Below, piece by piece: positions 1 through 64,000 of a stretch of DNA of 64,000 bases. How positions within the stretch are numbered: the first letter of the stretch is position 1; the number at the start of each line of letters is the position of its first letter. The notes under the pieces were generated by a model. The model saw only the letters and a list, made by a program, of their open reading frames with translations, had not been told where the DNA came from and did no database searches. The stretch is from a virus. Its lineage: Duplodnaviria; Caudoviricetes. A program made the translations under genes and the position numbers. The DNA lies in IMG/VR virus record IMGVR_UViG_3300032007_000001. One strand, written 5' to 3'.

Positions 1-324
1 TTTAGAAGTACCAGCAGTTGAACTACCTTCTAAAAATTCTCCGCCAGTTAAGTTAGGAAGATTGAAGGTTGTTTCTCCATTGCCAATCCCATATGTTGTA
101 CCAATAATAGAAAATAAATCACTATATGTTTTTCTAGATAGAGCGCTTCCATCACAAAAAAGAAAATTATTCGGAAGAGTATTCACATTCCCAATATATG
201 GAACTATAGTTCCTACAGGAACACTATCTAAATTTAAGTCTTTTATGTTTTCAGTTGTTATGTTTTTTACTACCTTAAATTTGGCAGTACCATACGTTAT
301 AATATCATCCAAATATGTTGACAT
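1..324 (-). CDS. Tail fibre protein with phage tail-collar domain (N-terminal part; runs off window)
   Basis: Not in ORF track. Manual translation MSTYLDDIITYGTAKFKVVKN...VPVGTIVPY...FLFCDGSALSRKTYSDLFSIIGTTYGIGNGETTFNLPNL is a collar motif; paralogue of 51372..52385. Confidence 0.85.
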   Translation of the reverse strand, partial: MSTYLDDIITYGTAKFKVVKNITTENIKDLNLDSVPVGTIVPYIGNVNTLPNNFLFCDGSALSRKTYSDLFSIIGTTYGIGNGETTFNLPNLTGGEFLEGSSTAGTSK

Positions 325-409
325 GCTATCACCAAAATCGTTTTAGTTATTCTAAATAAAAATAAAAAAAGCCAAACTAAAATGTTTGGCTCGAGTTTAT
401 ACATTATTC

Positions 410-862
410 TTAATATCCCATTTCTAAAAGATATTCTTTCTTTTTATACATTTTTGGATTTGAAAGAAATTGATTATATTCATTCTTAAAATCGTATTCT
501 TGTAAGAATTTGCAAAAGTATGTAGCAGCTTTATCAACGTATAATCTATATAATAATTCTTTTATTTGTTTGTTAAATTTATTTTCATATGAGAACTTAA
601 ATTTGTAATTATCGTCTTCATCTATAAAAATTTTAATGTTGTTCATATCATATCTGTCATAAAAAATCATTAAAAACAAAGCTGTTGGGTGTTGGTTATT
701 AAAATTTTTAAATTCAGCATTAATGCCAAAATGATTGAATAAAATCGATTGTTTCATTTTGAATTTATCAATACGAATAATTTCTTCTTCCAATATATTT
801 ATTAGAAATTTATGTTCAATTTTTTTCTTAAAGATTTCAAACATATCATAACCCCATGTCAA
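410..862 (-). CDS. Hypothetical protein, C-terminal G-Phi family (ends MGY); likely start 844
   Basis: ORF; C-terminal motif. Confidence 0.6.
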   Translation of the reverse strand: MTWGYDMFEIFKKKIEHKFLINILEEEIIRIDKFKMKQSILFNHFGINAEFKNFNNQHPTALFLMIFYDRYDMNNIKIFIDEDDNYKFKFSYENKFNKQIKELLYRLYVDKAATYFCKFLQEYDFKNEYNQFLSNPKMYKKKEYLLEMGY

Positions 863-1277
863 TCATAGACATTGATTGTATTTGTCGTTCATCCATGTTT
901 TTTAATGATTCATATAATTTCAAATAAGATTTTCCTTCTATAAAGTTTTTTAATGTTTTGACTTCTTCATATGAATATTTATCGCAAACTGAAATAAAAT
1001 TTTTTAAGTCTTTATTGAAGTATTTCATAGATTCATATTGGTCTGGTCTAAAATATGTAGCAGTTGCCAATAAATTATATGTAAAATTGTATTTATTTTT
1101 CTTAAATTCCATTATGACATATATCATAAATCCAATATCTTGATTATTAATTTCAAAACTTAATTCTTTTGTTTTTACATTATAGAACATATCACATTCA
1201 AAATATTTTGGCAAATCAAAAAAGTGTTTTGAATTCAAGATATATAGCAGATTCTTTTGTCTTATGTAATTTATCAT
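846..1277 (-). CDS. Hypothetical protein, C-terminal G-Phi family (ends MGL)
   Basis: ORF with AAGGA RBS. Confidence 0.65.
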   Translation of the reverse strand: MINYIRQKNLLYILNSKHFFDLPKYFECDMFYNVKTKELSFEINNQDIGFMIYVIMEFKKNKYNFTYNLLATATYFRPDQYESMKYFNKDLKNFISVCDKYSYEEVKTLKNFIEGKSYLKLYESLKNMDERQIQSMSMIDMGL

Positions 1278-1342
1278 AGTCTTGTCCTTATTTTTAATTT
1301 AGTAGTTATTTAATTATATAAAAATCATTAGGAAGTGTACAT

Positions 1343-1831
1343 ATGAATATTGTAAAAAATCGTTTAATGAAATTAGCTTCTATAGAAGAAGTAGAAAAAT
1401 ACATGAGTGACAATGGCTATACAAAAGAGGGTCAACATTATAAACAAGAATTTAAGGGATTAGTTGCCACTCCATATGTATCTGAAGTAACAGAGGCATT
1501 AAAAACGAATGATGTAAAATTTACTATGCAAGTAGACATTCAAAATGCTGGTGAACCAAATGAAGAAATTGATGATTTGAATAAAAGTGTAATCATGCAT
1601 GTTACTCATTTGATTGATGCAAGAGTTAATAAGATACATTATTCTATGGCTATAGAAGATACTTTTAACAACATAAAAGATGCTGTAGAAGAAATTAAAA
1701 AAATCACTAAAAATACTATTGACATCAATTACGCAAAAGATGATATTATTAAGTATATGAAGCAAAAGAAAATGTTAAAAGAAGAAACAATAGATAATTG
1801 CGTCAATGATAATTTCTATGCTTATATATGA
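1343..1831 (+). CDS. Hypothetical protein with MNIVKNRLMKLA leader
   Basis: ORF, RBS, followed by terminator. Confidence 0.7.
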   Translation: MNIVKNRLMKLASIEEVEKYMSDNGYTKEGQHYKQEFKGLVATPYVSEVTEALKTNDVKFTMQVDIQNAGEPNEEIDDLNKSVIMHVTHLIDARVNKIHYSMAIEDTFNNIKDAVEEIKKITKNTIDINYAKDDIIKYMKQKKMLKEETIDNCVNDNFYAYI

Positions 1832-1833
1832 TT

Positions 1834-1860
1834 AAAAGAGACCATATTGGTCTCTTTTTT
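1834..1860. terminator. Bidirectional intrinsic terminator
   Basis: AAAAGAGACC-ATATT-GGTCTCTTTTTT between convergent genes. Confidence 0.75.
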
Positions 1861-1944
1861 ATTTCTTCATTTCCACTATCATTATTTTTTTCATCATCAA
1901 AATGAAATAAAAAAATGATAGTAAATGAATACTATCACCATTTT

Positions 1945-2340
1945 TTATAATCCGTGTGTTGTTTTTAATATTTTTTTTGTTTGCTCTAAATTTAGATTAT
2001 CAAATATTTCATACCAATGATTGAAATCAATTGCATTAAATATTTCATCAAACAAATCATCATGTGAAAATATTTTTTTTGAATCTATAGGTATATGAAA
2101 AACTCTGCATTTTCTAGTATATCCTTCATTGTAACTATACGTTATTAAAAAATATTTATATTTTTTTGTTATCATTATTTCTTTATGGTCATTATTTAAT
2201 GAACGTATAACACAATCTGTTTTGTTTGAATAAAAATCTCTCCGTATGTAAAAATAAAAGTTTTTTACTAAAAAATCAGAATTTCTTGTTTGTTTTAAGA
2301 AACACAGATTTTGTCGTATAACGATAAAATTATTTGACAT
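1945..2340 (-). CDS. Hypothetical protein, G-Phi family (ends HGL)
   Basis: ORF directly after the PurA-like gene. Confidence 0.6.
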   Translation of the reverse strand: MSNNFIVIRQNLCFLKQTRNSDFLVKNFYFYIRRDFYSNKTDCVIRSLNNDHKEIMITKKYKYFLITYSYNEGYTRKCRVFHIPIDSKKIFSHDDLFDEIFNAIDFNHWYEIFDNLNLEQTKKILKTTHGL

Positions 2341-2343
2341 AAT

Positions 2344-3528
2344 TTATAGTTCCTTGCTAAGAATATCTAATGGATAAATTATTTTTTTATCTTCTATAAA
2401 ATCACTTTGCATTTCTTTTAAGTTAATGATTTGGTCATCGGGGATTTGCCAGTTGCCAGTCATTTTTTTATTTGTCGTATCCCACCAAGACACAAAGTAC
2501 ATTGGCTTATCTACATTAATATCGTTTTCAATATATTTCTTAAAGTCATTTTCTGTTCTTTCTTTTAATTTATCATCCATAATACTGCAACGAATACTTC
2601 CTTGCCAATCGTTGTTTATATTCGTTGTATCAAATCTTTTTACTATCTCCATGGCTTTTTCATTGAAAGTAGCATTAAATGGGCCGGCGCCATGTTTCGT
2701 CAAATATGTTCTTGTACAATACACAGGAATAGTCTTTTCTTTTTCAAGACCATTTCTTAAAATAATATTGATTGGATTAGTAGAGTCAGTTTTTGAAGGT
2801 GTAGTATGTGGATAGGATTCTTCGTTATCTTCATCAAGCAATAATCCCTGTGCATTTTCAAAAATAAAATTATCATAATCCTTAAATAAAGATTTTTCTT
2901 CTTTTATAAGATACACTTTAGGATTATTCAACGATTTATCCAATTCTTCATAAAAGTCATCCATAGCCAAAGCCAAATTTATATCTTTGAATTGTTCAGG
3001 TATTCTTCTATTTATTTCTATCATTGCTTGTTCAAACCCATAAAAGTGTTGAATCAAACTTTTCGTAAATTCTCTTCTTTGCGAAAATGACATTTTTTGC
3101 AGTGTTCCAATACTCATAGGAAGTCTTTGACTTCTTATTTTTGTCGCAAAAATGCCCATGCCGCAAGACCCATGTCTATCTTTTGAACGTATCGTTTCAA
3201 TAAGATGATTCATAAGAATGTCTATTGGTGTAGTGATTCTACATTTTTCATTAATAAAAACGTCTGGAGAATAAGTCTTTGATTTTTTTTCGTATTCATC
3301 ATTAAAAGAGAAAGGATTGAAAATGAATGTATTTGCTAAATACGTAGGAATTGGAGCAGAACACAACGAATGATGTATAAATCCATAACTCGTATGTCCA
3401 GCTTGACAACCGCCATTGTGTTTAATTCCAAGGACGTAGTGGGCTGCAAGATTGTCTTTTATATATCTAACTGCGCGCCCTTTTCCTTCATCACCGTAGT
3501 TACTTCCAATCACTATGTAATTGCTCAT
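2344..3528 (-). CDS. Adenylosuccinate synthetase-like protein (divergent PurA family)
   Basis: GSNYGDEGKG P-loop, GGCQAGHT, FENAQGLLLD, YPHTTPS, YLTKHGAGPF. Confidence 0.85.
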   Translation of the reverse strand: MSNYIVIGSNYGDEGKGRAVRYIKDNLAAHYVLGIKHNGGCQAGHTSYGFIHHSLCSAPIPTYLANTFIFNPFSFNDEYEKKSKTYSPDVFINEKCRITTPIDILMNHLIETIRSKDRHGSCGMGIFATKIRSQRLPMSIGTLQKMSFSQRREFTKSLIQHFYGFEQAMIEINRRIPEQFKDINLALAMDDFYEELDKSLNNPKVYLIKEEKSLFKDYDNFIFENAQGLLLDEDNEESYPHTTPSKTDSTNPINIILRNGLEKEKTIPVYCTRTYLTKHGAGPFNATFNEKAMEIVKRFDTTNINNDWQGSIRCSIMDDKLKERTENDFKKYIENDINVDKPMYFVSWWDTTNKKMTGNWQIPDDQIINLKEMQSDFIEDKKIIYPLDILSKEL

Positions 3529-3546
3529 TTTCAATCCTTCTTCCAA

Positions 3547-4473
3547 TTAGAATTCTACTAATTCATCATTTTTTTGATTGACATTTGCAATTGATTCTTC
3601 ATTATTTGCTAAATCTTTTACAGTCTTAAGAACAGTTAATGCTGTTGACTTATCATATTTTTCGAGAATATCATCCAATTTTTTGCCCATTTTCAATTCA
3701 AGCGTCGTTTCAATGACTTGCGGAATACGTTTGATATCTGAAATGAACATTGCTCTCTCACCAATTTTTTCCTGCCACGACCTAAGTGATTCTTTTCCCC
3801 AATGTCCATCTGCTACTATATGATAGATATCATAACTTTTTGATACTTCATTGAAGATATCATTAAAGATAATGTCATGGTTTACATCATCTCCAAAAAT
3901 GGCCTTAATATGACGTTGCGGTATGACATCCAAACATGGTTCATCGCCGATAGTATAAATGACGCCTTTTTGATTACGCTTATTCATGCAATCAATGTTT
4001 GTATGCCGTGCAGCAAAATAGTATAACAACAGATAACTTTCTCCATCATTTCCGCCGCCACCACCTTCAAACCAAATTTTATTCAAGCTTTCAGCAATGC
4101 GTATATCACTTTCAAATTGAGAAACCTGAAGCGGTGCAGAATCATAATAAGAATCTCCAATAGCTGCAATCATGATTTGTGGGTCCACAAGAGATTTATT
4201 ATTGTAAATTTCAGTGATAAGAGTATTGAGTGATTCTTTTGCTATTTCTTCAGCAAGATGTCCCATTGACCCAGTTACATCTAATCCAAGAATAATAGCA
4301 TTTGAATTTGGATGTTCATCGCTGTCAAGACTATCTCTCATCTTTACTCCAAGTGGGTCCATTGATTTGTCTAAAGAAGACGAATAAATTTCATCAACTG
4401 TAGACGTACTACTAATACCTCTCGAAGACTTGTAGCTATCCCAAGAACTACTTGACCAAGAACCATAACCCAT
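3547..4473 (-). CDS. vWA-domain protein
   Basis: MIDAS LDVTGSMG, AIGD, GGGGNDGESY, TIGDE. Confidence 0.8.
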   Translation of the reverse strand: MGYGSWSSSSWDSYKSSRGISSTSTVDEIYSSSLDKSMDPLGVKMRDSLDSDEHPNSNAIILGLDVTGSMGHLAEEIAKESLNTLITEIYNNKSLVDPQIMIAAIGDSYYDSAPLQVSQFESDIRIAESLNKIWFEGGGGGNDGESYLLLYYFAARHTNIDCMNKRNQKGVIYTIGDEPCLDVIPQRHIKAIFGDDVNHDIIFNDIFNEVSKSYDIYHIVADGHWGKESLRSWQEKIGERAMFISDIKRIPQVIETTLELKMGKKLDDILEKYDKSTALTVLKTVKDLANNEESIANVNQKNDELVEF

Positions 4474-4519
4474 AATAAAATCTCCTTTCTTTTATAAAAA
4501 GAAGCAATAATGCTTCAAG

Positions 4520-4885
4520 TTACCAAGTATTGCTTATGGTTTGAATTTCATTGCTTTTTGGAACGTAATTCTTTTTTGCTTCATTTTCTACTTCATCTAA
4601 ATCTATAAACAAAGCATTATTAAGATTTTTAATGTTTCTTATTGATTCATTAATATTATTTACAATAGTTAAAAATACAATATCTCTAAATTCTTTGTCT
4701 TTATAGCTTACTGATATTATATATCCATCTTCCAGGTTTTCTTTTTCTGTTAGTTTATTATAAAAATCAATGTAGCTAAGGTCTGAAAGCAATCCATCTC
4801 TTGTACCATTACGTTTTAAGAACATAAAATTATTTGTAGCATTTATGTAAATACCTCTATTTTTTGATTGAAGACCAATATCCAT
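4520..4885 (-). CDS. Hypothetical protein
   Basis: ORF with GGAGG RBS. Confidence 0.6.
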   Translation of the reverse strand: MDIGLQSKNRGIYINATNNFMFLKRNGTRDGLLSDLSYIDFYNKLTEKENLEDGYIISVSYKDKEFRDIVFLTIVNNINESIRNIKNLNNALFIDLDEVENEAKKNYVPKSNEIQTISNTW

Positions 4886-4897
4886 TGTTTTTCCTCC

Positions 4898-5923
4898 TTA
4901 ATCAATGTATGGGTCAACATCATCAATTTTAATGAATTCTCTATTTGGAAAGGTCTTGTCTCTTACTTTTTCCCATTCTTTTAATTCATCCAATAAATCC
5001 ATTTCAACTTCATTTGCTAACATGCCATAGTTTGATGAACCAGTTTTTGTTTGTGTATGCAATAAAAATTCTGTCATATCATATCCGCATATTTTATTCA
5101 ATTGATTAAAAGTGTTTGCTTGCAAAAGATTTCTAATAATAGCTTTTGAACATTCTACATCTGTTAAATAATTTGAAATCTTTTCGTCTTTTATCAATGG
5201 AGGAAGTAGGTTGAAAATTTCTTTTGACGTTCCAATCATTTTTTCTCCAGCTTCAGTACCAAATTGCCAACCTCCATATAAGCATACTCCATGTTTTGCT
5301 AAATTGACATAACAATTATTAATGCATATTCCGTTATGTACAAATCTGCTCATCCAAAACAATACGCAAAGGTTAAGCAAACGCGTAAGTACCCAAGCGG
5401 CATGTTCTTTTTGTTTGAAAATTTCTTTCACTAACATTAATGGATATTCGTCAACTTCTTTTTCCAACACGATATAAAAAATATTGTCAGCCGATTCAAA
5501 ATTGTCTATGATTTTAGGAATGAATTTTTCAAAATATTCTTTTTGACGATTGTCTTTGAAGTCAATATTATTTACAGAATTGATGTAATTATCATAATAT
5601 TTTTTTTGATTAAAAGAGAAAACAATAATTTTATCTCCAGCATAAGCATTTCCGACTTCAGTAGAATACGAATAACGATATTTTAACTGCATTTTTTTGT
5701 TTAACTTGTTTATGATAATAGAATGTTTGCTTTCTCCCCAAGAATTATTTTCAAAATGTTGTTTTGCTTCTTGATAGAACATATTCAACTTAAACATCAA
5801 TTGTTCTGCTTCTTCAGAATGATTGACATCCGGATGATATTCTTTTGCTAAATTCAAATATTCTTTCTTGAAATTCTCTTTTGAAAATATATCGCTATAT
5901 ATCTTAGCTTTTTCAAGATTCAT
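4898..5923 (-). CDS. J-domain (HPD) plus degenerate protein-kinase-like protein
   Basis: EYLNLAKEYHPDVN; VHNGICINN in place of the catalytic-loop HxD. Start moved to MNLEK after AAAGGAG and the promoter. Confidence 0.65.
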   Translation of the reverse strand: MNLEKAKIYSDIFSKENFKKEYLNLAKEYHPDVNHSEEAEQLMFKLNMFYQEAKQHFENNSWGESKHSIIINKLNKKMQLKYRYSYSTEVGNAYAGDKIIVFSFNQKKYYDNYINSVNNIDFKDNRQKEYFEKFIPKIIDNFESADNIFYIVLEKEVDEYPLMLVKEIFKQKEHAAWVLTRLLNLCVLFWMSRFVHNGICINNCYVNLAKHGVCLYGGWQFGTEAGEKMIGTSKEIFNLLPPLIKDEKISNYLTDVECSKAIIRNLLQANTFNQLNKICGYDMTEFLLHTQTKTGSSNYGMLANEVEMDLLDELKEWEKVRDKTFPNREFIKIDDVDPYID

Positions 5924-5949
5924 TCCTTCATCTCCTTTATATAAGAAGT

Positions 5950-5978
5950 ATTCTATATCAATGCAAATAAAAAGTAAA
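5950..5978 (-). promoter_or_regulatory. Sigma-A-like promoter TTTACT-17-TAGAAT
   Basis: Consensus match upstream of the J-kinase/vWA/PurA-like genes. Confidence 0.55.
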
Positions 5979-6019
5979 TAATGTATTACAAATAATGAAA
6001 AAATGGGCATTATGCCCAT

Positions 6020-6232
6020 TTAACTTAAATAATTAATTACATCTTGTACTGTTATCCAATTTAAGTCATTGTCTTTTATTGTAATATCATATTTTTCTTC
6101 TATGTCCATAGCTATTTCAGCTAAATCCAAAGAATCGAATCCTAAATCATCGATAAGAGAATCTTCATTCTTTATTTCTTCAGCGCTTAATTGGCTATGA
6201 TTGGATAAAAGTTCTTTTATTTCTTGCTCCAT
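6020..6232 (-). CDS. acpP: Acyl carrier protein
   Basis: 70 aa, acidic, DLGFDSLDLAEI phosphopantetheine site, TVQDVINY. Confidence 0.9.
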   Translation of the reverse strand: MEQEIKELLSNHSQLSAEEIKNEDSLIDDLGFDSLDLAEIAMDIEEKYDITIKDNDLNWITVQDVINYLS

Positions 6233-6250
6233 TTATTTTCACCTATTTCA

Positions 6251-6964
6251 TTACATATGATGTACTTTAAGATTTTCTCTACTTTCTTCTGTTTCTAATT
6301 CTTTGATTTTTTTGTCTATTAATTTTTCATCTTCTTTTGTTAAATGATTGATATATCCATTCTTAAATTTTTTTAATTCATCAATTGAATAAAAATCAAT
6401 ATTTTCCATGAGTTTTTCATGTACTTTATCATTAATAGCTTTTCTTAATTTATCTATTGCTTTATCAGATAATTCAAAACGATTTTCATCTTTGAATTTT
6501 GCAATATCTTCTGGTTCTTTTGCTGTTTGGATTACATTATCAATTTCTTTCTCGTTTTCTTCAACAGCTTTTTGCCATCTTTTATCTTCTTCTATTACTA
6601 TTTGTTCTAAATAGTCCATTCTTTCTTTATAATCTTTTAAGAAAGTATCTTTTGACGATTCATCCAACTTTTCTCCTCTTGGACGAAAACCATGTGCATC
6701 TTTGTAATAATCAGAATAACAATCATAGCAACTAGATACAGTAAAACCATTGTCAATCTTTTCAATGATTTTTGGAGAAGTTACTTCTTCTTTTGACATA
6801 TTAAGTGCTTTTGAAAGAAGTTCTGCATTATCCTTGACCCATTTTTCTGTACTAAAATTTTTATCATATACGTTAGGATAATCATCCCAGCTTATTTTTC
6901 CATGCAAACAAATATACCAATCTGCGTCGGCAAATTTTTGCAATCTTTTTTCAATTATATTCAT
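6251..6964 (-). CDS. Hypothetical protein with MNIIEKRLQKFA leader
   Basis: ORF, AAGGAG RBS; contains SDYYKDAHGFRPRG. Confidence 0.7.
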   Translation of the reverse strand: MNIIEKRLQKFADADWYICLHGKISWDDYPNVYDKNFSTEKWVKDNAELLSKALNMSKEEVTSPKIIEKIDNGFTVSSCYDCYSDYYKDAHGFRPRGEKLDESSKDTFLKDYKERMDYLEQIVIEEDKRWQKAVEENEKEIDNVIQTAKEPEDIAKFKDENRFELSDKAIDKLRKAINDKVHEKLMENIDFYSIDELKKFKNGYINHLTKEDEKLIDKKIKELETEESRENLKVHHM

Positions 6965-7120
6965 TATAGTATAACTCCTTGTTACATTCGTTTTTTATAA
7001 AATATTTTATTCAATAGAAAAAATTTAGTTACGATATTTTTTTTTGCATAAAATAAATTTATAAAGGTTTTTAAGCTATTAAATTTTTAGAAAAACATAC
7101 TCTTGTGAGGAATGATATAA

Positions 7121-7882
7121 ATGAGCGAATATAATATTGTACCAAGAACCAATGGTGATGGTAATATTGGTACACCAGCAAAAAAATGGAATGGAATATA
7201 TGCGAATTCAATAAATAAAGAAGCTTTGCCAAATGCAACATCAGAAAACAAGGGTGCTGTCGTAGTTGGTGACAATATAACAGTAAATAATGGAACAATT
7301 TCAATTACAGAAAGCGATGTAGTCGCTGCGCTTGGGTATTATCCAGCAACAAACAACGATATGCTTCAACCTTCTACAACTTATGCTGTTGGTGACCAAG
7401 TATATCATTCAAAATTTCAAAAAGGATTGTTATTAGAATGTATTCAAGCTGGAACTACATCAGCAGAAGAACCAGTGGAACTTGGTCATGCTCCAACATT
7501 GAATAGTAAAATGGTTGAACCTTCTACTACATATGCAGTTGGCGACCAAGTATATAGCAACCAACTTCCTTATGGAATGATGTTAGAATGTGTTCAAGCT
7601 GGGACAACTGATTCAAACGAATTGGATTTAACAGAATATATATTAACATTATCTGGAACAACAAATCAAACAATAACTTTAACATATACAGAACCTGGTG
7701 CAATGGCCGTAACTGTAACCAGCACATCTTCGGACCAAACGTTCTCTGTTCTTACTGGTACAACTTGGACGGCTAGTGTAACTGGTGCAACTGGTTATAC
7801 AGCTGGTGCGTTGTCTGCATCTTCTGGTACAGTGAGTGCAAATACCACGATTAGTGCAGAAGCAGCAACATTGAATAGTTAA
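7121..7882 (+). CDS. Tail/fibre-associated structural protein with two ~37-aa repeats
   Basis: IVPRTNGDGNIGT..KKW N-terminus; PSTTYAVGDQVY...LEC(I/V)QAGTT twice; Thr/Ser/Ala-rich C-terminus. Confidence 0.65.
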   Translation: MSEYNIVPRTNGDGNIGTPAKKWNGIYANSINKEALPNATSENKGAVVVGDNITVNNGTISITESDVVAALGYYPATNNDMLQPSTTYAVGDQVYHSKFQKGLLLECIQAGTTSAEEPVELGHAPTLNSKMVEPSTTYAVGDQVYSNQLPYGMMLECVQAGTTDSNELDLTEYILTLSGTTNQTITLTYTEPGAMAVTVTSTSSDQTFSVLTGTTWTASVTGATGYTAGALSASSGTVSANTTISAEAATLNS

Positions 7883-7898
7883 AAAATAAGGAGCTGTT

Positions 7899-8282
7899 AT
7901 GCTCCTTTATTTTGGTGATTTTATGAATGTAAAGGAATTATATAATCCGGAATACTTAAAATTTAAGAGTAGATATGAACAAATAAACAACAATGAAAAA
8001 TCTTTATTATGCAAGGATTGTAGATATTATAATGGAGAAATATCTATTGGAAATTTTAAGGCTTATGGTTGTAAATTAACTAATACTATTATTGTTGGTA
8101 CTGGTTGCGACTTAAAAAATAAAGATTTTTCAAATGAAAAAATATGTTATAATTGCAAACATTTTCTTGGTGGAAATGATTGGGGACTATCTTGTAAAAA
8201 AGATTATTATAAATTAGTTGGGTCGTTTGATGAAGCATGCAAAGATTTTTGTTTTGGTGATGATAAATGTCAATCAACTTAA
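7899..8282 (+). CDS. Cys-rich hypothetical protein (two CxxC...C modules)
   Basis: CKDCRYY...C; CYNCKHF...C. Confidence 0.6.
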   Translation: MLLYFGDFMNVKELYNPEYLKFKSRYEQINNNEKSLLCKDCRYYNGEISIGNFKAYGCKLTNTIIVGTGCDLKNKDFSNEKICYNCKHFLGGNDWGLSCKKDYYKLVGSFDEACKDFCFGDDKCQST

Positions 8283-8433
8283 ATGATATAATCAATTATG
8301 GAACATGTAAGTTCAAAGTTGTAAAATATGCAACTTTAGAAGATGTTAATCGTCTTCAAAATCAATTGAATAATTTATCTACAATTCCATACTCCAATGT
8401 AGAGTCAAAGTTTGGAAAATAGAAAAAATTTGA
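8267..8433 (+). pseudogene. Internally deleted tail-fibre gene remnant
   Basis: MSINLNDIINYGTCKFKVV (N-terminus of the 51372 fibre) joined out of frame to CRVKVWKIEKI (its C-terminus). Confidence 0.7.
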
Positions 8434-8494
8434 ATATAATTTAAGCAAACATGATAAATTAAATGTTTGCTTTTATTTTTGTTTTAGAAAATTT

Positions 8495-8842
8495 ATGAAA
8501 AGGATTTTTTATATGATGAACGAAAAATTGGAAATTGCTTTAGCAACATTTGTACATGTAGCCTATTTATTTTTTGGTGTTGGTTTCATATTTGTACCAG
8601 CAATTGTATATTTATTCTTTGGAGATGAAAGTGCATATGTGAAATTTCACGCAAAACAAGCGTTGAAAGTTCAATTTGCGCTAACTTTATCCATGGTTAT
8701 TCTTATAGCCGCATCATTCTTGGTTATCCCAATTATATTGTGGCCAGTATTCTTATTGGTTATTATTTTATATATTCCAACATCTATGTATGCTGCATAT
8801 AAAGCATTTAATTATCAAGAATATAGATACCCATTTTTATGA
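8495..8842 (+). CDS. DUF4870-like small membrane protein
   Basis: Three hydrophobic segments, HAKQAL, YRYPF. Confidence 0.7.
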   Translation: MKRIFYMMNEKLEIALATFVHVAYLFFGVGFIFVPAIVYLFFGDESAYVKFHAKQALKVQFALTLSMVILIAASFLVIPIILWPVFLLVIILYIPTSMYAAYKAFNYQEYRYPFL

Positions 8843-8850
8843 GGTAATGT

Positions 8851-9237
8851 ATGAGCAGATTAAATGACTTAAAAGAATGGTGCGCCACAACAGGAGAAGA
8901 AAAATTTCTTAAATTTATAAAAGATTATGATATGCATTATTATGAAGATTTTGAACTTGCATATCTAAAAAATGTTTCTACTCCAATAGACGAAAATAAT
9001 GATGAAAGCGAAACAATTGATGTAGAAGAACACAAAGATAGTTGGGCAAAAGAAAACAAATTAACACGCAATTCTAACAATATAGTTAGGATAAATAATA
9101 GATTTTATTTTTTTGCCACTAAAAACATGGCATTGAGGTTCATGTTCGAAGAATTTGTAAAAGAATATTCTCATAATATGAGAAAACTGTTTGAAATTAG
9201 AAAAGGTAGCATAACAAAACATTTAATTAAAAAATAA
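8851..9237 (+). CDS. Hypothetical protein (ends KHLIKK)
   Basis: ORF with GAGG RBS. Confidence 0.65.
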   Translation: MSRLNDLKEWCATTGEEKFLKFIKDYDMHYYEDFELAYLKNVSTPIDENNDESETIDVEEHKDSWAKENKLTRNSNNIVRINNRFYFFATKNMALRFMFEEFVKEYSHNMRKLFEIRKGSITKHLIKK

Positions 9238-9294
9238 AGTGCTATGTTGTATAAAAAAAGAATAACTTAAGGCCACTAAAAATTAGTGGCTCTT

Positions 9295-9478
9295 GTTTAT
9301 AATCAATACGTAAACGAACGATATTTTATTATCGATATAAATTTAATTTGAAAAATGAAGCTAGAGGGGGAAATACCTTATGGCAGTTGATTTGAGACGC
9401 CTCGACGCCAATGGCCTTAATTATTATTTTAAGGAAGTTGGTTTATTATATGACCAAAAATATGTTTCCAAAGATGAA
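9295..9478 (+). repeat. Imperfect direct repeat, copy 1 (upstream region plus first 33 codons)
   Basis: Aligns by eye with 20235..20411; identical peptide MAVDLRRLDANGLNYYFKEVGLLYDQKYVSKDE. Confidence 0.9.
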
Positions 9479-10333
9479 GTACGAGTAACCAATGTTACGT
9501 TAGAAGGTAATTCTTTAGTTATATATTTTAATGACGGAACAAGGAAAAAACTTGACGAATATGATGAAGAATTTGAGAACCTAAGAACATACTTAAATGA
9601 TAAATTCAGTGAAGTTGAAAATTCTGTTAATAATATAAATTTAACTGTGACAGGCAAATGTGCTAGTGATGAAATAACATTAAGCCCAAATAATAATGTA
9701 AATATTGATATTAGTTCTGTTGATGCAGATACAATCAATGTAACATCTGTAACTGATAATAATAGATATTTAGCACTCGTTGATGGCGTTGGCAATCAGG
9801 AAGTACATAATATCGAAGATTTTTATGTTAATTGTGATAATAAAAAATTATACGTTACAAATATCGAATGTTCTGGAGATATTAAAGGTAATCGTGTATT
9901 TAATGCAGTCTGGAATGACTATGCTGAATTAATGCCTCGAGGAGAAGAAACTGAACCTGGCGATATAATCATGTTAGACCTTAAAACCAAAGATGAACGT
10001 TATATTAAAGCTACAGATAAATTAGGTACAGTAGTAGCTGGTGTTCATTCGGATGAATTTGGTATGCTAATAGGCGGAGAAAAGCCAGTTGATAGTAAAG
10101 ACCTATTAGAGTATAATATAGACAAATATATTCCAATAGCTCTATCCGGCAGAGTTCACGTTAAATTTATCGGTAAAGCTAAGAAAGGAGCTAAAGTAGT
10201 TCCTTCTTCTGAACCTGGATATGGACGTTTATATAATAAAGGAGTAGATGACCCAGATACTATTATTGGGTATTTGGTTGAAGATGATGACAAAACAGAC
10301 AAGAGAAAACTTAAAATTAGAATCACGAGGTAA
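9380..10333 (+). CDS. Tail fibre/spike protein with C-terminal peptidase-G2-like intramolecular chaperone domain
   Basis: RVFNAVWNDYAE, GVHSD.FG..IGG, PIALSGRVHVK. Confidence 0.7.
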   Translation: MAVDLRRLDANGLNYYFKEVGLLYDQKYVSKDEVRVTNVTLEGNSLVIYFNDGTRKKLDEYDEEFENLRTYLNDKFSEVENSVNNINLTVTGKCASDEITLSPNNNVNIDISSVDADTINVTSVTDNNRYLALVDGVGNQEVHNIEDFYVNCDNKKLYVTNIECSGDIKGNRVFNAVWNDYAELMPRGEETEPGDIIMLDLKTKDERYIKATDKLGTVVAGVHSDEFGMLIGGEKPVDSKDLLEYNIDKYIPIALSGRVHVKFIGKAKKGAKVVPSSEPGYGRLYNKGVDDPDTIIGYLVEDDDKTDKRKLKIRITR

Positions 10334-11309
10334 ATTAGACTTAATTATTAAGCCTACACAAGCTTGCAATTTTGCTTGTGAATTTTGTTCTTCTAATGAT
10401 ATTAGTAATAGTAATAATAAAATATTACCATTAGATTTTCTCTGTGATTATATATTAAAAAATAATATTAATAGAATAATAGTAAACGGAGGAGACCCAT
10501 TGATGGTATCTCCCGTTTATTATTTGAAATTGTTGTCTTTCGTAGATGCTAATAAATTGGATGTCCATATATCATTTACTACTAATCTTTGGGATTTTTA
10601 TATTAATCCAAGCAAATGGGTAAATATATTTAAGAATTCTAAAGTTGGTATATGTACAAGTTTTCAATATGGAAATGAAAGAAAACTGAGAGATGGAACT
10701 ATTTTTTCGGAAAAATTATTTGTAAAAGTATTCAATAAATTCAAAGAATTAATAGGATATAATCCAATGTTTATTGTTGTTATTAATAAAAACAATGAAC
10801 ATTTGGCATTAAAACATGTGGAATTAGCCAAAAAATTAAATACAAAATGCAAAATGAATCCAGCATTGGCATCTGGACGAACAACAGAACCTTATCCTTT
10901 ATATAAAATGTACAATATATATGTGGATATTATTAAGCATGGATTATCTGATTATGAATTTAATTCTAAAGAAATAGTAAAATTATATAATAATCAACCC
11001 GCATGTTGTCCATATAGCAGAAATTGTTATAAAGGGATAAGATGCATTGACCCGGACTTAAATATATATACATGCGGAGCTTTTAACGATAATCATAACA
11101 ATAAAGATTATGCTATTCATAGTGGAAATTTTATTGCAAAAGATTATCCTTTTATAAAAAACGAGTGCTTAGCTTGTGAGTTATTCAAATTTTGCAATTC
11201 ATGCTATAAAAATATAGCCGATATTAAAAATTTTAATTTAATAGATGAGCACTGTATTGGTATGAAAAAGATAGGCAAAGAATTATGCAAAGTATGTACA
11301 TTAAATTAA
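10248..11309 (+). CDS. Radical SAM/SPASM protein (start uncertain)
   Basis: CNFACEFC, GGDPL, C-terminal CLACELFKFCNSC. Confidence 0.9.
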   Translation: MTQILLLGIWLKMMTKQTRENLKLESRGKLDLIIKPTQACNFACEFCSSNDISNSNNKILPLDFLCDYILKNNINRIIVNGGDPLMVSPVYYLKLLSFVDANKLDVHISFTTNLWDFYINPSKWVNIFKNSKVGICTSFQYGNERKLRDGTIFSEKLFVKVFNKFKELIGYNPMFIVVINKNNEHLALKHVELAKKLNTKCKMNPALASGRTTEPYPLYKMYNIYVDIIKHGLSDYEFNSKEIVKLYNNQPACCPYSRNCYKGIRCIDPDLNIYTCGAFNDNHNNKDYAIHSGNFIAKDYPFIKNECLACELFKFCNSCYKNIADIKNFNLIDEHCIGMKKIGKELCKVCTLN

Positions 11310-12142
11310 CTGAATCATGCAACTTAAAATGTCCGTTTTGTTATGTTGTTCAGAATAATAATAAAATGACATTAAAAACCGCATTAGAATCAATAGATAA
11401 GTATAATCCTGAAGAAATAATATTTCATGGTGGCGAACCAACATTAGAGAAAAAATTAATATTAAATATCTTAAAAAATAGACCAAATTATAAATATTCA
11501 ATAACAACAAATCTAATGACAAATATTGATAAGGAATTGGAATATATATTAAAAAAATGTTCAGTTGCAACAAGTTATTCATATGATAGATTTATCAATA
11601 AGAATCAATTTGATAAATTTAAGAGTAATTTTAATAAGGTTATTAAAATAAATGATATTACTTTGTTAATAACATTAACACCAAAACAACTGATAAGACC
11701 AACCAAAGAATTATGTAATATTATTAAAGAATTAAATCCTACTAATGTTACATTAGAACGAGTAAGGTTAGATTATATAACTGACATAAATGAATATAAA
11801 AATTTATATAAACTTACTGACGAATATTTGTATGAAATATTTTCTAGAGGTCTAATACCAATAGAAAAGAACAATCTATACAAAATGATAGTTAAATCAA
11901 TTAAAACCAATACACCAGTTTTTAGTAATTGTAATGTAATAACTGTTAACCCAGATGGGTCTGTTATTAATTGTCCAAATGGACCATTAGAAAAGAAAAG
12001 ATTAAAGGAATGTATTACTTGTAATATATATCAATATTGCAAAAATGATTGCCAGAGTTTTTCATCATTGGCATGTAGTTTTCCTATTAAAACTGTAAGC
12101 TTTGTAAAGGAGGCGCTGTATAATGGCAGTAACGAAAGATAA
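11285..12142 (+). CDS. Radical SAM/SPASM protein
   Basis: CNLKCPFC, FHGGEP, NPDG...C, CITCNIYQYCKNDC. Confidence 0.9.
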   Translation: MQSMYIKLTESCNLKCPFCYVVQNNNKMTLKTALESIDKYNPEEIIFHGGEPTLEKKLILNILKNRPNYKYSITTNLMTNIDKELEYILKKCSVATSYSYDRFINKNQFDKFKSNFNKVIKINDITLLITLTPKQLIRPTKELCNIIKELNPTNVTLERVRLDYITDINEYKNLYKLTDEYLYEIFSRGLIPIEKNNLYKMIVKSIKTNTPVFSNCNVITVNPDGSVINCPNGPLEKKRLKECITCNIYQYCKNDCQSFSSLACSFPIKTVSFVKEALYNGSNER

Positions 12143-12704
12143 TGTTATATCGTTATCAGAACTTTGTAATTACATAAATACCAATGTAGTAGATTATATA
12201 CAATCTCAAATACAATACTATAAAGAAAATCCTCCTCCGAATTTTAGTGGTAATGAAGATTATCTTCATTCTGGAACAACATTAGAAACCTTAACTCCAG
12301 ATATTATTACTAATTCAAATGATAAAATTAGTTTTAACGTATTGTATGAAAAATTGCAGCAATTATTTAAGAATTGGGCATTAGTAAGAATAATTGCTCA
12401 TACATATTATGTTGGTAATAATACAAATGGTGGAACAATAACTTATACTAGTAATGAATATTCCGGATATGCTTATTTAACAACAGACCCAAAAGATAAT
12501 TCTCTTACATTAACCAATTTGTTAAATACTAAAATAACCACAGACCATCTATCAAATATAGTATCAAAAATTAAAAATAGATGGTTTACAGTAGCGTCTG
12601 CTGACCAACAAAATACAGATACAACCAATTGTCATACGAATTGCCACAGCAGTTGTCACAGCAGCTGTCACAGTAGTTGTCATGGGAGTAGTGGTGGCTG
12701 GTGA
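12123..12704 (+). CDS. Protein with C-terminal (CHxx)5 repeat; candidate modification substrate
   Basis: Ends NCHTNCHSSCHSSCHSSCHGSSGGW; GGAGG RBS; lies between rSAM genes. Confidence 0.75.
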   Translation: MAVTKDNVISLSELCNYINTNVVDYIQSQIQYYKENPPPNFSGNEDYLHSGTTLETLTPDIITNSNDKISFNVLYEKLQQLFKNWALVRIIAHTYYVGNNTNGGTITYTSNEYSGYAYLTTDPKDNSLTLTNLLNTKITTDHLSNIVSKIKNRWFTVASADQQNTDTTNCHTNCHSSCHSSCHSSCHGSSGGW

Positions 12705-13441
12705 TTAATATGAATGAGAATATTATTAAGACACAGATACCTTTTGATGATGAACTGCTTGACAAATGCTTAAATGATGACGATGGTTCTTTATATGTCA
12801 TTGAATTTGATAAAAGCCAATATAAAGATGTTCGTTTTTTGAACTATATATATAATTTGGAATTAAAAAATTTTATAGTAAATTTTCAAAACCTAAGTAC
12901 AGAATTGTCAGATATTTTGATTGAATATATAACTATCAACAAAATACTGAGCGTTGACATATTTAACAGAATATGGATAAATGTATTGGAAAAACATTTA
13001 TTTAATAAACATTATGATAATGAACAATATGATGCATTTTTAAGTGAATTTATCAATAAAAATCATAACATCATAGAAGAATTATCAATAATATTATGTT
13101 CTCTTAAGTCTTATTTGTTGCAATTTACTTTTAATAAAAATTTTGATATAACCAAATACTTAAATAATAGTGAAGAATTCAAACAAATAGGTATTAATTT
13201 AGTATCATTAAGAAATTCAATAACGTTTTGGAATTTATTTGAAGAACTTGATAATGCTAAAAACATAAATATCAAAAAATATAAGAATTTTTATAACAAT
13301 TCATTTGAAGGATATAATATAGATAAGTATTTTCTTAAAGAATTCAACCCATTGGGATTAATATTTACAATGTCAAATGATAATTATAAGCAACTTAATG
13401 ATTTTACAAAGGAATTAAAATGTACGTTTACATCAGATTAA
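12701..13441 (+). CDS. Hypothetical protein in the rSAM operon
   Basis: ORF overlapping both neighbours. Confidence 0.7.
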   Translation: MINMNENIIKTQIPFDDELLDKCLNDDDGSLYVIEFDKSQYKDVRFLNYIYNLELKNFIVNFQNLSTELSDILIEYITINKILSVDIFNRIWINVLEKHLFNKHYDNEQYDAFLSEFINKNHNIIEELSIILCSLKSYLLQFTFNKNFDITKYLNNSEEFKQIGINLVSLRNSITFWNLFEELDNAKNINIKKYKNFYNNSFEGYNIDKYFLKEFNPLGLIFTMSNDNYKQLNDFTKELKCTFTSD

Positions 13442-14334
13442 CTGAAAAATGTAACTTAAATTGTGAACATTGTTTTAACAATATTAGAACTAATAAAATT
13501 ATAGATTTTGATAAATTAAAAGTTGTTCTTACCAACTTGAATAAAAGATTCAATAATAATATTTTTATAATTCATGGTGGAGAACCACTTTTGGTGAACA
13601 CAAAAGACATAATAAAATTAATCAACGATTTTCCAAATAATAAATGGCAAATTACAACGAATCTGATTTATGATTTAACAGATGATATGATAAGTTTGTT
13701 CAAACTCATAAATATATTAAGAATTTCGTTTGATATAAAAATCAGATTCAATAATTTTAGAAATTTACATACATGGGTTAAAAATATCAAAATATTGAAA
13801 CAAAATAATATTGACATTAACTTAAACTTGTGTTTAACGAAATATTTGATTAATCATAGTATTAGCAGTTTCATTAATTTTATAAATAGATTGGACACAA
13901 AAACATATAGATTAGAAATTCTTAGATATCATGGAAATGTTAATTGTAAAAGTCAATTTGTTATTAATAATAATCAAATAGACGATTGGATTTTTGATTT
14001 ATATAAATATGATAAAACTGATAATAGATGCATTAACATACAAGAAATAAAACATTGTATAAATAGTAAAAATAGTTTTTATAAAACCTGTTGTAATAAT
14101 ACATTAACTATTAATAGTGACTTAAGTATTGGTAATTGTCCAGCATATACGAGCAATAATTCAAAATTATTGTTGGATGAAATTTTACATAATCATAGAA
14201 AAATTCGTAATGAATGCTTAATATGTGATTATTACCAATATTGTCGTGGTTGGTGTAATAAAATGAATTGGACTAATAACATATGTCCTTTTCCAAAGAA
14301 ATTAGCTAATGAAATACTGGAGGGTATGAAATGA
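13420..14334 (+). CDS. Radical SAM/SPASM protein
   Basis: CNLNCEHC, HGGEPL, CLICDYYQYCRGWC. Confidence 0.9.
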   Translation: MYVYIRLTEKCNLNCEHCFNNIRTNKIIDFDKLKVVLTNLNKRFNNNIFIIHGGEPLLVNTKDIIKLINDFPNNKWQITTNLIYDLTDDMISLFKLINILRISFDIKIRFNNFRNLHTWVKNIKILKQNNIDINLNLCLTKYLINHSISSFINFINRLDTKTYRLEILRYHGNVNCKSQFVINNNQIDDWIFDLYKYDKTDNRCINIQEIKHCINSKNSFYKTCCNNTLTINSDLSIGNCPAYTSNNSKLLLDEILHNHRKIRNECLICDYYQYCRGWCNKMNWTNNICPFPKKLANEILEGMK

Positions 14335-15551
14335 TAATAAATATATTTGAGAAGCCATTCAGTAAAACGGAATTTAAGAAATTTGACGATAACGTTGATT
14401 TTACAAATGGCAAGATAAATAATTATAATGCTATAATCAACGATGATATGATACTTATAAATTCAGAATGGTATAATTCGGATGAAACTACAACAACGGC
14501 ATTGTATAATAAATCATCTGATATTAAAACCTCAAACAATTATATTGAAATTGATAATGTAATTTGTAAAAATATTCCTACTTTTGGTGTAACTCTTGAA
14601 GACAATTTTAATATATTGCAATTCAATTTAACTAGAGAAGAAGTTAATAATAGCAACGTAATGTCATCAATCATTAAACATAGAGGTTGTTTAATGTTTT
14701 GGGACACTAACAAAAAATATAATTATTCTAGTAAAGAAATTGATGAAAATAAATTAAAAGAATTAGTTGCTATATATAAGAAACAAGGATATATTGCACC
14801 ATTAGTTTTGTATGCAGATAAGGATTTTATTAGACCCTATTATCATGATTATATTATCTACTTGTATAAAGTACTTAATTTAGATATTCTACCAGTTCGT
14901 ATCATAACATATAAAGATATAAGATACATTAAAAATATTGATGAATTAATATATAATAAAATCAAATCGATACAAAGCAATAAATACTATGAAGCTGTTG
15001 ATAATGAAGACATGTCGCCTTACATGATATCAAATTACAGCAATAAAAGAGATATTATAAAAAAATATCTCAATGGTCAGTTTAACAACTTGCAATTCGA
15101 TGATTTGCATGAATTTTTGCCTTATGTTTTTAACGACGAAAAAGAAAACTTAAATAAAAATTTAATAACGAATGTAATGAATCATGATTTTTCTAAATAT
15201 TTCTACTTAAAAAATGGAAAACAATTTTATAGTATGTCATTGAGTGAGTCACTATTTAATTATCTTAATGGACATTTAGATACTAAAGAAATTAGTATTA
15301 CAGAAGACCAGATAATTAAAAAATTTCCAAAATTTGAAATAAAAAAAATAATTGACTTTGACCCATCTTTGCTTGCATTAGATTATTTTGATTATAATAT
15401 CAACAACGAAATAATTGGTGAGATTAGTAAACAATTTGGTAGAAATTGTTTATATGAAGAATCGCCAAATGCATTAATAGACTTTCATGTATTAAACGAT
15501 TTATTAAATGGTTCTGAAACCAAAATAAAAATTCTTAAAATAAAGAAATGA
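14331..15551 (+). CDS. Hypothetical protein in the rSAM operon
   Basis: 406-aa ORF, ATGA overlap; weak ParB/Srx-like segment GYIAPLVLY...LPVRI. Confidence 0.65.
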   Translation: MIINIFEKPFSKTEFKKFDDNVDFTNGKINNYNAIINDDMILINSEWYNSDETTTTALYNKSSDIKTSNNYIEIDNVICKNIPTFGVTLEDNFNILQFNLTREEVNNSNVMSSIIKHRGCLMFWDTNKKYNYSSKEIDENKLKELVAIYKKQGYIAPLVLYADKDFIRPYYHDYIIYLYKVLNLDILPVRIITYKDIRYIKNIDELIYNKIKSIQSNKYYEAVDNEDMSPYMISNYSNKRDIIKKYLNGQFNNLQFDDLHEFLPYVFNDEKENLNKNLITNVMNHDFSKYFYLKNGKQFYSMSLSESLFNYLNGHLDTKEISITEDQIIKKFPKFEIKKIIDFDPSLLALDYFDYNINNEIIGEISKQFGRNCLYEESPNALIDFHVLNDLLNGSETKIKILKIKK

Positions 15552-15556
15552 GTTAA

Positions 15557-16378
15557 ATGTTCATAAACACATTAAGCAAAATTATATTTATTAATAAGAG
15601 TTCCGAACCAAAAATTAAAATATGTAAATTTTTGAGTTATAGTTATTTAGAAGATTATAAAAAACTAAAAAAGTCATATCCAACAATTGAATTTTTATAT
15701 AAAGATTTATTAAAGCAAAGTAGAATTTATAATAAATTCAATAACTATCACATATTCATATTTGATAATGATGATTTTATCAATGCGTTAATTGATTACT
15801 GCGTATTATTACAATTGGATAAAACTGCATTGGATAAAATGATAGAATATTCAAATGTTTGCGAAATGTATGAAGAAAATCATCAATATTTCATTTCTGT
15901 ATATGATGAAGATTTTATATTAGATACCAGTAAAATTGTACTCAATAAATCAAAGATACATATTAAAGATTTATCAATGTTTCCAGCAGAATTTTTTGTT
16001 AATTGTATGGATAATAATATTGCTATACAAAAATACTCTAGAATGAGATTATTTGATTTATACATCACTATAAAAGACTTACAATATTTATTAATAAAAG
16101 AAAATAAAAGTATTCCAAAAGAACTTCAATGTTTTGGAAACAGTGACCAAACAACCTTATTATTGGAAAATAATGATATATTTAATAATGTTATAAAAAC
16201 ATTAAACGAATACAATGTTGATACAAATAAATTTACTTGTCCAATCAATAAGTACTTGGACTTAAATCCAAATTTTGGATACGATAGGTATTTCATGACA
16301 AAATATAATTATATGTTGGCTAAATACTTAAAATCTATTAATTATAGGATAACACAATATGTTGCGAAAAGATTATGA
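15557..16378 (+). CDS. Hypothetical protein in the rSAM operon
   Basis: 273-aa ORF. Confidence 0.65.
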   Translation: MFINTLSKIIFINKSSEPKIKICKFLSYSYLEDYKKLKKSYPTIEFLYKDLLKQSRIYNKFNNYHIFIFDNDDFINALIDYCVLLQLDKTALDKMIEYSNVCEMYEENHQYFISVYDEDFILDTSKIVLNKSKIHIKDLSMFPAEFFVNCMDNNIAIQKYSRMRLFDLYITIKDLQYLLIKENKSIPKELQCFGNSDQTTLLLENNDIFNNVIKTLNEYNVDTNKFTCPINKYLDLNPNFGYDRYFMTKYNYMLAKYLKSINYRITQYVAKRL

Positions 16379-17189
16379 ACATATAGAAAAAACATTTTTT
16401 TCTATTAAAAATGAACCAATAGGATATAGTTATCCAGATATGTATTCTGCTTATAAAAATTTTTCAAAAAATTTTAATATACCTATAGGCAATTTTATAT
16501 TAACAAATGGTTGCGAAAATGCCATTAGGATATTATTATCTTTATTCTCTAAAGAAATAACTACAGAAAAACCTCTTTTAATAGAAAAACCAGGGTGGGA
16601 ATTAGTATCTGTATTAGCATATGCTATGGATATACCTTATAAATTCTATTATTATGATAATGAATTTAAGACTAATTATGATAAAACTCATATAGTTTAT
16701 ACGACAGATACTTATAATAATGTAATCAAACATGAGTTTCCATCTGGTGAAGCAGATATTTATATAATAGATGAATCTTATACGATGAAACATTATTTTA
16801 ATGAAATACAAATACAAGATAATCACATAATCATTGGGTCATTTAGTAAGTTGGTTGACCCAGGTATAAGATTAGGATATATATTGTTTTCAGATAAATA
16901 TAGAGATAAAATGAATTTGTTAAGAGAGCAATATGTTAATAAAAATGCAGTAGATATATTAAAAAATTTATTTATAAAAAAGCCAGATTTTACAAAACCC
17001 AAAATTGAAAATAGCGAATTAATTGTGGCTTCACATTCTACTTATCTTACATTAAAAATTAATGATTTCCCGCTCAGTCATAAAAAATTTTCAATAAACA
17101 ATATTAATTACTGTAGAATAGGTAGACTTTCTGATAAATCTCAGGAGGTACTATTATTAAATGACATACTCAGAAACATTAAAGAATAG
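16359..17189 (+). CDS. PLP-dependent aminotransferase, class I/II (HisC-like)
   Basis: YPD, LTNGCENAI, IIDESY, GSFSK....GIRLGY. Confidence 0.85.
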   Translation: MLRKDYEHIEKTFFSIKNEPIGYSYPDMYSAYKNFSKNFNIPIGNFILTNGCENAIRILLSLFSKEITTEKPLLIEKPGWELVSVLAYAMDIPYKFYYYDNEFKTNYDKTHIVYTTDTYNNVIKHEFPSGEADIYIIDESYTMKHYFNEIQIQDNHIIIGSFSKLVDPGIRLGYILFSDKYRDKMNLLREQYVNKNAVDILKNLFIKKPDFTKPKIENSELIVASHSTYLTLKINDFPLSHKKFSINNINYCRIGRLSDKSQEVLLLNDILRNIKE

Positions 17190-17958
17190 ATATAAAATTA
17201 ATAATAATGATAATGAAATAGATTGCTTAAAAACTATATGTATTAATGTAACAGACTATTGCAACTTAAAATGTTCTTATTGCCCGCACGGGCATTCTTT
17301 TAATAGTAAAGAACATATTATGAATCTAAATACATTGGACAAATTAATAGAAAGACTTAATGAACTTAACTATAAAAATAGATTAACTATATCTGGATTT
17401 GGAGAACCAATGCTTCATCCATATATAGATATAATTATAAATAAACTGAAAAAATTTAATGTAGAAATATTAACAAATGGGTTAGTGGTTCCTAAGAATA
17501 AAACATCAATATTGAAAAACGCTAACAAAATAATTGTTAGCGTTCATAACATAAATGATTTAGATAAAATAAAAGAATTTTGGCCAAATGCAATAATAAG
17601 AAATCATGATATTGCTGATAAAAATTGCGAATTAATAGTAACGAATAGAGCTGGGTACTTAAACGATAAATATATAGATAATATATGTTCTTGCCCTTTT
17701 TACAAAATGTTTATAGATTATGACGGTTCGTATTTATTGTGTGCTGATGATTTCAAAAGAAAATCATTTCATAATCAAGTAAACATATTTAATCTATCAA
17801 TTAAAGATTATTTCATCAATTGCTTAAAAACAACCAAAATTAATATGCTTAATAGTAGAAAACTAATCGAGCCTTGTAATAAATGCAATATTAATGGAAC
17901 TGTATACGGATTAGATATAATTGAAAAATTCAAAAAAGAGGTATTAAAAATTGGATAA
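17161..17958 (+). CDS. Radical SAM protein with SPASM/twitch domain
   Basis: CNLKCSYC, GFGEPMLH, CSCPF...IDYDG..LLC, CNKC. Confidence 0.9.
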   Translation: MTYSETLKNRYKINNNDNEIDCLKTICINVTDYCNLKCSYCPHGHSFNSKEHIMNLNTLDKLIERLNELNYKNRLTISGFGEPMLHPYIDIIINKLKKFNVEILTNGLVVPKNKTSILKNANKIIVSVHNINDLDKIKEFWPNAIIRNHDIADKNCELIVTNRAGYLNDKYIDNICSCPFYKMFIDYDGSYLLCADDFKRKSFHNQVNIFNLSIKDYFINCLKTTKINMLNSRKLIEPCNKCNINGTVYGLDIIEKFKKEVLKIG

Positions 17959-18364
17959 TAGAAAAATAGGCAAATTTAAGGATATGTTTTATTTAATAGA
18001 TGAAAAAATTAGAAAGAATGTATTTAAGTTAAATCAAGCTGGATTTGTTACTTTTACAAGCAGTCAGGGAAATAATATAGAATTACCAAAAATTGGGATA
18101 GTATGTAAATCGTTATATGAAGCAAATGAAATAATAAAATTAATTGATACAAATAAAACAAATATATGGTATGAATTGTCAAATAGATGGTATAAAGAAA
18201 ATCCAATGTGTTGTAACGAAATAAATTATGATAATCAAACTAATTGTGATAATATATGTAAACCGTTCGATTTAGATTGGGACAGATGCTATTTTTTATT
18301 ATTTAAGGCTAAAACATTGAAAGAATTAGATGATTTGACCGATTTTCTAATTAAGAAGGAATAA
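17951..18364 (+). CDS. Hypothetical protein with TYW3-like N-terminal motif
   Basis: IDEKIRKNVFKLNQAGFVTFTSSQG. Confidence 0.5.
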   Translation: MDNRKIGKFKDMFYLIDEKIRKNVFKLNQAGFVTFTSSQGNNIELPKIGIVCKSLYEANEIIKLIDTNKTNIWYELSNRWYKENPMCCNEINYDNQTNCDNICKPFDLDWDRCYFLLFKAKTLKELDDLTDFLIKKE

Positions 18365-18366
18365 TA

Positions 18367-19269
18367 ATGAAATCAGATTGTTTATATGGTCATAAAATAA
18401 CTGTTGGATATAATTGCAAAGGTCAAGATTTTTTTGATATATTATCTTTTTATAAGAAATATATAGAAGAATTCTATTTTTCTTTTAGGCATACTATGCC
18501 CAAAACACCATTAGATTTAAGTATTATTTATAATCAATTAAAAGATTCAGAACAATATGATATTCCTTCTAATTTGTTATTAAATACAGAACAAGAAGAA
18601 TTGGAATGGGAATATCTTATTAATAAAGCTTATGAATGTACAAAATTGCAAGCTGTGTCTGTATTAAATATAAAAACTGCTAAAATTATAAAAGAAAAAT
18701 TTCCAAATATAAAAATTCACATATCTACTCATGGTGCGCAATATATTGATATTAAAGAATTAGATAAAAACTTAATTTATTGTGTTAATGTGAATGAACC
18801 GGCAATTTATACAGAACAACAACAAAATGTTATTAAAAAATGTAAAAAAATTGGAATTAAACTTAAGCATATAACTAATAGAGGCTGTATTTTTAATAAA
18901 CACGATTTTATGTCTCGTTTAACTGGGAAAAATATAATGTGTTGCAATGGATATCAATGCAAAAAAATATTGAAAGATTATCCATGGGTAGATTTAATTA
19001 GAACGAATTTATATAAAGAACAATTAAAATATCTTAATTTTGATTTTATTAAACTTTCTACTAGGGAAAGAACAAATGAAGAAATTAGTATGATGCTTAA
19101 ATATTGGACAAATCCAAAAATATCTACTGCTCATTTGTCGAATATTTATATATCAGAAAATAAATATCCAATTTTCTTAGAATGGTGTAAACAAAGATTT
19201 ATTTGTAATGGAAATTGCATAACTTGTAATATATGTAAAGAATACTATAAAAAATTAAAAGAAAATTAA
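18367..19269 (+). CDS. U32-family (UbiU/TrhP-like Fe-S) protein
   Basis: IHISTHG, ITNRGC, FIKLSTRE, C-terminal CNGNCITCNIC. Confidence 0.7.
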   Translation: MKSDCLYGHKITVGYNCKGQDFFDILSFYKKYIEEFYFSFRHTMPKTPLDLSIIYNQLKDSEQYDIPSNLLLNTEQEELEWEYLINKAYECTKLQAVSVLNIKTAKIIKEKFPNIKIHISTHGAQYIDIKELDKNLIYCVNVNEPAIYTEQQQNVIKKCKKIGIKLKHITNRGCIFNKHDFMSRLTGKNIMCCNGYQCKKILKDYPWVDLIRTNLYKEQLKYLNFDFIKLSTRERTNEEISMMLKYWTNPKISTAHLSNIYISENKYPIFLEWCKQRFICNGNCITCNICKEYYKKLKEN

Positions 19270-19301
19270 ATCATAAATATTGTTATACGTTAAGAGGGAT
19301 T

Positions 19302-20207
19302 ATGATGTATAATTATATAAATGAAATTGATAATGATTCTATAGTAGATAGAATAATAAAAATATCAAATAATACTAATGTTCATTTGTATGATACACCA
19401 GTCACTGTTAAAATAGAGTTGACTGGTGTTTGTACTTTGGGATGCGTTTTTTGTTTTAATCAAATTATGAAGAAAAACAAAATAAGACAAAAAATGATGT
19501 CAGATAAAGAATTTGATATATGCCTTAAATATATTGGTAAAATACCAACAATAAAAGAAGTTGGATTATTTTATATGGGCGAATCGACTTTACATCCAAA
19601 ATTAGTAGAATACTATAAGAAAGTAAAAGAATTGGGATATTTTACATTTTTAACTACTAACGGAACGTATATAAAAGAATTAATAAAAGCTATCCCATAT
19701 ATAGACAGCTTAAAAGTATCTTTCAATTATATAAATGATAAAGATTTTTCAATAAAAACCGGTTTACCCAATAAGGTTTATTTTGATATAGTTGATAATA
19801 TATCAATATTAAAAAATGAATGTCATAAACAAGGCAAAAAACTATATGGTTCAACTGTGCTTGATTATAATGAACAAGACTATTTGAGTAATGAAGTTAT
19901 AAAAACTTTTGATGAACACTATTTCATTCCGTTGCAAAATCAAGGTGGACTTATAAATAAAGGAAAAGGCGGAGTTGTTGGAGAAAGTAAACATCAAGTA
20001 AAAACCATTCCATGTTGGTCTTTATTTAAGGGATTATATATAGATGTAGACTTAAATGTCAGAACATGTTGTTATGGACATACAAAAGAACATATATTAT
20101 TTAATTTAAGAGATTGTAATCGCGATTTGGAAAAATTATATAAAATCAGAAATCAACAATTATCGAAAAAAATACCAAATATTTGCAACAAATGCTTAAA
20201 AATATAA
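19302..20207 (+). CDS. Radical SAM protein with SPASM/twitch domain
   Basis: CTLGCVFC, YMGES, TTNG, PCWSLF...TCC, CNKC. Confidence 0.9.
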   Translation: MMYNYINEIDNDSIVDRIIKISNNTNVHLYDTPVTVKIELTGVCTLGCVFCFNQIMKKNKIRQKMMSDKEFDICLKYIGKIPTIKEVGLFYMGESTLHPKLVEYYKKVKELGYFTFLTTNGTYIKELIKAIPYIDSLKVSFNYINDKDFSIKTGLPNKVYFDIVDNISILKNECHKQGKKLYGSTVLDYNEQDYLSNEVIKTFDEHYFIPLQNQGGLINKGKGGVVGESKHQVKTIPCWSLFKGLYIDVDLNVRTCCYGHTKEHILFNLRDCNRDLEKLYKIRNQQLSKKIPNICNKCLKI

Positions 20208-20234
20208 GCCATGTCACCAAAATTAATAGTATTA

Positions 20235-20411
20235 GTTTATAATCAAAATGTAAATAAATGATATTTTATTATTGATATAAATTTGATTTAAAAAGCTGTA
20301 GGAGGAAACCTCATGGCAGTCGATTTAAGGCGTCTAGATGCCAATGGTCTTAATTATTATTTTAAAGAAGTTGGCTTATTATATGACCAAAAATATGTCT
20401 CTAAAGATGAA
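20235..20411 (+). repeat. Imperfect direct repeat, copy 2
   Basis: See 9295..9478. Confidence 0.9.
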
Positions 20412-20939
20412 AAAAGAGTAATCAATATTTATTTAAGTGGTAATACATTAATTATTCAATTTAGTGATGGTTCTACACAAGAAGTAGATGTAAAATATAG
20501 TGAAGCATCTAATGATGAATACGGACTTGTAAAATTATATTCCAGCGAAGGTAACAATACAGACGGCGCAATGTCGCAAAAAGCTATTACAGATTTGATA
20601 ACACAAAAAACATCTTCTGCTAGATATGGTGTTTGTTCAACAGCTGCTGAAACGGCAGCAAAAACAGTTGAATCGGCAGGACAATTTATTTTAGAAGCCG
20701 GTTCTAGAGTAACCATTAAATTTACAAATGTCAATACTGCAAATGCGCCAACATTAAATGTAAATAATACTGGTGCAAAATATATTTATGCTAATGGGCA
20801 TCAACTTACAGCAAATAGCAATTTGATAGTTGCTGGTGGCATATATGATTTTGTATATGATGGAACAAATTGGGAAATGCCAAATATTACAAATGTTCCA
20901 AAAGAATCTGGAATTATAGATTTCTATACAACTCCATAA
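20313..20939 (+). CDS. Tail fibre-like protein (same N-terminus as 9380)
   Basis: YGLVKLYSSEGNNTDGAMSQKA, YGVCSTAAETAAKTV, PTLNVNNTGAK, FVYDGTNW fibre motifs. Confidence 0.8.
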   Translation: MAVDLRRLDANGLNYYFKEVGLLYDQKYVSKDEKRVINIYLSGNTLIIQFSDGSTQEVDVKYSEASNDEYGLVKLYSSEGNNTDGAMSQKAITDLITQKTSSARYGVCSTAAETAAKTVESAGQFILEAGSRVTIKFTNVNTANAPTLNVNNTGAKYIYANGHQLTANSNLIVAGGIYDFVYDGTNWEMPNITNVPKESGIIDFYTTP

Positions 20940-20956
20940 TAAAGAAGTGATAATTA

Positions 20957-21646
20957 ATGAAATTTTTAGGCACAACCGGCTTGGAAACACTTGCAAGATT
21001 GGCAAAACGAAAATTTGTTTCTGCTGATAATTTGAATATAGTATATGTTGCTATTGAAAACTCGAATTTGTTTGTTCCAAGAAATGAAAATGTATTTGTA
21101 GATGAATTATATTTTGATGAATCACTTCCAGATGAATGGTGTTTGCATTGTATAGAAAATGGCGTAACTTCTGGAGAAACAGATTCAAACGAAAGAATTT
21201 ACACAATACAATTTAGTCCAGATATAAGCGGACAATTAACGGTATCATATATTACTCCGTTCGTTCAACATTCTTATTACTATATCAAAGGTGTAAATAC
21301 TCATTATTCGATGGGTATGTCAACGTACGTTACAAATCAAGATATGGTTATTATAAGAATGTCTGTTCCAGCAAATGTTAGTTTTGAAACTGCTAAAAAA
21401 TACTTGGTAATAAGTATTTTTAACAACGAAGATAATAACAAATTGCCAGTTGAAATAAATGAATATTATGCTATTGATAGGCCAACAATAGATAGTATAA
21501 TACACAATTTATATGTCAATTCAGATTTAGATACATCTGCTGTAAATACTGGTGATATTGATGATATTATAGCAGAAACATATACAAACGGAGATATACA
21601 AACAAATATATTATCAGATGATGATGTAGATTTGATTTTGTCATAA
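20957..21646 (+). CDS. Probable virion fibre-associated protein
   Basis: MKFLGTTGLETL N-terminus; three I/VDxII-type motifs at the C-terminus. Confidence 0.55.
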   Translation: MKFLGTTGLETLARLAKRKFVSADNLNIVYVAIENSNLFVPRNENVFVDELYFDESLPDEWCLHCIENGVTSGETDSNERIYTIQFSPDISGQLTVSYITPFVQHSYYYIKGVNTHYSMGMSTYVTNQDMVIIRMSVPANVSFETAKKYLVISIFNNEDNNKLPVEINEYYAIDRPTIDSIIHNLYVNSDLDTSAVNTGDIDDIIAETYTNGDIQTNILSDDDVDLILS

Positions 21647-21804
21647 TTCATTATTAAAACCTCCCAAATTAAAAGAGAACTTAATTGTTCTCTTTTAATT
21701 TAGTGTGTTATCAATTTTATTTATATATTGAAACATAATAACGAAACAACAAATCAATATTATGTTTTTAGATGTTGATGTTCTATTTTATGGAAGGTGA
21801 AAAA

Positions 21805-23013
21805 ATGGAAATAATCAAAAGAGATTTTTGGATTGATGAAGATGAATTATCCGAAAGAGACGAAACAGATATGATTGTCATTCATCATACTGGTGGTGCA
21901 GATATTGACCCATCAGCAGAAGATATAAACGGCTGGCATGTAAATCAAGGTTGGGTCTGCATAGGATATCATTATGTAATATGTAAAGATGGGTCGATAG
22001 AAGAAGGAAGACCGGAATGGGCTGTCGGTAGTCACGCTTACGGAGAGAACAGTCATACTATTGGTATTCATCTTGGCGGAGATTTTAGCGAAGCTATGCC
22101 AACAGATGAGCAAATTGAGTCTTGTGCAGAACTGATTGCTCATTTATGCAAAAAATATGATATAGAAATTAATAGAGATAATATTGTTGGACATAGGGAT
22201 TTAATGTCAACTGATTGTCCTGGTGATAATTTATATGATTTAATTCCAACAATCATTCAAAAAGCAAATTGGTATAGTGGAGAAGATATTAAAGAAACAA
22301 ATGATGTTGCTGAAGCTATTGAAAAATCTCAAATCAACGTTGATGATATTGCCATTCTTACAAGAAAATACGAATCTTCAGGTAATCCAGCAACCGTTTC
22401 AACTGGTTACGGTGACCTTGGCGGTATTAGTTATGGAACATATCAATTTGCAAGCAATCTTGGGATAGTGGATAAGTTTGTAAATTGGCTTTGCAATTAT
22501 CCGGATGATGATTTTGCAAATTATGGTAGAGTATTAAAAGAACATAACGTTAATAGTGAAGAATTCATTAGTCAATGGAAAGAGCTTGGAGAAGTAGACC
22601 CTGGAAATTTTGGAATGTTGCAGGATGAATACGTTAAAAGCGTATATTTTGACAATGCAATAAATAGACTAAGAAATAATGGCTTAAATATTGAAAAACA
22701 TTCCAAGGCTTTAATGAACGTTGTAATGAGTCGCGCAATTCAAAATGGCGTTGGCGGATGTAATGAATTGTTTGCTATTGTATGCAATCAAATGGGACAC
22801 CCAAATCTTTCTTATATAGATGATGCTTATTTTGATAGAGAAATAATTGAAAAAATTTATGATTTCTTAATTGAAGAATGCGACAACGCGCAAGAAGACG
22901 ATAATGGAATTTATCGTTCGCCAAACGGGTTCTGCAATGGTTCACAAGGTGTAATTAATGGATTAAAGAATAGATTCATTAATGAAAAACAAGATGCAAT
23001 TGATTTATTGTAA
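21805..23013 (+). CDS. Endolysin: amidase_2 (T7 lysozyme-like) plus lysozyme-like second domain
   Basis: IVIHHT, IGYHYVI, GSHAYGEN, VGHRD..TDCPG; then KYES...GDLGGISYGTYQFAS. Confidence 0.85.
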   Translation: MEIIKRDFWIDEDELSERDETDMIVIHHTGGADIDPSAEDINGWHVNQGWVCIGYHYVICKDGSIEEGRPEWAVGSHAYGENSHTIGIHLGGDFSEAMPTDEQIESCAELIAHLCKKYDIEINRDNIVGHRDLMSTDCPGDNLYDLIPTIIQKANWYSGEDIKETNDVAEAIEKSQINVDDIAILTRKYESSGNPATVSTGYGDLGGISYGTYQFASNLGIVDKFVNWLCNYPDDDFANYGRVLKEHNVNSEEFISQWKELGEVDPGNFGMLQDEYVKSVYFDNAINRLRNNGLNIEKHSKALMNVVMSRAIQNGVGGCNELFAIVCNQMGHPNLSYIDDAYFDREIIEKIYDFLIEECDNAQEDDNGIYRSPNGFCNGSQGVINGLKNRFINEKQDAIDLL

Positions 23014-23016
23014 AAC

Positions 23017-23046
23017 AAAAAGGTAGGATTTGTTCCTACCTTTTTT
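23017..23046 (+). terminator. Intrinsic terminator
   Basis: AGGTAGGA-TTTGT-TCCTACCT followed by a T-run. Confidence 0.75.
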
Positions 23047-23047
23047 A

Positions 23048-23076
23048 TTTACAAATATTGAAAAACAATGTATAAT
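23048..23076 (+). promoter_or_regulatory. Sigma-A-like promoter TTTACA-17-TATAAT
   Basis: Consensus match. Confidence 0.65.
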
Positions 23077-23095
23077 GTGTTCGGAGGCGACTAAC

Positions 23096-23584
23096 ATGAC
23101 ATATGACTCAGAAATAACAAGACGCAGAAATAGAGTAAATATAGATATTCTTGATAAAAAAACTGGATTAATTATATTTCGTCACAATGTATCAAAAGAA
23201 GCATTTGAAAAACACGAAAATGAAATTTTTGATACATTAAATAAAACGTTGGAAAAAAGAGAATTTTTAATTAATTCTTTAGAAAAAAAAGGTTTCAAAC
23301 GTGTAAGAAAAAATACGTATGAAATGAAAACAAAAATAAATAACAATAAATATAAAATCAATCAAAAAACAAGAATATGTTTGACAGTTATCAATCATGT
23401 AAGAAAAAAGACATCAATAAATCAGCAATATGATTATATGTTTGTTCAATTTTTGTTTGACGAAAACGTTTTATATAAAAAGACATATATATTCAAGGTA
23501 TCAGAAGAAGATATTTTAATAATGAATGAAAACGATTTATTTGAAAAATATCTTGAGATAGAAAAAATAAAAACCGGATTATGA
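23096..23584 (+). CDS. Hypothetical protein, G-Phi family (ends TGL)
   Basis: GGAGG RBS fixes the start at 23096. Confidence 0.65.
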   Translation: MTYDSEITRRRNRVNIDILDKKTGLIIFRHNVSKEAFEKHENEIFDTLNKTLEKREFLINSLEKKGFKRVRKNTYEMKTKINNNKYKINQKTRICLTVINHVRKKTSINQQYDYMFVQFLFDENVLYKKTYIFKVSEEDILIMNENDLFEKYLEIEKIKTGL

Positions 23585-23595
23585 AAGTGACTCGT

Positions 23596-24582
23596 TCATT
23601 TGAGTCCCTTTTTTGATTTTTCGTACATATATAAATCTGGTCTAAATGGTCGATTGAATATTGGATATTCTTCATATAATTGATTACATATCTTACATTC
23701 ATCACAATGAAATTTATCACAATATAAAAGAGAATCTGGAATTACAGATGTATTTACGTCATAAATATTTTTATTTGCTGGGTCTATAAATAATTCGCTT
23801 AATTTGCAATCTTTTCTAGACGCATATATGTCAATAGGATGAAATATGCTTGAAATGTATTTTCTTGAACGAGTATTTAATTTATAAATATCTACATATT
23901 CATCTAAAATATTTAGCCATCTTGGCAAAACATAACATCTTTTCAAAATTTCGTTATTGTTAAGACAATTTCTTTTTGAGTAATTACATCCGCACGTCGA
24001 ATAATTTGTACATGTTATTGAACATGTTTCGTTAATTAACAATCTTATTTTGAATCCATTTTCTTTAAGCACTTTAAGAAATGGGATATTTCTGGCTGCG
24101 TCTCTTGGTGGATTTATATAATTGAATCCTTCATCATACCATTGTTTATAATGATTTAAGTTATAGTACGGTAAATTACAACTTGTAACTATTTCCAATT
24201 CCGGATAACGTTTTTTTATTGTTTTTGCAATTGTAAAATTTGTGGTTGCCATTCCATACAAATTATATTTTTCTATAGCGTTTGAAATTTTTTCAATAAT
24301 TTCTTGTAGTTCATTGTTGGTATATTTTATATAATAATCAATATCGTTACATAAAATTGTTATTCTTAAATCAGAATTTTTCGATTCTTCTAAAAAATTA
24401 ATGCAGTTTGTCTTATAATTTTCATGTTTTTGGTCATTACAGATTGTCATGAATGTATCTATTCCTGGACATTCTGTAAAAATATCGTGAATTAAGTTTT
24501 TTCTTTTTTCAGCTTCGTATAAAAAATCATTTATTTTATTTGTACCATTAAATCCTATAGCAAATTGTTTCATTGACTTCAT
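23596..24582 (-). CDS. U32-family protein
   Basis: IVTSC, PPRDAARN, LLINETCSITC, IYKLNTR, CDKFHCDECKIC; paralogue of 33453. Confidence 0.75.
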   Translation of the reverse strand: MKSMKQFAIGFNGTNKINDFLYEAEKRKNLIHDIFTECPGIDTFMTICNDQKHENYKTNCINFLEESKNSDLRITILCNDIDYYIKYTNNELQEIIEKISNAIEKYNLYGMATTNFTIAKTIKKRYPELEIVTSCNLPYYNLNHYKQWYDEGFNYINPPRDAARNIPFLKVLKENGFKIRLLINETCSITCTNYSTCGCNYSKRNCLNNNEILKRCYVLPRWLNILDEYVDIYKLNTRSRKYISSIFHPIDIYASRKDCKLSELFIDPANKNIYDVNTSVIPDSLLYCDKFHCDECKICNQLYEEYPIFNRPFRPDLYMYEKSKKGLK

Positions 24583-24627
24583 CCTTTATATTCTTTGATT
24601 TATTCTATAAAAAATGAGGAGTGATTT

Positions 24628-25899
24628 TCACTCCTCATCAATGTTTTTTATGCCAAATGAATTAAAAAATGATATGTAGTTGTTTGTGCCGATTATTTCT
24701 GACAATTTCATATATTGCGGTGATTGAGTATTTTCGTATTTTTTCAATATATGAAAAGATTGACCATTGAATTTGCTAAACATAAAACGTTTCAATTCAT
24801 TTGGTACACTTTTATTGACTGCAATTGCGAACGTTTTTCTATCATTTTTAGGCATTTTTTCATACCATTCGTCAATCGCTTTTTGTGTATCGCGAACATA
24901 CTTATACACAATGTCAGCAACCTTTCTAATATTTTCTCTATATGCTTCTGGTACTTTTGATATAATATCATCAAAATAATCGTCTGCTATGGACTTCATT
25001 ATAATATTTGGTGCTGACACGAAAGAGAGAATTCTATGAACTTCTCTATATTCGTTGCATTTCATCTTATACATATTGCCGTCTACATATAATACCCAAC
25101 CTTCTTTTTCTTCGGCGTGGTAATTATCAATTGAATTTATGACTTCGTTAAACGTTCTATTTTCAACTTCTGTATGAGGAACGTTATATTTGTTTGCATA
25201 TTCAACCATTTCATTATATGTAAATTGTCTTCCAGTATATACATCTCTAATACCAATCAAACAAAGTTTTGTTTCGTTGTACTTAACAACTATTAAATTA
25301 TTTGGAGATATATATTCGAAAATGAAAGTTAGATTTGGATTTTCTTTTACCATATTTTGGTGATTAACGCTAGAATTAAAGATATCCAATCCGTCTTTTA
25401 GTTGTTGACTTTCTTTTGGGTCAATGGCTGAAGAACCAGTATAAAAAAATTGATTATTATACCAACGAGCTTGTTGCATGGACCCATCCAATTTATTTGA
25501 TATTTCAACCGTTTTTGCACATTTAATGTTATTGATTACATTTTCCATGCTCGTTTCTGGAATTTCATTTACATTAAAAAACTTTTTAAATGGACACAAT
25601 ACAATATTTTCGTTCTTTATATCAATAACCAAACTACGTAATTCACGATAAATGGAATTCGGATTTTCATATAAATCCGGTTGTTCTTTTCCGATAAGCG
25701 AATATTTAATTAAAGCAATGGAAGGAAACATTTCGTCATTTTGCGTAATCTTAACGCAATTGACAAAATGATTATATTCATCTTTATTCAATTGATGAAT
25801 CATATTCTTAAGATTATAAATTTCTTTTTCACCGAATGTATTGATATAATCTTTTTTTATTTTCATTATGAAATTGAATCCAATATTCCATTCAAACAC
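24628..25899 (-). CDS. RNA ligase, T4 Rnl1-like
   Basis: KFFNVNE, KLDGS (motif I), FEYISPNNLIVVKY, EGWV, KMK; GTG start after GAGGTG. Confidence 0.85.
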   Translation of the reverse strand: MFEWNIGFNFIMKIKKDYINTFGEKEIYNLKNMIHQLNKDEYNHFVNCVKITQNDEMFPSIALIKYSLIGKEQPDLYENPNSIYRELRSLVIDIKNENIVLCPFKKFFNVNEIPETSMENVINNIKCAKTVEISNKLDGSMQQARWYNNQFFYTGSSAIDPKESQQLKDGLDIFNSSVNHQNMVKENPNLTFIFEYISPNNLIVVKYNETKLCLIGIRDVYTGRQFTYNEMVEYANKYNVPHTEVENRTFNEVINSIDNYHAEEKEGWVLYVDGNMYKMKCNEYREVHRILSFVSAPNIIMKSIADDYFDDIISKVPEAYRENIRKVADIVYKYVRDTQKAIDEWYEKMPKNDRKTFAIAVNKSVPNELKRFMFSKFNGQSFHILKKYENTQSPQYMKLSEIIGTNNYISFFNSFGIKNIDEE

Positions 25900-25917
25900 G
25901 TTTTTCACCTCAATGTA

Positions 25918-25946
25918 ATTATACCACAAATGAAATCATGTGTAAA
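25918..25946 (-). promoter_or_regulatory. Sigma-A-like promoter TTTACA-17-TATAAT (extended TG)
   Basis: Consensus match upstream of the ligase. Confidence 0.65.
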
Positions 25947-25963
25947 TAAAAAAGAGAAGGTTT

Positions 25964-27124
25964 TTAAGCCTTCTCTTTGTTCATTTGAAAACCGAGCAAT
26001 GTTATTAGAAATCCAATTACTGTAAATCTAAAATCAAATGTTAAAAAATATCCAATTGGACAAATTGTACATGAAAGTAGCGTTACATAAAATAATCTTT
26101 TTTCATTAAATTTATTAAAAATAATCATTAAACTTGGCAAAACAATACATGCTCTTATTGTATTGTAAGATAAAAATGCTTGAGTAATATTAAAAATATC
26201 AAATAAGAATACAAAACATGCAAATGATAATGCTATTACCATTATAATTCTCGAAATGTTATCACTAAACTTAAATTCATTTTTTGCAAAACTCGCTATA
26301 GAAATTAAATTACTATCCAATGTAGATACCAATGCACAAAGAATAGCTACCAACATAACATGTTGTAATACGCCAGTATAATTATGCATTCCTAAAAATC
26401 CAACATATCCAAACATTAATGGTATTAACATAAATAAAAATGATGCTAACCCAAATGTTTTTACCAAATTTTCAGGTTGTATACTCCATGCGCGTTGCCA
26501 CATTGTTGAATCACTATATGGAGACGAAAGCAATCCCATTCCAGCTGTTATCCCAAACGTCATCCAAATTTCCATTGTTGATAATCCTTTATGACCAACC
26601 CAAGAAATATTTGCTAACGTTTCTGAATTTGTAGATGCAATACAAATTACAGCGGCACAAATAAATAAAATAATATATTTATATGAATCTGTAATAATAC
26701 TTGCTTTTAATCCATTTCTCCATACTAATAAAAGTGCTATTAATGAAATAAAGATACAATTGAAATATTTGTTTGGAATTAAATATTCCAATGCCGTACT
26801 AATTCCAACAATTTGAACGCATACAGACATTAATAAAATTACACAACTTACAAACAAATGAATTTTTTGTTGTCTTTGTGATGCATTTTTGAATCCGTCT
26901 ATTAATGTATATCCTTCTTTTGATTCTCTTATTCGTTTAATAACCAAACTAAATAAAAACATTGTCAATGTATTTGGAATTAAGAACATTAAAAATCCAG
27001 CAATACCATTATTATATGCCTGTGCACTAGAAATTAAAAGCGCTGGCGCCCAAATCCAAGTTGCAGCTAGACTTGATGCATATTGAAATAAATTACCGTC
27101 ATACCATCTGTAATAATTATTCAT
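25964..27124 (-). CDS. Sodium:solute symporter-like membrane transporter
   Basis: About 12 hydrophobic segments; SLAATWIWAPALLISSAQAY..G, GLKASIITD, WQRAWS, STLDS. Confidence 0.75.
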   Translation of the reverse strand: MNNYYRWYDGNLFQYASSLAATWIWAPALLISSAQAYNNGIAGFLMFLIPNTLTMFLFSLVIKRIRESKEGYTLIDGFKNASQRQQKIHLFVSCVILLMSVCVQIVGISTALEYLIPNKYFNCIFISLIALLLVWRNGLKASIITDSYKYIILFICAAVICIASTNSETLANISWVGHKGLSTMEIWMTFGITAGMGLLSSPYSDSTMWQRAWSIQPENLVKTFGLASFLFMLIPLMFGYVGFLGMHNYTGVLQHVMLVAILCALVSTLDSNLISIASFAKNEFKFSDNISRIIMVIALSFACFVFLFDIFNITQAFLSYNTIRACIVLPSLMIIFNKFNEKRLFYVTLLSCTICPIGYFLTFDFRFTVIGFLITLLGFQMNKEKA

Positions 27125-28154
27125 TATTATTTTCCTTTTCTAAATCAATTTTTTCAAAATTAATATTATATAAACTAATTCCATCTGTTGCTACTATAAA
27201 TTTTTCATTGATTTGATTTTGATAATCTGATGGCGTAATATTATGAAAAGAAAACCCTTTTCCATAATTATCAAATTCATCCTTGAATACTTTTCTTAAA
27301 ACTTGCTTAAATTGTGGTTTGTATTTTTTATTATCCCATGATTCTCTTTTATGAAGAATATAATCTAAATTATTTAATGACCAATCTGTAAAATTTTGTG
27401 TTGTAAAAAATGGTTTATGTACTTTTGGTGGTAATTGATGATACATAAATATGCTGGATGTTTCCCAATCTGTCCATCTTACAGCAAAATTAAAAAACCA
27501 AGAAAGTTGTTGTAATGTTTTAATTTGGTCGCCAAAATTAAAATGTGATAACCATTCTTTCAATTTTTCATTTGTTGCCAATGTAAAAAAATTTTCATAT
27601 TGTTCGTCTAAATCGTTGAAGTTCTTTTCAGATGACATTACGCCATGGTCTATTTGGTCTCCACAATGACCATTTACTATGACATAATTTTCATTTTTCG
27701 TTGTATTAGCAAGAATGGCATCCGAAAAACCAGTTACATCTTCATCGAAAAATAATGTTTTTATATTATTTTTTTCAATCCATGGTAAAAGGATTTCTTT
27801 GTTTTCTAGAAATTTTTTGTCAGTAGCAATAATACATTTATCTATATTCCCAGTTAAATAAAAAGATGCGGCTATTGTTGATGAATCAATACCACCAGAA
27901 ACACATATGAAAATTTTATCATATTTTTTTGAAATTTCATTTGCTCTATCTATACAAATTTCTTCAAAAGATTTTTTACATTTTGCATTTAAGTTATATT
28001 TATAATCAATGATATCTTTATACAATATTAAATCTAATTTATTAAATCTATCATATGTGTCAACTTGACATTCAAACATATTAAGAGGTCTTTTAAATGA
28101 CATCCCTCTTAATTTATATAAACAAAAATTTCTAAAACCAGTAAGTTTATTCAT
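27117..28154 (-). CDS. AsnB C-terminal/PP-loop ATP-pyrophosphatase-like protein
   Basis: VSGGIDSS, NGHCGDQI, KPFF. Confidence 0.7.
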   Translation of the reverse strand: MNKLTGFRNFCLYKLRGMSFKRPLNMFECQVDTYDRFNKLDLILYKDIIDYKYNLNAKCKKSFEEICIDRANEISKKYDKIFICVSGGIDSSTIAASFYLTGNIDKCIIATDKKFLENKEILLPWIEKNNIKTLFFDEDVTGFSDAILANTTKNENYVIVNGHCGDQIDHGVMSSEKNFNDLDEQYENFFTLATNEKLKEWLSHFNFGDQIKTLQQLSWFFNFAVRWTDWETSSIFMYHQLPPKVHKPFFTTQNFTDWSLNNLDYILHKRESWDNKKYKPQFKQVLRKVFKDEFDNYGKGFSFHNITPSDYQNQINEKFIVATDGISLYNINFEKIDLEKENNNE

Positions 28155-28294
28155 TGCTGTTTTTCCTTTCTTTTTGAATTATAAAACATAATATCAAAAA
28201 ACATAAAAAATTAAAAATGATTCATTAAAATATTAAAATTTACAATAATTAAATTTCATTTCTATATTTATTCTTTTTTATTTTAAGTAATTTT

Positions 28295-28665
28295 TTAATT
28301 TTCTTTTCTCACAATAACAGATACTTGAATAATTCCTTTATATGCTATGGTCGTTTCTTCATTATTATCAATAATATTATTATCTTTTTCAAATTTGTTT
28401 TTATCTAATTTTGATGTATTTATAAATAATACAAATATACCAGAATCATATATATCATCGGTTACACTATCAGCAACTTCACAGAAATCTATAGCTCTAT
28501 CTTATCTGTTTCTAAATAAACACAATTATTATTTGCCATACTTTCCTAATTAGAATGTTTTCCTGGGATGATTCCTTCTGACATAATTGAATCAATATAT
28601 GCATTATATGTTGCATGATATAAAATTTTTGGTATTTCAACATTTGATTTTTTTAATCTTTTCAT
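28295..28665 (-). pseudogene. Disrupted ADP-ribosyltransferase/Tpt1(KptA)-like gene
   Basis: MKRLKKS...LYHATY...DSIMSEGIIPG; in-frame TAG at 28546-28548, then VYL, then a frameshift near 28500. Confidence 0.55.
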
Positions 28666-28736
28666 TTTTTCTCTCTATAAATCATTAAATCTTAAATAAA
28701 ATAAAAAAAGAATATATATATTTTATTATCAGGACG

Positions 28737-28937
28737 GTGATTCATTTGGGAAATTTTGATAATAATTCATTTCATAACGAAATTAAAAAAATGAAAGAAC
28801 AAAACTCTCTTATAAGAGAAGATATAAACGATTTGATATTAATGAGTAAAGAAGAAGCATTGGAATTGCTTGAAAATATAAAAACAAATCTAAAAACAAT
28901 TCATCAAAATATTAAAAGCATGAAACAGGAGGATTGA
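28737..28937 (+). CDS. Small hypothetical protein
   Basis: ORF; first gene of the rSAM mini-operon. Confidence 0.5.
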   Translation: MIHLGNFDNNSFHNEIKKMKEQNSLIREDINDLILMSKEEALELLENIKTNLKTIHQNIKSMKQED

Positions 28938-28940
28938 AAG

Positions 28941-29141
28941 ATGAATTTAGAAGACGATAAAAATTATAATTTAGTACTTACATATAATCGTTTTTTTTCT
29001 AATCAATGCGATTTAGCATTATCATACAATTCTCCTGATGATGATAAAAATATAAACGATTTGTTAACAAAAATGGAACATTTATGTGGATATTGTATGG
29101 ATGAAATTGACAATTTGATAAAAATAGTAAAGAATGATTAA
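28941..29141 (+). CDS. Small hypothetical protein
   Basis: GGAGG RBS. Confidence 0.6.
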   Translation: MNLEDDKNYNLVLTYNRFFSNQCDLALSYNSPDDDKNINDLLTKMEHLCGYCMDEIDNLIKIVKND

Positions 29142-29156
29142 AGAAAGGAAATATAG

Positions 29157-30182
29157 ATGAAGAAAATAAATCCAATACAATCAATATTTATAATGCTTGG
29201 AAATGAATGCAATTTAAGTTGCAAGTATTGTATTCAGCATGTTATGGTCAATGAAGTAACACCGCATGGAATCAATAAAGATATTATTAAGTTTATAAAA
29301 AATCTTTCTGATAGACAAATATTGCCATTCCAAATTTTTTTCTACGGTGGCGAACCGTTGCTTTGGTTTGAAGATATTAAAAAATATACAAAAGAATTTT
29401 ATGGATATGCTAATTTTGCAATCATTACAAATGGAAAAGCTTTGGACGAAGAAAAAGTAGAATTTATAAATGAATATAATATTGGCGTTGGTGTTAGTTA
29501 TGATGGAAGAAATTCCAATTTTACAAGAGGATACGACGTCTTAAAAGATAAATACGATATCTTATTGAATATTGTTAATTTATCTTTTTCTGGTGTTATA
29601 TCTTGTTACAATTATCCTCAAGATTGGTTGGAAGATTTGAAGTGTTTTTCAGATGATTTCTTAAAAAAATATAATCGTTACGTTGGTACTAATTTAGATT
29701 TATTAATGAATAACAATAAATTGGAAAACACAGACAATTTCGATATGTCAAAAATTAGAAAGCAAATGGAAAATTTGTGTAATGATTATTATAAAAGGAG
29801 CATATCGGAAACTAAAAAAACATTCAATGATACTTTTATAGATAGTTTATTAAATATGAGCAATAACTATCCAGATTTAGACCATTACGGAAAATGTATG
29901 AATGGTATAAATGTATTAAATATTGACGCAAATGGTGAAATGTATTTATGCCATAATTCTAGAATCAAACTTGGAAATTTAGAAACTCCAAGAAAAGAAA
30001 TGACAAAAAAATGTTTAGATATGTATACTCCAAAATTACATTGCAAAGAATGCAATGTATTAAGTTATTGTTGCGGTGGATGTATGCTAAGCACACAAGA
30101 AGACTTAGATAATTATTACTGTGAATTAGCTAGGAATATGTACGAACCCGTAAAAGAATTATATGAAAAACTAAACAACTGA
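29157..30182 (+). CDS. Radical SAM/SPASM protein (anSME/peptide-maturase-like)
   Basis: CNLSCKYC, FYGGEPLL, ITNG, VSYDG, C..G....IDANG.MYLCH, CKEC.....CCGGC...C. Confidence 0.9.
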   Translation: MKKINPIQSIFIMLGNECNLSCKYCIQHVMVNEVTPHGINKDIIKFIKNLSDRQILPFQIFFYGGEPLLWFEDIKKYTKEFYGYANFAIITNGKALDEEKVEFINEYNIGVGVSYDGRNSNFTRGYDVLKDKYDILLNIVNLSFSGVISCYNYPQDWLEDLKCFSDDFLKKYNRYVGTNLDLLMNNNKLENTDNFDMSKIRKQMENLCNDYYKRSISETKKTFNDTFIDSLLNMSNNYPDLDHYGKCMNGINVLNIDANGEMYLCHNSRIKLGNLETPRKEMTKKCLDMYTPKLHCKECNVLSYCCGGCMLSTQEDLDNYYCELARNMYEPVKELYEKLNN

Positions 30183-30192
30183 ATGGTGATAA

Positions 30193-30621
30193 AATGTAAC
30201 TGCACTTTCTACTGAAGTTACTAAAAAATTTGACTTAAATACAGATTTTTGTTATATTTATCCGAATAATGGGACAGAACAAAATCCAGCAAACGTTTCT
30301 ATAGGTACTCGGTATGTTGAAAGCAATCCATTTCCTGGTTATATTGTGAATTGCATAGCTGAGGTTTTGTTTAATAATCTTTGGTCTGAAGCAAAATATG
30401 CTAATTGGTTGTATAATTCTACTTATAAATCTTATGGTATTGTCGCTATACATCATAATAACGACAGTATTATTGTTCAAACTGGGGTTACACGTTTGTT
30501 GGAACACTCCGGTTTTACCGGTAATGCATATGGAGAAAATTTTCCATCAACTACAGATACTTCATCACTTCCATGTAGAATTAAAGTTTGGAAGATAGGA
30601 AAAATAAAAGAGACCGATTAG
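30193..30621 (+). pseudogene. Orphan tail-fibre C-terminal (tip) domain lacking its N-terminus
   Basis: KFDLNTDFCYIYPNNGTEQNPANVS...ESNPFPGY...PCRIKVWKIGKI aligns to the C-terminus of 51372; the RBS-ATG at 30194 is out of frame and followed by TAA. Confidence 0.7.
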
Positions 30622-30632
30622 GTCTCTTATTT

Positions 30633-30914
30633 TTATGCTTTTTTAATAAGATGTTTTGTTTTTTTAGCAGCTCTAAACGCCTTTTCGTAATTTTCATAAT
30701 CTCCACGCATGAGATATTTTTTTTCAGTATGATAATTAATTTCTGTTAAAACATCCTCTATTTTCTTAACGACTTCTTGGTTGCCATTTTCTTTTGCTTC
30801 TTGATATATATCATATAGTTCTTTTGATTCTTCTGGATAAAGTCCATAATCCAATTCTTTTGCTATTTCGTGAGCATCTCCAACACTATAAAATAATTCT
30901 TCTAAATTTGTCAT
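30633..30914 (-). CDS. Hypothetical acidic protein (ends KHLIKKA)
   Basis: GGAGG RBS. Confidence 0.65.
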   Translation of the reverse strand: MTNLEELFYSVGDAHEIAKELDYGLYPEESKELYDIYQEAKENGNQEVVKKIEDVLTEINYHTEKKYLMRGDYENYEKAFRAAKKTKHLIKKA

Positions 30915-30965
30915 ATTTGTTCCTCCAAATAATTTTTCTAATTAGAAAATACAACAAATTTAATG

Positions 30966-31289
30966 TTATAAACCATTTCGTTTGATAAGTTTTTTCTTAA
31001 AATGTCTTAAATAATCGTTTATGCAATTTCTTTCTTTCAAAATAAAATCAATTTTTCCAAAATGAAAATTTTTACATTTTTCATAATTGTGACATAAATA
31101 ATTTTCTATTTTGTTTGAATAAATAGGAACCATAAACGATAAAATTCCCTTACTGAAATTAGACTTAAAATAATTGTTTTTACTTAAGTTAATATAACTA
31201 GCATGAATTATAAAAAAATCGCCATATTTATATTCATCAACGTAAATTCTCAATGCCTTTGAAGCATTTATAAAACATTTGAGACTCAA
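30966..31289 (-). CDS. Hypothetical protein, G-Phi family (ends NGL)
   Basis: GAGGTG RBS, TTG start. Confidence 0.6.
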   Translation of the reverse strand: MSLKCFINASKALRIYVDEYKYGDFFIIHASYINLSKNNYFKSNFSKGILSFMVPIYSNKIENYLCHNYEKCKNFHFGKIDFILKERNCINDYLRHFKKKLIKRNGL

Positions 31290-31412
31290 AAAATTTCACC
31301 TCTCATATTTTTTCTAATATATATTAGAAATTTTTACAATTATGCTTTTTAAGCCAATTATATTAATTTTAGATATATTTTATTAAATTATAGATAGTAA
31401 ATTAAGAGATAG

Positions 31413-32033
31413 GTGAAGAATATGAGCGAAAGTACGCAAACTCTTCATATAAACGGAGAAACAATAAAATTATACGATAATGTCAATGATGTTGGCGCAA
31501 ATAAAACAACAGTTGGTTCTTTATTTGCAAAAATGGACACACCAGAAAACAATAATGTTAATAATAGCAAAACCGTTATTAACGGAAAAAAAATATTGGT
31601 TAGAAATTTTACAACGATTTCAACGCTTCCAAGCCAATCTGGAAGCTTAATTTATACTGGTTCGTCCAGAACACCATTATGGAACGATTATAATGCATCA
31701 AATCTATCAATTAGTGGAACAACATCTGCTGTTTCTGCCGGTTCTTATACTGCAACATTTACACCTAAATATGGTTATTCATGGAACGATTGGAGTACAG
31801 ATTCTAAATCAAATACATGGGCAATTGGAAAGGCTGGCGGGATATGTTCGCCAACTTCTACAAGTACAAGTGTAACGCATTCAAATTGCGAATGTAATCA
31901 ATGCCAACAATGTAAAGATTGCACGTATTATGAATGTAATATTGTGCAATGTAATTATTATCAATGTTCTTTTTACCAATGTACTGATTGTTCTTATTAT
32001 TACTACTATTATTATTCGTGTAGTTGCGGTTAA
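31413..32033 (+). CDS. Fibre-like beta-repeat protein with Cys/Tyr-rich C-terminal tail
   Basis: PSQSGSLIYTG...AGSYTATFTPK.GY.W domain; 12 Cys in the last 47 aa. Confidence 0.75.
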   Translation: MKNMSESTQTLHINGETIKLYDNVNDVGANKTTVGSLFAKMDTPENNNVNNSKTVINGKKILVRNFTTISTLPSQSGSLIYTGSSRTPLWNDYNASNLSISGTTSAVSAGSYTATFTPKYGYSWNDWSTDSKSNTWAIGKAGGICSPTSTSTSVTHSNCECNQCQQCKDCTYYECNIVQCNYYQCSFYQCTDCSYYYYYYYSCSCG

Positions 32034-32050
32034 TTGGAGGTTAATATATA

Positions 32051-32398
32051 ATGAGTTCTACAACAATTCCCATTAATACACATGGTGGTACATTATCGGC
32101 GACGTCCAACAATAATTCTGTTGCTACAGCTTATACAAGCGGAAATGATGTTGTTATATCTGGCGCTGGTTCCGGTATTTGCACTGTAACAATAACAAGT
32201 GGTGAAACATCAAATTATAAATCGGCATCAGCTGGTATTACTGTTAATTCTACAGCAACAAATTGTCAGTGTGATAAATCACAATGTAATTCTTATAAAC
32301 AGGACAAAAAAAAATCAGCACCGAGCAATTGCGCACAACAATGTTATAATTGTTATAGTTGCAGTTGTAGTTGTAGCTGCGGTGGCGGCGGTGATTGA
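32051..32398 (+). CDS. Ig-like (Big_2-type) protein with Cys-rich C-terminal tail
   Basis: SATSNNNSVATA...G.G...VTIT; 10 Cys in the last 44 aa, ending CSCSCSCGGGGD. Confidence 0.75.
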   Translation: MSSTTIPINTHGGTLSATSNNNSVATAYTSGNDVVISGAGSGICTVTITSGETSNYKSASAGITVNSTATNCQCDKSQCNSYKQDKKKSAPSNCAQQCYNCYSCSCSCSCGGGGD

Positions 32399-32431
32399 TA
32401 TCATTATGAATGAAATGGAGTATAACAACAT

Positions 32432-33463
32432 ATGAATAATTTAATTGGATTTAAGAATATTTCTTTATATTCATTAAATGGACTTCGTTCTGGGAAATCT
32501 TTAGTTAGACGAAGAACTTTTGAGATGCTAAAATGTAAAGAATTCTATTATGATAGATTTAAGAAATTTAACAATGTTTTTTTTAGTGACAAAATAAATT
32601 GGAAATATAATTTAGATGGGAAATGTAAGAAAACGTTTGAAGAAATATGCATAGATAGAGTAAACGAATTTTATAATAAATACGATAAAATCATATTATG
32701 CGTATCTGGAGGTATTTCTTCAGTTACAATTTTAAGTGCATTTGCATTAGCAAATTGTTTAGATAAATTAATAGTTATTTTTGACCAAGATATTATTGAA
32801 AATAAATCAATTTTAATTGATTGGTTCAAAAAAAATAATATTGAAATGGTTAATTGTAAAGAAGAAGATTTTATAGATAAAATAAAAAATATCTTAAAAA
32901 TCTATCCGAATAGCGTTATTACTAATGGAAAATGTGGAGACCAAATAAGTCATGGTATCAGTTCTATTGACTTAAAACGCTTTGGACAATTTGACCCAAA
33001 TGTTGATTATAATTATTATTTTGAATTTTCAAGGTTTGATTTATTGAAAGAATGGATTGAAAAATATCCTTTTAAGGAAGATATAAAAACATTACATCAT
33101 TTGACTTGGTTAGTAAATTTTTCTGTTTGTTGGATGTATCAAGAAACAATATTTATGTTTTTATATAAGCAACTTCCTCCATCCATACATAAAGCATTTT
33201 TTGCAACGCAAGAATTTACCGATTGGGCAATTAATAATTTAGACATTATTTTAAGTGGAAAACCTTGGGAAGGCGACATATACTATAAACCACATTTTAA
33301 GGAAGTAATAAGAAAAGTTTTTGGTAATCAGTTCGATAGATGTAGCAAATTAGAATCATTGAATGTATTATGGAATTTAGATATGGAAAAAATTGCACAA
33401 AACGATAATATTTTTGCTACAGATGGTCAAAAATTTTATACGTTAGATTTTATTGAAAAATGA
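32432..33463 (+). CDS. AsnB/PP-loop-like protein (degenerate SGGISS)
   Basis: Paralogue of 27117; NGKCGDQI. Confidence 0.7.
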   Translation: MNNLIGFKNISLYSLNGLRSGKSLVRRRTFEMLKCKEFYYDRFKKFNNVFFSDKINWKYNLDGKCKKTFEEICIDRVNEFYNKYDKIILCVSGGISSVTILSAFALANCLDKLIVIFDQDIIENKSILIDWFKKNNIEMVNCKEEDFIDKIKNILKIYPNSVITNGKCGDQISHGISSIDLKRFGQFDPNVDYNYYFEFSRFDLLKEWIEKYPFKEDIKTLHHLTWLVNFSVCWMYQETIFMFLYKQLPPSIHKAFFATQEFTDWAINNLDIILSGKPWEGDIYYKPHFKEVIRKVFGNQFDRCSKLESLNVLWNLDMEKIAQNDNIFATDGQKFYTLDFIEK

Positions 33464-34442
33464 TAAGGAAGATTATAACATGAGTTTATTTTCTGTTCCA
33501 TATAATGGATATGACGTAGATACATTTTTATGTGAATTAAATAAAAGAATAGACCATATTAATGATGTATATTGCGAACTTCCTAAAATCCAATCTTGTA
33601 AAACGATGAGTTTGCAATCGTTAGATTTCTTAGATTATGAACAATATTCAAAAAATTGCGAAGAATTTCTCATAAAAACAATGAATACGGACCTCCAAAG
33701 ATATGTTACATTAAATGCAATAAACTACTATAAAAAATATGATGATTATCAATTAATGTATATGATAGATGTTATATGCAAAAAAATAGAAAAATATAAA
33801 ATACAAGGTATTATCGTTGCAAACCAAACGATAGCATCTTGTGTAAAAGATGCATTTCCAAATATAAAAATTTCTATTTCAACAAATGCAAATTTATATA
33901 CATTAAATGAAACTAGAAAATGGAAACTTATTGGTTCTGATTTTTTAACACCACCAAGAGATATGAATAGAAATATCAATTACTTAAAAATGATAAAAAA
34001 AGCTGGATTTAAGATTAGATTAATGTTAAACGAAGCTTGTTCTATGTTTTGTAATAATTATTCAATGTGCGGGAAAGCCAGAGGAAAAAGAGGATGTTTG
34101 GACCCAAGTCATTGGTTGCAAAGAACATATATTATTCCTCGTTGGTTAGATATTTTAGATGAATATGTTGATGTATATAAATATGCTGGAAGATTTTCAA
34201 GAACAGAACATATTTTTAAGTCTTTAGATTGTTATATTAGTAGAAAAGATTGTACACTAAAAGATTTATTTGACCAAAAAGGTACAAAATTATTTGGCGA
34301 TTTTAATACATCTGAAATTCCTGATAAACTCATATATTGTAATTGTGAGGAATGCGATACTTGTAATGTATGTTCTTCAATTTACGAAAAATATCCATAC
34401 TTAAATGATAAATCGCGTTCGCTTATAACATTAAATGAATAG
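33453..34442 (+). CDS. U32-family protein (likely start 33480)
   Basis: ISISTNA, PPRDMNRN, MLNEACSMFC, YKYAGR, CNCEECDTCNVC. Confidence 0.75.
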   Translation: MKNDKEDYNMSLFSVPYNGYDVDTFLCELNKRIDHINDVYCELPKIQSCKTMSLQSLDFLDYEQYSKNCEEFLIKTMNTDLQRYVTLNAINYYKKYDDYQLMYMIDVICKKIEKYKIQGIIVANQTIASCVKDAFPNIKISISTNANLYTLNETRKWKLIGSDFLTPPRDMNRNINYLKMIKKAGFKIRLMLNEACSMFCNNYSMCGKARGKRGCLDPSHWLQRTYIIPRWLDILDEYVDVYKYAGRFSRTEHIFKSLDCYISRKDCTLKDLFDQKGTKLFGDFNTSEIPDKLIYCNCEECDTCNVCSSIYEKYPYLNDKSRSLITLNE

Positions 34443-35634
34443 AGATGATTTTATGAATAATCTTATTGGATTTAATAATATGTCATTATATCCAAATTTT
34501 GGATTTCTTTATAAAGATAGTCGTAGCACATTGTCAGATTATATGGGGTTAATATCAATTTTTAAGTGGTTTTTAATTCCAGACGGTTCATATGATAGAT
34601 TTCATAACATACCAACGTTGTTTGATGATAAAATCAATTGGCGATATAATTTGGATGGGAAATGCAAAAAGACATTTGAAGAAATATGCATTGACAGAGC
34701 AAAAGAAATATATGATTCGCATGACAAGATTTTTTTAGGATTTACAGGTGGAATTACGTCTTTAACATTATTAAGTACATTTGTATTAAATAATCAATTG
34801 GATAAATTGATTATTTTATATGATGAAAATATTGAAAATAAAGAAATATTATTTGATTTTTTCAAAAAAAATAATATTAAAAATTATCTTTTTGGATATA
34901 AGGATAATATGAAATCATATTCAGATACAATAAAAGAACATGTATCAGAAAATGAAAAATTTTGCATAATAAATGGGTTGTGTGCTGATTATTTTGAATT
35001 CGGAAAATGTACAGCCTTATATACAAGACAAAATGTTGATGATATTATTGATGAATATAATAATACAATATTTAGCCCATATGAAAATTTTTTCAAAGAA
35101 AAAAAATATTCGCAATTAAATATTGTCAATGAATGGGTCTCAAAATTTCCATTTGGTGATAAAATAAAAAGTATAAGAGATTTGGCCTGGTTGTTTTCAT
35201 TTTCTGTATTATGGACACATTTGGAAACAAAGCATATGTTTACATATGATAAATTTATGCCGTACGTACATAAGCCATTTTTCTGTACTCAAGAATTTAC
35301 AGATTGGGCAATTAATAATTTAGATGAAATTTTAGAAAACAATTATATATGGACGAGAGATGGCAAAAATTATAAATTAAAATTCAAAAAAATTATTTCA
35401 AAAGTATTTGATGATAAATTTGACAATCTTCAAAAAGAAAATAGTTCCTTATATATAAGGAGCAGAAGAAGAGACAGATATATAAAAGATAAAGTAGAAA
35501 GAGATTTTAATGCCCATGATGCAAAAAAATATAAAGATATTCAAACTTTTTTATATTATGGTGATGAATATATATATAAAAATTTTGCAACTGATGGAAA
35601 AAGGTTTTACGGTCTTGACTTTATAGAAAAATAA
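34435..35634 (+). CDS. AsnB/PP-loop-like protein (degenerate TGGITS)
   Basis: Paralogue of 27117 and 32432; NGLCADY. Confidence 0.65.
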   Translation: MNRDDFMNNLIGFNNMSLYPNFGFLYKDSRSTLSDYMGLISIFKWFLIPDGSYDRFHNIPTLFDDKINWRYNLDGKCKKTFEEICIDRAKEIYDSHDKIFLGFTGGITSLTLLSTFVLNNQLDKLIILYDENIENKEILFDFFKKNNIKNYLFGYKDNMKSYSDTIKEHVSENEKFCIINGLCADYFEFGKCTALYTRQNVDDIIDEYNNTIFSPYENFFKEKKYSQLNIVNEWVSKFPFGDKIKSIRDLAWLFSFSVLWTHLETKHMFTYDKFMPYVHKPFFCTQEFTDWAINNLDEILENNYIWTRDGKNYKLKFKKIISKVFDDKFDNLQKENSSLYIRSRRRDRYIKDKVERDFNAHDAKKYKDIQTFLYYGDEYIYKNFATDGKRFYGLDFIEK

Positions 35635-35682
35635 AAAATAAATGCATAGATTGTTATCTATGCATTTTAATTAAGGTGAAAA

Positions 35683-36675
35683 ATGTATTATTGTGATTCT
35701 TTGAATAATAGCGAATTTAATATAACTGGAAATATAAATAACATTTTCATTAAATTATGTGTTGCTGGTATAAAAAATCCGCCAGTTGTAAAATTAAATG
35801 TCAATCCACAAAAAACATTTGATGATTTTTTTAACTTAAAAAATAAATGTATAGAAAAATTTATTTTTCATAAAAATAATGACTTAAAAAATTTTTCTTG
35901 CATAGATTGCTATAGAAAAACAGAACGTGACAATCTTATAAATTTAGACAACAATATAAAACATATAAACATTAATATACATAGTTCTCCGTGCCAATGT
36001 AAATGTATATATTGTCAAAATGTCTATAATTTTAACGACAATGAAGAAACTAAAAAATGGTATAATGTTTTTTTTGAAACTATGTTATATGGAATTAAAA
36101 AACAATATATCTCGAAAGATTGTATGTGGAGACTAGATGCTGGAGAAATAACAATTCATCCATATAAAAAAGAATTTTTTAATTTATTAAAAGATTTTAA
36201 GACAAGATATTACACTAACGGATTTATATTTGATAATGATATTGCAAATGCATTGAAAAACATTAATAATGAATTAAGTATTTCCATTGATTGTGGTACA
36301 TCTCTTTCTTGGGAAAAAATAAAAGGATTTAATAATTTTGATAATGTAAAAAAACACATAAGCAAATATATACAACATTGCATAAATACACAACAAATAC
36401 ATATAAAATATATAGTACTGCCAGAATATAACAATAATTTGGATGATTATATTGGGATTATTAATTTCTTAAAAGAAAACAATATTAAAGAATTACAAAT
36501 AGCAAGAGATATACATTTAAGATATACTAAAGATATTAAATATAAAAATTCATTATTAACATCAGTTTCACAATTAAGTAAAATATGCAAATCTAGCAAT
36601 ATATACCCAGATATTATGAATAAATTCTTTTCGAAAGAAGAAAAAGATTATATAAAAATAAAAGAGCTTAATTAA
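35683..36675 (+). CDS. Radical SAM protein with N-terminal Cys cluster
   Basis: CQCKCIYC, AGEITIHP, YTNG, ISIDCG. Confidence 0.85.
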   Translation: MYYCDSLNNSEFNITGNINNIFIKLCVAGIKNPPVVKLNVNPQKTFDDFFNLKNKCIEKFIFHKNNDLKNFSCIDCYRKTERDNLINLDNNIKHININIHSSPCQCKCIYCQNVYNFNDNEETKKWYNVFFETMLYGIKKQYISKDCMWRLDAGEITIHPYKKEFFNLLKDFKTRYYTNGFIFDNDIANALKNINNELSISIDCGTSLSWEKIKGFNNFDNVKKHISKYIQHCINTQQIHIKYIVLPEYNNNLDDYIGIINFLKENNIKELQIARDIHLRYTKDIKYKNSLLTSVSQLSKICKSSNIYPDIMNKFFSKEEKDYIKIKELN

Positions 36676-36683
36676 GCTCTTTT

Positions 36684-36974
36684 TTATAGTCCTTTTCTTC
36701 TTTTTATTTGTTCTTTTTCATATATGTCATATAATTGTTTCAATAAATCTAATTTTTTTGCTTTTATTTTATTGTCTTCTGCTACTCTTTCTACATAACA
36801 CGGTGAACCATGATAAGATATATCTTCCTTGAAGCAAACTTTATCATCTTTTACATATAAAATATTTATATCGCTTCTTTCACCAAACTCATTGTGAAAG
36901 ATATGTTCTATCATTTCCAATTCTGACATTTGGATTTCTATATTTTTAATTATAGCATTTGTTGTTATATACAT
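36684..36974 (-). CDS. Hypothetical protein, G-Phi family (ends KGL)
   Basis: GGAGG RBS upstream. Confidence 0.6.
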   Translation of the reverse strand: MYITTNAIIKNIEIQMSELEMIEHIFHNEFGERSDINILYVKDDKVCFKEDISYHGSPCYVERVAEDNKIKAKKLDLLKQLYDIYEKEQIKRRKGL

Positions 36975-37070
36975 AACATTTATCCTCCAGCCGTATCTCA
37001 GAATTCACAGTGTGTTCAAGAACAAAACAAATAAATAAAAGAGAGGTAATCCTCTCTATTTTTAATTTAT

Positions 37071-37145
37071 TGGCAGGAACTGCCCGAATCGAACAGGCGT
37101 CCACGAATTTGGAGTTCGTGATGCTAGCCACTACACCAAGTTCCT
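37071..37145 (-). tRNA. tRNA-Trp(CCA)
   Basis: Cloverleaf; loop CT-CCA-AA; encoded CCA end. Confidence 0.9.
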
Positions 37146-37151
37146 ATAAAA

Positions 37152-37227
37152 TGGAGCTGGCGATAGGACTCGGACCTACAACCTGCGGTTTACAAAACCG
37201 CTGCTCTGCCAATTGAGCTACGCCAGC
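37152..37227 (-). tRNA. tRNA-Thr(TGT)
   Basis: GCGGT TT-TGT-AA ACCGC; T-loop TCCGAG. Confidence 0.9.
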
Positions 37228-37232
37228 ATAAA

Positions 37233-37306
37233 TGGAGCGAATGATGGGAATCGAACCCACGTAATCAGCTTGGAAGGCTGAAATTCTACCATTGAATTAC
37301 ATCCGC
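37233..37306 (-). tRNA. tRNA-Gly(TCC)
   Basis: TCAGC CT-TCC-AA GCTGA. Confidence 0.92.
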
Positions 37307-37478
37307 ATTATTTTTTATGAAATCAAATTTTACAAATTAAATAAAACAATAATTGCAATAAATATGACTGGAATAAATGCACGAGAACGCATTCTTATTG
37401 TTTGCATTTTGTTCTTTAATTGCATTGTTTCTTTCTTAAATTCTGTGTTTTTATAAGTTTTCATTATTTATCTTCCTT

Positions 37479-37889
37479 TCAATTAAGAATTTTTAGTGCT
37501 TTTTCAATATCTTCTTTTTGCAATCCTTTGTTAGAATCAGTAAGTACAAGATTCGTTTCTGTCAATTCATCCATATCCTTATCGTCATCAATGATTACAA
37601 AAGATTCAATATCTTTATCTTTCATCCAGTCTTTTATTTCTGAACCGCGAGTTCCAGGAAGACTTCTTGTAGCACCTATAACTTCAGTATTAATTAATTT
37701 CATTTTGTTTTCTACTAATTTTCTTAATGAAGGAATTCCTCGCCAAGAAGAAGACAAAACAATTTTTGCATTTGTCTTTTTCACTAATTCTCCTAAAAGG
37801 TCCAAGTGACTTTGTGTTTCAAGAGTTTGTGAAAATTTATCATTTATAGAATTTAATACTCCGTCTATATCCAAAAATATGACTTTCAT
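37479..37889 (-). CDS. HAD-superfamily phosphatase (Swiss-Army-Knife RNA-repair type)
   Basis: IFLDIDGVLN, VLSSSWR, RGSEI, FVIIDD. Confidence 0.85.
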   Translation of the reverse strand: MKVIFLDIDGVLNSINDKFSQTLETQSHLDLLGELVKKTNAKIVLSSSWRGIPSLRKLVENKMKLINTEVIGATRSLPGTRGSEIKDWMKDKDIESFVIIDDDKDMDELTETNLVLTDSNKGLQKEDIEKALKILN

Positions 37890-37907
37890 ATCTTTTCCTT
37901 TCTTAAA

Positions 37908-37996
37908 TGGCGGAGTGGGTGGGATTTGAACCCACGCAGGATTTCTCCTCTAACGATTTAGCAAACCGTCCTCTTCAACCACTTGAGTACCACTCC
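37908..37996 (-). tRNA. tRNA-Ser(GCT)
   Basis: Long variable arm; TT-GCT-AA. Confidence 0.92.
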
Positions 37997-38002
37997 ATGT
38001 TA

Positions 38003-38078
38003 TGGTGGAGACAAGGGGAATCGAACCCCTGACCTCTTGCTTGCAAGGCAAGTGCTCTCCCAGTTGAGCTATGTCCCC
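38003..38078 (-). tRNA. tRNA-Ala(TGC)
   Basis: G3:U70; CT-TGC-AA. Confidence 0.95.
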
Positions 38079-38082
38079 ATTA

Positions 38083-38173
38083 TGGCGGATGGGGAGGGAT
38101 TCGAACCCCCGCGCGCTTTGCGACGCCTATCGGTTTTCAGGACCGAACTCTTCAGCCACTTGAGTACCCATCC
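38083..38173 (-). tRNA. tRNA-Ser(TGA)
   Basis: Long variable arm; loop CC-TGA-AA (C33). Confidence 0.88.
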
Positions 38174-38178
38174 ATATA

Positions 38179-38255
<77 letters not shown>

Positions 38256-38445
38256 ATATTTAATCTATCTTTTTTAGATGTTTCTATGATTTCTTTAAGT
38301 TTTTCTTCTGTCTTTTTTTTTGAAAAGATTCATCTATCTCTTTTTGCATTTGCAATTGTTCTTTTGTTCCTGTCCAATTTGGAACTGCAAATGACATGAT
38401 ATCACCTTTTTGTTATGTAATTACTATATATTGAAATTTTAAGAT

Positions 38446-38474
38446 ATTATAACATATTTTTGAGAAAATGTAAA
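38446..38474 (-). promoter_or_regulatory. Sigma-A-like promoter TTTACA-17-TATAAT upstream of the tRNA cluster
   Basis: Consensus match. Confidence 0.65.
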
Positions 38475-38482
38475 CAACTTTT

Positions 38483-38746
38483 TTACAAACCAAATTCAAA
38501 AATAAATTTATTTTTCAAAGTAAGATTTTCATTAAAAATAAATTTATCTAAAATTTTCAAAATTGGAATTACTTTATCTTTTTTTCTTAAATAGGAAAAC
38601 ACTTCGTCCAAAAACGAAATATCCAACGTATGTTTTCTAACAATTCTAACGCAATCTTTTACAGAAACAATTTTTAGAAAATATAAAATTGTATCAGATA
38701 AAATTAATTCGTTATGCATATCAATCATCAAATAAAAGAATCGCAA
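38483..38746 (-). CDS. Hypothetical protein, G-Phi family (ends FEFGL)
   Basis: C-terminus paralogous to 38835; start uncertain. Confidence 0.5.
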   Translation of the reverse strand: MRFFYLMIDMHNELILSDTILYFLKIVSVKDCVRIVRKHTLDISFLDEVFSYLRKKDKVIPILKILDKFIFNENLTLKNKFIFEFGL

Positions 38747-38834
38747 TAAGCAATACTAACCATGCATCAAACGAAATAACCTGAAATATCAACAATAATG
38801 TAATTGTAAATATTAACATATATATTTACTCCAT

Positions 38835-39119
38835 TCATAATCCAAATTCAAAAACGAAATGATTCTGAAGTTCGATATTTTTCTTATTAAATAAATTATA
38901 GAAAAAAGTAATAATTTTATGTTTTCTCTTTTCAATTATATATTGATAAATTTCATCCATCAATGACCATTTGGTAGTAAACTCCAAAATGGAAAAATTG
39001 TTAATATAAAAAATAATTGTATTTGATGGTTCTTCATTGTGACACAACAAATATTGCATCATATGATGATTATTTTCAGAAAATTGTCTCATTATATAAC
39101 CACTCATGCAAAACACCAA
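38835..39119 (-). CDS. Hypothetical protein, G-Phi family (ends FEFGL)
   Basis: C-terminus paralogous to 38483; start uncertain. Confidence 0.5.
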   Translation of the reverse strand: MVFCMSGYIMRQFSENNHHMMQYLLCHNEEPSNTIIFYINNFSILEFTTKWSLMDEIYQYIIEKRKHKIITFFYNLFNKKNIELQNHFVFEFGL

Positions 39120-39269
39120 TTTTCAAAATTATATTGCTATTTGATTTTAATATAAAGAAACATTTAAGTAAATAAAAAATTGTTTTTCAATACTTTGATT
39201 TACAAAAAAATATGTCCAATTCAAGCATCATGTTATATAATAAGGAAAATTTTTGAGGAGGCATATAAG

Positions 39270-39929
39270 ATGCGATATTCAAAAGGAGATTTAGTTTGGA
39301 TTAAGCAAGAAAAGAAGCTTGTAAATGAAATCAATGAAAACAAAATTGATGGTAATTATTTTGGAGACCATTTTATTGTAAAAGGCTATCCTTTTAAGTC
39401 ATGTTATTGCAATACAATGATGTGCATTGAACAAATTAACGTTAATATGAAGCATCAGTGTTTTATTACGTTGGTTGATCGTGATGATAGCGGAATCAAA
39501 ATTGAAGTTCCTGTAGAAGTACTTGAAGACCATACGCCATATAATACGATTACTCTGCTTTGCTATGCATTGGATGTAAAACGTTATGATGTGTTTGGTC
39601 TTAATAATGTGCCAGACAAATACGAGAAAACATTGTTTAGATTTACAGAAGATAGCGTCGAAATGATATTTGATGATGAAAATGAATGGAGACAATGTGA
39701 CCTTGGCATTAATTATTTCTTATATGGTGGAGATGTCGTAAAAGAAGAATTCCCAGAAGACCATACGATGTTTTATGTTCCGTCAGTTTCTGGTGACCCA
39801 GATACATTTATTTATGAAAGAAAGAAAAACCACGACAAATACGAAGAATTGAAAGCAATGGATTGCTTATTTGAAAATAAAGATGATGCTATAAAAAGAG
39901 CAAGTGAAATTAGAGAATTGCTTCTTTGA
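39270..39929 (+). CDS. Hypothetical protein
   Basis: GAGGAGG RBS before MRYSKGD. Confidence 0.7.
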   Translation: MRYSKGDLVWIKQEKKLVNEINENKIDGNYFGDHFIVKGYPFKSCYCNTMMCIEQINVNMKHQCFITLVDRDDSGIKIEVPVEVLEDHTPYNTITLLCYALDVKRYDVFGLNNVPDKYEKTLFRFTEDSVEMIFDDENEWRQCDLGINYFLYGGDVVKEEFPEDHTMFYVPSVSGDPDTFIYERKKNHDKYEELKAMDCLFENKDDAIKRASEIRELLL

Positions 39930-39945
39930 TACTGGAGGATATTAT

Positions 39946-40263
39946 ATGCCAGCAACAAATGCTAATCTTTTGGATTCATTAAATCAAGATTATGGAAGAA
40001 TTCATTATCTTGCAGAAGATTACATTAAAAAAATAGACAACTTATACGAACGAGGAAAATACAAAATTTATGGAAATACTTTTGCGTTTACATGCAATGC
40101 TCTTCATGAAGACAGTTGCGAAAAGATAGCAGATGAGATAAAAAACATAAGGGGTTATGCAAATGTCGAAATAAAAATTGTATCTGATGGTGGATATGAA
40201 GAACTTGAATGCAAATGTGATTTTATAGCATCAATATTTATTGAACCAAAATTAATAAAATAA
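39946..40263 (+). CDS. Hypothetical protein
   Basis: GGAGG RBS before MPAT. Confidence 0.65.
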   Translation: MPATNANLLDSLNQDYGRIHYLAEDYIKKIDNLYERGKYKIYGNTFAFTCNALHEDSCEKIADEIKNIRGYANVEIKIVSDGGYEELECKCDFIASIFIEPKLIK

Positions 40264-40297
40264 TATATATTTTTCTATAAATGAAAGGAGAATTATC

Positions 40298-40519
40298 ATG
40301 TTAGCTGAAGTTAGGAGAAAGAAGAACGGGAAGACTATTTTCGAGTATAAACACAAGGATTATGAAACCTTGAAGGCTATTCTGCATGAGTATCTTCAAA
40401 ATCATGGTTATATTGTAGATGAGTGCAATTATGACGTTTATAAAATCGATGGCGGAGAATTTTTTGCATATATCTACGATGATATAGAAACAGAAGATTC
40501 GGAAGCAAAGGAAGAATAA
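40298..40519 (+). CDS. Hypothetical protein
   Basis: AAAGGAG RBS. Confidence 0.65.
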   Translation: MLAEVRRKKNGKTIFEYKHKDYETLKAILHEYLQNHGYIVDECNYDVYKIDGGEFFAYIYDDIETEDSEAKEE

Positions 40520-40521
40520 AT

Positions 40522-40707
40522 ATGAATAAACACGAAGGAATGAAATTGTATCATTTCGTTGCCAGACTTCTGTTTACGAAAAAGTTAATAGAAGAAGGTA
40601 AGGGTGACATAGAATCCTTAAAAATCAAGAAACAAAAAAATCTAGAATATTTGTATGATATGCTTGATGAAAGTGTTTACAAAAAATTAATTAAAGCAAA
40701 CGTATGA
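40522..40707 (+). CDS. Hypothetical protein
   Basis: ORF in gene run. Confidence 0.55.
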   Translation: MNKHEGMKLYHFVARLLFTKKLIEEGKGDIESLKIKKQKNLEYLYDMLDESVYKKLIKANV

Positions 40708-40719
40708 GGAGTTGAAAAT

Positions 40720-41091
40720 GTGAGAGAAAAATACACAGATGATGATTTGAAAATTAAAATGCGTTGCGTGGAGAACATAAATCATTTTTATAATGAAATC
40801 ACATATTTTGTATATTTTACAATTTCTCTCACAAATGATAAAAGCAAAAAAATAAGTGGGATTATAGATTTCCATAATCTTATTTATAATTGTTGCGGCC
40901 ATTATGGACCATATAAGCTATATATAGAAAGAAATATTGATAATAGTTTGAATTCATTTTTACTCGGTTCTGCTAAAGCTAAAGATTTTGATTTTGTTAC
41001 ATACTTAAAAAACAATTATAATGAAAAAATAAAAGATGTCATCTCTTGTTTCATTATAAATAAAGTTTCAAAAATAATGTTTGGATTTTGA
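40720..41091 (+). CDS. Hypothetical protein, G-Phi family (ends FGF)
   Basis: GAGGAG RBS. Confidence 0.6.
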   Translation: MREKYTDDDLKIKMRCVENINHFYNEITYFVYFTISLTNDKSKKISGIIDFHNLIYNCCGHYGPYKLYIERNIDNSLNSFLLGSAKAKDFDFVTYLKNNYNEKIKDVISCFIINKVSKIMFGF

Positions 41092-41118
41092 AAGTGCACA
41101 AAAGGTGCACTTTTTTTA

Positions 41119-41147
41119 TTTACATTTTTTCTTTTTTATGGTATAAT
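41119..41147 (+). promoter_or_regulatory. Sigma-A-like promoter TTTACA-17-TATAAT
   Basis: Consensus match ahead of the G-Phi array. Confidence 0.65.
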
Positions 41148-41175
41148 TTACAATAAAAAAAGGAAAAAATAATGA

Positions 41176-41505
41176 ATGCAAATTCAATTTAATGGTATTA
41201 CTGGAGAATTGAATATAGAAAGAGAACCAAGTCCATTTGCAAGAAATCATCTCAAACTTTCTTATGAATTTAGAAATAAATCGGAACAAATAAAAAATTG
41301 GTTTTATTTGGACCGCATGAAAGAATACATTTTTGGAAAAGAAAATTTCATTAGTAATTTTATGATATCGTTATTTGTAATAAAGAATCTACATGAAGAT
41401 AAAAAATTATATCGTGATTTAACTCAAAATAAAAGATTTGAATTATGTCAAGAATTACATAGATATTTCAAAACATATTTAGCTTTGGTGTATGTGGGGC
41501 TTTAA
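41176..41505 (+). CDS. Hypothetical protein, G-Phi family (ends VGL)
   Basis: Paralogue of 41508 (LNI..E.S.FAR). Confidence 0.65.
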   Translation: MQIQFNGITGELNIEREPSPFARNHLKLSYEFRNKSEQIKNWFYLDRMKEYIFGKENFISNFMISLFVIKNLHEDKKLYRDLTQNKRFELCQELHRYFKTYLALVYVGL

Positions 41506-41507
41506 TT

Positions 41508-41846
41508 ATGGATATAAGATTTGAAGATATTACGTTAAAATTGAATATAAAAAAAGAAACTAGTCGTTTTGCTAGAGGACAAAATAGATTGGATTGGGAA
41601 ATGAAAAACGACCGTGGTGAAGAATTGAAAAGTTATTTTTACTTAAAAGACATAAGAAAATATTTGTTTGGTTATAGCGAAAGTTTTAGAAGCGATTTTG
41701 AAAGGTCTTTTTATGGGATTATAAATGATTCAAATAGAAACATGCAATTATATAAAGACATAATTTGGAATAAAAGAGATAAGTTTTATGATGCTATAGG
41801 CAATTATTTTATCGAATATCTTGCATTAAGGTCGATTGGGTTTTGA
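41508..41846 (+). CDS. Hypothetical protein, G-Phi family (ends IGF)
   Basis: Paralogue of 41176. Confidence 0.65.
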   Translation: MDIRFEDITLKLNIKKETSRFARGQNRLDWEMKNDRGEELKSYFYLKDIRKYLFGYSESFRSDFERSFYGIINDSNRNMQLYKDIIWNKRDKFYDAIGNYFIEYLALRSIGF

Positions 41847-42165
41847 TATGCAATTTAGAAAAAATATAAAAAATTTCCTAAATATGTTGGTTATTTCATA
41901 CAAAATGTACGATGATAAAAATAATTTGAAATATGTTGGAAACGTAATTGAACGAAAAGACATGTGTTATGAAAATATTACTATTGGAATAATGCATGAA
42001 AATACATTTAACAACTGTGTTAGGGAATTTGAAATGATTAAAAAAGATATAGTTCCAACTGCAAAAAGTTTATCAAAAGGAACGAATATATCTTTAAGTC
42101 ATGCGATTGAGTTTATTCAATTTTTATTGAAAGATGATTTGTTTATAAAAACAAGAGGATTGTAA
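41836..42165 (+). CDS. Hypothetical protein, G-Phi family (ends RGL)
   Basis: ORF in array. Confidence 0.6.
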   Translation: MGFDMQFRKNIKNFLNMLVISYKMYDDKNNLKYVGNVIERKDMCYENITIGIMHENTFNNCVREFEMIKKDIVPTAKSLSKGTNISLSHAIEFIQFLLKDDLFIKTRGL

Positions 42166-42166
42166 A

Positions 42167-42793
42167 ATGAATTATATAGAATTGGAAGATTTGGATAATA
42201 TCATTTTTAGAAACAAAACTTATTTTAAGCATCTTGGCTATATACATAGCAATAAATTTATTAATGAAATTTTCAATACGACAAGCAATAAATACAATAT
42301 TTTCTTTTTCAAAGAAAGTATAAAAAATGGCATAAATATTAAGCATTATATTACAAGAAGAAACAAAAAAATAATAGCATATTGGCTTCATAGAAAACAA
42401 TGCTCGAGGATTTTGCAATGTTTCGATGAATTTATGATACATCATAGTATTCTTACAGACTTCGATGAAAAAAATGTAGATAAAAAATACATAAAAGAAT
42501 TTTGGGAAAATCATTCCATCGAAGAAATAGAAAACATGGATGAACAATGGTTTTTTGACCGTATGTTTTTTTATTCAAGAGTAATAGATTATTGGCATGT
42601 TTCTGACCCATATTATGCAAAAAATATGAGAAAAAAAGATGTTGATATTATTTTGTCAAGGGATTTTAGTAAGGCAAAATACTTGAGAGTAACGCCTGGC
42701 CAATGGAGAACAGAATATTGGCTCGAACCATTTTTTGATAAAAAGAATTTTGGCAATTTATATGATAGAAGTATATTCGGTTGGTTTTTATAA
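42167..42793 (+). CDS. Hypothetical protein, paralogue of 48121..48777
   Basis: Shared MNY.[ED]LE.L, QW.FDR, LEP.F.KK. Confidence 0.7.
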   Translation: MNYIELEDLDNIIFRNKTYFKHLGYIHSNKFINEIFNTTSNKYNIFFFKESIKNGINIKHYITRRNKKIIAYWLHRKQCSRILQCFDEFMIHHSILTDFDEKNVDKKYIKEFWENHSIEEIENMDEQWFFDRMFFYSRVIDYWHVSDPYYAKNMRKKDVDIILSRDFSKAKYLRVTPGQWRTEYWLEPFFDKKNFGNLYDRSIFGWFL

Positions 42794-42802
42794 GGAGAAA
42801 CA

Positions 42803-43105
42803 ATGAATTTTAAGAACAAAAAAATATATAAAATTGATAACAAATATATTGCTATCAAATATTATTTGTATGAAGGAGACAATAAAATATATATTATTAT
42901 GTCTAAGAATAAATGTTTTGCTGAACACATGCATGGAGAATATTCTTTTGAAACGCCAACAATCGATGATATGTATTTGCACAACCTAAAAATAGAAAAG
43001 GATTTTTACATAACTGGGAAAGATGTTGGATTAAGAGATTTATTAAGATTAAATGTTGTTGTTAACGATTTTGTAAAATCATTGAATATATATTTTGGTT
43101 TGTAG
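42803..43105 (+). CDS. Hypothetical protein, G-Phi family (ends FGL)
   Basis: AAGGAG RBS. Confidence 0.65.
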   Translation: MNFKNKKIYKIDNKYIAIKYYLYEGDNKIYIIMSKNKCFAEHMHGEYSFETPTIDDMYLHNLKIEKDFYITGKDVGLRDLLRLNVVVNDFVKSLNIYFGL

Positions 43106-43232
43106 CGTGCAGTTTTTTATGCATAGAAAAAAATATTGATTTTCTATATAAAAACGTACTAATGGTTCACATTTCGCGAGATAAAATTTATAAAAAAATT
43201 TAAGATATTAAAAAAATAAAAGGAGAATTACA

Positions 43233-43445
43233 ATGAGATTAGATGCATATGATTTAATAAATCAAGTAAAAGGATTGTCTGGCGATGAAAAAACAAAACA
43301 GACAGTAATTAGTTTACTTTACGCATTAAATGACCACGGATATAATTTTACTGTTTGCGATAGATGTGGTACAATAACAGATGAAAAATATGTATGCAGA
43401 AATTGTGGATACGATGATTCCATGATTGAGGATGACAGAGATTAA
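43233..43445 (+). CDS. Small zinc-ribbon protein
   Basis: CDRCG...CRNCG; AAAGGAG RBS. Confidence 0.65.
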   Translation: MRLDAYDLINQVKGLSGDEKTKQTVISLLYALNDHGYNFTVCDRCGTITDEKYVCRNCGYDDSMIEDDRD

Positions 43446-43500
43446 AGAATATGAGCATATTTATTTTCGATATGCTCTTTTAAGTTGAAAGGAGAAATAT

Positions 43501-43761
43501 ATGAAAAGATATTGGGGCGTTATGCCAGGTGATGAAATAGACAAAACATTATATTTTAAGGAAGAAAATGGTACCAATGTAATCATTGATGTTGGCAAGA
43601 ATGGATGGACCGTTACATTTTGCGACCGTTCTATGATATATAAAGATAAGACACAAGATGTTCTTGACAATCTTAGAGATGCTATAAAACAAGCAGAATT
43701 TAAGGTTGGAAAGTTAACATTGATTTACAATACAGATAAAGAACTGGAAGAATTTAGATGA
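43501..43761 (+). CDS. Hypothetical protein
   Basis: GAAAGGAG RBS. Confidence 0.65.
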   Translation: MKRYWGVMPGDEIDKTLYFKEENGTNVIIDVGKNGWTVTFCDRSMIYKDKTQDVLDNLRDAIKQAEFKVGKLTLIYNTDKELEEFR

Positions 43762-43848
43762 TCTTAAAAATATTGCTTAATGGATATTTTGTTGGTCTTA
43801 TTACAGGAATAATTATAACAGCAGTTGTTGGGGTTATAATAACAAAAA

Positions 43849-44160
43849 ATGAAGAAGACGATTCAGATAAATAAAACGGCATTTATTGATTTTATTCTTA
43901 TAAAAAATAAAGTTGTGAATTCATATCTTGATTGTTATACAATAAAATATTTTATTTACTGTAATGAGGGTGTAATTACAAAAGGTGATATAAACGTTTT
44001 TTCATTAAGAGATATTATTTTTGGAAAAACTGATTTATGCATTAAATTTATACATTCTACATCATATAAGGAATTAGCAAAAATTGATTATAAAACATAC
44101 ATTTTCAGTGCGATTCAAGAATATAGAAAATATATGATTAAAAGGTTTATAGGATATTAA
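43849..44160 (+). CDS. Hypothetical protein, G-Phi family (ends IGY)
   Basis: Paralogue of 44162. Confidence 0.6.
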   Translation: MKKTIQINKTAFIDFILIKNKVVNSYLDCYTIKYFIYCNEGVITKGDINVFSLRDIIFGKTDLCIKFIHSTSYKELAKIDYKTYIFSAIQEYRKYMIKRFIGY

Positions 44161-44161
44161 G

Positions 44162-44488
44162 ATGAAAGAAATGACAATTCCAATAAACGAAAAAACGAAT
44201 ATATATTTAAGCTTAAATAAATTTAGAACAAATCATATTAGAAATTATTTGTTTGAATATAAAATTTTTGATAAAAAAGAATCAATATCTGGTAGTATTG
44301 GTTCTTTTTCTATAAATGAATTTTCTTTTGAAAATATAAATTTGCATGGACATTTCTTAGAATCTATATATATGAAATCACCCAAAACTGAAAAAATTTA
44401 TGATACTATAATAAGTGAAAAACATAATATTTATAGAGCAATGCTTTTATATAGAAGATTTATAATTAAAATGAATATTGGGTTGTGA
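44162..44488 (+). CDS. Hypothetical protein, G-Phi family (ends IGL)
   Basis: Paralogue of 43849. Confidence 0.6.
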   Translation: MKEMTIPINEKTNIYLSLNKFRTNHIRNYLFEYKIFDKKESISGSIGSFSINEFSFENINLHGHFLESIYMKSPKTEKIYDTIISEKHNIYRAMLLYRRFIIKMNIGL

Positions 44489-44712
44489 GGAGTAATAAAA
44501 TGAAAAACGATAATTTGAAATTTTTAAGAGAAATGTACCCAAAAGGAACAAAGGTACAATTGGATTTTATGGATGATATTCAAGCTCCTCATATTGGAAG
44601 TATTGGAATAGTAGAATGCGTTGATGATGCTTGTCAAATTCATGTTAAATGGGAAAACGGTTCTCGTCTGGCGTTAATATCAGAATGCGATAAATTTCAT
44701 ATTGTGGAGTGA
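44485..44712 (+). CDS. DUF4314-like protein
   Basis: YPKGTKVQL..MDD.QAP..G..G.V..VDD..QIHVKWENGSRLALI..CD.F. Confidence 0.75.
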   Translation: MRSNKMKNDNLKFLREMYPKGTKVQLDFMDDIQAPHIGSIGIVECVDDACQIHVKWENGSRLALISECDKFHIVE

Positions 44713-44993
44713 AAAAAATGATAAAAGAAAAAGACATTATAATGTTCAATACTTTAATGAAACAATTAAATGATTTACAAGAAAAAATAAAAGATTATAA
44801 TCAAAACGCTTCTATAAATTTGTTTTCGTGTTGTGATAAAAATGAGAATGATTATTGTGCTCTATTTATAACAGATGGAAATGTCAAAGAAATAAAAAAT
44901 ATATTTATCACTGGCAAAAAATTAGAAAACGCAGAATTCTATAGTAGAAGTGATATAAAAACATTGATAGAAAATATAAAGGAAAAATTATGA
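44709..44993 (+). CDS. Hypothetical protein
   Basis: ORF in gene run. Confidence 0.55.
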   Translation: MKKMIKEKDIIMFNTLMKQLNDLQEKIKDYNQNASINLFSCCDKNENDYCALFITDGNVKEIKNIFITGKKLENAEFYSRSDIKTLIENIKEKL

Positions 44994-45313
44994 ATACAAC
45001 CATGCAAATTAATGATATTATAATAGAAATTGATATCATTAAAAATGGTGCAATAAGAATATATTACACTATTTATGATGGAAAAGACATTATAAAAAAT
45101 TGGTTTGTTTGTGAAGAATTACATAGATATATGTCCTGTTGGGAAAATATGTTCTATTGGGAAAGTATGGTTAATGCTTTTTTAAGAAATTTAAGTATTT
45201 ATTATGAACGACCAATATATAAAAAAATCAAATATAATAATGATTATTTGGTATTTTTAAGCGAATTGGAAAAATTTTTCGATAAATATGTAAGAATATG
45301 TTGTGGATTATAA
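44990..45313 (+). CDS. Hypothetical protein, G-Phi family (ends CGL)
   Basis: ATGA overlap. Confidence 0.6.
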   Translation: MNTTMQINDIIIEIDIIKNGAIRIYYTIYDGKDIIKNWFVCEELHRYMSCWENMFYWESMVNAFLRNLSIYYERPIYKKIKYNNDYLVFLSELEKFFDKYVRICCGL

Positions 45314-45323
45314 GGAGAAATAA

Positions 45324-45557
45324 ATGAATAAATCAAGAGCAAAAATTATTGGATTAAATGCATGTATCGATGCAATTGGAAGAGAGTATTATTTTGAACA
45401 TAAAAAAGACGCAATGTCATGTTATGGCATTGTTGGAAACGAAATGATGTGTGTCGCTGGTATTGGGAAAATAAAACGAAATTTTGGAGAAATAGATGAA
45501 TTTGAGAAACAGGTTATATGTTACGTTAATTTAACAACTGGTAAAGTTAGATTTTAA
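45324..45557 (+). CDS. Hypothetical protein
   Basis: AAGGAG RBS. Confidence 0.6.
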   Translation: MNKSRAKIIGLNACIDAIGREYYFEHKKDAMSCYGIVGNEMMCVAGIGKIKRNFGEIDEFEKQVICYVNLTTGKVRF

Positions 45558-45570
45558 GAGGAGACATATA

Positions 45571-45909
45571 ATGGTAGCACATATAGGTGGGAAAAAATGC
45601 AAAGTAAACGCTTCTTTCAAAGACAACAATGATTGCTATTCTGATTTATTTAGATTATTAGTCGTAATTACTGGGAATAGATATAACAATGATAATGACG
45701 GTGAAAGATTTTCGTTTTCTTTTGTATTGCCAAGAAATGTAAATAAAATAAAACAATATATAGATGCATCAATTTATTTGAATGTTGGATTAATAAGAAC
45801 TTCATGTAGTCAACAACATATGAAAATGTTTTTATTGGAACATAAAAATGAAATTGCAAATTTGGCTATAAAATCTTATATATATGGAATTAAAAAACAT
45901 GGGATGTAA
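45571..45909 (+). CDS. Hypothetical protein, G-Phi family (ends HGM)
   Basis: GAGGAG RBS. Confidence 0.6.
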   Translation: MVAHIGGKKCKVNASFKDNNDCYSDLFRLLVVITGNRYNNDNDGERFSFSFVLPRNVNKIKQYIDASIYLNVGLIRTSCSQQHMKMFLLEHKNEIANLAIKSYIYGIKKHGM

Positions 45910-45958
45910 TAGTAATGGAAAAATTATTATAAAAAAATAAAATTTATTTACTTTTCTA

Positions 45959-45987
45959 TTTACATTTTTTTAATTTTGTTGTATAAT
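45959..45987 (+). promoter_or_regulatory. Sigma-A-like promoter TTTACA-17-TATAAT
   Basis: Consensus match. Confidence 0.6.
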
Positions 45988-46020
45988 GATAATGTAAATA
46001 TTTTATTTTGAGGAGAAATT

Positions 46021-46971
46021 ATGAAAAACAATATCTTATATACTCATGATGATTTAGATGGAGTTGGTTGTGCTATTCTAGCAAAACTTGCTTTTGAAGA
46101 TGACGTTGATATTGTTTATTGCAAAGATAAGGATGAATGTACAAAATCTTTACTTTCTCTTATCCCAAACCATTTATTCAAGGCTTGTGAAAGGATTTTT
46201 GTAACAGATTTAAGTTTTGATAAAGAAAAATTTAGTGAAAACAAAAAAATTTTTTCCAAACTTAAAATATTTGACCATCATGAAACAGCTATCGTTGATT
46301 TTGAAAAAGAAAAATATGCATATGTAAAAAAAGACATTGACGGTGTCCAAACATGCGGAACAGAATTGTTTTATATTTATTTGAAAAGAAAAGGTTTTAT
46401 TGAAGATAGAAATTTTTTCGTTGAACAAATTAGATTATACGATACTTGGGAATGGAATAAATTCCCAAGCAAATTACCGTATTATCTTAATCTTTTAAGG
46501 TATACAATTGGAATTACTGGATTTGTCAATACATTTACAGAAAGATTAATGAAAAATGATGTTAATGAACTTAACATTTTTAATCAATATGAAAGAGATA
46601 TTATTGAACTTAAATTAAAAGAAAACGAAAGAGAAATAAAAAATTATTTATCAGATGTTAGAAGAGTAAAAACGAAGTATGGTACATTTGGATTTGTATT
46701 CGTTGGAAACAACTGTGATGTATCAAATCTTGGACATGCAATTTGTGATTTAGAAGATATTGATATTGCGGTTATGGCAAAACCAAATTCTGGTAAAATG
46801 TCATTTAGGACAAACAGAAACGATATTCACATTGGATTAATGTTAAAAGAATTATTTGGTGATTCTGCTGGTGGGCATTCTTCAAGTGCTGGTTGCAAAG
46901 TAAAAGATATGACTGTGCAAAGAGTAATTTGTCAAATGATGCAACCATTTGGGAATATTGAAATAGATTAA
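46021..46971 (+). CDS. DHH/DHHA1-family phosphoesterase
   Basis: THDDLDG, VTDLS, FDHH, SFRT, GGHSSSAG. Confidence 0.9.
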   Translation: MKNNILYTHDDLDGVGCAILAKLAFEDDVDIVYCKDKDECTKSLLSLIPNHLFKACERIFVTDLSFDKEKFSENKKIFSKLKIFDHHETAIVDFEKEKYAYVKKDIDGVQTCGTELFYIYLKRKGFIEDRNFFVEQIRLYDTWEWNKFPSKLPYYLNLLRYTIGITGFVNTFTERLMKNDVNELNIFNQYERDIIELKLKENEREIKNYLSDVRRVKTKYGTFGFVFVGNNCDVSNLGHAICDLEDIDIAVMAKPNSGKMSFRTNRNDIHIGLMLKELFGDSAGGHSSSAGCKVKDMTVQRVICQMMQPFGNIEID

Positions 46972-46973
46972 AA

Positions 46974-47381
46974 ATGAAAACAAAAATTGTTCGAAAAAAT
47001 GAAAAAGATATTGAAATTAAGGTTTTGTTTAGTGGAGAAACTAATGCAAAAGTATTTATTAAGATTCAATATGATGAAATTTATATAAGAGAACCATCAA
47101 AGTACCACACTCTTTTATTTAATTTCTATTTTTTCAGAGATTTTTTACAAAAGATAGACGAACATGTATATAATGTAATACTTTATCATTTTTTGAAAAA
47201 GAAAGATAAAAAAGTAGATGATGAAACAATTTCCCAAAATTTTTTTTGGACAGAAAATGGAGAAGAGGAATGTAATGAACACAACAATCATTTACAAACA
47301 TTCATATTAGATAGAATAGACGTTATAACAAATTCATTAAAAGATGCTTATTTATTAACAATACGTAAGAATGGTTTTTAA
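46974..47381 (+). CDS. Hypothetical protein, G-Phi family (ends NGF)
   Basis: ORF. Confidence 0.6.
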   Translation: MKTKIVRKNEKDIEIKVLFSGETNAKVFIKIQYDEIYIREPSKYHTLLFNFYFFRDFLQKIDEHVYNVILYHFLKKKDKKVDDETISQNFFWTENGEEECNEHNNHLQTFILDRIDVITNSLKDAYLLTIRKNGF

Positions 47382-47384
47382 GAG

Positions 47385-47774
47385 GTGATTATTATGACAG
47401 CGGCTAACAGCAAGGTTTATCAGAAAAATATTTTCGCAATGGGCAAGCTTATCAAAAAGAAAAGAGAAGAATATAACATATCTGCAAAATTTTTAGCTAC
47501 AGTGGCAAATGTAGATGTTTCTGTTATTCATAAATTGGAAAACGAACATGCACCAGCCAGTATAGAAGTCATTGAGAGGCTCATTGTGGCTCTTGAATTT
47601 ACACACAAATTGAATGCTATGGCAAATTTGTATGATGATTTGGATGAACATGAAAAAGCAGAATCGATGAGAAAAGCAAGACCGTTGTTTGAAAAACGGA
47701 AAATGCAGAAACTCTTAGATAAGCCTCTTGGTTCATTTAAGATTATTCACCCATTAGCAAAAAAAGAGGCGTAA
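47385..47774 (+). CDS. XRE-family helix-turn-helix protein
   Basis: GKLIKKKREEYNIS...LA....V..S.I..LEN....S.E.IERL. Confidence 0.75.
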   Translation: MIIMTAANSKVYQKNIFAMGKLIKKKREEYNISAKFLATVANVDVSVIHKLENEHAPASIEVIERLIVALEFTHKLNAMANLYDDLDEHEKAESMRKARPLFEKRKMQKLLDKPLGSFKIIHPLAKKEA

Positions 47775-47800
47775 AGCCTCTTTTTTAATGGAGAAAAAAT

Positions 47801-48112
47801 ATGATTAACTTAAAAAATATAAGAATAAAAAATCACGAATATAAAATTTTTAATGATGAACAATATAATGCAACCATTTATTACGAAATTGATTATAAAG
47901 AAATGGAATTTAAGAATTTTGTTCTTGCTGATACAATAAAATTTTCTCATGATAAATTTAAGAAAAGAGTCCTTGGATCTTTGCATAAATTTTCAAATTA
48001 TGTTGAATTTTGGTTTTTTGTTCAAAAACATATAGATGCAATTGCATTCGAACTAGCTTTTGTAACTGGTAAAAAACTTAAACACTATGAAATAAGTAAT
48101 GATGGATTATAG
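47801..48112 (+). CDS. Hypothetical protein, G-Phi family (ends DGL)
   Basis: GGAG RBS. Confidence 0.6.
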   Translation: MINLKNIRIKNHEYKIFNDEQYNATIYYEIDYKEMEFKNFVLADTIKFSHDKFKKRVLGSLHKFSNYVEFWFFVQKHIDAIAFELAFVTGKKLKHYEISNDGL

Positions 48113-48120
48113 GAGGTTAT

Positions 48121-48777
48121 ATGAATTATTTGGATTTAGAAACATTGACAGAAAAAGAGAGAAATACAAGAAGATTATCTAGAAAATTTAAGAAACAAAA
48201 TTTATATACTCCTCAATATCTTTGGTATTATTTGAAACACTCTACAAAATATAAATTTAATACAATGCCGGTTTTGTTAGCCATAAAAAATTTTGATTAT
48301 AATATTAATCATATAATTACTAGAGAAAATAAAAAAAATAAAACATGGTGGCTCAACGCTCATCAAACATATAAATTTATCGTTCATTTTGATTTTTATT
48401 TATCAAATGAATTACCATTTGCTTATAGCGTTGAACAAACGAATGAAAAATTCTTAAATCCATATATAAAAAAATTTATAAAATCAAAAAATATAAAATA
48501 CATGGAAAATACAGATAATCAATGGTTATTTGACCGCGCATATTTTTTTTGGCAATGCGAAGAATATGAAATGAGCAAACATTATTGTAATGTACATGCT
48601 CCTAAAACATTAAAAGATGATGAAATAACATCATTGAATTTAAGAGAATATAGAATAATAAATAATTTTCCAATTGAAGAATCTAGAATGAAAGTTCAAT
48701 TAGAGCCAATCTTTTCAAAAAAAGAAATTGGTAAAATGTTTGATTATAGAACATTTGGATATTATTGTGGATTATGA
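48121..48777 (+). CDS. Hypothetical protein, paralogue of 42167; G-Phi family (ends CGL)
   Basis: AGGAGG RBS. Confidence 0.7.
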   Translation: MNYLDLETLTEKERNTRRLSRKFKKQNLYTPQYLWYYLKHSTKYKFNTMPVLLAIKNFDYNINHIITRENKKNKTWWLNAHQTYKFIVHFDFYLSNELPFAYSVEQTNEKFLNPYIKKFIKSKNIKYMENTDNQWLFDRAYFFWQCEEYEMSKHYCNVHAPKTLKDDEITSLNLREYRIINNFPIEESRMKVQLEPIFSKKEIGKMFDYRTFGYYCGL

Positions 48778-48858
48778 AAATTGTATAAACAAAATTTTGC
48801 CGCTTATAAGCGGCATTTTATTTACATTTGTTCACACATAATATAATATAAATATTAG

Positions 48859-49185
48859 GTGATAATGATGAAAAATAAAAAAATGTTAGGAACATTAACA
48901 ATTGAAAACATCATTAATGACGCAATTTATAAAAATGGAAAAATTGGATTTTGCGATGCTGAAAACGTTATGATGATTTTCATTACATTGGAGAATATGC
49001 AATTTTTCGTTATTGGAATGTATGAATTACTTACACATGATAGATATGATAAAACGTCAAAAGATTCAATGTTTGAAGTATATACTAATGAAGAAAAACA
49101 TTTTTTAACTATAAATAAATACAAAATTTTAACGTCTATCAACAATTTCTTAAAAAGTTACTATAAATTAAAAGGCGGCATATAA
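48859..49185 (+). CDS. Hypothetical protein, G-Phi family (ends GGI)
   Basis: ORF. Confidence 0.55.
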   Translation: MIMMKNKKMLGTLTIENIINDAIYKNGKIGFCDAENVMMIFITLENMQFFVIGMYELLTHDRYDKTSKDSMFEVYTNEEKHFLTINKYKILTSINNFLKSYYKLKGGI

Positions 49186-49186
49186 A

Positions 49187-49477
49187 ATGTTCTTAAAGAA
49201 TACTAATAAAAATCCTGATTTTATTGAGTATAGTGAACATTTTTATATAAAAAACATTTATATTAACGTTAATTATCAACCAAATAGACATACATATAAT
49301 CTTTATTATAAAATAGATTCGATTTATAATATTATGAGATATACATTAAAATTGTTTGACAAAAAAATGTTTGATAAATACGCAAAAGGATATATTCATT
49401 TATGCGATATAAAAGAAGAAATATATGAAAAAATCTTAGAACAAAAAAATTTCATTGTAAATAAATTTGGATATTAA
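49187..49477 (+). CDS. Hypothetical protein, G-Phi family (ends FGY)
   Basis: ORF. Confidence 0.55.
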   Translation: MFLKNTNKNPDFIEYSEHFYIKNIYINVNYQPNRHTYNLYYKIDSIYNIMRYTLKLFDKKMFDKYAKGYIHLCDIKEEIYEKILEQKNFIVNKFGY

Positions 49478-49489
49478 AGGAGAGTTATT

Positions 49490-49792
49490 ATGCAATCGGA
49501 AATAACATCATTACAAATTTCATTATCTTCAAATAATTATAAAAGCGATTATATCAATTTAGTACAAATCAATAATGTAGATATAGATGTAGACATTCTT
49601 ACATTTACTGGTCATATTTTTTTAGATTATTGGTTTGATTTTTCTATTGATATGACACATAAAATGTATGAAAAGACTTCGCGCCAAGAAGTTGTTGATG
49701 CTATTTATAATTCTTTTTATAAAGGAAAATTACACAATATATTGTGTGGCGTTGTTGAAATAGCAAATAAAAACACAATAGAAATAAAATGA
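49490..49792 (+). CDS. Hypothetical protein
   Basis: AAAGGAG RBS. Confidence 0.6.
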   Translation: MQSEITSLQISLSSNNYKSDYINLVQINNVDIDVDILTFTGHIFLDYWFDFSIDMTHKMYEKTSRQEVVDAIYNSFYKGKLHNILCGVVEIANKNTIEIK

Positions 49793-50082
49793 AATTCAAA
49801 GATAAAAGCAAAAACAAAATAATCATTACAAATATAGAAATTGCATATGATAATCCAAAATATTTAGAGATAAAAATAATTGACGAAAACAAAAAATCAT
49901 TTAAGTTTTATGCTCATATTTTTAATATTTTTGGAATCAACGTATGCACAGATGCTTTTGCAAGTTTGAAACAAAAATTAAAAGAACAATCGATTTATAT
50001 AGAAAATGATTTTAAGAGAATGATAAAAGTACACATAAAAGAATTTATGATGAAAAATAGTATTTATTTCATTGGATTATGA
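49789..50082 (+). CDS. Hypothetical protein, G-Phi family (ends IGL)
   Basis: ATGA overlap. Confidence 0.6.
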   Translation: MKFKDKSKNKIIITNIEIAYDNPKYLEIKIIDENKKSFKFYAHIFNIFGINVCTDAFASLKQKLKEQSIYIENDFKRMIKVHIKEFMMKNSIYFIGL

Positions 50083-50252
50083 ATAAAGAAACAATCATAG
50101 AAATACTTGAAAATGAAATCAATTGCGTTAAAGCTGCAGAATATTGCACCAGAGAATGTAATAAATGTTTTCTCGTTAAAAAGCCTGAAGACATTATAAA
50201 TGCTTTAACTGTAGCTATAAAAACATTGGAGAAAAACTATGGAATTGATTGA
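50079..50252 (+). CDS. Small Cys-containing hypothetical protein (57 aa)
   Basis: Not in ORF track; MNKETIIEILENEINCVKAAEYCTRECNKC...; ATGA overlap. Confidence 0.55.
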   Translation: MNKETIIEILENEINCVKAAEYCTRECNKCFLVKKPEDIINALTVAIKTLEKNYGID

Positions 50253-50595
50253 TGTAAAAATATTGAAATCGCATTATCAATTTACTTTTTTACACAATAG
50301 TAAGAAAAGTAATAATGTATATAATATTTTTATTTTCATCAAAAAAAATGGATTAATTAAAATAGGTAAACGCACTACTTATCATTCTGATGATATTTTT
50401 TTAAGTGCAACATGTTATTCATTTAGATATGGGAGAAGCGAATCGTATAAATGTTATTTTGACTTATCAAAACAACAAATGGATGATATAGCAAATACGT
50501 TGAAATATGAACTTGGTTTATATAAAAGAAGCACAAAAAAGATGTTGAATATATTCTTAAATCACGAACTTACGAAAAAAGTTGTTGGACTTTGA
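50239..50595 (+). CDS. Hypothetical protein, G-Phi family (ends VGL)
   Basis: GGAG RBS. Confidence 0.6.
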   Translation: MELIDVKILKSHYQFTFLHNSKKSNNVYNIFIFIKKNGLIKIGKRTTYHSDDIFLSATCYSFRYGRSESYKCYFDLSKQQMDDIANTLKYELGLYKRSTKKMLNIFLNHELTKKVVGL

Positions 50596-50647
50596 ATTTT
50601 TTACAATACATGGTTTACAAATGATTTTTTTATGATATAATAAATTA

Positions 50648-50826
50648 CGGTTGGAATGAATTAAGTGCTTTTTTGGCGGCTCCTTTCGGCAAATGCTTAA
50701 TTCGTGAAAACTCTTCGTCATTGGATTTGGATTTCGGATTGATAACACATATCCCTGAACCAATTCGGAATCCTCTCCTCAAAATTAAGACCAACACTTA
50801 ATTTGCTTAGTGTTGGTCATTTTTTA
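50648..50826 (+). ncRNA. Candidate two-hairpin sRNA (copy A)
   Basis: Own promoter (50614-50641), two long stems, terminator, no ORF; motifs shared with 61245..61390. Confidence 0.5.
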
Positions 50827-50885
50827 TTTTTCAAAACAATAAATATATTTTTTTATTAGAATAAAAATAGAAAGGAGAATCAATT

Positions 50886-51182
50886 ATGCCCAATTTTTAT
50901 AGTCCAAAAGGTAATTATGAAGTTTGGGACAAAAAACCTAAAGGTTATTTTACATAAAAAGAATGGTTAAAAATACATCCTCCAGAAGTATATGTTCCAA
51001 CAAAAGAAGAACAACTTCAAAGTTTAGATATAACATATGAAAATCAAAAAAATGAATTGATTAAGCAATACAATGACGATATCATGCATCAAGATACTAA
51101 CGCTGCTAATAATGATATTACAGCCATGCAGGAATTAGATGCATGGTATGATGAAGAATATAATAAAATAAAAGGAGAATGA
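50886..51182 (+). pseudogene. Tail-fibre accessory protein-like gene with an internal TAA
   Basis: MPNFYSPKGNYEVWDKKPKGYFT*KEWLKIHPP...; stop at 50955-50957; strong RBS. Confidence 0.6.
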
Positions 51183-51186
51183 GATT

Positions 51187-51315
51187 ATGTCAGTAGTAAA
51201 AAAACGTTGCATTCGTTGCAGAAAACCTCTTAGAGAAGATGGGACTTGCCAAAATCCAGAATGTGTAAGATATACTCCACACAAAGAGGAAGAAGACAAA
51301 AAGGAAGACAAATAG
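51187..51315 (+). CDS. 42-aa Cys4 peptide upstream of the tail fibre
   Basis: MSVVKKRCIRCRKPLREDGTCQNPECVRY...; not in ORF track. Confidence 0.6.
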   Translation: MSVVKKRCIRCRKPLREDGTCQNPECVRYTPHKEEEDKKEDK

Positions 51316-51371
51316 TCTTCCTTTTTTATTTTAAAATTTTAATATCAATCTATATTAGTATTGAAAAATAA

Positions 51372-52385
51372 TTGATTGGTGATTTAATGTCAAACTTAAA
51401 TGATATAATTAATTACGGAACTGCAAAATTCAAAGTTGTAAGAAACGTAACGTCTGAAAATATGGGCAATTTTTCTTATGTCCCGGTTCCACTCGGTTCA
51501 ATTATTCCATATTCTGTTAATTCTTTAACACCTCCAAAAGGTTTTTTGTTTTGTGATGGTTCTGAAATTTCTCGTACAACTTATAATGATTTATTTAATG
51601 TAATAGGAACAACATATGGTTATGGAGACGAAGAAACAACTTTTAATCTTCCAAACTTAACGTCCGGTGAATTTCTTGAAAGTGGTTTAACGGCTGGAAC
51701 AAAACATACAGCAGGACTTCCAAATATCATTGGAACTCATACTGGTATTGTTGGAGACTTTCAAACAGGAACAGGGGCAATCCAAGTAACTCACGTCAAA
51801 AATGGTTATGCCACTGGCGGAGGACAAATATTTGATCTATCATTTGATGCTTCTAAATCTAATTCAATATATGGAAATTCAACAACAGTTCAACCAAAAT
51901 CTTTAACTGTAAAATACATTATAAAAGCATTTAATCCATTGATTGATGATGATTTATTTGTAGATGCAAATGAATTAAATAATACATTAAACAAAAAATT
52001 TGATGTAACAAAAGATTTTACAATTATATATCCAAACAATGGTACAGCGTCAAATCCAGCTAATGTGAGTTGTAATAACAGATATGTTGAGTCAAATCCA
52101 TTTCCAGGATATTATGTGCGTTGTCAGGTCGAAGTATATCAAGGAAACGAATGGGGAGTATCTCATTATGAAGGTTACAGAGAGATGGCAACTACAGCTG
52201 TTTATTATGGTGTAGGAATATATTGTTATCAACATAATGATAATAGTATAGTACTTGTTACTGGTACTCATTTAATTGGACAATCAGAACATATACATGA
52301 TGTTCATCCAAATACATTTAATTTTCCAAGTCTTTCTCAAAGCGTACCATGCAGAGTAAAAGTTTGGAAAATAGGAAAAATATAA
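51372..52385 (+). CDS. Tail fibre protein with collar domain (likely start 51387)
   Basis: PLGSIIPY...GFLFCDGSEISRTTYNDLFNVIGTTYG.GD..TTFNLPNL, AGLPNI, FDASKSNSIYGNSTTVQPKS. Confidence 0.9.
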   Translation: MIGDLMSNLNDIINYGTAKFKVVRNVTSENMGNFSYVPVPLGSIIPYSVNSLTPPKGFLFCDGSEISRTTYNDLFNVIGTTYGYGDEETTFNLPNLTSGEFLESGLTAGTKHTAGLPNIIGTHTGIVGDFQTGTGAIQVTHVKNGYATGGGQIFDLSFDASKSNSIYGNSTTVQPKSLTVKYIIKAFNPLIDDDLFVDANELNNTLNKKFDVTKDFTIIYPNNGTASNPANVSCNNRYVESNPFPGYYVRCQVEVYQGNEWGVSHYEGYREMATTAVYYGVGIYCYQHNDNSIVLVTGTHLIGQSEHIHDVHPNTFNFPSLSQSVPCRVKVWKIGKI

Positions 52386-52449
52386 AATTTTTTGTAATTT
52401 ATGGTTTACTTTTTAATTTCTTGTGATATAATAAACAAGTAAATGTAAT

Positions 52450-52525
52450 GCGACTGTAACTCAGTTGGTAGAGTAACTGACTTTTAATCAGTAAGTCGTG
52501 GGTTCAAGTCCCACCAGTCGCACCA
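52450..52525 (+). tRNA. tRNA-Lys(TTT)
   Basis: ACTGA CT-TTT-AA TCAGT; promoter at 52405-52432. Confidence 0.93.
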
Positions 52526-52664
52526 CTTAAAAATTGAGAACCTTAAAAACAGAGCAATTTATGTTTTTAAGACATTAAAATAGATTGTTTTTAAGGTTCT
52601 TTTGTTGTATTTATAATTATATAAAGAATATTTCATGGACGAAAAATTAAAGGAGAGATGATTC

Positions 52665-54368
52665 ATGGACAGAAAAATTTCATTAAACAAATTGATTGTT
52701 GGGATTTTTAGTTTTGTATTGATTGTTGTTTGTAGTGTTTTAGCGTTTGTTTCTTACGAAGTTGCAAATGATGGTTTCGGGGTTTCACTTGGTATTAAAG
52801 CAGAATCTGATTTAAAAGCAGTTGAAGAAGTAATTGACTTAAAATATCCTGGAACTTGGGAAATTAAAAATAATGTTTTATATAAAGGAAACAAAAATTT
52901 TGAAGGATTAACAGAAGAATTAGAACCAATTAAATCTATGACTGGAGATAATATCACTATATTTAGAAATGATACACGTGTATCAACAACTTTTATTAAG
53001 GAAGATGGTTCTCGTCCAGTTGGGACAAAAGCTTCTAAAATGGTTATAAAAACAGTATTACAAGAAAACAAACCGTTTTCTGGCGAAGCTAATGTATTAG
53101 GAAAAAATTATTTTTCGGCTTATCACACAATTAAAGATAAAACAGGGAAAACAATTGGTATGTTGTTTGTTGGAATACCAACAGAAGAAATTGAACTACT
53201 TCAAAGTATTTTTATAAGAAAAATGGCAATGTTTTCAATAGCAATACTTTTAATTATTGGAATTATTTCATTTGTTAGTATTACAAAAGCTTTAACAGTT
53301 GTAGATGACTTAAAGAAAAATATTGAAATAATTGCTGAGGGCAAATTAGCAAAAGAAAGTACAATGCTCGGCCAAAGTAAAATTAAAGAAATGGACGATA
53401 TTATTAATAGCGTAAGAGCTATGAAAGTAGCATTTAGAAATACTGTAAGACAAATAATTGAAACATCTCAATCTGTTGCAGCTTCATCAGAACAACTTAC
53501 GGCTACATCTGCACAAACAGCGCAAAGTATAAATATTGTAGCAGAATCTACAGTTAAAATGGCAGAAAGCGCAGAACAACAATTGGATTTTGTTAAGAAA
53601 ACAAACGAAGAAGTAAATAACATGAAAATAAATCTTGAAAATCTAATTGCGTCTTCAGAAGAAATGCAAAATACTGTAAACACTGTTAACGAAAATACAA
53701 ATTCTGGTAAAGAAATAGTAGAAAAAGCAATCAATAATATTGATATTATGTCAGATAAAATTGACCAATCAGCTGACATCATAAAATCTCTTGGAGAACA
53801 TTCAAAAGATATTGGAAAAATAGTAGATACAATTTCTAATATTTCAGGTAAAACCAGTTTATTAGCATTAAATGCAGCTATTGAAGCAAGTCACGCTGGA
53901 GAAGCTGGAAAAGGATTTTCTGTTGTTGCTGAAGAGGTAAGAAAATTAGCAGAAGCCTCTCAGGAGTCATCAGACAATATTTCTGCAATCATAGACAAAG
54001 TCCAAAAGGAAATCAATAATGCAATTTCTTCGATGAACGAGTCAGTGTCTAAAGTGAAAGAATCAAAGGATATGATTTCAGAAACAGGAATAGCATTTAA
54101 TAAAATTGATAATTCTGTAGAAGAACTTTCTAAATCTGTGAAAGATTCGGTAGAAAATATCAATCAAGTACAAGAGGTTGGGAAATCAGTATCTGATGCA
54201 ATAACAAACATTGAAGAATTGTCTGGCGTTGCTGTTGGAGAAGCACAAAATGTATCTGCTTCAACAGAAGAACAAACAGCGTCAATGCAGGAAATCAGTG
54301 AAGCTTCAAATCAATTAGCAATAATGGCACAAGACTTACAAAACAATATAGCAAAATTTGATGTATAA
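52665..54368 (+). CDS. Methyl-accepting chemotaxis protein (TM-Cache-TM-HAMP-signalling domain)
   Basis: TIF..DTRVST...G.R.VGT Cache motif; [30 protein letters not shown]. Confidence 0.95.
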
Positions 54369-54448
54369 AAACATAAATTATAGAAGTGCAATTCTATTTT
54401 TAGGATTGCACTTTATTTTTTTATAAATAAGATAAAGAGGTAAAAATC

Positions 54449-55129
54449 ATGTTTGTAAAAAGATATATAGAAGCTAGTAAAAAAGAAGCTAAAGGAATTA
54501 AAAATATTATCAAAAGAAGAATGTTTCTTGCTTATAGACTAAAAATAGCTGAGATTATAGAAGACTTAAAAACGTTTAATGACCTTAAAAAATATTTTGT
54601 TACAAAAAATGAAGCTGACAAAAAATTAAAAGAATTACAAAAACAACAAAAAGATAATGAAAATGTAAGAATAGATAGTGAAGACATAGATTGGTATGAA
54701 ATAAATGACGATAAGGAAGAATTTTATATTTATAGTACATTTGTATTGAGCGAAACAAATAAAATAGATGAAACATATGAAAAAAATACTCATAATATGC
54801 AAAAAAATCATTATATGATAGGAAAATGTTGTTTAGTAGAATTAAGAAGAAGAGGATATGATGATTTTGTAACGCTTGCTGGAATATATTCAACAAATAA
54901 TCCTAAAATGATAGGACGTAAAATATATAAAACAAAAAAAATAGGCGAAACCATAAAAGAAATACAAACAAATGGAATACTGTGTTATGGCGAACATTTT
55001 AAGATTGCAGACGATATATATATGGATTTTCAACAGATAAATGATTTTGCTGAACAAAAACTAAAGGAAGAAATACACTTAAAATTGCAACAACACAATG
55101 AAGAACAAAAACAACAACAAAGTGCATAA
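54449..55129 (+). CDS. Hypothetical protein
   Basis: GAGGT RBS. Confidence 0.65.
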   Translation: MFVKRYIEASKKEAKGIKNIIKRRMFLAYRLKIAEIIEDLKTFNDLKKYFVTKNEADKKLKELQKQQKDNENVRIDSEDIDWYEINDDKEEFYIYSTFVLSETNKIDETYEKNTHNMQKNHYMIGKCCLVELRRRGYDDFVTLAGIYSTNNPKMIGRKIYKTKKIGETIKEIQTNGILCYGEHFKIADDIYMDFQQINDFAEQKLKEEIHLKLQQHNEEQKQQQSA

Positions 55130-55134
55130 AACTA

Positions 55135-55163
55135 TTTACAAATAGTCAATTTTATGTTATAAT
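55135..55163 (+). promoter_or_regulatory. Sigma-A-like promoter TTTACA-17-TATAAT
   Basis: Consensus match. Confidence 0.6.
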
Positions 55164-55177
55164 CTCAAAAAAAAGAG

Positions 55178-55669
55178 GTGAATAACATGAAAGGCTTAAA
55201 CAACAAAATGAAAGAAATAGCATTTTTTTTAGAAAAATTTGTACATAAAAGCAATGGATGCTATGTAGATATAAATTTTTCAAATGAAAATGATATTGGA
55301 AAAATTTGTAAAATTTTTACTATATGTATATCATATACAAATACAATTTTTTGTAGAAAAAACAAATATCCTTTTTATTCATATGATTATACAATCGACC
55401 TAATTTGTAAAAAGTCTGAAGAAAACGATATTATTTTTGATAATTCACAAATTCTATGGACAAAAAAAGCAACAATTACATTTATGATAAAAGATATAGA
55501 CGAAATGAAAAAAGTTGTTTCTGGAGAATTGAACGATATATTTAATAAATATGTCGTAAATACAGAACCAGCTAAAATAACAATGTGTGTTCCACCAGAA
55601 ATTAATGACCCCAATTATAGAGAACACATGAATGAATACATTAAAAATAAATTGGAAGGTAAAATCTAA
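55178..55669 (+). CDS. Hypothetical protein
   Basis: ORF after promoter. Confidence 0.6.
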   Translation: MNNMKGLNNKMKEIAFFLEKFVHKSNGCYVDINFSNENDIGKICKIFTICISYTNTIFCRKNKYPFYSYDYTIDLICKKSEENDIIFDNSQILWTKKATITFMIKDIDEMKKVVSGELNDIFNKYVVNTEPAKITMCVPPEINDPNYREHMNEYIKNKLEGKI

Positions 55670-55678
55670 AATAAAAAT

Positions 55679-55789
55679 GGAGGGTGTTCTGATATATCTT
55701 TTTGAAATTGCATTAACGTACGAATGCAATGGATAATGATGAATATAATGACGGTCGCGACTGACTCCGATAAATGTCACACCCTGCCA
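55679..55789. ncRNA. Candidate structured RNA with tRNA-like closing stem
   Basis: AGGGTGT pairs with ACACCCT; CCA end on either strand; internal ATTGCATT/AATGCAAT hairpin. Confidence 0.3.
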
Positions 55790-55903
55790 GAAAAAATTCA
55801 AGCCAACAATGTTGGCTTTTTATTTTTATAAAAATAGTAAATGATTTTTTAAATAAAATAAAAAAGCAATTGTTGCTAAAAATTTTTAATTGGAGGTAAG
55901 ATT

Positions 55904-56521
55904 ATGTTAGGAGCATGGGAAGTAAAAGTTAGTACTAGCGGTATGCCGCAGAAAGTAGCAACTGCATTTGACCAGCTTAATGAAATGGTTGGTGCTGAAT
56001 ATACTTTTGTAGCATATCTTGGTAGTCAGGTTGTGAATGGCACTAATCATGCTGTTCTCGCAGAACAGACTATCGTCGCTGGCAAAGACACAAAGAATGC
56101 CGTAGTTGTTATTTTCCGCGAAACCAAGGAAGGCGTAGCACTTTCTGGTATTGAACGCGTTCTTGAAACCGGCGGAGAACTTGGTGGAATTAAAGTAGAC
56201 GTTACTACTAATATTCCAGCAGAAGCAAAAGATGCTTTCACTACGACTATGGAAGGATTTGTTGGATGCAAGATTGAATTGATTGCTCTCCTTGGAACAC
56301 AGATGACAAAGGGCAATAACTATATCTTCGCTGCAACTTCAACAAGTGTTACACCAGAACCTGAAACAAAAGTTTGCATGATTACAGTCAATCCAATGAC
56401 TAAGGACATTGCATTTGCAGATTTGCTCGCAGCAAAACATGATGTTATGTCACTTGGTTATGCATTTACTTGGTTGAAACGCGGTACATCCTTTGGTGCA
56501 CCTCTTGGCGAATGGCCATGA
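55904..56521 (+). CDS. Tandem cystatin-like-repeat protein ending PLGEWP
   Basis: LGSQVVNGTNH and LGTQMTKGNNY repeats. Confidence 0.6.
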   Translation: MLGAWEVKVSTSGMPQKVATAFDQLNEMVGAEYTFVAYLGSQVVNGTNHAVLAEQTIVAGKDTKNAVVVIFRETKEGVALSGIERVLETGGELGGIKVDVTTNIPAEAKDAFTTTMEGFVGCKIELIALLGTQMTKGNNYIFAATSTSVTPEPETKVCMITVNPMTKDIAFADLLAAKHDVMSLGYAFTWLKRGTSFGAPLGEWP

Positions 56522-56534
56522 TAGGAGAAACATT

Positions 56535-56708
56535 ATGTCTGATATTCAAGAATATAACCAAATTGACATTGAAAACGATTCATTGACTGTTGTAAGAGCA
56601 AAGATTGAAGCAATTGCAAAATCTCTTCGTAATCGCGCAGCAAACAACAGTAATGAATCAGAAGAAATCAATAATATGCTTAGTAAACCGCTTGGTGAAT
56701 GGCCTTAA
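56535..56708 (+). CDS. Small protein ending KPLGEWP
   Basis: AGGAG RBS fixes the start; paralogue of the next gene. Confidence 0.7.
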   Translation: MSDIQEYNQIDIENDSLTVVRAKIEAIAKSLRNRAANNSNESEEINNMLSKPLGEWP

Positions 56709-56724
56709 TTAAAGGAGAATAATT

Positions 56725-57006
56725 ATGGCAAATATTCCAGAGTATAATCAAATTGATATTGATAACGATTCACTAGTAGTAATTACGGCTAAAATAGAAG
56801 CACTTGCCAAAGCACTTCGTCAACGCGCTGAAAAGACTACTAATGAAAAAGAAAAATCATATCTAAAAACAATTCTTTCAAAACCATTGATTCAATTAAG
56901 TCCTGAAGCTAAAGGCGAAGTAATTGAGCCAGTAGAACCAATTCAAAAAGAAGAAATTCTTGGAAATCCTGGGTCAGTACTTGGAAAACCACTTGCAGAA
57001 TGGTAA
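56725..57006 (+). CDS. Small protein ending KPLAEW
   Basis: EYNQIDI.NDSL.V..AKIEA.AK.LR.RA shared with the previous gene. Confidence 0.7.
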   Translation: MANIPEYNQIDIDNDSLVVITAKIEALAKALRQRAEKTTNEKEKSYLKTILSKPLIQLSPEAKGEVIEPVEPIQKEEILGNPGSVLGKPLAEW

Positions 57007-57083
57007 TTTTAAGAAAGCCGGTATAAACTATGCCGGCTTTTTTATTTTTCTAATAGAAAATTAATTGAATGGGAGAAAAGACT

Positions 57084-57605
57084 ATGAATATCATAAAAAA
57101 CAGATTACAAAAATTAGCAGAAAATAAATTTTCGTATAAATTTGCTTCTAATTGGGTATATTGGGTAGAAGGATTTGATAAGATGGAAGAAGAACTACCA
57201 GAATATTGGTCAGAATTTTATAGAGAAGCAAAAGAATTTGTAGAAAATGACTTTAATTCTTTTAAGAATGAATTTGTAGAAATAGCACAAAGAGATATAC
57301 CAAGCATTATTGATTTAGCCTTTACATTAAAGCAAGACGATGCTATTATGACTGTAACGTATAACGAAGAACCAACCGATGATATATTGGAAAAAACAAA
57401 AAATTGGATAGAAGGACAATATAGTGACGGTTGGGGAGAAGGATTAGAACAAAATGCTTTTTCCACTTATGAAGATGAAGATGAAATGGATTATGAAGAT
57501 GAAGAAACTGGTGAAACATATACAGAATATGAACCAGTACAACGAAATATTTCTGTAAAATTACATCCTTTTGAACAAAAATTTTCGATAAATGTCTTAA
57601 AATAA
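57084..57605 (+). CDS. Acidic hypothetical protein with MNIIKNRLQKLA leader
   Basis: WIEGQYSDGWGEGLEQ motif. Confidence 0.7.
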   Translation: MNIIKNRLQKLAENKFSYKFASNWVYWVEGFDKMEEELPEYWSEFYREAKEFVENDFNSFKNEFVEIAQRDIPSIIDLAFTLKQDDAIMTVTYNEEPTDDILEKTKNWIEGQYSDGWGEGLEQNAFSTYEDEDEMDYEDEETGETYTEYEPVQRNISVKLHPFEQKFSINVLK

Positions 57606-57640
57606 TAAAAGAGAAGTCATAATGACTTCTCTTAATTTTT

Positions 57641-57717
57641 TGGCAGAGGCGGTAGGAGTCGGACCTACGAATATTCGGGTCAAAGCCGAACGTGTTCAAC
57701 CACTTCACCACGCCCCT
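57641..57717 (-). tRNA. tRNA-Gln(TTG), atypical
   Basis: TTCGG CT-TTG-AC CCGAA; A1:U72; T-loop TCCGAC. Confidence 0.8.
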
Positions 57718-57757
57718 ATTTTAAGTATGCAATTTGTATAAATGTTTTGTTTTTAAT

Positions 57758-57834
57758 TGGAGCGTACAGTTGGATTTGAACCAACGAATAACGGTTTTGC
57801 AGACCGTGCCCTTAGACCACTTGGGTATGTACGC
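57758..57834 (-). tRNA. tRNA-Cys(GCA)
   Basis: CT-GCA-AA; U73. Confidence 0.92.
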
Positions 57835-57836
57835 AT

Positions 57837-57914
57837 TGGCTCCCGAGGTAGGACTCGAACCTACGACCTACGGTTTAACAGACCGTTGCTAACCACCAGC
57901 TGAGCTACTCGGGA
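57837..57914 (-). tRNA. tRNA-Asn(GTT)
   Basis: CT-GTT-AA; U1:A72, G73. Confidence 0.92.
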
Positions 57915-57919
57915 ATATT

Positions 57920-58005
57920 TGGTTGGTCGGGTAGGATTTGAACCTACGAAGGATTACTCCGCGTGATTTACAGTCACGATGCTTTAACCACTTGCATACC
58001 GGCCA
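57920..58005 (-). tRNA. tRNA-Tyr(GTA)
   Basis: CT-GTA-AA; long variable arm. Confidence 0.88.
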
Positions 58006-58038
58006 TTATATTTTTTAATACTTTATCAAACAATAGAT

Positions 58039-58067
58039 ATTATATCATGTTTCAATAAATTTGTAAA
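58039..58067 (-). promoter_or_regulatory. Sigma-A-like promoter TTTACA-17-TATAAT upstream of the tRNA cluster
   Basis: Consensus match. Confidence 0.65.
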
Positions 58068-58083
58068 TATTTTTTTATGAAAA

Positions 58084-58356
58084 TCAAAGACCAAATGTTG
58101 TTATAATTATTTTTTTGCTATTAAAAATTTTTTTTATGATTTCATCTTCAAAAGAATATGTCCAATGTTTATTATTTTTTCTAAAGTGTCTCTTCAATTC
58201 TTTTTTATCAAACATTTTGCACGGTTCGAATAAAAAATTAGTTGTATTATCCATAAAAAATGCTATTTGATAATTCATTACAACAAGATAGCAATCTAAA
58301 TAAAATTTTATACCATGTATTTCAAATGTATGATAATACTTCATTTTTATTCTCAT
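58084..58356 (-). CDS. Hypothetical protein, G-Phi family (ends FGL)
   Basis: ORF in array. Confidence 0.6.
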   Translation of the reverse strand: MRIKMKYYHTFEIHGIKFYLDCYLVVMNYQIAFFMDNTTNFLFEPCKMFDKKELKRHFRKNNKHWTYSFEDEIIKKIFNSKKIIITTFGL

Positions 58357-58601
58357 AATCCAATCTTTTCCAATAAAACACCCTTAAATATTGAAATGGC
58401 GAAGTCACTATTATCTGGATTTAGTTCTTCTATATATCCATCTTGACTTGTTGAAAATGAAAAATTATCATAATTAAAAATTATTTCTACTTTTTTGTTA
58501 TTTACATAAACCATACCGCCTATAATGCGTTTTTGCCTCGTATAAAATTCATAAAAATTAAAATTCATTATGTCATATGGCATATCAATATCCCACTTCA
58601 A
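58353..58601 (-). CDS. Hypothetical protein, G-Phi family (ends IGL)
   Basis: ORF in array. Confidence 0.55.
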   Translation of the reverse strand: MKWDIDMPYDIMNFNFYEFYTRQKRIIGGMVYVNNKKVEIIFNYDNFSFSTSQDGYIEELNPDNSDFAISIFKGVLLEKIGL

Positions 58602-58821
58602 TCATAAAATATTTTTTTCTATCTTCTACAACAAGAGCGCATGGACCAACAAATCTATAACTACTAAAATAATCAAAAATCTCGTCAAAGATTGTATCTT
58701 TTTCTAATGCACGACATAAATCTTTTGATGATTTTGGATAAACGTTAAGAGCTAATCTATTTAATTGTTTATTTTGAGTTAAAATAAAATCAATATATGA
58801 TTGGTAGCTTATAATCTTCAT
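58585..58821 (-). CDS. Hypothetical protein, G-Phi family (ends VGY)
   Basis: ATGA overlap with the upstream stop fixes the start at MKIISYQ. Confidence 0.6.
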   Translation of the reverse strand: MKIISYQSYIDFILTQNKQLNRLALNVYPKSSKDLCRALEKDTIFDEIFDYFSSYRFVGPCALVVEDRKKYFMIEVGY

Positions 58822-59174
58822 GTAATTTTCCATTCTCCGTCTGGACGCATTTTCGCTAAAGCTAAAAGTTGATTTAATGCTCGTTTCGCATTGCCTTCTG
58901 TAGCATTCCAATAATTGGAATCCACATTATCTTTAAGTTTATTGATAGCACTTTGAAGAATTGGAATTGAATCAACAGCCGACATACCTTCAATTTTATG
59001 AATTCCGTCTTTACCCATCACTTTTTGGAAAATACTGCTATAATTATATGTAATATTTAACCACATTTCTTTCGTACCACCAACAACATATGTCCCACCG
59101 GTCATGAGATGCTCTGTAGTGGTCTCTAACACTTCTTTTGTTACTGGGTCAATAAGATACATGTCGTAACTCAT
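58818..59174 (-). CDS. Hypothetical phage protein
   Basis: MSYD...LNITYNYS...YWNATEGNAKRAL; GAAAGGAG RBS. Confidence 0.7.
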   Translation of the reverse strand: MSYDMYLIDPVTKEVLETTTEHLMTGGTYVVGGTKEMWLNITYNYSSIFQKVMGKDGIHKIEGMSAVDSIPILQSAINKLKDNVDSNYWNATEGNAKRALNQLLALAKMRPDGEWKIT

Positions 59175-59192
59175 AATGCATTCTCCTTTCCC

Positions 59193-59549
59193 TTATAGCC
59201 CTATTCTTTGGATTAAATTTAATCTTTTATAAAAATTCTTAACAACTTCTATAATTGCATTTTTTTCTTCATTAGTAAAGTAATCTTTTATAGTTTTTAA
59301 GATATATTTTTTTGTAAAAATATCATATTCATCTAATGTTTCGCAATATTCTTTCCCATTACATTTTACAATCAAATCACTTGTATAAATTTTCCTAAGT
59401 GCTATACCAAATGTATTGATACGCATTGTTCTCAATATACCTAAGTTAATTATTACAAGTATATTTCTATTTTCGCGAATAACGTAACTTCCAGTAAATT
59501 GTCCATGATTACTGGAGAATGATTTTTCTTGTACTTTATAGTCCATCAT
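59193..59549 (-). CDS. Hypothetical protein, G-Phi family (ends IGL)
   Basis: ORF in array. Confidence 0.6.
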   Translation of the reverse strand: MMDYKVQEKSFSSNHGQFTGSYVIRENRNILVIINLGILRTMRINTFGIALRKIYTSDLIVKCNGKEYCETLDEYDIFTKKYILKTIKDYFTNEEKNAIIEVVKNFYKRLNLIQRIGL

Positions 59550-59820
59550 GCAAAACCTTTTTATAAAATGATTGACGAATGATTTTATCTATCCATTTAT
59601 AATATCTAGCAAAGACTATCTTTCTTTTTAGATTCATTCTTTGAGATATTCTTTTCATATCATTAAAGTAGTCGTTATTGTATCTTATGACAATAGTTTC
59701 TCTAAAAGAATCGTTTAAGATAAAAACTGCATAAATTTTATTAAATTCATATTTTTCGCTGAGCAATAGATTTATTTTCAATTGTATGTCATTGTTTTTC
59801 AAAGAAAAAATTTCTTTCAT
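59536..59820 (-). CDS. Hypothetical protein, G-Phi family (ends DGL)
   Basis: ORF in array. Confidence 0.6.
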   Translation of the reverse strand: MKEIFSLKNNDIQLKINLLLSEKYEFNKIYAVFILNDSFRETIVIRYNNDYFNDMKRISQRMNLKRKIVFARYYKWIDKIIRQSFYKKVLHDGL

Positions 59821-60158
59821 AATCCGTTAACTCCAATAAAATTATTGTAGTATTTATGCAAAATATCTATAATTTCTTTATTCGAATTTATGAGGTATCT
59901 TTGTGCTATTGGGTCTAAATTTGAATTTTTGATTTCAATGAATAGATATTGTGATAAGAAATTTATGAAATTTGGAAACAAAATAAATGTAAAGATAGCA
60001 TTGTATTGATAAGAATGACCATCATGATATGGCACATAAGTTGTTACTTGCATATATATTTTATCTATTGATGGGTCGAAACTGTTTTTAAGTCTTAGAA
60101 AAATAGTTTTATTGATATTTTCGCTGACTTCAAATTCCATAAAAATCACCAAATACAT
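59817..60158 (-). CDS. Hypothetical protein, G-Phi family (ends NGL)
   Basis: First gene after the promoter at 60157-60185 (TTTACA-17-TACAAT); true start probably slightly downstream. Confidence 0.6.
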   Translation of the reverse strand: MYLVIFMEFEVSENINKTIFLRLKNSFDPSIDKIYMQVTTYVPYHDGHSYQYNAIFTFILFPNFINFLSQYLFIEIKNSNLDPIAQRYLINSNKEIIDILHKYYNNFIGVNGL

Positions 60159-60218
60159 TGTACCATAAATTCAAAATAATGTAAATAAAAAAGAGGTTAA
60201 AAACCTCTTTTTAAATTA

Positions 60219-60712
60219 TTAAAGTCTATCAAAAATATTATTTACAATATCGTCTACAAGATACTTTTTCAAACTTGATAAATCATAATTTGTATTTATA
60301 TATTTTAATATTTTTTCTTTTACAATATTTTCGTTTCTGTTTGTTTTATATATTTTTTTACAATCTTTTAAAATTTTGTCTTCATTATAATTAATTTCAT
60401 GAAGAGAATTTGCTGTATCTATATCCATATAACAATCACAATTTTCTACATCATTAAACGGAACATACATCATTGTTACTATTTCTCTATCATCTTTATT
60501 ATATTTATCATCTTCTTTTTCATCATTGTCTGGCCATTCAAGGATATCATCATCATAACTATAGTCACTGTCATCATAATCGTTTTCTATGTCGCATATT
60601 TCTCCGTAATCATTTATATAACATTCTCTTTCTTCCATAGAAGAAGTATCAAATCCAGTATAATATCAACTCTTGCTATTTTCTTTCTAAGTCTTTTTGT
60701 TATTGCATTCAT
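60219..60712 (-). pseudogene. Acidic protein gene with MNAITKRLRKKIA leader, split by a 1-nt frameshift
   Basis: GAGGT RBS and ATG at 60712; leader is out of frame with ORF 60219..60638 by one base near 60665. Confidence 0.55.
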
Positions 60713-60815
60713 TTGTTTTTACCTCACTTAATTAATCAATTTTAATATATATAAACATTCCATATAAAAAAATTACAAAAATAAAAAGCGAAGCGTTTGC
60801 TTCGCTGTAATTTTC

Positions 60816-61179
60816 TGGTGGAGATGAGGAGAATCGAACTCCTGTCCGAAACAAGACTTCAAATGGGTCATTACCGCTGCTAGCTGGCTTATCGCACCAG
60901 TATACGTATAAAAGAAAGGGGGATTTGATGAAAATGGTTTTCTTAATTCTTAAGAAAAGTCCAAAGAAATAGTGGGAATTATCTGAAACCCAGTAGCGGC
61001 TTCTCCACAGTCTTACTGGGGGCTGGTAAAGCGTGGCAGACTTACGCCGGCATTACCTTACGCAGCGATGGCAACATAATCGTTGTCAGTTATTTTTTTG
61101 AAACGTTTTTTAGGATTCAGTTTCTTCATCCCGCGGAACCTCAAATGATTTCTCATCCCGTCGAAACCATTGCATCCCC
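60816..61179 (-). ncRNA. ssrA: tmRNA; tag (A)DNDYVAIAA
   Basis: 5' GGGGATGCAATGGTTTCGAC; 3' GGACAGGAGTTCGATTCTCCTCATCTCCACCA; tag ORF 61058-61087 after AATAACT. Confidence 0.95.
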
Positions 61180-61244
61180 AATATTCAATTTTATGTATTT
61201 ACAACATAATATATGTTTGTGTTGAAGTAATAACCATTTTTAAG

Positions 61245-61390
61245 TAAAGAGGAAGAGACATTGGTTTTGATGATTTTCACAGGAAGAATGAACTTGAACC
61301 AATGTCTCTACTCCAATAACGAAGGCTTTTAGCGAGGTTGTAAATATACAAAGGAGGCTGCAAAATACAGAGAGGCCTCGCTTCAAGCTT
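61245..61390 (-). ncRNA. Candidate two-hairpin sRNA (copy B)
   Basis: Promoter TTTACT-17-TATAAT at 61397-61425; stems AGCGAGG/CCTCGCT and GAGACATTGGTT/AACCAATGTCTC. Confidence 0.5.
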
Positions 61391-61434
61391 GAAGATATTA
61401 TACCATAGAATTTCTAAAAAGTAAATAACTTTAG

Positions 61435-62409
61435 TTATACAATTTTTGAAGCACAAAGACCATCACACGTTTCTGTAAAATTAGAACATTTATAACACGG
61501 TGTTTTTTGAAAATTATTTTGCATATATTGATTATATCTTTCTTTTAATACTTTTATAAGAATTTTTGGATTTCTAAAATCGAAAACATTATCTACTTTA
61601 ATAAATTTTGAAGATGAACACCAAACAACAGAATTATCAACTAAAATATCGAGAGGCGGTACTTTCTTATAACAGCATATGGTACTAAACTTAATTTTAT
61701 TTTTATATTTTGTGGTAAATAATTTAATGGTTTCTTGTTTTACTTCGCATTCATTGATTGAACAATCAAACCCAAATGTTGTTTCTGGATAAACATCTAA
61801 TATTTTTTCCATAAAATATACAACATCATTGCCGCTATCGTGCTTAAAATCATATTTAATCTTAAAATTTGGAGTCATCGGAGCAACCCTTACATTAATA
61901 TATTCTCTATTTAAGATTCTTATTGTATTTAATATTCTATCTATAGATTTATCTATATCATCCTTATTTGGAAGCAATGTTGTTCCTATACTCATATAAA
62001 AATTATTTGGAATGCGACTCACATTTTCTTCAAATTGTTTTTTTTGTGAATCGTTATAATCACAATTAATTAACATTCCGCTAATGATGCTTAAATTTTT
62101 TAAGAAAATATCTATTTTATCTGATGAAACATTAAAATTTGTAAGAAACCCAATTGATTTATTATTTTCATTAAATACATCAAATAATCCTTGTAAATCA
62201 GAATACAAAAGCGGTTCTCCACCAAAAACTTTTATATTTTTCATTTTTGGAGCCCATTTAAGTATTTTGTCTATATTTTCTAGAGTCATTTCTCGTTTAG
62301 GTATCTTATCATTTGACAAATACCATTCTTTTTGAAAACAGAATTCACATCTTCTATTGCATTCATTTGTAATTGATATATTCATTATTTCACTTCTTTC
62401 TTTTTTCAA
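61435..62409 (-). CDS. Radical SAM/SPASM-like protein (likely start 62385)
   Basis: CNRRCEFC, FGGEPLL, C-terminal CYKC...CDGLC. Confidence 0.88.
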   Translation of the reverse strand: MKKERSEIMNISITNECNRRCEFCFQKEWYLSNDKIPKREMTLENIDKILKWAPKMKNIKVFGGEPLLYSDLQGLFDVFNENNKSIGFLTNFNVSSDKIDIFLKNLSIISGMLINCDYNDSQKKQFEENVSRIPNNFYMSIGTTLLPNKDDIDKSIDRILNTIRILNREYINVRVAPMTPNFKIKYDFKHDSGNDVVYFMEKILDVYPETTFGFDCSINECEVKQETIKLFTTKYKNKIKFSTICCYKKVPPLDILVDNSVVWCSSSKFIKVDNVFDFRNPKILIKVLKERYNQYMQNNFQKTPCYKCSNFTETCDGLCASKIV

Positions 62410-62595
62410 TTTATCTTATTCAAAGTGTACTTTTATTTTAATTTATGATAGAATAATCATGCTAAAAGAATTTTTCCAAGATTAATTGGATGGGATTAAT
62501 TTCTCATCCAATTTTTCTTTTTATAAAGGAAAAGAGATGAGTAGTGTGGGTTACTCATCTCTTTTCTATATATAGAGGAGGTATAGTGATGTCAA

Positions 62596-63068
62596 TGGTA
62601 CACATGAATGGAGTTGAACCATTGTCACTGGTTTATCGTACCACACATGGTTATGATTTCCCATGCCGTTTATTATGCCCATCCTTGGACGAAACGTTGT
62701 GGTCTGGAACATGTCTTCACCATATTTTTCAATTGCAATAATAAGCAAGCCTATCATTACACAAAAAACTTAGGTGGCTGGTATATGTTCTCTACACATT
62801 TACCAAAATCTTACTAAAATTGCAGATGTTATATATGCCATTAAAATACGTTGTAGTATCTTTTTGCATATCATCTATGGTGCAAATTAGTATTTGGATT
62901 TAGCACGGCATACCCTAACTCTCTGCCGATTTAGCCAGCATTCACTTAAACCGTTTCCAATCTAAGTGCTCCCGTTCTCACGGATAAGACATCGTAACCA
63001 TAGTAGGATTACTAGACTTATATTAGGAAATTTTAAGACCAGCGCACTCACCGTTGTGCTACATGTGC
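62596..63068 (-). tRNA. Intron-split tRNA-Ile(UAU); exons 63068-63035 and 62636-62596
   Basis: Joined exons give a complete 75-nt cloverleaf: GCACATG/CATGTGT acceptor, GCAC/GTGC D-stem, CTGGT CT-TAT-AA ACCAG, AATGG TTCAACT CCATT, ACCA. Confidence 0.8.
62637..63034 (-). mobile_element. Group I intron (398 nt, no homing endonuclease ORF)
   Basis: Follows exon U, ends in G; GCTGG/CCAGC (P3-like), GAACAT/ATGTTC (P7-like), GTGTAGAGAAC and AAGACATGTTCC (R/S-like). Confidence 0.75.
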
Positions 63069-63106
63069 GTTACAAATTATAATAAACAGAAAAATGGTTT
63101 TTGTTT

Positions 63107-63406
63107 TTAATTTCTTGGATAAATACAAATACTTAAATAATTTTTAGTTTCTTCGACAGTCCATGTATTTGGAAATTTATTTTTTAAGATTTCGCTGTCA
63201 CTTTTGAAAACAATTGATTTAACATCATCATTGAATTTTAGCTTAAATCCTTGTATCTTAAAAAATTGGTCAAGGAATGTTTTAACTGGCATTATCGTTA
63301 TCATTAATGTTTTACCGTCCAATCCAAAAGATACGTTGCTACAAAATATGACATTACACAACACATAAAAACAGCCAATAAAAAGTAACAAAACATAAGT
63401 TTGCAA
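63107..63406 (-). CDS. Hypothetical protein, possible signal peptide
   Basis: AAGGA RBS, hydrophobic N-terminus. Confidence 0.5.
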   Translation of the reverse strand: MQTYVLLLFIGCFYVLCNVIFCSNVSFGLDGKTLMITIMPVKTFLDQFFKIQGFKLKFNDDVKSIVFKSDSEILKNKFPNTWTVEETKNYLSICIYPRN

Positions 63407-63450
63407 TAACTTATAAATTCCTTATAAGAAAAATCATCAAAAAAATTCAT

Positions 63451-63714
63451 CTACCTCACCACTTCAAAATATTGTTTCTGAAAGTCTTCTTTTATATTGA
63501 AAGAAGCGGCATTCAATGCCTTGACAAGGCTTTTATCGGTTTTTATATTTAAGTCAATATGTTTATTACCTTCTTTTATTTCAGCATTCTTGCCGTCTGC
63601 CAGAAGGCCAGAATACTTTCCAATCAATTGCTGAAGAGTACCTGTAACATATTTTCTAACATCGTTTTCTCTTACTTCTATAGTGAAAATTCTTTTATTA
63701 TTCAAATCAATCAC
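63451..63714 (-). CDS. Hypothetical protein
   Basis: ORF. Confidence 0.6.
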   Translation of the reverse strand: MIDLNNKRIFTIEVRENDVRKYVTGTLQQLIGKYSGLLADGKNAEIKEGNKHIDLNIKTDKSLVKALNAASFNIKEDFQKQYFEVVR

Positions 63715-63757
63715 CCTTTATCTATTTTATCAAAAAAATTAGTCAAAGTACAATTGA

Positions 63758-64000
63758 TTATTTTACCCAATAATTAATTTTGATGGTTTCTCCTACATAC
63801 AAGATAAATCCTTCTTTTTCTCTTTTTGCTAAAAAAGGATTGATTTCAACAATACCATATTCGAATTCTTTTAATTCTCTTTTTGAATACGTATTTTTTT
63901 CCATGAATTCCTGTGCAATCGTACTTAATGTATCTCCATCTTGCACATCATACATTTCTGTAATCAATTGATATGCGTGACATATGTTACTAACAGCTAA
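63758..64000 (-). CDS. LysM-like domain protein (5' end off window)
   Basis: YDVQDGDTLSTIA...EINP...ILYVGETIKI; frame open to the window edge. Confidence 0.7.
   Translation of the reverse strand, partial: LAVSNICHAYQLITEMYDVQDGDTLSTIAQEFMEKNTYSKRELKEFEYGIVEINPFLAKREKEGFILYVGETIKINYWVK

Follow-up and report, generated by a model that had tools for sequence, protein, structure and literature searches.

Thirty small proteins of a cattle-gut megaphage share a glycine-hydrophobe C-terminus that may be an inherited helix cap

Small genes with a common end

The window analysed here, a stretch of 64,000 nucleotides, belongs to a 504-kb megaphage from the cattle gut, and roughly one gene in four here codes for a small, rapidly evolving protein whose last two residues are a glycine and a bulky hydrophobic residue (Table 1). 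Thirty small ORFs, here called GL-type, have such an end: Gly-Leu in 21, Gly-Tyr in four, Gly-Phe in three, and Gly-Met and Gly-Ile in one each, with Met, Phe, Val, Ile or Cys before the glycine in 19 of the 30 (IGL and FGL four times each, VGL twice). Our counts reproduce those of a preliminary description of this DNA exactly, as they do its two clusters at 38.5-50.6 kb (18 of 32 ORFs) and 58.1-60.2 kb (6 of 7 ORFs). A greedy ORF call finds the end in 29 of 112 ORFs, against a background of 1.67% given by the frequency of internal glycine-hydrophobe dipeptides (binomial P = 4e-26); the thirtieth, which ends VGY, is hidden in that call by a 94-nt overlap. The same script finds no excess in Bacillus phage G (6 of 685 ORFs, none of them Gly-Leu, P = 0.99) or in a 100-kb IMG/VR relative (4 of 180 ORFs, P = 0.47). 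Size separates the genes sharply: the tail is present on 29 of 75 window ORFs of 60-230 aa and on none of the 30 longer than 230 aa, and no recognisable enzyme in the window ends this way, just as had been stated.

Table 1. GL-type ORFs of the window, with the last four residues of each product
Coordinates	Strand	End	Remarks
410..862	-	EMGY	likely start ATG one base past upstream stop (~844); terminator hairpin downstream
846..1277	-	DMGL	weakly similar to 49187-49477
1945..2340	-	THGL	terminator hairpin downstream
23030..23584	+	KTGL	TTTACA..TATAAT at 23048-23076 suggests later start (~23096); terminator downstream
30966..31289	-	RNGL	no coupled downstream gene
36684..36974	-	RKGL	terminator hairpin downstream
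38483..38746	-	EFGL	paralogue of 38835-39119; then promoter-like motif, not gene
38835..39119	-	EFGL	paralogue of 38483-38746
40720..41091	+	MFGF	L037 orthologue ends IFGF (62% identity); terminator downstream
41176..41505	+	YVGL	founder of subfamily A; AF2 pLDDT 87.9
41508..41846	+	SIGF	tandem paralogue of 41176-41505 (39% identity)
41836..42165	+	TRGL	likely start 41848
42803..43105	+	YFGL	L037 orthologue ends YFGL (65% identity)
43849..44160	+	FIGY	L037 orthologue ends FIGN
44162..44488	+	NIGL	orthologues end TAGL
44990..45313	+	CCGL	subfamily A; relatives end CCGL or TNGL
45571..45909	+	KHGM	orthologue ends KYGM (~80% identity)
46974..47381	+	KNGF	next gene has its own Shine-Dalgarno
47801..48112	+	NDGL	
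48121..48777	+	YCGL	longest GL-type ORF (218 aa); orthologue ends NGGL (47% identity); terminator downstream
48859..49185	+	KGGI	only Ile end; TTTACA..TATAAT upstream at 48821
49187..49477	+	KFGY	weakly similar to 846-1277 and 58084-58356
49789..50082	+	FIGL	two close orthologues known; the one retrieved (P0015, alignment A3) ends FIGL
50239..50595	+	VVGL	then promoter-like motif, not gene
58084..58356	-	TFGL	then promoter-like motif of tRNA cluster
58353..58601	-	KIGL	
58585..58821	-	EVGY	30th GL-type ORF; long form 58585-58911 overlaps upstream gene; likely start is ATG overlapping upstream stop
59193..59549	-	RIGL	
59536..59820	-	HDGL	
59817..60158	-	VNGL	

Many of these genes had been placed behind sigma-A-like promoters, a claim that stands for one specific motif: TTTACA-N15-18-TAWAAT is found 11 times in the window where 2.05 would be expected, in several cases immediately upstream of a run of GL-type genes (41119, 48821) or of a tRNA cluster. 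A generic promoter scan did not rise above shuffles in this AT-rich DNA. The GL-type genes are probably transcribed from host-type promoters. They share these motifs with tRNA clusters and lie at a distance from any recognisable head gene, which points to early and not late expression. Such timing would argue against the proposal of a sorting or packaging signal, in the manner of PTS1 or the cargo-loading peptides of encapsulins, by which the small proteins would enter the capsid for injection or be brought into some other compartment built by the phage. Proteins of many kinds ending in one short, constant motif are what that proposal predicts, and encapsulin cargo peptides, which have a hydrophobic-G-S-L core and bind HK97-fold shells, could serve as an analogue; in the structural model described below, however, the tail is predicted to lack a flexible linker before it, and we regard packaging as improbable.

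Selection on the tail at the protein level

The GL-type ORFs are genuine fast-evolving small genes, mostly in tandem arrays, and they are under purifying selection, with dN/dS of 0.19-0.46 in eight orthologue pairs. Among orthologues at 50-81% identity, both the glycine and the exact stop position are kept in 8 of 8 cases and the last residue is still hydrophobic in 7 of 8, the sole loss being the FIGY to FIGN change at 43849-44160. Residues before the glycine vary while the glycine-hydrophobe pair is kept (NIGL to TAGL, YCGL to NGGL), and all members of subfamily A found among 1.84 billion representatives end in G-L, G-F or G-Y. Neighbouring genes of other types, in contrast, changed their ends in 4 of 7 pairs, compared with 0 of 8 GL-type pairs (Fisher one-sided ~0.03).

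A C-terminally anchored profile yields the consensus hydrophobic(-6)-x-x-hydrophobic(-3)-Gly(-2)-Leu/Phe/Tyr(-1)-stop, with glycine at -2 in 30 of 30 tails, leucine at -1 in 21, and polar residues at -4, -9 and -10. Positions -3 and -6 are each hydrophobic in about 62% of tails, and at least one of the two is in 26 of 30; the -3 residue is polar, charged or glycine (N, H, D, T, K, R or G) in 11. The tail is strictly terminal: counted by distance from the stop, glycine-hydrophobe pairs occur 29 times at offset 0, are absent from offsets 1-2 and appear about once at each offset from 3 to 15, and yet the median extension on stop loss is only five residues. Isoleucine and valine are nearly excluded from the last position (1 of 30 versus 38% expected, P = 1e-5).

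Could the tail be a nucleotide artefact, with the GG of the glycine codon forming part of the Shine-Dalgarno of the gene that follows or of some other RNA signal where genes end? In roughly 11 of the 30 tails the next start codon lies within 0-4 nt and there is no other Shine-Dalgarno, and 10 of these 11 use GGA or GGG. Such an artefact is real elsewhere: in the IMG/VR relative G001, 8 of 180 ORFs end in G-E (P = 1.4e-6), 7 of the 8 through GGA-GAA or GGA-GAG, making a GGAG Shine-Dalgarno, with an ATG 1-7 nt past the stop in 7 of 8. At least 12 GL-type tails, however, precede a terminator hairpin or promoter-like motif instead of a gene, and seven more precede a gene with its own GGAG or GAGG. 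Four glycine codons (GGA 17, GGG 6, GGT 5, GGC 1) and four leucine codons (TTA 11, TTG 4, CTA 3, CTT 3) are used, alongside Tyr, Phe, Met and Ile codons, and glycine codon use in the uncoupled tails is near background. Shadow ORFs of the window are not enriched for the tail (1 of 108, that one being the thirtieth GL-type gene), which also argues against a nucleotide-level cause, and the hydrophobic pattern reaches -3, -6 and -7 upstream of the glycine. Because so many tails precede a terminator or promoter and all four glycine codons occur, and with the G-E ends of G001 as a positive control, we agree with the preliminary description that the tail is not just an overlapping ribosome-binding site, and reject that artefact as its general cause; of all the explanations weighed here it is the least probable. 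The shared tail is under selection, acting at the protein level.

A diverged family and its helix cap

The AF2 model of 41176-41505 is confident (pLDDT 87.9, pTM 0.80) and predicts strands at residues 2-5, 8-16, 26-33 and 38-45 followed by helices, the last of which spans residues 87-106 and ends at -4. V107-G108-L109 lie in coil directly after it, so that the putative cap assignment is C3 = L104, Ccap = V107, C' = G108 and C'' = L109; residues 101-109 average a pLDDT of 79, against 93-95 in the preceding blocks. This arrangement recalls the Schellman loop, reportedly described by Aurora and Rose in 1998 as a 'hydrophobic triangle' helix C-cap. GL tails have its X-A-A-X-G-X pattern. Schellman loops are the commonest helix C-cap, with C3, Ccap and C'' hydrophobic, leucine prevalent and 87% buried (Mi, Nguyen and Burgess 2023, PMC9951308). 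In its consensus the tail looks most like a textbook Schellman C-cap, with the predicted helix-then-V-G-L geometry in the one protein modelled confidently, and its final leucine is presumably buried.

Sequence kinship among these proteins is faint. Three tandem paralogue pairs are recognisable (41176/41508, 43849/44162 and 38483/38835), and with the tails removed 17 pairs of GL-type proteins score above the 99th percentile of a reversed-sequence control, where 4.35 are expected (P = 9e-4). A strand-like periodicity in the N-terminal part and a helix-like one in the C-terminal part are found in 20 of 25 GL-type proteins, compared with 53-55% of controls (P = 5e-5). Most GL-type proteins cannot be linked by sequence: hhalign gave all of these a probability below 2% against subfamily A, and an HMM iteration added no members. 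A Pfam scan of 20 GL-type proteins found neither AAA+ nor any other known domain, a PHROGs scan of ten found nothing credible, and a word-based search of 5.8 billion proteins found no relative of 59193-59549 outside this phage. The AF2 model of 49789-50082 (35-sequence mixed alignment) has a pLDDT of 55.7 and places a strand, not a helix, before Gly-Leu, so that a fold common to all GL-type proteins is at most putative.

The preliminary description saw here a library of variable domains with a common tag. Very divergent proteins do share a selected end, but a single diverged family is likelier than unrelated domains, since there are tandem paralogues, a shared strand-then-helix layout and similarity above the reversed-sequence control; we infer that all 30 ORFs descend from a common ancestor. 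We favor, at about an even chance, a lineage-specific family, expanded in tandem, in which nothing is invariant but a Schellman-type helix C-cap. The 30 ORFs would be diverged members of one alpha/beta family, with strands toward the N-terminus and helices toward the C-terminus, grown by tandem duplication. Gly(-2) would adopt the left-handed turn that closes the last amphipathic helix, and the final leucine would fold back on -3 and -6, stapling the helix to the core. A glycine in left-handed conformation and a capping leucine would be hard to replace, and for that reason would survive while the remaining sequence drifts past recognition. The reading frame would simply end after the cap, the apparent tag being an inherited structural stop signal of the fold that need be no docking peptide, let alone an IGF-type ClpP plug.

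Several points that count against an inherited cap, namely strict terminality, fixed ends, the exclusion of Ile and Val, the lower pLDDT at the end and the unlinked members, agree no less well with a free C-terminus that is recognised. A possible reading, though distinctly less likely than the cap, is an address label or degron, the latter already named as an alternative in the preliminary description, with one reader gripping the free C-terminus of all GL-type proteins and handling them as a group; these early proteins may, for example, be degraded at a set time once the early phase is over. C-terminal tags such as ssrA (for ClpX), the SspB XB peptide and PTS1 act as labels read by a partner. 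Ends that stay fixed while those of neighbouring genes drift, variable residues before a constant glycine-hydrophobe pair, a last position that excludes beta-branched residues, and confinement to small early-type genes would all suit such a label, and possible readers would be ClpX of the phage itself, a different AAA+ protease or a PDZ-like binder of C-terminal peptides. Phage G, a relative, encodes ClpP (205.8 bits), yet it has no G-L ends, and a Pfam scan of the 30 larger window proteins found no PDZ domain, protease or unfoldase as candidate reader. The FIGN orthologue has lost the hydrophobic end, two or three residues right after a helix would offer very little to grip and are probably buried in part, and a Schellman cap fully explains the same pattern.

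Comparison with known systems

The docking loops of ClpX, ClpA and ClpC suggested the original interpretation of these tails, as adaptors or modulators that mimic the [LIVM]-G-[FL] loop and plug the hydrophobic pockets of ClpP. A hydrophobic-Gly-Leu/Phe tripeptide is indeed present, and the last residue is Leu or Phe in 24 of 30 tails, but the match is superficial: only 8 of 30 fit the motif (IGL four times, VGL twice, MGL and IGF), 11 have a polar residue or glycine at -3, and four end in tyrosine. Unlike the Clp ATPases, the 20 GL-type proteins scanned have no AAA+ domain and therefore no hexameric body for multivalent docking, and the single confident model predicts a tail that closes the chain immediately behind a helix rather than lying on a flexible loop. 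To our knowledge, ClpP-docking tripeptides are internal loops, not C-termini. The ClpP interpretation does not survive this comparison well, and we hold it to be even less probable than packaging.

C-terminal tags recognised through a free carboxylate (ssrA and the C-motifs of ClpX substrates, the SspB XB peptide, PTS1 (SKL), class II PDZ ligands, HslU and HbYX/GQYL tails, encapsulin cargo-loading peptides) are likewise very short, constant and strictly terminal, have a non-polar last residue and occur on proteins of many kinds. They lie, however, on flexible tails with known readers, whereas the GL tail is predicted to abut a helix, for which a structural explanation would suffice.

The Schellman loop is a close structural parallel, its C3-x-x-Ccap-C'-C'' pattern with preferred leucine corresponding to tail residues -6, -3, -2 and -1. 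It is normally internal, joining a helix to the next element, whereas 30 proteins of this one window would stop exactly at C'', an accumulation not seen in ordinary proteomes (phage G has no Gly-Leu end among 685 ORFs). In gene organization, the GL-type proteins resemble the lineage-specific multigene families that jumbo phages and giant viruses have for small early or host-takeover proteins, with tandem arrays, small size, host-type promoter motifs, fast evolution (dN/dS up to 0.46) and no relatives outside a narrow lineage. They differ from these families in that their kinship is mostly undetectable by sequence and recognisable only by a two-residue end, and in that a single family would cover a quarter of the genes here.

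Terminal glycine-hydrophobe pairs in the window and its relatives

The GL proteins are small proteins that end in glycine followed by Leu, Phe, Tyr, Met or Ile, the last residue being position -1. A greedy ORF call of the window found this ending in 29 of 112 ORFs, to which a 30th gene must be added, and reproduced exactly the tallies of the preliminary description (GL 21, GY 4, GF 3, GM 1, GI 1) together with the clustering it had pointed out, such ends occurring in 18 of 32 ORFs at 38.5-50.6 kb and in 6 of 7 at 58.1-60.2 kb. In its long form the ORF of the 30th gene runs into its upstream neighbour; it probably starts at an ATG overlapping the stop codon of that neighbour. Within proteins the dipeptide has a frequency of 1.67%, giving a binomial P = 4e-26 for the C-terminal excess, and the only shadow-frame ORF of 108 to end this way is the 30th gene itself. 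The ending is confined to small ORFs (29/75, against 0/30 among ORFs longer than 230 aa), and GL proteins range from 78 to 218 aa. The same script applied to Bacillus phage G found G-hydrophobe ends in 6 of 685 ORFs and zero GL, and in G001, an IMG/VR relative of 100 kb that shares 39% identity in the RNA ligase, it found them in 4 of 180. The excess is thus specific to this lineage and not general to AT-rich giant phages. Since the set was chosen by its tail, the presence of Gly in 30/30 is true by construction, and relatives that lost the tail may be hidden among non-GL small ORFs in these arrays. One family of 208-217 aa in the GL array ends FGWFL, and its paralogue in a related phage ends FGVGY, indicating that a G-Y end can appear or vanish in a family otherwise without it.

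Could the ending be a nucleotide-level artefact, in which the last codons of one gene form the Shine-Dalgarno site of the next? We read the 45 nt 3' of every GL stop codon and regard this as extremely improbable. The next start is tightly coupled to about 11 GL tails, and in 10 of these 11 GGA or GGG encodes the Gly, so that this codon probably doubles there as a weak Shine-Dalgarno site. However, in at least 12 cases what comes after the tail is a terminator hairpin or promoter-like motif and no gene, seven others precede a gene with its own GGAG or GAGG, and the tails use four Gly codons and four Leu codons. The signature of an artefact, a single purine-rich codon pair with the next start always close, is not found in GL tails, and the earlier contention that the motif is not just an overlapping ribosome-binding site holds on the grounds of varied codons and tails without a downstream gene. 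A positive control is provided by G001, in which Gly-Glu is the C-terminal dipeptide of 8 of 180 ORFs (P = 1.4e-6), encoded in 7 of 8 by GGA-GAA or GGA-GAG, which makes a GGAG Shine-Dalgarno, with an ATG 1-7 nt past the stop in 7 of 8. The G-E excess in G001 is caused by the Shine-Dalgarno site of the next gene, and GL tails are unlike it.

The source phage, its genes and its promoters

The window has a G+C content of 27% and carries 12 tRNA genes and one tmRNA. It encodes a T4 Rnl1-type RNA ligase, a tail-collar protein, a DHH phosphoesterase, several radical SAM enzymes, an amidase with a VgrG3-like C-terminal domain, a PurA-like enzyme and a methyl-accepting chemotaxis protein. One window protein is also encoded by a 504,277-bp contig from an ENA metagenome assembly, runs containing window sequence come from gut metagenomes of cattle and sheep according to their records, and comparison of the RNA ligase places Bacillus jumbo phages, phage G among them, as the nearest cultured relatives; together these observations identify the source as a ruminant-gut megaphage.

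Coordinates of features in the window and, where stated, in related phages
Feature	Coordinates	Strand	Remarks
Divergent adenylosuccinate-synthetase-like protein	2344-3546	-	Pfam E = 3e-25; best PDB matches ordinary PurA, E = 5e-11
373-aa protein	4898-6019	-	Short J-domain hit to DnaJ (E = 1e-5, sub-threshold in Pfam)
Gene group opened by two ORFs with Cys/Gly-rich ends	31413-36675	+	Ends YYYSCSCG and CSCGGGGD
tRNA genes, first group	37071-37306
tRNA genes, second group	37908-38255
GL ORF 41176	41176-41505	+	Founder of subfamily A
208-217 aa family in GL array	42167-42793		Ends FGWFL; contig L037 of the related phage, 3547-4185
GL ORF 49789	49789-50082	+
tRNA genes, third group	52450-52525
Methyl-accepting chemotaxis protein	52665-54368	+	Single Cache sensor domain and MCP signalling domain, E = 8e-36
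Three consecutive ORFs (205, 71, 93 aa)	55904-57006	+	Ends PLGEWP, PLGEWP, PLAEW
tRNA genes, fourth group	57641-58005
30th GL ORF	58585-58821	-	Ends VGY
ORF with possibly related end	58818-59174	-	Ends PDGEWKIT
tmRNA, phage-encoded	60816-61179	-	Tag peptide DNDYVAIAA
ClpP-family protein of phage G (L004)	187823-188368		Full length; 205.8 bits to PF00574

Several other genes deserve mention. The tmRNA gene adjoins the second GL gene cluster, and the chemotaxis gene, an unusual auxiliary gene in a phage, adjoins a tRNA-Lys gene. PurA and PurZ-type enzymes are both candidates for the adenylosuccinate-synthetase-like product, and the 373-aa protein is, judging by its J-domain match, a possible phage co-chaperone. 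After the two ORFs with Cys/Gly-rich ends come three large proteins without assignment, one with a weak U32 peptidase match, and the same group holds a 330-aa protein with a weak radical SAM match in the contig's precomputed gene table and nothing in Pfam; the group looks like a peptide-modification cluster akin to the radical SAM operon that occupies 9.4-20.2 kb. The PLGEWP-type ends may represent a second shared C-terminal motif.

The sequence TTTACA-N15-18-TAWAAT occurs at 11 sites (14400-58067) against 2.05 expected, among them sites upstream of GL runs (41119, 48821), the DHH gene (45959), the RNA ligase and two tRNA clusters. We consider it a candidate early-promoter consensus of the phage, its placement fitting transcription by the host polymerase, probably in early infection. 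In one bovine rumen RNA library, short contigs of 179-208 nt with 0-4 mismatches lie on several GL genes, although DNA carry-over is possible and we do not count them as evidence of transcription.

Descent, fold and selection

Domain searches placed the GL proteins in no family. Pfam returned sub-threshold noise only for 20 of them, with neither an AAA+ nor another domain, PHROGs gave no credible match for 10, and an ESM Atlas feature search with two scored at most 0.87 and pointed to no family. An AlphaFold2 model of 41176, built from an 11-sequence alignment, is confident (pLDDT 87.9, pTM 0.80) and shows four N-terminal strands leading into helices, the last of which spans residues 87-106 by DSSP and is followed by V107-G108-L109 as coil. 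Foldseek comparison of this model with the PDB reached a best E = 0.02, the best BFVD match had E = 1.3e-3 and TM 0.36, Atlas matches had TM of at most 0.55, and VIA-align against 48,161 PDB representative chains gave a best Z of 6.4, inside its usual noise; the absence of a match does not make the fold new. A model of 49789 from a mixed 35-sequence alignment has low confidence (pLDDT 55.7) and is unusable for fold comparison.

Several lines of evidence bear on whether the GL proteins are related to one another. Tandem paralogues are neighbours at 41176/41508, 43849/44162 and 38483/38835. Local alignment of GL proteins with their last three residues cut placed 17 pairs above the 99th percentile of a reversed-sequence control, against 4.35 expected (P = 9e-4), and some of these links cross arrays (846, 49187, 58084, 46974). 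Hydrophobic periodicity of strand type near the N-terminus and of helix type near the C-terminus is present in 20 of 25 GL proteins of 80-140 aa, against no more than 53-55% of control small proteins from the window and phage G (P = 5e-5). Alignment of tail-trimmed members with subfamily A, the group founded by 41176, by hhalign gave probabilities below 2% throughout, and HMM iteration inside the window linked no further GL members. All 30 GL proteins probably share a common descent.

Subfamily A comprises 41176, 41508, 44990, 44162 and 43849. A word-based profile search across 5.8 billion proteins found it in this phage lineage only, and so did an exhaustive HMMER search of 1.84 billion representatives. 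All members found end in G-L, G-F or G-Y, one at E = 1e-6 ending NGL. Neither 41176 nor an exact DNA word retrieved a relative from IMG/VR, and 49789 and 59193 (another GL ORF) are almost without relatives. A related phage, represented by the ENA contigs L037 and L038, shows synteny with the window over 39.9-48.8 kb and supplies eight GL orthologue pairs at 50-81% identity, in which the tail proves conserved: Gly is kept in 8/8, and the last residue is still hydrophobic in 7/8, the exception being FIGY to FIGN. Residues before the Gly vary (NIGL to TAGL, YCGL to NGGL). The stop position is identical in 8/8 pairs; the C-terminus is altered in 4 of 7 non-GL neighbours. The dN/dS of GL genes lies at 0.19-0.46; six of the neighbours could be scored and gave 0.06-0.37. 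From these comparisons, the GL genes are real and their end is under selection.

Readings of the conserved end

The preliminary description had likened the tail to the [LIVM]-G-[FL] loop that docks on ClpP, and suggested a library of adaptors. This reading found no support: only 8 of 30 tails carry [LIVM]-G-[FL], in 11 the residue at -3 is N, H, D, T, K, R or G, and four end in Tyr. Moreover, the AAA+ body for multivalent docking is absent from the 20 GL proteins searched with Pfam, and the tail in the 41176 model abuts the last helix and forms no flexible loop. The ClpP-docking tripeptides known so far sit internally, on flexible surface loops of hexameric AAA+ unfoldases. We judge it very improbable that the tail is a ClpP plug; complex modelling of 41176 with three copies of B. 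subtilis ClpP gave no verdict (score 0.00) and counts neither way. A ubiquitin/Atg8-like precursor was dropped as an identity because the 41176 model is not a beta-grasp fold (GABARAP also ends YGL), and a Pol IV-type sliding-clamp-binding peptide because the tails have no Q-L-x-L context.

The position of the pair within the protein bears on a broader possibility, that the end is a shared C-terminal address tag or degron. The G-hydrophobe pair is strictly terminal: 29 pairs lie at offset 0, offsets 1-2 have none and offsets 3-15 hold about one each, although reading through the stop codon would add a median of just five residues, and ends coincide between all eight pairs of orthologues. Such placement fits a free C-terminus that is read by something, be it as a degron or as an address label, and is not well explained by a purely structural role. 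The same can be said of the orthologue ends, which stay fixed while those of neighbouring genes drift, of the last residue, at which Ile and Val, 38% of the proteome's hydrophobic residues, account for 1 of 30 (P = 1e-5), and of the pLDDT in the 41176 model, which averages 79 over residues 101-109 against 93-95 in the preceding blocks. Pfam searches of the 30 larger window proteins revealed no candidate protease, unfoldase or PDZ-like protein to read the tail. Phage G does encode a full-length ClpP-family protein, which favors a tag; it has this gene, yet zero GL ends. Weighing these points, we hold a tag or degron to be possible but rather unlikely. A more specific version, on which we are slightly more doubtful, is that Gly-Leu-COOH would be a phage-specific address tag by which a single reader, most plausibly a putative ClpX-type unfoldase of the phage itself, recognises the free end of fast-evolving early effectors and removes or delivers them together, as a proteome-wide timer or a delivery route. 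That the end is instead a packaging or sorting label seems to us quite improbable.

To our preferred reading, that the GL proteins form a lineage-specific family of small alpha/beta early proteins which grew in tandem and kept a Schellman-type helix cap as their invariant end, we give about an even chance. We propose that the cap would end the last helix and staple it, and would be the unchangeable part of a fast-evolving fold. Its expected features would be a left-handed Gly, 6-to-1 and 5-to-2 backbone hydrogen bonds, and a C'' residue packed on C3. If this structural reading is true, the GL genes represent an extreme expansion of a viral gene family, in which a quarter of the window's genes derive from one small fold and divergence has left only the helix cap and the stop position; they would then exemplify which residues outlast unlimited divergence, and offer a practical handle to spot families where sequence searches fail. 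If the tag reading is true, they would instead reveal a new kind of viral protein sorting or timed degradation. On either reading, GL proteins are prime candidates for host-takeover or anti-defence roles in rumen megaphages.

The helix-cap proposal draws on the C-terminal profile of the 30 proteins. Position -1 is Leu in 21/30 and otherwise Tyr, Phe, Met or Ile, -2 is the Gly by which the set was chosen, positions -3, -6, -7 and -8 are each about 62% hydrophobic, -4 is mostly polar, and -9 and -10 are mostly polar and rich in Lys. As a sequence pattern, this profile corresponds to a predicted amphipathic helix followed by X-x-x-X-G-X. Chou-Fasman-type classing of the segment before the Gly was dropped, as it mislabels 41176, whose helix is confidently modelled. 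Schellman loops are the commonest helix C-cap and place Gly at C'; hydrophobic residues, most often Leu, occupy C3, Ccap and C'' and make up a 'hydrophobic triangle', buried in 87% of cases, and a model peptide for these loops ends A-X-A-A-X-G-X (PMC9951308). Among the GL proteins, the last residue is hydrophobic in 30/30, and C3 or Ccap is hydrophobic in 26/30 and both in 13/30. The fit of the profile to this pattern, together with the helix end of 41176, makes a structural account the simplest. In the 41176 model, which represents one subfamily only, the Gly lies at C' straight after the last helical turn, and the likeness to a Schellman C-cap can be followed residue by residue, with L104 as C3, V107 as Ccap, G108 as C' and L109 as C''.

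Follow-up and report, generated by a model that had tools for sequence, protein, structure and literature searches.

The stretch of DNA analysed here, referred to as the window, comprises 64,000 nucleotides of IMG/VR record IMGVR_UViG_3300032007_000001. It derives from a giant phage of the cattle gut (rumen megaphage), in which a 193-aa Cys-His-tailed protein is encoded amid five radical SAM (rSAM) genes. Positions 9380-20207 form a single tightly packed operon of 13 genes, all on the + strand, with junctions that are overlaps of 4-32 nt or gaps of at most 32 nt. The ORF order and translations of an earlier note, made from the letters of this DNA alone, were reproduced. The element at 9271..9354 (+ strand) comprises a terminator-like hairpin (9271-9291) and the 76-nt upstream region that it precedes, which includes the motif TATAAAT and is a putative promoter of the operon. 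A second copy of this region (20219-20294) and a gene for a 208-aa protein (20313-20939) mark the cassette border at 20219..20939 (+ strand). The 208-aa protein is a paralogue of the N-terminus of the first operon product, whose first 64 aa it matches at 73% identity.

The first operon gene (9380..10333) encodes a 317-aa fibre-like protein and is distinct from the tailed gene, which lies downstream of it, between fibre-like genes and upstream of an endolysin gene. Neighbours of the fibre-like product in the Atlas belong to the Peptidase_G2, T4 gp36 and T7 tail-fibre families, and its last ~60 aa are kept in gp176, a virion protein of Agrobacterium phage Atu_ph07. These leads favour the designation "fibre/spike" given in the earlier note, at the level of a lead. 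In three related loci (L124, L126, L127), the DNA immediately preceding the cassette also encodes this product's C-terminal domain (~residues 166-317).

All five rSAM proteins exceed the Pfam gathering threshold of PF04055 (29.5 bits), with scores of 38.4, 39.0, 37.9, 46.2 and 46.7 bits in gene order, and all carry CxxxCxxC within the first 50 residues, which confirms them as radical SAM enzymes. rSAM1 (10248..11309) probably starts at an internal Met near 10284. rSAM2 (11285..12142) overlaps the tailed gene by 20 nt and is a paralogue of rSAM3 (13420..14334); in Atu_ph07, RSL2 and most MAG loci, the gene immediately before the tailed gene is of the rSAM3 type. Conservation within the family is highest for rSAM1, with 35-40% identity to jumbo phages and E values of 1e-76 to 1e-98 against the copies in Bdellovibrionota MAGs. 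Assignment to the SPASM/twitch group was based on a C-terminal Cys set for auxiliary Fe-S clusters (CX2CX5CX3C plus flanking Cys). The rSAM1 and rSAM2/3 families contain 7-8 invariant C-terminal Cys and align over their full length with the anaerobic sulfatase-maturating enzyme (anSME); the earlier rSAM-SPASM call for the first three enzymes is upheld. rSAM4 (17161..17958) passes the Pfam SPASM model PF13186 (21.7 vs a cut-off of 21.5 bits), and rSAM5 (19302..20207) has a partial C-terminal Cys set only.

Profiles of both core families match anSME (PDB 4K36-4K39) at full length, with E values of 1e-10 and 1e-9. These alignments begin at the first residues of the enzymes, leaving no RRE (leader-binding) domain in the core rSAMs; in CteB and SuiB, the aligned part starts only at residues 101-136. 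As judged from sequence, the core rSAMs are nearest to anSME, a protein-modifying SPASM enzyme that lacks a leader-binding domain. They reach the cut-off of no curated NCBIfam family, and their neighbours in that collection are peptide or protein maturases. Classification by HMM, as the earlier note had suggested, groups the rSAMs with peptide- and protein-modifying SPASM enzymes rather than with nucleoside or cofactor enzymes. The best models for rSAM4 and rSAM5 are a tungsten-cofactor maturase and MoaA, far below cut-off.

The tailed gene (12123..12704) encodes the presumed substrate of these enzymes. Its product comprises a body of about residues 1-170 and a tail encoded at 12632-12701, and it terminates in N-CHTN-CHSS-CHSS-CHSS-CHGS-SGGW, i.e., (CHxx)5-GSSGGW. 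Both this C-terminus and the codon variants among its repeat units had been read correctly. The variants had been taken as a sign of selection on the protein, an argument which is weak by itself because the three middle units are 86% identical at the DNA level. Selection on the tail is shown instead by C and H, which stay unchanged in more than 60 homologues that are less than 40% identical. Throughout the family, three units keep their C and H with few or no exceptions and the terminus is fixed. Identity between the bodies is 17-38%, and in the alignment the tail is the sole invariant part. The structure model has a pLDDT of 87 for the body and low confidence for the last 25 residues, as expected for an accessible core. 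The protein is predicted to be a compact alpha/beta domain of new fold with a disordered tail. Neither a fibre-like nor a solved structural relative of the model was found, and the previous suggestion that the substrate is itself a structural fibre-tip protein is not borne out. No signal-like N-terminus is present in the window protein. A metagenomic relative (P0030, 121 aa) carries a Tat-like RRKFL at its N-terminus.

The tailed gene shares a GTGA overlap with the gene of a 246-aa partner (12701..13441, phrog_20767), which follows it in 12 viral and 4 MAG loci and is a possible substrate-handling protein. Meaningful NCBIfam matches were obtained for neither of the two proteins. Further downstream lie genes for a 406-aa protein (14331..15551), kept in L126 and L127, and a 273-aa protein (15557..16378), kept in L125-L127. 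They are followed by a short, HisC-like class I/II PLP aminotransferase-like protein (16359..17189) that is kept, as is rSAM4, in L125 and L126. The aminotransferase label is confirmed by PF00155 (26.8 vs 19.7 bits) and an SFSK PLP-lysine motif, but activity is not assured because the protein is short (276 aa). The 137-aa product of 17951..18364, kept in L125, had been labelled TYW3-like. Searches of Pfam (including PF02676), NCBIfam and PHROG returned no match, its Atlas neighbours are unnamed phage proteins, and the label is unsupported. The 300-aa Cys-rich protein of 18367..19269 had been assigned to U32. It does not match PF01136 itself, its L126 and L127 homologues are likewise devoid of Pfam matches, and a profile search of the PDB gave none. 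Its window paralogue 33453-34442 (E 2e-9), however, passes PF01136 over 64 residues (27.3 vs 22.4 bits), which leaves a distant U32 likeness. A 457-aa protein of L127 matches the 300-aa protein at 49% identity through its residues 161-448 and has an additional N-terminal domain that RGRR-type cassettes encode as a separate gene (RSL2 ORF081). The last gene, rSAM5, is kept in L125 and L127 with E ~1e-100. An assignable function is absent or only weak for seven of the 13 genes.

Homologues define a large family, without prior characterisation, of ~185-aa folded proteins ending in (CHxx)3-5 followed by GSGG[RWFY]R or RGRR. Of the viral loci that encode a genuine CH-tail protein and extend over at least 4.9 kb, 33 of 33 have 2-6 same-strand ORFs with CxxxCxxC no more than 6 kb away, as against 0 of 111 control viral loci (984 kb); the co-occurrence anticipated in the earlier note is evident. 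Bacterial hits (n = 22; 17 Bdellovibrionota MAGs) show the same pattern, with rSAM-motif ORFs in the 8-kb locus of all 21 called CH-tail genes, most of them abutting the gene. A CHxx protein without rSAM neighbours, regarded beforehand as the adverse case, was seen in none of these 33 viral and 21 bacterial genes. This linkage beyond chance supports the view of the tail as a "core" fused to a protein-sized body and tied to rSAM/SPASM genes. The order rSAM1, rSAM2, tailed gene, 246-aa partner, rSAM3 recurs in L124-L127 and the extended gene set in L125-L127, and core synteny extends to Atu_ph07 and RSL2. Minimal loci (L151, L169, L171) consist of one rSAM beside the tailed gene. O2-dependent cupin and 2OG oxygenases are located in the cassettes of aerobic phages and not in the rumen subfamily.

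Evidence from virions is available for Atu_ph07, in which gp170 is the distant, syntenic CH-tail counterpart of the window protein (27% aligned identity; phmmer E 2e-6; fold match E 2e-5). In purified virions, gp170 (31.89 kDa) was detected with 8 unique peptides and 35% coverage, and gp176, whose C-terminus matches the window fibre-like protein, with 14 peptides (Table S5, PMC6102473 supplement). The rSAMs gp165, gp168 and gp171, as well as gp169 and the cupin gp172, are absent from this table (PMC6102473 supplement). The presence of gp170 in the virion is likely but short of proof, since the stock was PEG-purified and the same table includes the non-structural RNR, SSB and terminase at 1-4 peptides (PMC6102473 supplement). 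By analogy, the tailed protein of the window would also be located in the virion. gp170 peaks in gel band 1, the top band, where proteins of 87-137 kDa run, and other 30-kDa proteins of Atu_ph07 peak in bands 7-8 (PMC6102473 supplement).

On balance, we lean towards a fibre-associated virion protein whose Cys-His tail is modified or cross-linked by the rSAM enzymes. The cassette would represent the rumen-megaphage version of a widespread protein-maturation system, probably transcribed together with the fibre-like gene 9380 from the repeated upstream region. Its 193-aa product would expose, on a compact alpha/beta body, a flexible C-terminal tail of five Cys-His-x-x units as the substrate of the RRE-less, anSME-like rSAM1, rSAM2 and rSAM3. 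These enzymes could abstract hydrogen atoms at Cys, His or Ser and lead to covalent changes; the possible products that we infer are thioether or other cross-links, or oxidised (carbonyl) residues. The 246-aa partner might aid substrate presentation. Further tailoring might be provided by subfamily-specific genes, namely two more rSAMs, the PLP aminotransferase-like protein, the distantly U32-like Fe-S-type protein and three others. The finished protein would be incorporated in the virion, probably along with the product of the fibre-like gene immediately upstream, if the steps occur in the order that we infer. A more specific and rather doubtful version holds that the enzymes turn the CHxx tail into a cross-linked or cofactor-like structure that covalently staples the protein into or onto the virion fibre apparatus. 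Such stapling would explain why the 32-kDa gp170 peaks above 100 kDa after boiling in SDS, but an oligomer resistant to SDS, or aggregation, could also account for this peak without a covalent link.

Since Cys-His repeats bind metals well, the tail could also function without any modification. It might serve as a metal or metallocluster site, either for a complex metallocofactor built by the rSAMs, the PLP enzyme and the Fe-S-type protein, or by plain chelation of Zn, Fe, Ni or Cu in an oligomer whose peptide is covalently unchanged, comparable to the His motifs of the T4 fibre tip. T4 gp37 binds iron through His-x-His motifs, and multi-rSAM sets are typical of cofactor assembly, as with NifB and HydE/HydG. 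The fixed spacing of alternating classical ligands, with C and H invariant or nearly so, is compatible with this explanation, as are the distant best models of rSAM4 and rSAM5. However, it is anSME and peptide maturases, not NifB, HydG or MoaA, that the core enzymes align with at full length, the single-rSAM minimal loci fit direct modification better than cofactor assembly, and no metal-transport or scaffold genes were recognised; we consider a metal site unlikely.

Still less probable is a target elsewhere, such as the fibre-like protein of 9380-10333, another virion protein, a small molecule or nucleic acid, with the tailed protein as an accessory scaffold, electron carrier or regulator. 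A fibre-like gene with a conserved C-terminal domain does precede the cassette in both subfamilies, seven operon genes are without assignment, and thymidine hypermodification is a known role of rSAM and PLP enzymes in phages (PMC8989533). Yet the constant rSAM neighbour in minimal loci and MAGs is the tailed gene and not the fibre gene, relatives of rSAM5 and the PLP protein were not found in thymidine-hypermodifying phages, and no kinase, glycosylase or nucleotide-binding family was detected in the operon. The lowest probability is given to a non-structural product, i.e., an intracellular or exported effector in counter-defence or host takeover, or a modified peptide that is released; the periplasmic HxsA effector or a RiPP toxin would be the analogue. 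The HXS system includes an rSAM-matured repeat protein that acts as an effector on DNA entry (PMC13128918), the family also occurs in bacterial MAGs, and one relative (P0030) has a Tat-like N-terminus. The window protein has no such signal, protease and exporter genes were not found in the operon, and the location of its gene, flanked by fibre-like genes and ahead of the endolysin, together with the detection of gp170 in virions, points to the particle.

Maturation by rSAM enzymes is known for RiPPs, sulfatases and, since 2026, one bacterial defence effector, and is undescribed for a protein of the virus particle. Many giant phages of soil, water and gut, as well as predatory bacteria, devote 5-14 kb to the cassette, which must therefore contribute to fitness. 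Stapling, if true, would constitute a new class of enzymatic virion maturation common to giant phages and Bdellovibrio-like predators, independent of O2 in gut phages and assisted by oxygenases in phages of aerobes. Further characterization might uncover new ways of cross-linking Cys-His motifs and a new principle by which fibres or the adsorption apparatus are assembled, as well as compact leader-independent rSAM enzymes acting on a short C-terminal tag. Several carriers are culturable (Atu_ph07, RSL2/RSF1, Burkholderia FLC6/S13 and Pseudomonas pPa_SNUABM_DT01), which makes the question of maturation directly testable.

Among known systems, anSME/AtsB (TIGR03942) shares the minimal rSAM/SPASM architecture without RRE, is the best solved relative of both core families, and modifies Cys or Ser of a whole protein instead of a leader-guided peptide. 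Identity is low, though, and the phage cassette employs several paralogous enzymes per substrate. Window rSAM1 has no TIGR03942 match at E 1e-5, and five of nine family members match weakly (best E 5e-10). The anSME substrate motif C/S-x-P/A-x-R is absent from the window tail (C-H-G-S-S) and the RGRR subfamily (C-H-G-S-R), and no sulfatase was found with the phage cassette. Ranthi- and sactipeptides (PapB/PapA freyrasin, CteB/SCIFF, CXXX-repeat TIGR04115) resemble the phage system in their Cys-rich C-terminal cores of regular spacing and their rSAM/SPASM enzymes, and among the NCBIfam models PapB scores best for rSAM2 (E 3.5e-12). The maturase models (PapB NF047865, StsB, SCIFF TIGR03974, TIGR04115) are not reached (46 vs 340 and 24 vs 350 bits). 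The phage cassette differs in having no RRE, short leader peptide, exporter or protease, and its substrate would be a 193-aa folded protein and, by analogy, a likely virion component.

The HXS system (HxsA; rSAMs HxsB and HxsC; HxsD; TIGR03976-03979) also relies on a protein-sized folded substrate with short His tandem repeats. HxsA, with its His-x-Ser repeats, is matured by two rSAMs and a small partner (PMC13128918, Li et al., Nat Commun 2026). The phage cassette similarly combines more than one rSAM with a small non-rSAM partner on one substrate, a His-x-Ser triplet lies inside each Cys-His-x-Ser unit of its tail, and HxsC recurs as a weak NCBIfam neighbour of six of nine rSAM1-family members. 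The cut-offs of HxsB (TIGR03978) and HxsC (TIGR03977) are not reached (best ~20-32 vs 268-370 bits), no HxsD match was found for the phage cassette, and the phage tailed protein has neither export signal nor peptidoglycan-binding domain. The HxsA-type repeat has a period of 3, whereas the phage repeat, as the earlier note had observed, has a period of 4 with an invariant Cys, and it is placed at the extreme C-terminus. While HXS belongs to a bacterial defence island and uses two rSAMs, the cassette described here is phage-encoded beside fibre-like genes, with 3-8 rSAMs.

The cassette at 9380-20207 comprises 13 genes, all on the + strand and with near-zero intergenic space; most junctions overlap by 4-29 nt, and the widest gap is 32 nt. 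The first gene begins at 9380 and encodes a 317-aa fibre-like protein. It is followed by the radical SAM genes rSAM1 (10248-11309) and rSAM2 (11285-12142), the gene of a 193-aa tailed protein (12123-12704), that of its 246-aa partner (12701-13441, phrog_20767), and rSAM3 (13420-14334). Genes for a 406-aa and then a 273-aa protein, both with no assigned function, lead to a PLP aminotransferase-like protein of 276 aa, rSAM4 (17161-17958), a 137-aa protein with no assigned function, a Cys-rich 300-aa protein, and rSAM5 (19302-20207). The five rSAM products all lie above the Pfam threshold for Radical_SAM, and rSAM4 also for SPASM, a C-terminal Fe-S-cluster domain. Terminator-like hairpins are located at 9271-9291 and 21666-21701.

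Inspection of the DNA bore out the tail described in the earlier note, with five Cys-His-x-x units, a final GSSGGW, and the synonymous codon variants. The three middle units share 86% identity at the DNA level, so that the tail may have grown recently, with five units derived from three. It took exhaustive HMMER searching of 1.8 billion representatives to recover relatives of this protein, 32 in all, including 18 at E 1e-10 or better. The word-indexed protein search returned no relatives for the tailed protein and one besides self for the partner. Neither megablast with the entire operon nor tblastn with the tailed, partner, and PLP proteins gave a hit in 50,697 phage records, and an alignment-based scan of genome contigs for the family gave no match. 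Most of the 32 relatives have 170-200 aa and are 17-38% identical to the tailed protein. In most of them, (CHxx)3 leads into GSGG, then an aromatic residue or Arg, then Arg. Tails of (CHxS)3 with RGRR or RSRR mark a further and larger subfamily, which includes gp170 of the Agrobacterium jumbo phage Atu_ph07, ORF068 of RSL2, and proteins from many IMG/VR contigs.

The tag is found on bodies of differing size, as indicated by short tandem proteins and by a 435-aa protein with a six-unit tail in locus L149. Two CH-tail genes stand in tandem in L144 (6118-6935), L146 (6075-6892), and L152 (439-1627), and the L144 and L146 products have merely 134-137 aa. A metagenomic relative of 121 aa, P0030 (L123, 322-687), lies on a 908-bp contig; it starts with a Tat-like RRKFL sequence, ends in five CHxS units plus GSRGWR, and might be an exported form from bacteria.

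The earlier note had named a CHxx protein devoid of rSAM neighbours as grounds for refutation, and none was found in viral loci with enough flank. All such loci with a genuine CH-tail protein (33 of 33) carry two to six same-strand ORFs with an N-terminal CxxxCxxC within 6 kb, against 0 of 111 control viral loci (984 kb), in which the same DNA pattern had matched simple repeats lying out of frame. The RGRR-tail DNA pattern occurs at 22 places across 185,579 species genomes, and Bdellovibrionota MAGs account for 17 of these. Gene calling gave a CH-tail gene at 21 of the 22 bacterial loci, and rSAM-motif ORFs were present within the 8-kb locus in 21 of 21, mostly abutting the tailed gene. Immediately 5' of the tailed gene stands an rSAM of the rSAM3/rSAM2 type. 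Conservation is extreme for the rSAM1 type, both between rumen phage and MAG copies (E 1e-76 to 1e-98) and more widely, as it is 35-40% identical to proteins of jumbo phages of Agrobacterium, Ralstonia, Burkholderia, Pseudomonas, and Sinorhizobium. A partner gene downstream of the tailed one is present in 12 viral and 4 MAG loci. An extended set, consisting of the 406-aa, 273-aa, PLP, rSAM4, 137-aa, 300-aa, and rSAM5 genes together with the fibre-like first gene, keeps the same order across L125-L127.

Classification by HMM agrees with the maturase role that the earlier note had given to the rSAM enzymes, since the recurrent neighbours are peptide or protein maturases (DynA, TIGR04083, HxsC, anSME, PapB); the NCBIfam matches of the cassette proteins are all far under curated cut-offs. 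The best solved relative of the rSAM2/3 and rSAM1 family profiles is an anaerobic sulfatase-maturating enzyme, matched over the whole length (E 1e-10 and 1e-9, respectively), followed by ChlB, CteB, SuiB, and SkfB. CteB and SuiB can be aligned only from residue 101-136 onward, and thus the phage enzymes are without the leader-binding RRE domain. No relatives of rSAM5 or of the PLP protein were found in thymidine-hypermodifying phages. Of the remaining labels, TYW3-like for the 137-aa protein found no support. U32 for the 300-aa protein keeps a single basis, a window paralogue that passes Pfam over a short stretch.

The tailed protein was modelled as a compact alpha/beta domain (residues 1-170, pLDDT 87, pTM 0.81) followed by a low-confidence tail; as modelled, it is not fibre-like. 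Fold comparisons gave no usable match (Foldseek PDB best E 0.48, wide VIA search best Z 4.2, Atlas TM at most 0.35), which does not by itself prove a new fold, and matches in BFVD were limited to uncharacterised phage proteins, including Atu_ph07 gp170. The partner is also well modelled (pLDDT 86) and equally devoid of usable matches (Foldseek best E 0.23, VIA best Z 5.0 on 58 residues), again no proof of a new fold. Weak VIA rows to ChlB and anSME raised the possibility of a degenerate rSAM, which was ruled out by hhalign (probability 0.1%). A predicted complex of both proteins reached an ipSAE of 0.55 against 0.04 for the best control, with at least 67% contact agreement between runs and a partner pLDDT of at least 73; this score, graded as weak support, is not counted as evidence, because values up to 0.60 held 7 of 80 solved complexes plus both passing mismatches.

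Experimental data on a counterpart are available from Atu_ph07, whose particles were PEG-purified and analysed by ESI-MS/MS in 13 gel fragments (PMC6102473). CDS 170-215 form one of three clusters rich in virion proteins in this phage (PMC6102473). The gp numbering of Table S5 of that study agrees with RefSeq locus tags and sizes. The entry there for the 31.89-kDa gp170 has 8 unique peptides, with 35.16% coverage, from bands 1-9 and a peak in band 1; that for the 66-kDa gp176 has 14 peptides (PMC6102473). The same table has no entry for the rSAM proteins gp165, gp168, and gp171, for gp169 (the partner), or for the cupin gp172, and it also has a few non-structural proteins with 1-4 peptides each (PMC6102473). 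gp170, which matches the tailed protein in synteny, is therefore present in the particle preparation without its enzymes. Other Atu_ph07 proteins near 30 kDa, for example gp55-gp64, have their maximum in bands 7-8, and peaks in bands 1-2 belong to proteins of 87-137 kDa (PMC6102473). The position of gp170 after SDS boiling, so far above its own mass, would be expected of a fibre component held together by covalent cross-links or as a very stable oligomer. gp170 is a distant relative of the tailed protein of the window, for which we infer both the virion location and the tail chemistry.

The likeness of the 317-aa protein to fibre proteins is at lead level. Its C-terminal domain is strongly conserved directly 5' of the cassette in L124, L126, and L127, and its last ~60 residues have matches in Atu_ph07 gp176 as well as in L153, L140, and L150 proteins. 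A direct repeat of ~260 bp (9279-9537 and 20219-20470, 81-82% identity) flanks the cassette on both sides. It contains the common upstream region and first 64 codons (73% identical) of the paralogous 317-aa and 208-aa (20313-20939) genes, so that the cassette sits between two fibre-like paralogues. Judging from this arrangement, recombination between the copies could be a route for cassette gain or loss. A repeated upstream motif was not enriched in the window (6 matches versus 3.0 expected). Just 3' of the cassette, 21772-23013 encodes a lysin-like protein that joins Amidase_2 to a C-terminal domain resembling T6SS VgrG3.

The window has a low GC content (23-30%, apart from a single 2-kb bin at 36.5%). 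Twelve tRNA genes in three groups and a tmRNA (tag DNDYVAIAA) occur at 37071-38255, 52450-52525, 57641-58005, and 60816-61179, as fits a megaphage. Together with other phage-type genes, the record of the partner on a 504,291-bp contig, and a sequencing-run search that found the stretch in full only in bovine gut metagenome runs, possibly the source sample, they indicate a megaphage of an anoxic gut habitat. The sequencing runs listed for the stretch included none from RNA. The product of 2344-3546 (-) is an adenylosuccinate synthase homologue matching a PHROG annotated as PurZ-type enzyme (E 6e-39); against NCBIfam PurZ it is weak (20 bits against 300) and nearer PurA models.

RGRR-type cassettes from phages of aerobes mostly contain one to five cupin or 2OG oxygenase genes. 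None is present in the window or in L125-L127 of the GSGG subfamily, whose cassettes have instead a further pair of rSAMs, together with the PLP protein and the Cys-rich 300-aa protein. Such a gene content fits an O2-independent version of the pathway, which the gut subfamily would represent in its anoxic habitat. The 300-aa homologue is fused to a ~150-aa N-terminal domain in L126 (16873-18201) and L127 (15858-17231), and the same domain is a stand-alone gene of ~140 aa in RGRR-type cassettes (L002 12353-12772, RSL2 ORF081, Atu_ph07 gp149); tblastn did not detect it in the window (E above 0.07). The idea that the U32-like protein replaces the oxygenases is weakened, as RGRR cassettes share only this fused domain, and further by the weak U32 assignment itself.

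The same phage carries what looks, by gene content, like another protein-tail maturation system at 27117-36675. It includes an rSAM/SPASM gene (29157-30182), an rSAM-motif gene (35683-36675), a U32-like protein passing PF01136 (33453-34442), and three ~345-400-aa paralogues with a SGGxxS PP-loop-like motif (27117-28154 (-), 32432-33463, 34435-35634). The products of 31413-32033 and 32051-32398 have extremely Cys-rich C-terminal tails ending in CSCS-type runs. Outside both cassettes, 61435-62409 (-) is an eighth rSAM-motif gene with a MoaA/viperin-like N-terminus, far under cut-offs, and 23596-24582 (-) a third, weakly U32-like paralogue.

The earlier note had pictured a virion fibre matured by rSAM enzymes. 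Maturation of a fused core by these enzymes is well supported; the tailed protein itself as fibre tip found no support. The most economical reading is that the tail would serve as a C-terminal tag on which leader-independent, anSME-like rSAM/SPASM enzymes act, with the 246-aa protein as a putative helper. Candidate chemistries are thioether formation, His-centred cross-links, or oxidation of Cys or Ser to a carbonyl that would later be transaminated by the PLP enzyme. No description of this form of rSAM protein maturation was found in the searchable literature. Among systems studied by experiment, the HXS defence system comes closest in logic: there, two rSAM enzymes and a small partner mature a folded His-x-Ser-repeat protein, which gains a +8 Da change in its SHRSS motif (PMC13128918). 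Unlike HXS, the cassette of the window has period-4 repeats with invariant Cys at the C-terminus, has no export signal, falls outside the Hxs families, and lies in a phage fibre-module context.

Follow-up and report, generated by a model that had tools for sequence, protein, structure and literature searches.

Several systems are known in which SPASM radical SAM (rSAM) enzymes cross-link cysteines to neighboring residues. In the Crp system of Methanococcus voltae, described in 2026, the SPASM rSAM enzyme CrpC cross-links the Cys-rich protein CrpA, a 28.8-kDa protein with C-X-X-Q/D repeats (PMC13692751). The ranthipeptide/SCIFF maturases PapB and CteB form thioethers to Asp, Glu or Thr side chains in Cys-rich cores (PMC9413430, PMC12373016; PDB 5WGG), with PapB linking Cys to Asp or Glu (PMC9413430). 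QhpD cross-links Cys to Asp/Glu within the QhpC subunit of quinohemoprotein amine dehydrogenase, and NCBIfam lists further periodic-Cys RiPP systems, namely the CXXX-repeat target family (TIGR04115), the Cys-every-fifth CefB (NF038107) and CcpM (TIGR04068). Here we describe a phage locus with two periodic-Cys tails, CysA and CysB, which are probably substrates of a SPASM rSAM enzyme encoded nearby (rSAM29157) and by analogy would be thioether cross-linked on virion appendage proteins.

The window, the whole stretch of 64,000 nt analyzed here, comes from a giant cattle-rumen phage and has a single close relative, locus L001. As stated in a preliminary description, with which all open reading frame (ORF) coordinates agree, positions 31413-36675 hold six tightly packed plus-strand genes. 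These and the features upstream are:

28737-28937 and 28941-29141, plus strand: two 66-aa ORFs directly upstream of rSAM29157, both kept in L001
29157-30182, plus strand: SPASM radical SAM enzyme rSAM29157, core maturase candidate for the Cys tails
30608-30628, no strand: bidirectional terminator-like hairpin (8-bp stem, 4 GC pairs, T runs on both strands)
31413-32033, plus strand: CysA, 206 aa, with an N-terminal segment, an Ig-like domain (approximately residues 68-157) and a 48-aa tail
32051-32398, plus strand: CysB, 115 aa, with an Ig-like domain and a 45-aa tail containing 10 Cys
32432-33463, plus strand: PP32432, AsnB-class synthetase-domain protein, 343 aa, no glutaminase domain, degenerate PP-loop SGGISS
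33453-34442, plus strand: U32-family Fe-S protein, 329 aa
34435-35634, plus strand: second AsnB-class paralogue, 399 aa, degenerate PP-loop TGGITS, 40% identity to PP32432
35683-36675, plus strand: rSAM35683, 330 aa, no SPASM domain, CxxxCxxC within SPCQCKCIYC
36660-36683, no strand: hairpin at the operon end

The gaps between the six genes are 18, 34, -11, -8 and 49 nt in gene order, and a GGAGG ribosome-binding site lies upstream of CysB. The hairpin at 30608-30628 sets the rSAM29157 unit apart from two minus-strand genes and from the CysA operon. An RNA-library search returned only a few contigs, each read-length.

CysA ends in NCECNQCQQCKDCTYYECNIVQCNYYQCSFYQCTDCSYYYYYYYSCSCG, which includes a poly-Tyr run and a terminal SCSCG, and CysB ends in NCQC...CYNCYSCSCSCSCGGGGD with a terminal (SC)4-GGGGD. 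The NC[EQ]C start and YSCSC finish noted previously are common to both tails, and the earlier counts of 12 and 10 Cys are correct; the tails are 48 and 45 aa long rather than 47 and 44, and the Tyr run of CysA has seven residues rather than six. A six-frame scan of the whole window found no other real gene with a similar Cys run at its C-terminus. Gln, Glu, Asp or Asn precedes Cys at 10 of 12 positions in CysA (permutation p < 5e-5) and at 6 of 10 in CysB (permutation p = 0.013), a pattern that resembles the substrates of PapB, QhpD and CrpC. The tails are not due to chance. L001 keeps both in kind but not in sequence: its CysA homologue is 64% identical overall with a remodelled tail, and its CysB homologue has 15 Cys arranged as (CxQ)n, then (DC)n, then (SC)n-GGGD.

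Residues 69-143 of CysA share 52% identity with a domain in gp68 of Faecalibacterium phage Taranis, a DGR target encoded beside tail-fibre genes, and CysA-type domains also occur in proteins of 475-1169 aa together with DUF6273, Big_2, Big_3 or He_PIG. A single PHROG profile matches CysA at positions 209-298 (E 6e-23) and CysB at positions 302-369 (E 0.007). The Taranis match and the shared profile bear out the initial view of the carriers as Ig-like, fibre-type proteins, and because they correspond to consecutive parts of one profile, they fit the idea of a split adhesin, with the split also present in L001. As first suggested, the tails resemble substrates that undergo RiPP-like maturation by enzymes, here on proteins of virion-appendage type.

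rSAM29157 contains a CxxxCxxC motif (C18, C22, C25) together with a SPASM motif of 7 Cys; neither varies in our alignment A8. The enzyme scores 32.4 bits against the generic SPASM model TIGR04085 (cutoff 27) and most closely matches the Cys-thioether maturases PapB, SCIFF/CteB, QhpD and CcpM. PapB is the best family match (85.5 bits, under the cutoff of 340), a nif11-type long-leader maturase ranks second, TIGR03906 (QhpD) is among the top matches with 67 bits, and CteB (5WGG) is the closest solved structure (E 1.8e-11). The alignment begins at CteB residue 95, indicating that rSAM29157 is without an RRE domain. Scores far below every curated family cutoff count against a thioether maturase and, with the missing RRE, leave room for another reaction, such as anSME-like formylglycine formation or a C-C link. 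The second of the 66-aa ORFs (28941-29141) has conserved Cys by acidic residues (NQC[DE]..., HLCGY..DE), and the products of these two genes are possible alternative substrates or partners of the enzyme.

The association of this enzyme with Cys tails extends well beyond the window. Among viral loci anchored on a member of the rSAM29157 clade, 44 of 78 encode a same-strand periodic-Cys-tailed protein within 6 kb, compared with 0 of 80 controls (Fisher p = 5e-18). Among PP-anchored loci, tails are present in 4/6 clade-positive and 0/80 clade-negative cases (p = 7e-6). The pairing is also found in about 45/80 loci in bacterial genomes and in prophage-like loci of Rhodobacteraceae, Burkholderiales and Sutterellaceae. 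In the closest relatives (30-39% identity; E 1e-71 for L109) the rSAM gene is directly followed by one or two tail genes, and in L005 two clade rSAMs flank three tail genes. The residue before Cys is Asn in 41% of cases across 60 related tails, and clade-associated tails end in (C-Q-x)n, (N/D/S-C)n and, in many cases, G-D-D. Many carriers are fibre proteins of 300-958 aa with Mtd_N (34.6-43.8 bits, cutoff 26.3) or collagen repeats, the latter seen in the L131 carrier, and fibre repeats occur in the L020 protein; many others have only 77-150 aa with conserved N-terminal helices. The modules are located within baseplate and fibre gene blocks. The synteny survey proposed in the preliminary description does reveal an enzyme association of Cys tails, with the rSAM29157 clade, and rSAM29157, previously called an orphan, is rather the one gene that consistently accompanies them. 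The rSAM at 61435, assigned at the time to the same genome-wide system, has only generic rSAM similarity to the clade profile (E 5e-9). Several observations weigh against the tails being substrates of rSAM29157: no tail was found within 6 kb in 34/78 clade loci, 3.6 kb with NrdD and Dam genes part the rSAM from the Cys-tailed fibre gene in L020, and rSAM29157 and CysA/CysB are in different transcription units in the window.

We infer that CysA and CysB are built into the virion as small Ig-like proteins, either appendages or decorations, and that their C-terminal tails are modified by the SPASM rSAM encoded 1.2 kb upstream. This enzyme is a member of a large, uncatalogued phage and prophage clade encoded next to tailed proteins, many of them true tail-fibre proteins. 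The enzyme would most likely take hydrogen from the side chain of the Gln, Glu, Asp or Asn next to each Cys, after which Cys-S-to-carbon (ranthionine-type) thioether bridges would form in the tail, a proposal made by analogy with its nearest characterized relatives PapB, CteB, QhpD and CrpC.

As in the Crp system, the substrate would be a folded protein rather than a short peptide, with C-terminal periodic Cys beside Gln or Asp, the SPASM rSAM gene adjoins the presumed substrate gene, and the presumed substrates are encoded by two adjacent paralogues; CrpC is known to install ranthionine thioethers. CrpC differs from the phage enzymes in having an RRE and in its membership of TIGR04463, against which they score about 30-35 bits (cutoff 525). 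The CrpA repeat is 17 residues long whereas the phage tails have periods of 2-5 residues and end in (N/D/S-C)n-G-D-D, and the Crp context is archaeal metal metabolism rather than a fibre module. PapB and CteB, although the best sequence and structure matches, recognize leader-core peptides of 40-50 aa through the RRE that the phage enzyme lacks. QhpD is likewise a SPASM rSAM acting on a protein, but QhpC is a periplasmic enzyme subunit with fixed cross-links, no repeats and no phage link. The NCBIfam systems similarly pair a SPASM rSAM with a substrate of fixed short Cys period; their substrates are small bacterial peptides and the phage enzymes match their models weakly.

Paralogues of the AsnB-like and U32 genes, each with a neighboring gene, lie on the opposite strand:

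23596-24582, minus strand: U32 paralogue, adjoining the RNA ligase
24628-25929, minus strand: T4 Rnl1-type RNA ligase (Pfam RNA_lig_T4_1, 76.3 bits)
25964-27124, minus strand: SSS-like multi-pass membrane protein, translationally coupled to PP27117
27117-28154, minus strand: PP27117, canonical AsnB-class paralogue, SGGIDS, 44% identity to PP32432

The structure model of PP32432 (pLDDT 82) has VIA Z scores of 10-12.3 to TsnB9, ASNS, beta-lactam synthetase, AsnB and CarA and of <= 7.7 to other PP-loop folds. The two proteins originally labelled PP-loop belong to the AsnB-class synthetase domains, like those of asparagine synthetase B, beta-lactam synthetase, carbapenam synthetase and TsnB9. Lasso-peptide cyclases are also AsnB-class adenylating enzymes. 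Unlike that class, the phage proteins have no glutaminase domain and both in-operon copies have lost the PP-loop aspartate, which is kept in 56/60 family members; the wider family keeps SGG[VI]DS. These proteins are a new family, with about 335 representatives and no Pfam or NCBIfam model. Their genes are found in 6/78 clade loci, far over background frequency near rSAM/tail modules. In L147 and L166 an AsnB-like gene, an ORF of ~100 aa and the rSAM follow one another in overlapping frames; L169 keeps this order, with short gaps between the genes, and its AsnB-like gene is directly beside the rSAM; L130 and L055 have all three in a different order. In the window and L001 an AsnB-like gene directly follows the tail genes, and in L005 it follows the second rSAM, itself after the tail genes. 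AsnB-like genes thus recur as an accessory, though only a minority of phages with the module have them.

The U32 assignment is upheld by Pfam PF01136 (27.3 bits, cutoff 22.4) and an atlas TM of 0.86 to a U32 cluster. Paralogues are at 23596-24582 (minus strand, 42% identity) and 18367-19269 (plus strand, 26%). To our knowledge, no U32 enzyme has a known protein substrate. The protein is a candidate O2-independent hydroxylase, as would be needed in an anaerobic habitat, and like UbiU/UbiV, TrhP and RlhA has the Pfam U32 domain and a mid-protein Cys cluster (10.1101/587956; PMC10990095). It differs in Cys spacing (C-x3-C-x5-C-x8-C versus CX6CX15CX3/4C) and in an extra C-terminal CxxxxCxxCxxC cluster. 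A U32 gene next to the tail module is confined to the phage lineage of the window (0/78 clade loci, as for SSS-like genes). The last gene is an rSAM, as proposed, with an atlas TM of 0.88 to a 997-member, mostly Bacillota rSAM cluster; its homologues (33-35% identity) come from bacterial glycan clusters rather than peptide clusters, in the company of GT2, epimerase, NTP-transferase and NeuB genes.

If rSAM29157 matures the tails, these four genes would be lineage-specific additions rather than core. The AsnB-like proteins, predicted to activate carboxylates by adenylation, would probably have the same tails as targets or binding partners; given the lost aspartate, the two in-operon copies may be binding subunits, with PP27117 the active copy. 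It is possible, though we consider it the less probable view, that the downstream enzymes form a separate pathway with a non-protein substrate and are merely co-located, which is compatible with maturation by rSAM29157. One candidate substrate is a sugar or cell-envelope glycan (AsnB-type amidotransferase, SSS-like permease, glycan-type rSAM), consistent with the glycan clusters above and with the PP27117/SSS-like pair (25964-28154; phrog_20720 match, 4e-38), which recurs without a Cys tail, usually 3' of fibre genes (L012, L013, L014, L020, L032, L034, L088); no glycosyltransferase or sugar-nucleotide gene lies within the operon. Another is RNA, with a TrhP/RlhA-type U32 hydroxylase near the Rnl1 ligase and tRNA genes: the 23596 U32/Rnl1 pair is kept in L001 and two characterized U32 proteins function in RNA hydroxylation (PMC10990095), but the AsnB-like fold is not TilS-, ThiI- or QueC-like. 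The coupling of AsnB-like genes to tail-associated rSAMs in L147 and L166, and their adjacency in L169, also argue against a separate pathway.

The tails might instead stay unmodified and, as tips of (trimeric) appendage proteins, bind metal or form disulfide knots, with the rSAM acting elsewhere. Metal binding by trimeric fibre tips is possible without modification, and His-coordinated iron sites in T4-type fibre tips and metallothionein offer comparisons. Metal ligands typically show the CxC and CxxC spacing seen here, the non-adjoining L020 gene and the 34/78 loci without a nearby tail point the same way, and CrpA itself may bind metals according to its authors (PMC13692751). We regard this as unlikely given the very strong link, across phyla, to a peptide-maturase-type SPASM rSAM and the Gln/Glu/Asp/Asn bias before Cys, which is superfluous for metal yet matches known thioether acceptor residues.

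Slightly less likely again is the original proposal that the four downstream enzymes are the dedicated tailoring set for both tails, with rSAM29157 an unrelated orphan. The tight packing with overlapping stops and starts, the AsnB-like genes after the tail genes in L001 and their frequency near such modules agree with it. It is contradicted by their rarity (6/78) and the absence of U32 and SSS-like genes from clade loci, the lack of tails in the 80 PP-family loci without the clade, the L001 pair of AsnB-like genes without an intervening U32, the lost aspartates and the glycan-cluster homologues of rSAM35683. In the least probable reading, CysA, CysB and related proteins would be RiPP precursors with a long folded leader, cleaved to release a cross-linked Cys peptide (toxin or signal); despite the short carriers with conserved N-terminal helices and the nif11-type second match, neither protease nor exporter is conserved in the module, many carriers are large fibre proteins, and the modules lie within baseplate and fibre gene blocks.

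No curated family or paper covering a phage rSAM/Cys-tail system was found, and the system is both widespread and undescribed. In the phage studied here, bridging would turn the tail into a compact distal knot that resists reduction and protease.

The operon that the preliminary description had read as pairing two Cys-rich tails with a set of tailoring enzymes consists of six tightly packed open reading frames (ORFs), all on the plus strand, whose coordinates proved exact, and it ends in a hairpin:

31413-32033, plus strand, CysA, Ig-like protein with a Cys-rich C-terminal tail
32051-32398, plus strand, CysB, Ig-like protein with a Cys-rich C-terminal tail
from 32432, plus strand, PP32432, AsnB-like PP-loop protein
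33453-34442, plus strand, U32_33453, U32 protein
from 34435, plus strand, PP34435, AsnB-like PP-loop protein
35683-36675, plus strand, rSAM35683, radical SAM protein
36660-36683, hairpin at the end of the operon

A GGAGG ribosome-binding site lies 5' of CysB. The window has a low GC content (about 27%) and carries 12 tRNA genes and one tmRNA gene (60816-61179, minus strand; tag peptide DNDYVAIAA). Cys, Asn, Tyr, and Gln tRNA genes share one cluster and two Ser tRNA genes are also present (57641-58005 and 37908-38173, both minus strand), and the corresponding residues (C, N, Q, Y, and S) are those that dominate the Cys tails; these tRNAs may supply tail translation, or the match may be a coincidence. 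Four contigs of 151 nt from a bovine-gut RNA-library run are exact matches (29833-29983, 30117-30267, 33516-33666, and 33699-33849), with DNA carry-over possible, and the other matches in that run are short and of low complexity.

The last 48 aa of CysA (206 aa) contain 12 Cys and seven Tyr in a row, and CysB (115 aa) has 10 Cys in its last 45 aa; both tails start with NC[EQ]C and end in YSCSC...G, as first described. The profile matches also fit the initial guess that the carriers are parts of one split protein. CysA residues 68-157 align with positions 209-298 of the phrog_37900 profile (E 6e-23) and CysB residues 4-69 with positions 302-369 (E 0.007); the two match neighboring stretches of one PHROG profile and therefore correspond to successive segments of a single, longer type of protein. 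Faecalibacterium phage Taranis gp68, a DGR-target protein adjoining tail-fiber genes, has a domain with 52% identity to that of CysA, and the CysA domain also occurs in proteins of 475-1169 aa bearing DUF6273, Big_2, Big_3, or He_PIG. CysB has a further match (E 0.004) to phrog_215, annotated as "structural protein with Ig domain", and in a fiber-domain test of the two carriers He_PIG scored 17.1 bits, under its cutoff of 24. A leader-like motif common to all carriers was sought and rejected, as their N-termini fall into several unrelated classes with no invariant column in an eight-way alignment.

In the tails, Q, E, D, or N precedes 10 of the 12 Cys in CysA (p < 5e-5) and 6 of the 10 in CysB (p = 0.013), and the same holds for 10/15 Cys of the CysB tail (p = 1e-4) and 5/5 of the CysA tail in L001/L002, a 9.2-kb metagenome contig that is the sole close syntenic relative of the region. 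The other Cys of the window and L001 tails lie in a terminal (S-C)n run. The pattern is of the ranthipeptide type, with Cys donors beside Asp/Glu/Asn/Gln/Thr acceptor types in a repeated motif. Between L001 and the window the carriers are conserved and the tails remodeled via gain and loss of repeats; slippage is the probable route of tail evolution, and the tails may be hypervariable from strain to strain. Tail-coding DNA (31926-32016 and 32342-32376) is made up of short tandem repeats (periods 15, 3, 9, and 6 nt), and the L001 and window tails differ by whole-repeat indels.

The candidate modifying enzyme, rSAM29157 (29157..30182, plus strand), is encoded 1.2 kb upstream of CysA, in a transcription unit separate from the tail genes. 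It matches Pfam Radical_SAM (40.5 bits vs. a cutoff of 29.5) and the SPASM domain TIGR04085 (32.4 bits vs. 27). In an alignment of its relatives (hereafter the clade), the CxxxCxxC cysteines C18, C22, and C25 and seven SPASM cysteines (C247, C265, C296, C299, C305, C309, and C322) are invariant. Family ranking places PapB first (85.5 bits), followed by nif11-type enzymes, QhpD, SCIFF, and CcpM, all under equivalog cutoffs where compared (PapB 85.5 vs. 340; SCIFF 66.4 vs. 425); clade members score about 30-35 against TIGR04463 (cutoff 525). The nearest solved structure is CteB (5WGG), and because the alignment begins at CteB residue 95 (query residue 6), rSAM29157, of just 341 aa, lacks an RRE domain. 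No NCBIfam model except the generic SPASM domain scores these rSAMs above cutoff and none matches the tails, and PHROGs annotates the enzymes merely as "radical SAM domain-containing protein". Gene order in L001/L002 is that of the window: two 66-aa ORFs, rSAM, two minus-strand genes, CysA', CysB', PP, and PP. The 66-aa ORFs, which precede the rSAM gene in both, are rival candidates for the true rSAM29157 substrates. A 91-aa window ORF (30346-30621, plus strand) matches just the C-terminal part of a 163-aa L001 gene, with which it shares the end ...PCR[IV]KVWKIGKI; it may be truncated, or translation may begin at an unusual start codon.

With the clade alignment as query, at least 295 relatives were recovered from viral contigs. 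A same-strand protein with a periodic-Cys tail lies within 6 kb in 44 of 78 retained strong-hit viral loci versus 0/80 controls (p = 5e-18), where ORFs were called by a simple longest-ORF heuristic, the tail criterion is our own, and loci of one collection may be kin, so that this and our other Fisher tests overstate independence. These loci yield 60 tails, borne by proteins of 77-958 aa. Cys is preceded by Asn in 41% of cases, by Asp in 9%, and by Gln in 8%, and a [GS]-D-D-type motif follows the last Cys in about twenty tails. Some carriers have the Mtd_N tail-fiber N-terminal domain (34.6-43.8 bits vs. a cutoff of 26.3), and one has collagen repeats. Bacterial genomes hold at least 242 relatives, in hosts including Rhodobacteraceae, Burkholderiales, Sutterellaceae, and Acutalibacteraceae, and about 45 of 80 retained bacterial loci encode an upstream protein ending in ...NCNCNC(R)C. 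The system is present in the cultured, non-pathogenic strains Thalassobacter stenotrophicus CECT 5294 (three copies), Nereida ignava CECT 5292, and Limnohabitans parvus II-B4. Cultured phages JWF and RP12/RP31 have no Cys tails near their rSAMs, which are distant relatives (23-24% identity), and were set aside as models. The rSAM/tail pairing recurs across carriers, tail grammars, and host phyla that differ widely.

The closest relatives of rSAM29157 (30-39% identity; L109, E 1e-71) sit in a compact module within baseplate and fiber gene blocks, in the order fiber-like protein, rSAM, tail protein 1, tail protein 2, two small genes, second rSAM, and one more gene (L109 11786-14608; L099 12210-14669; L097 6232-9080). 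This module keeps a second, shorter SPASM rSAM and conserved proteins of ∼131, 273, and 240 aa, none of which has a counterpart in the window. In L109 its head fiber-like protein shares, over a C-terminal domain, 46% identity with the last 157 aa of window ORF 9380, the head gene of the other window module (CHxx); the two window modules are thus variants of one theme. Fiber-like genes flanking the CHxx/rSAM module (9380-10333 and 20313-20939, plus strand) share a 64-aa N-terminus at 73% identity. Upstream of the compact module, in the baseplate block, L109 (7573-8196) and L099 (7505-8134) encode a 207-209-aa protein ending in ...NCDCDCGDDM or ...NCNCDCSDDGG; a single phage may therefore carry the tail on more than one of its structural proteins.

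The PP-loop proteins PP32432, PP34435, and a third paralogue, PP27117 (27117-28154, minus strand), are 40-44% identical to one another, and close relatives are nearly absent, with one outside match (56% identity) among 5.8 billion proteins. No match to the operon turned up among 50,697 phage records (blastn), none to PP32432 among phages (tblastn), and none in viral contigs to a three-sequence PP alignment or to the U32 alignment, and PP alignment, U32 alignment, and rSAM35683 profiles gave only chance-level matches to PDB sequences. An exhaustive profile search recovered a wider PP family of ∼335 representatives with the consensus SGG[VI]DST. A model built from 60 of these sequences (pLDDT 82) reaches Z 10-12.3 against the synthetase domains of TsnB9, human ASNS, beta-lactam synthetase, AsnB, and carbapenam synthetase (VIA Z 12.3 for 7ylz, 11.0 for 9b6c, 10.7 for 1jgt, 10.1 for 1ct9, and 10.0 for 1q15) versus at most 7.7 for the remaining PP-loop folds. 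Alignments begin at target residues 132-155, and the N-terminal Ntn glutaminase domain is absent from these proteins of 343-399 aa. Given the gap in Z and the start of the alignments, the model points to carboxylate-adenylating AsnB-class domains without a glutaminase domain. Pfam Asn_synthase does not match the window proteins and matches 8 of 60 relatives weakly (best E 2.6e-4). The SGGxDS loop is present in PP27117 (SGGIDS) and altered in PP32432 (SGGISS) and PP34435 (TGGITS); its aspartate is kept in 56/60 family members and lost in the two in-operon copies and the L001 orthologue.

Tracing the PP family outward, the nearest outside relative led to L005, which encodes an SSS-like membrane protein, an rSAM/SPASM protein, three tail proteins, a second rSAM/SPASM protein, and three PP paralogues; its small proteins have HC/YC-type CxxC tails. 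Most of the 80 IMG/VR loci with the PP family lack a Cys tail, and PP there usually follows fiber genes, often paired with an SSS-like gene or arrayed in as many as five copies. Split by the clade profile, PP loci have periodic-Cys tails in 4/6 clade-positive versus 0/80 clade-negative cases (p = 7e-6). Two lineages were added in this way, L020, with a 409-aa fiber protein whose C-terminal end is CNCDCRCDCDCNDDNCGE, and L055, with a 365-aa protein ending in ...CNCNCNC. Conversely, PP is found in 6/78 viral and 1/80 genomic clade-anchored loci. PP, a ∼100-aa ORF, and rSAM follow one another in overlapping frames in L147 and L166 and with short gaps in L169; in L130 and L055 these genes are arranged differently. 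PP also forms a recurrent pair, often overlapping, with an SSS-like 11-12-TM protein (phrog_20720) right after tail-fiber genes (window 25964-28154, minus strand; L012, L013, L014, L020, L032, L034, L088; many unrelated phage contigs), and arrays of 4-5 PP paralogues occur in L011, L043, and L077.

U32_33453 exceeds the PF01136 gathering score (27.3 vs. 22.4 bits; atlas TM 0.86); of its paralogues, U32_23596 (23596-24582, minus strand) falls under it (15.9) and 18367 (plus strand) has no match. Characterized U32 proteins, which are Fe-S enzymes, have been implicated in a prephenate-dependent hydroxylation of aromatic rings that needs no O2 (PMC10990095; 10.1101/587956) and have the motif CX6CX15CX3/4C (10.1101/587956), compared with C-x3-C-x5-C-x8-C for the four-Cys cluster of U32_33453 (∼residues 196-215), of which all three paralogues share only C196 and C206. 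U32 and SSS-like genes are absent from the 78 viral and 80 genomic clade loci. The last enzyme of the operon, rSAM35683, is a radical SAM protein without a SPASM domain, and its homologues (33-35% identity) lie in bacterial glycan clusters with glycosyltransferases, sugar epimerases, nucleotidyltransferases, and NeuB; the family may perform unstudied radical SAM chemistry on sugars or glycans. Bacterial contigs L092, L093, and L094 carry glycan-biosynthesis clusters with several rSAM genes, some with a C2185-like_N domain, and L093 includes an HxsD-like gene as well. For the enzymes downstream of the tails, a separate glycan or RNA pathway is accordingly a possibility to be taken seriously, if a doubtful one. 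In favor of its RNA version, U32_23596 adjoins a T4 Rnl1-type RNA ligase (24628-25929, minus strand; Pfam 76 bits), a pair kept in L001 that may serve to repair or modify tRNAs in this tRNA-rich phage. If the AsnB-like proteins instead act with the tails, they would adenylate Asp/Glu side chains or the acidic C-terminus, or the degenerate copies would hold the substrate. Such roles for the AsnB-like proteins, U32, and rSAM35683 are inferences, and all our functional statements are based on homology and gene neighborhood.

SPASM radical SAM enzymes are known to cross-link Cys-rich peptides. PapB joins Cys to Asp or Glu (PMC9413430), and extension of this chemistry to whole proteins was first shown in 2026 for CrpC, which cross-links the C-X-X-Q/D repeats of the 28.8-kDa protein CrpA (PMC13692751), which shows that a folded protein with a repeated motif can be a substrate of SPASM rSAMs. 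The Q, E, D, and N residues preceding Cys in the window and L001 tails are acceptor types of known ranthionine-forming enzymes, and for this reason and because of the CrpC precedent we propose that rSAM29157 would form multiple Cys-to-side-chain thioethers in the CysA and CysB tails. The likeness to CrpA/CrpC lies in putative Cys-acceptor repeats with a SPASM rSAM encoded nearby; rSAM29157 differs from PapB, CteB, and CrpC in lacking an RRE and in scoring under the equivalog cutoffs. That such Cys-dense tails are instead unmodified metal-binding tips seems improbable to us beside their recurrent pairing with clade rSAMs. Least credible of the alternatives is that the tails are leader-cleaved RiPPs, as no protease is conserved in the rSAM/tail module and many carriers are large fiber proteins, which argues for modification at the protein level.

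Modules with the same logic form a large family in phages and prophages, where they are joined to tail-fiber-type proteins (at least 295 viral and at least 242 genomic relatives), and we found no description of a phage rSAM/Cys-tail module in curated families or the literature. In the boldest reading, phages of many bacterial phyla chemically harden receptor-binding fiber tips by dedicated rSAM cross-linking, and the rumen phage adds AsnB-like and U32 enzymes, the latter turning the CysA poly-Tyr into DOPA-like catechols under anoxia to give a thioether-knotted, catechol- and thiol-bearing adhesive tip. Taken whole this is a long shot; if true, a protein substrate for a U32 enzyme and a multi-enzyme, "natural-product-like" decoration of a virion protein would both be firsts. 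Cross-linking itself is directly testable in cultured strains without the rumen megaphage. If the tails are cross-linked, they would represent a new sequence-predictable marker of fiber tips, their rSAMs would make up a set of leader-independent (RRE-less) thioether-forming enzymes working on repetitive, engineerable motifs, and these phages would "weld", after translation, the virion part exposed to the host and to gut proteases.
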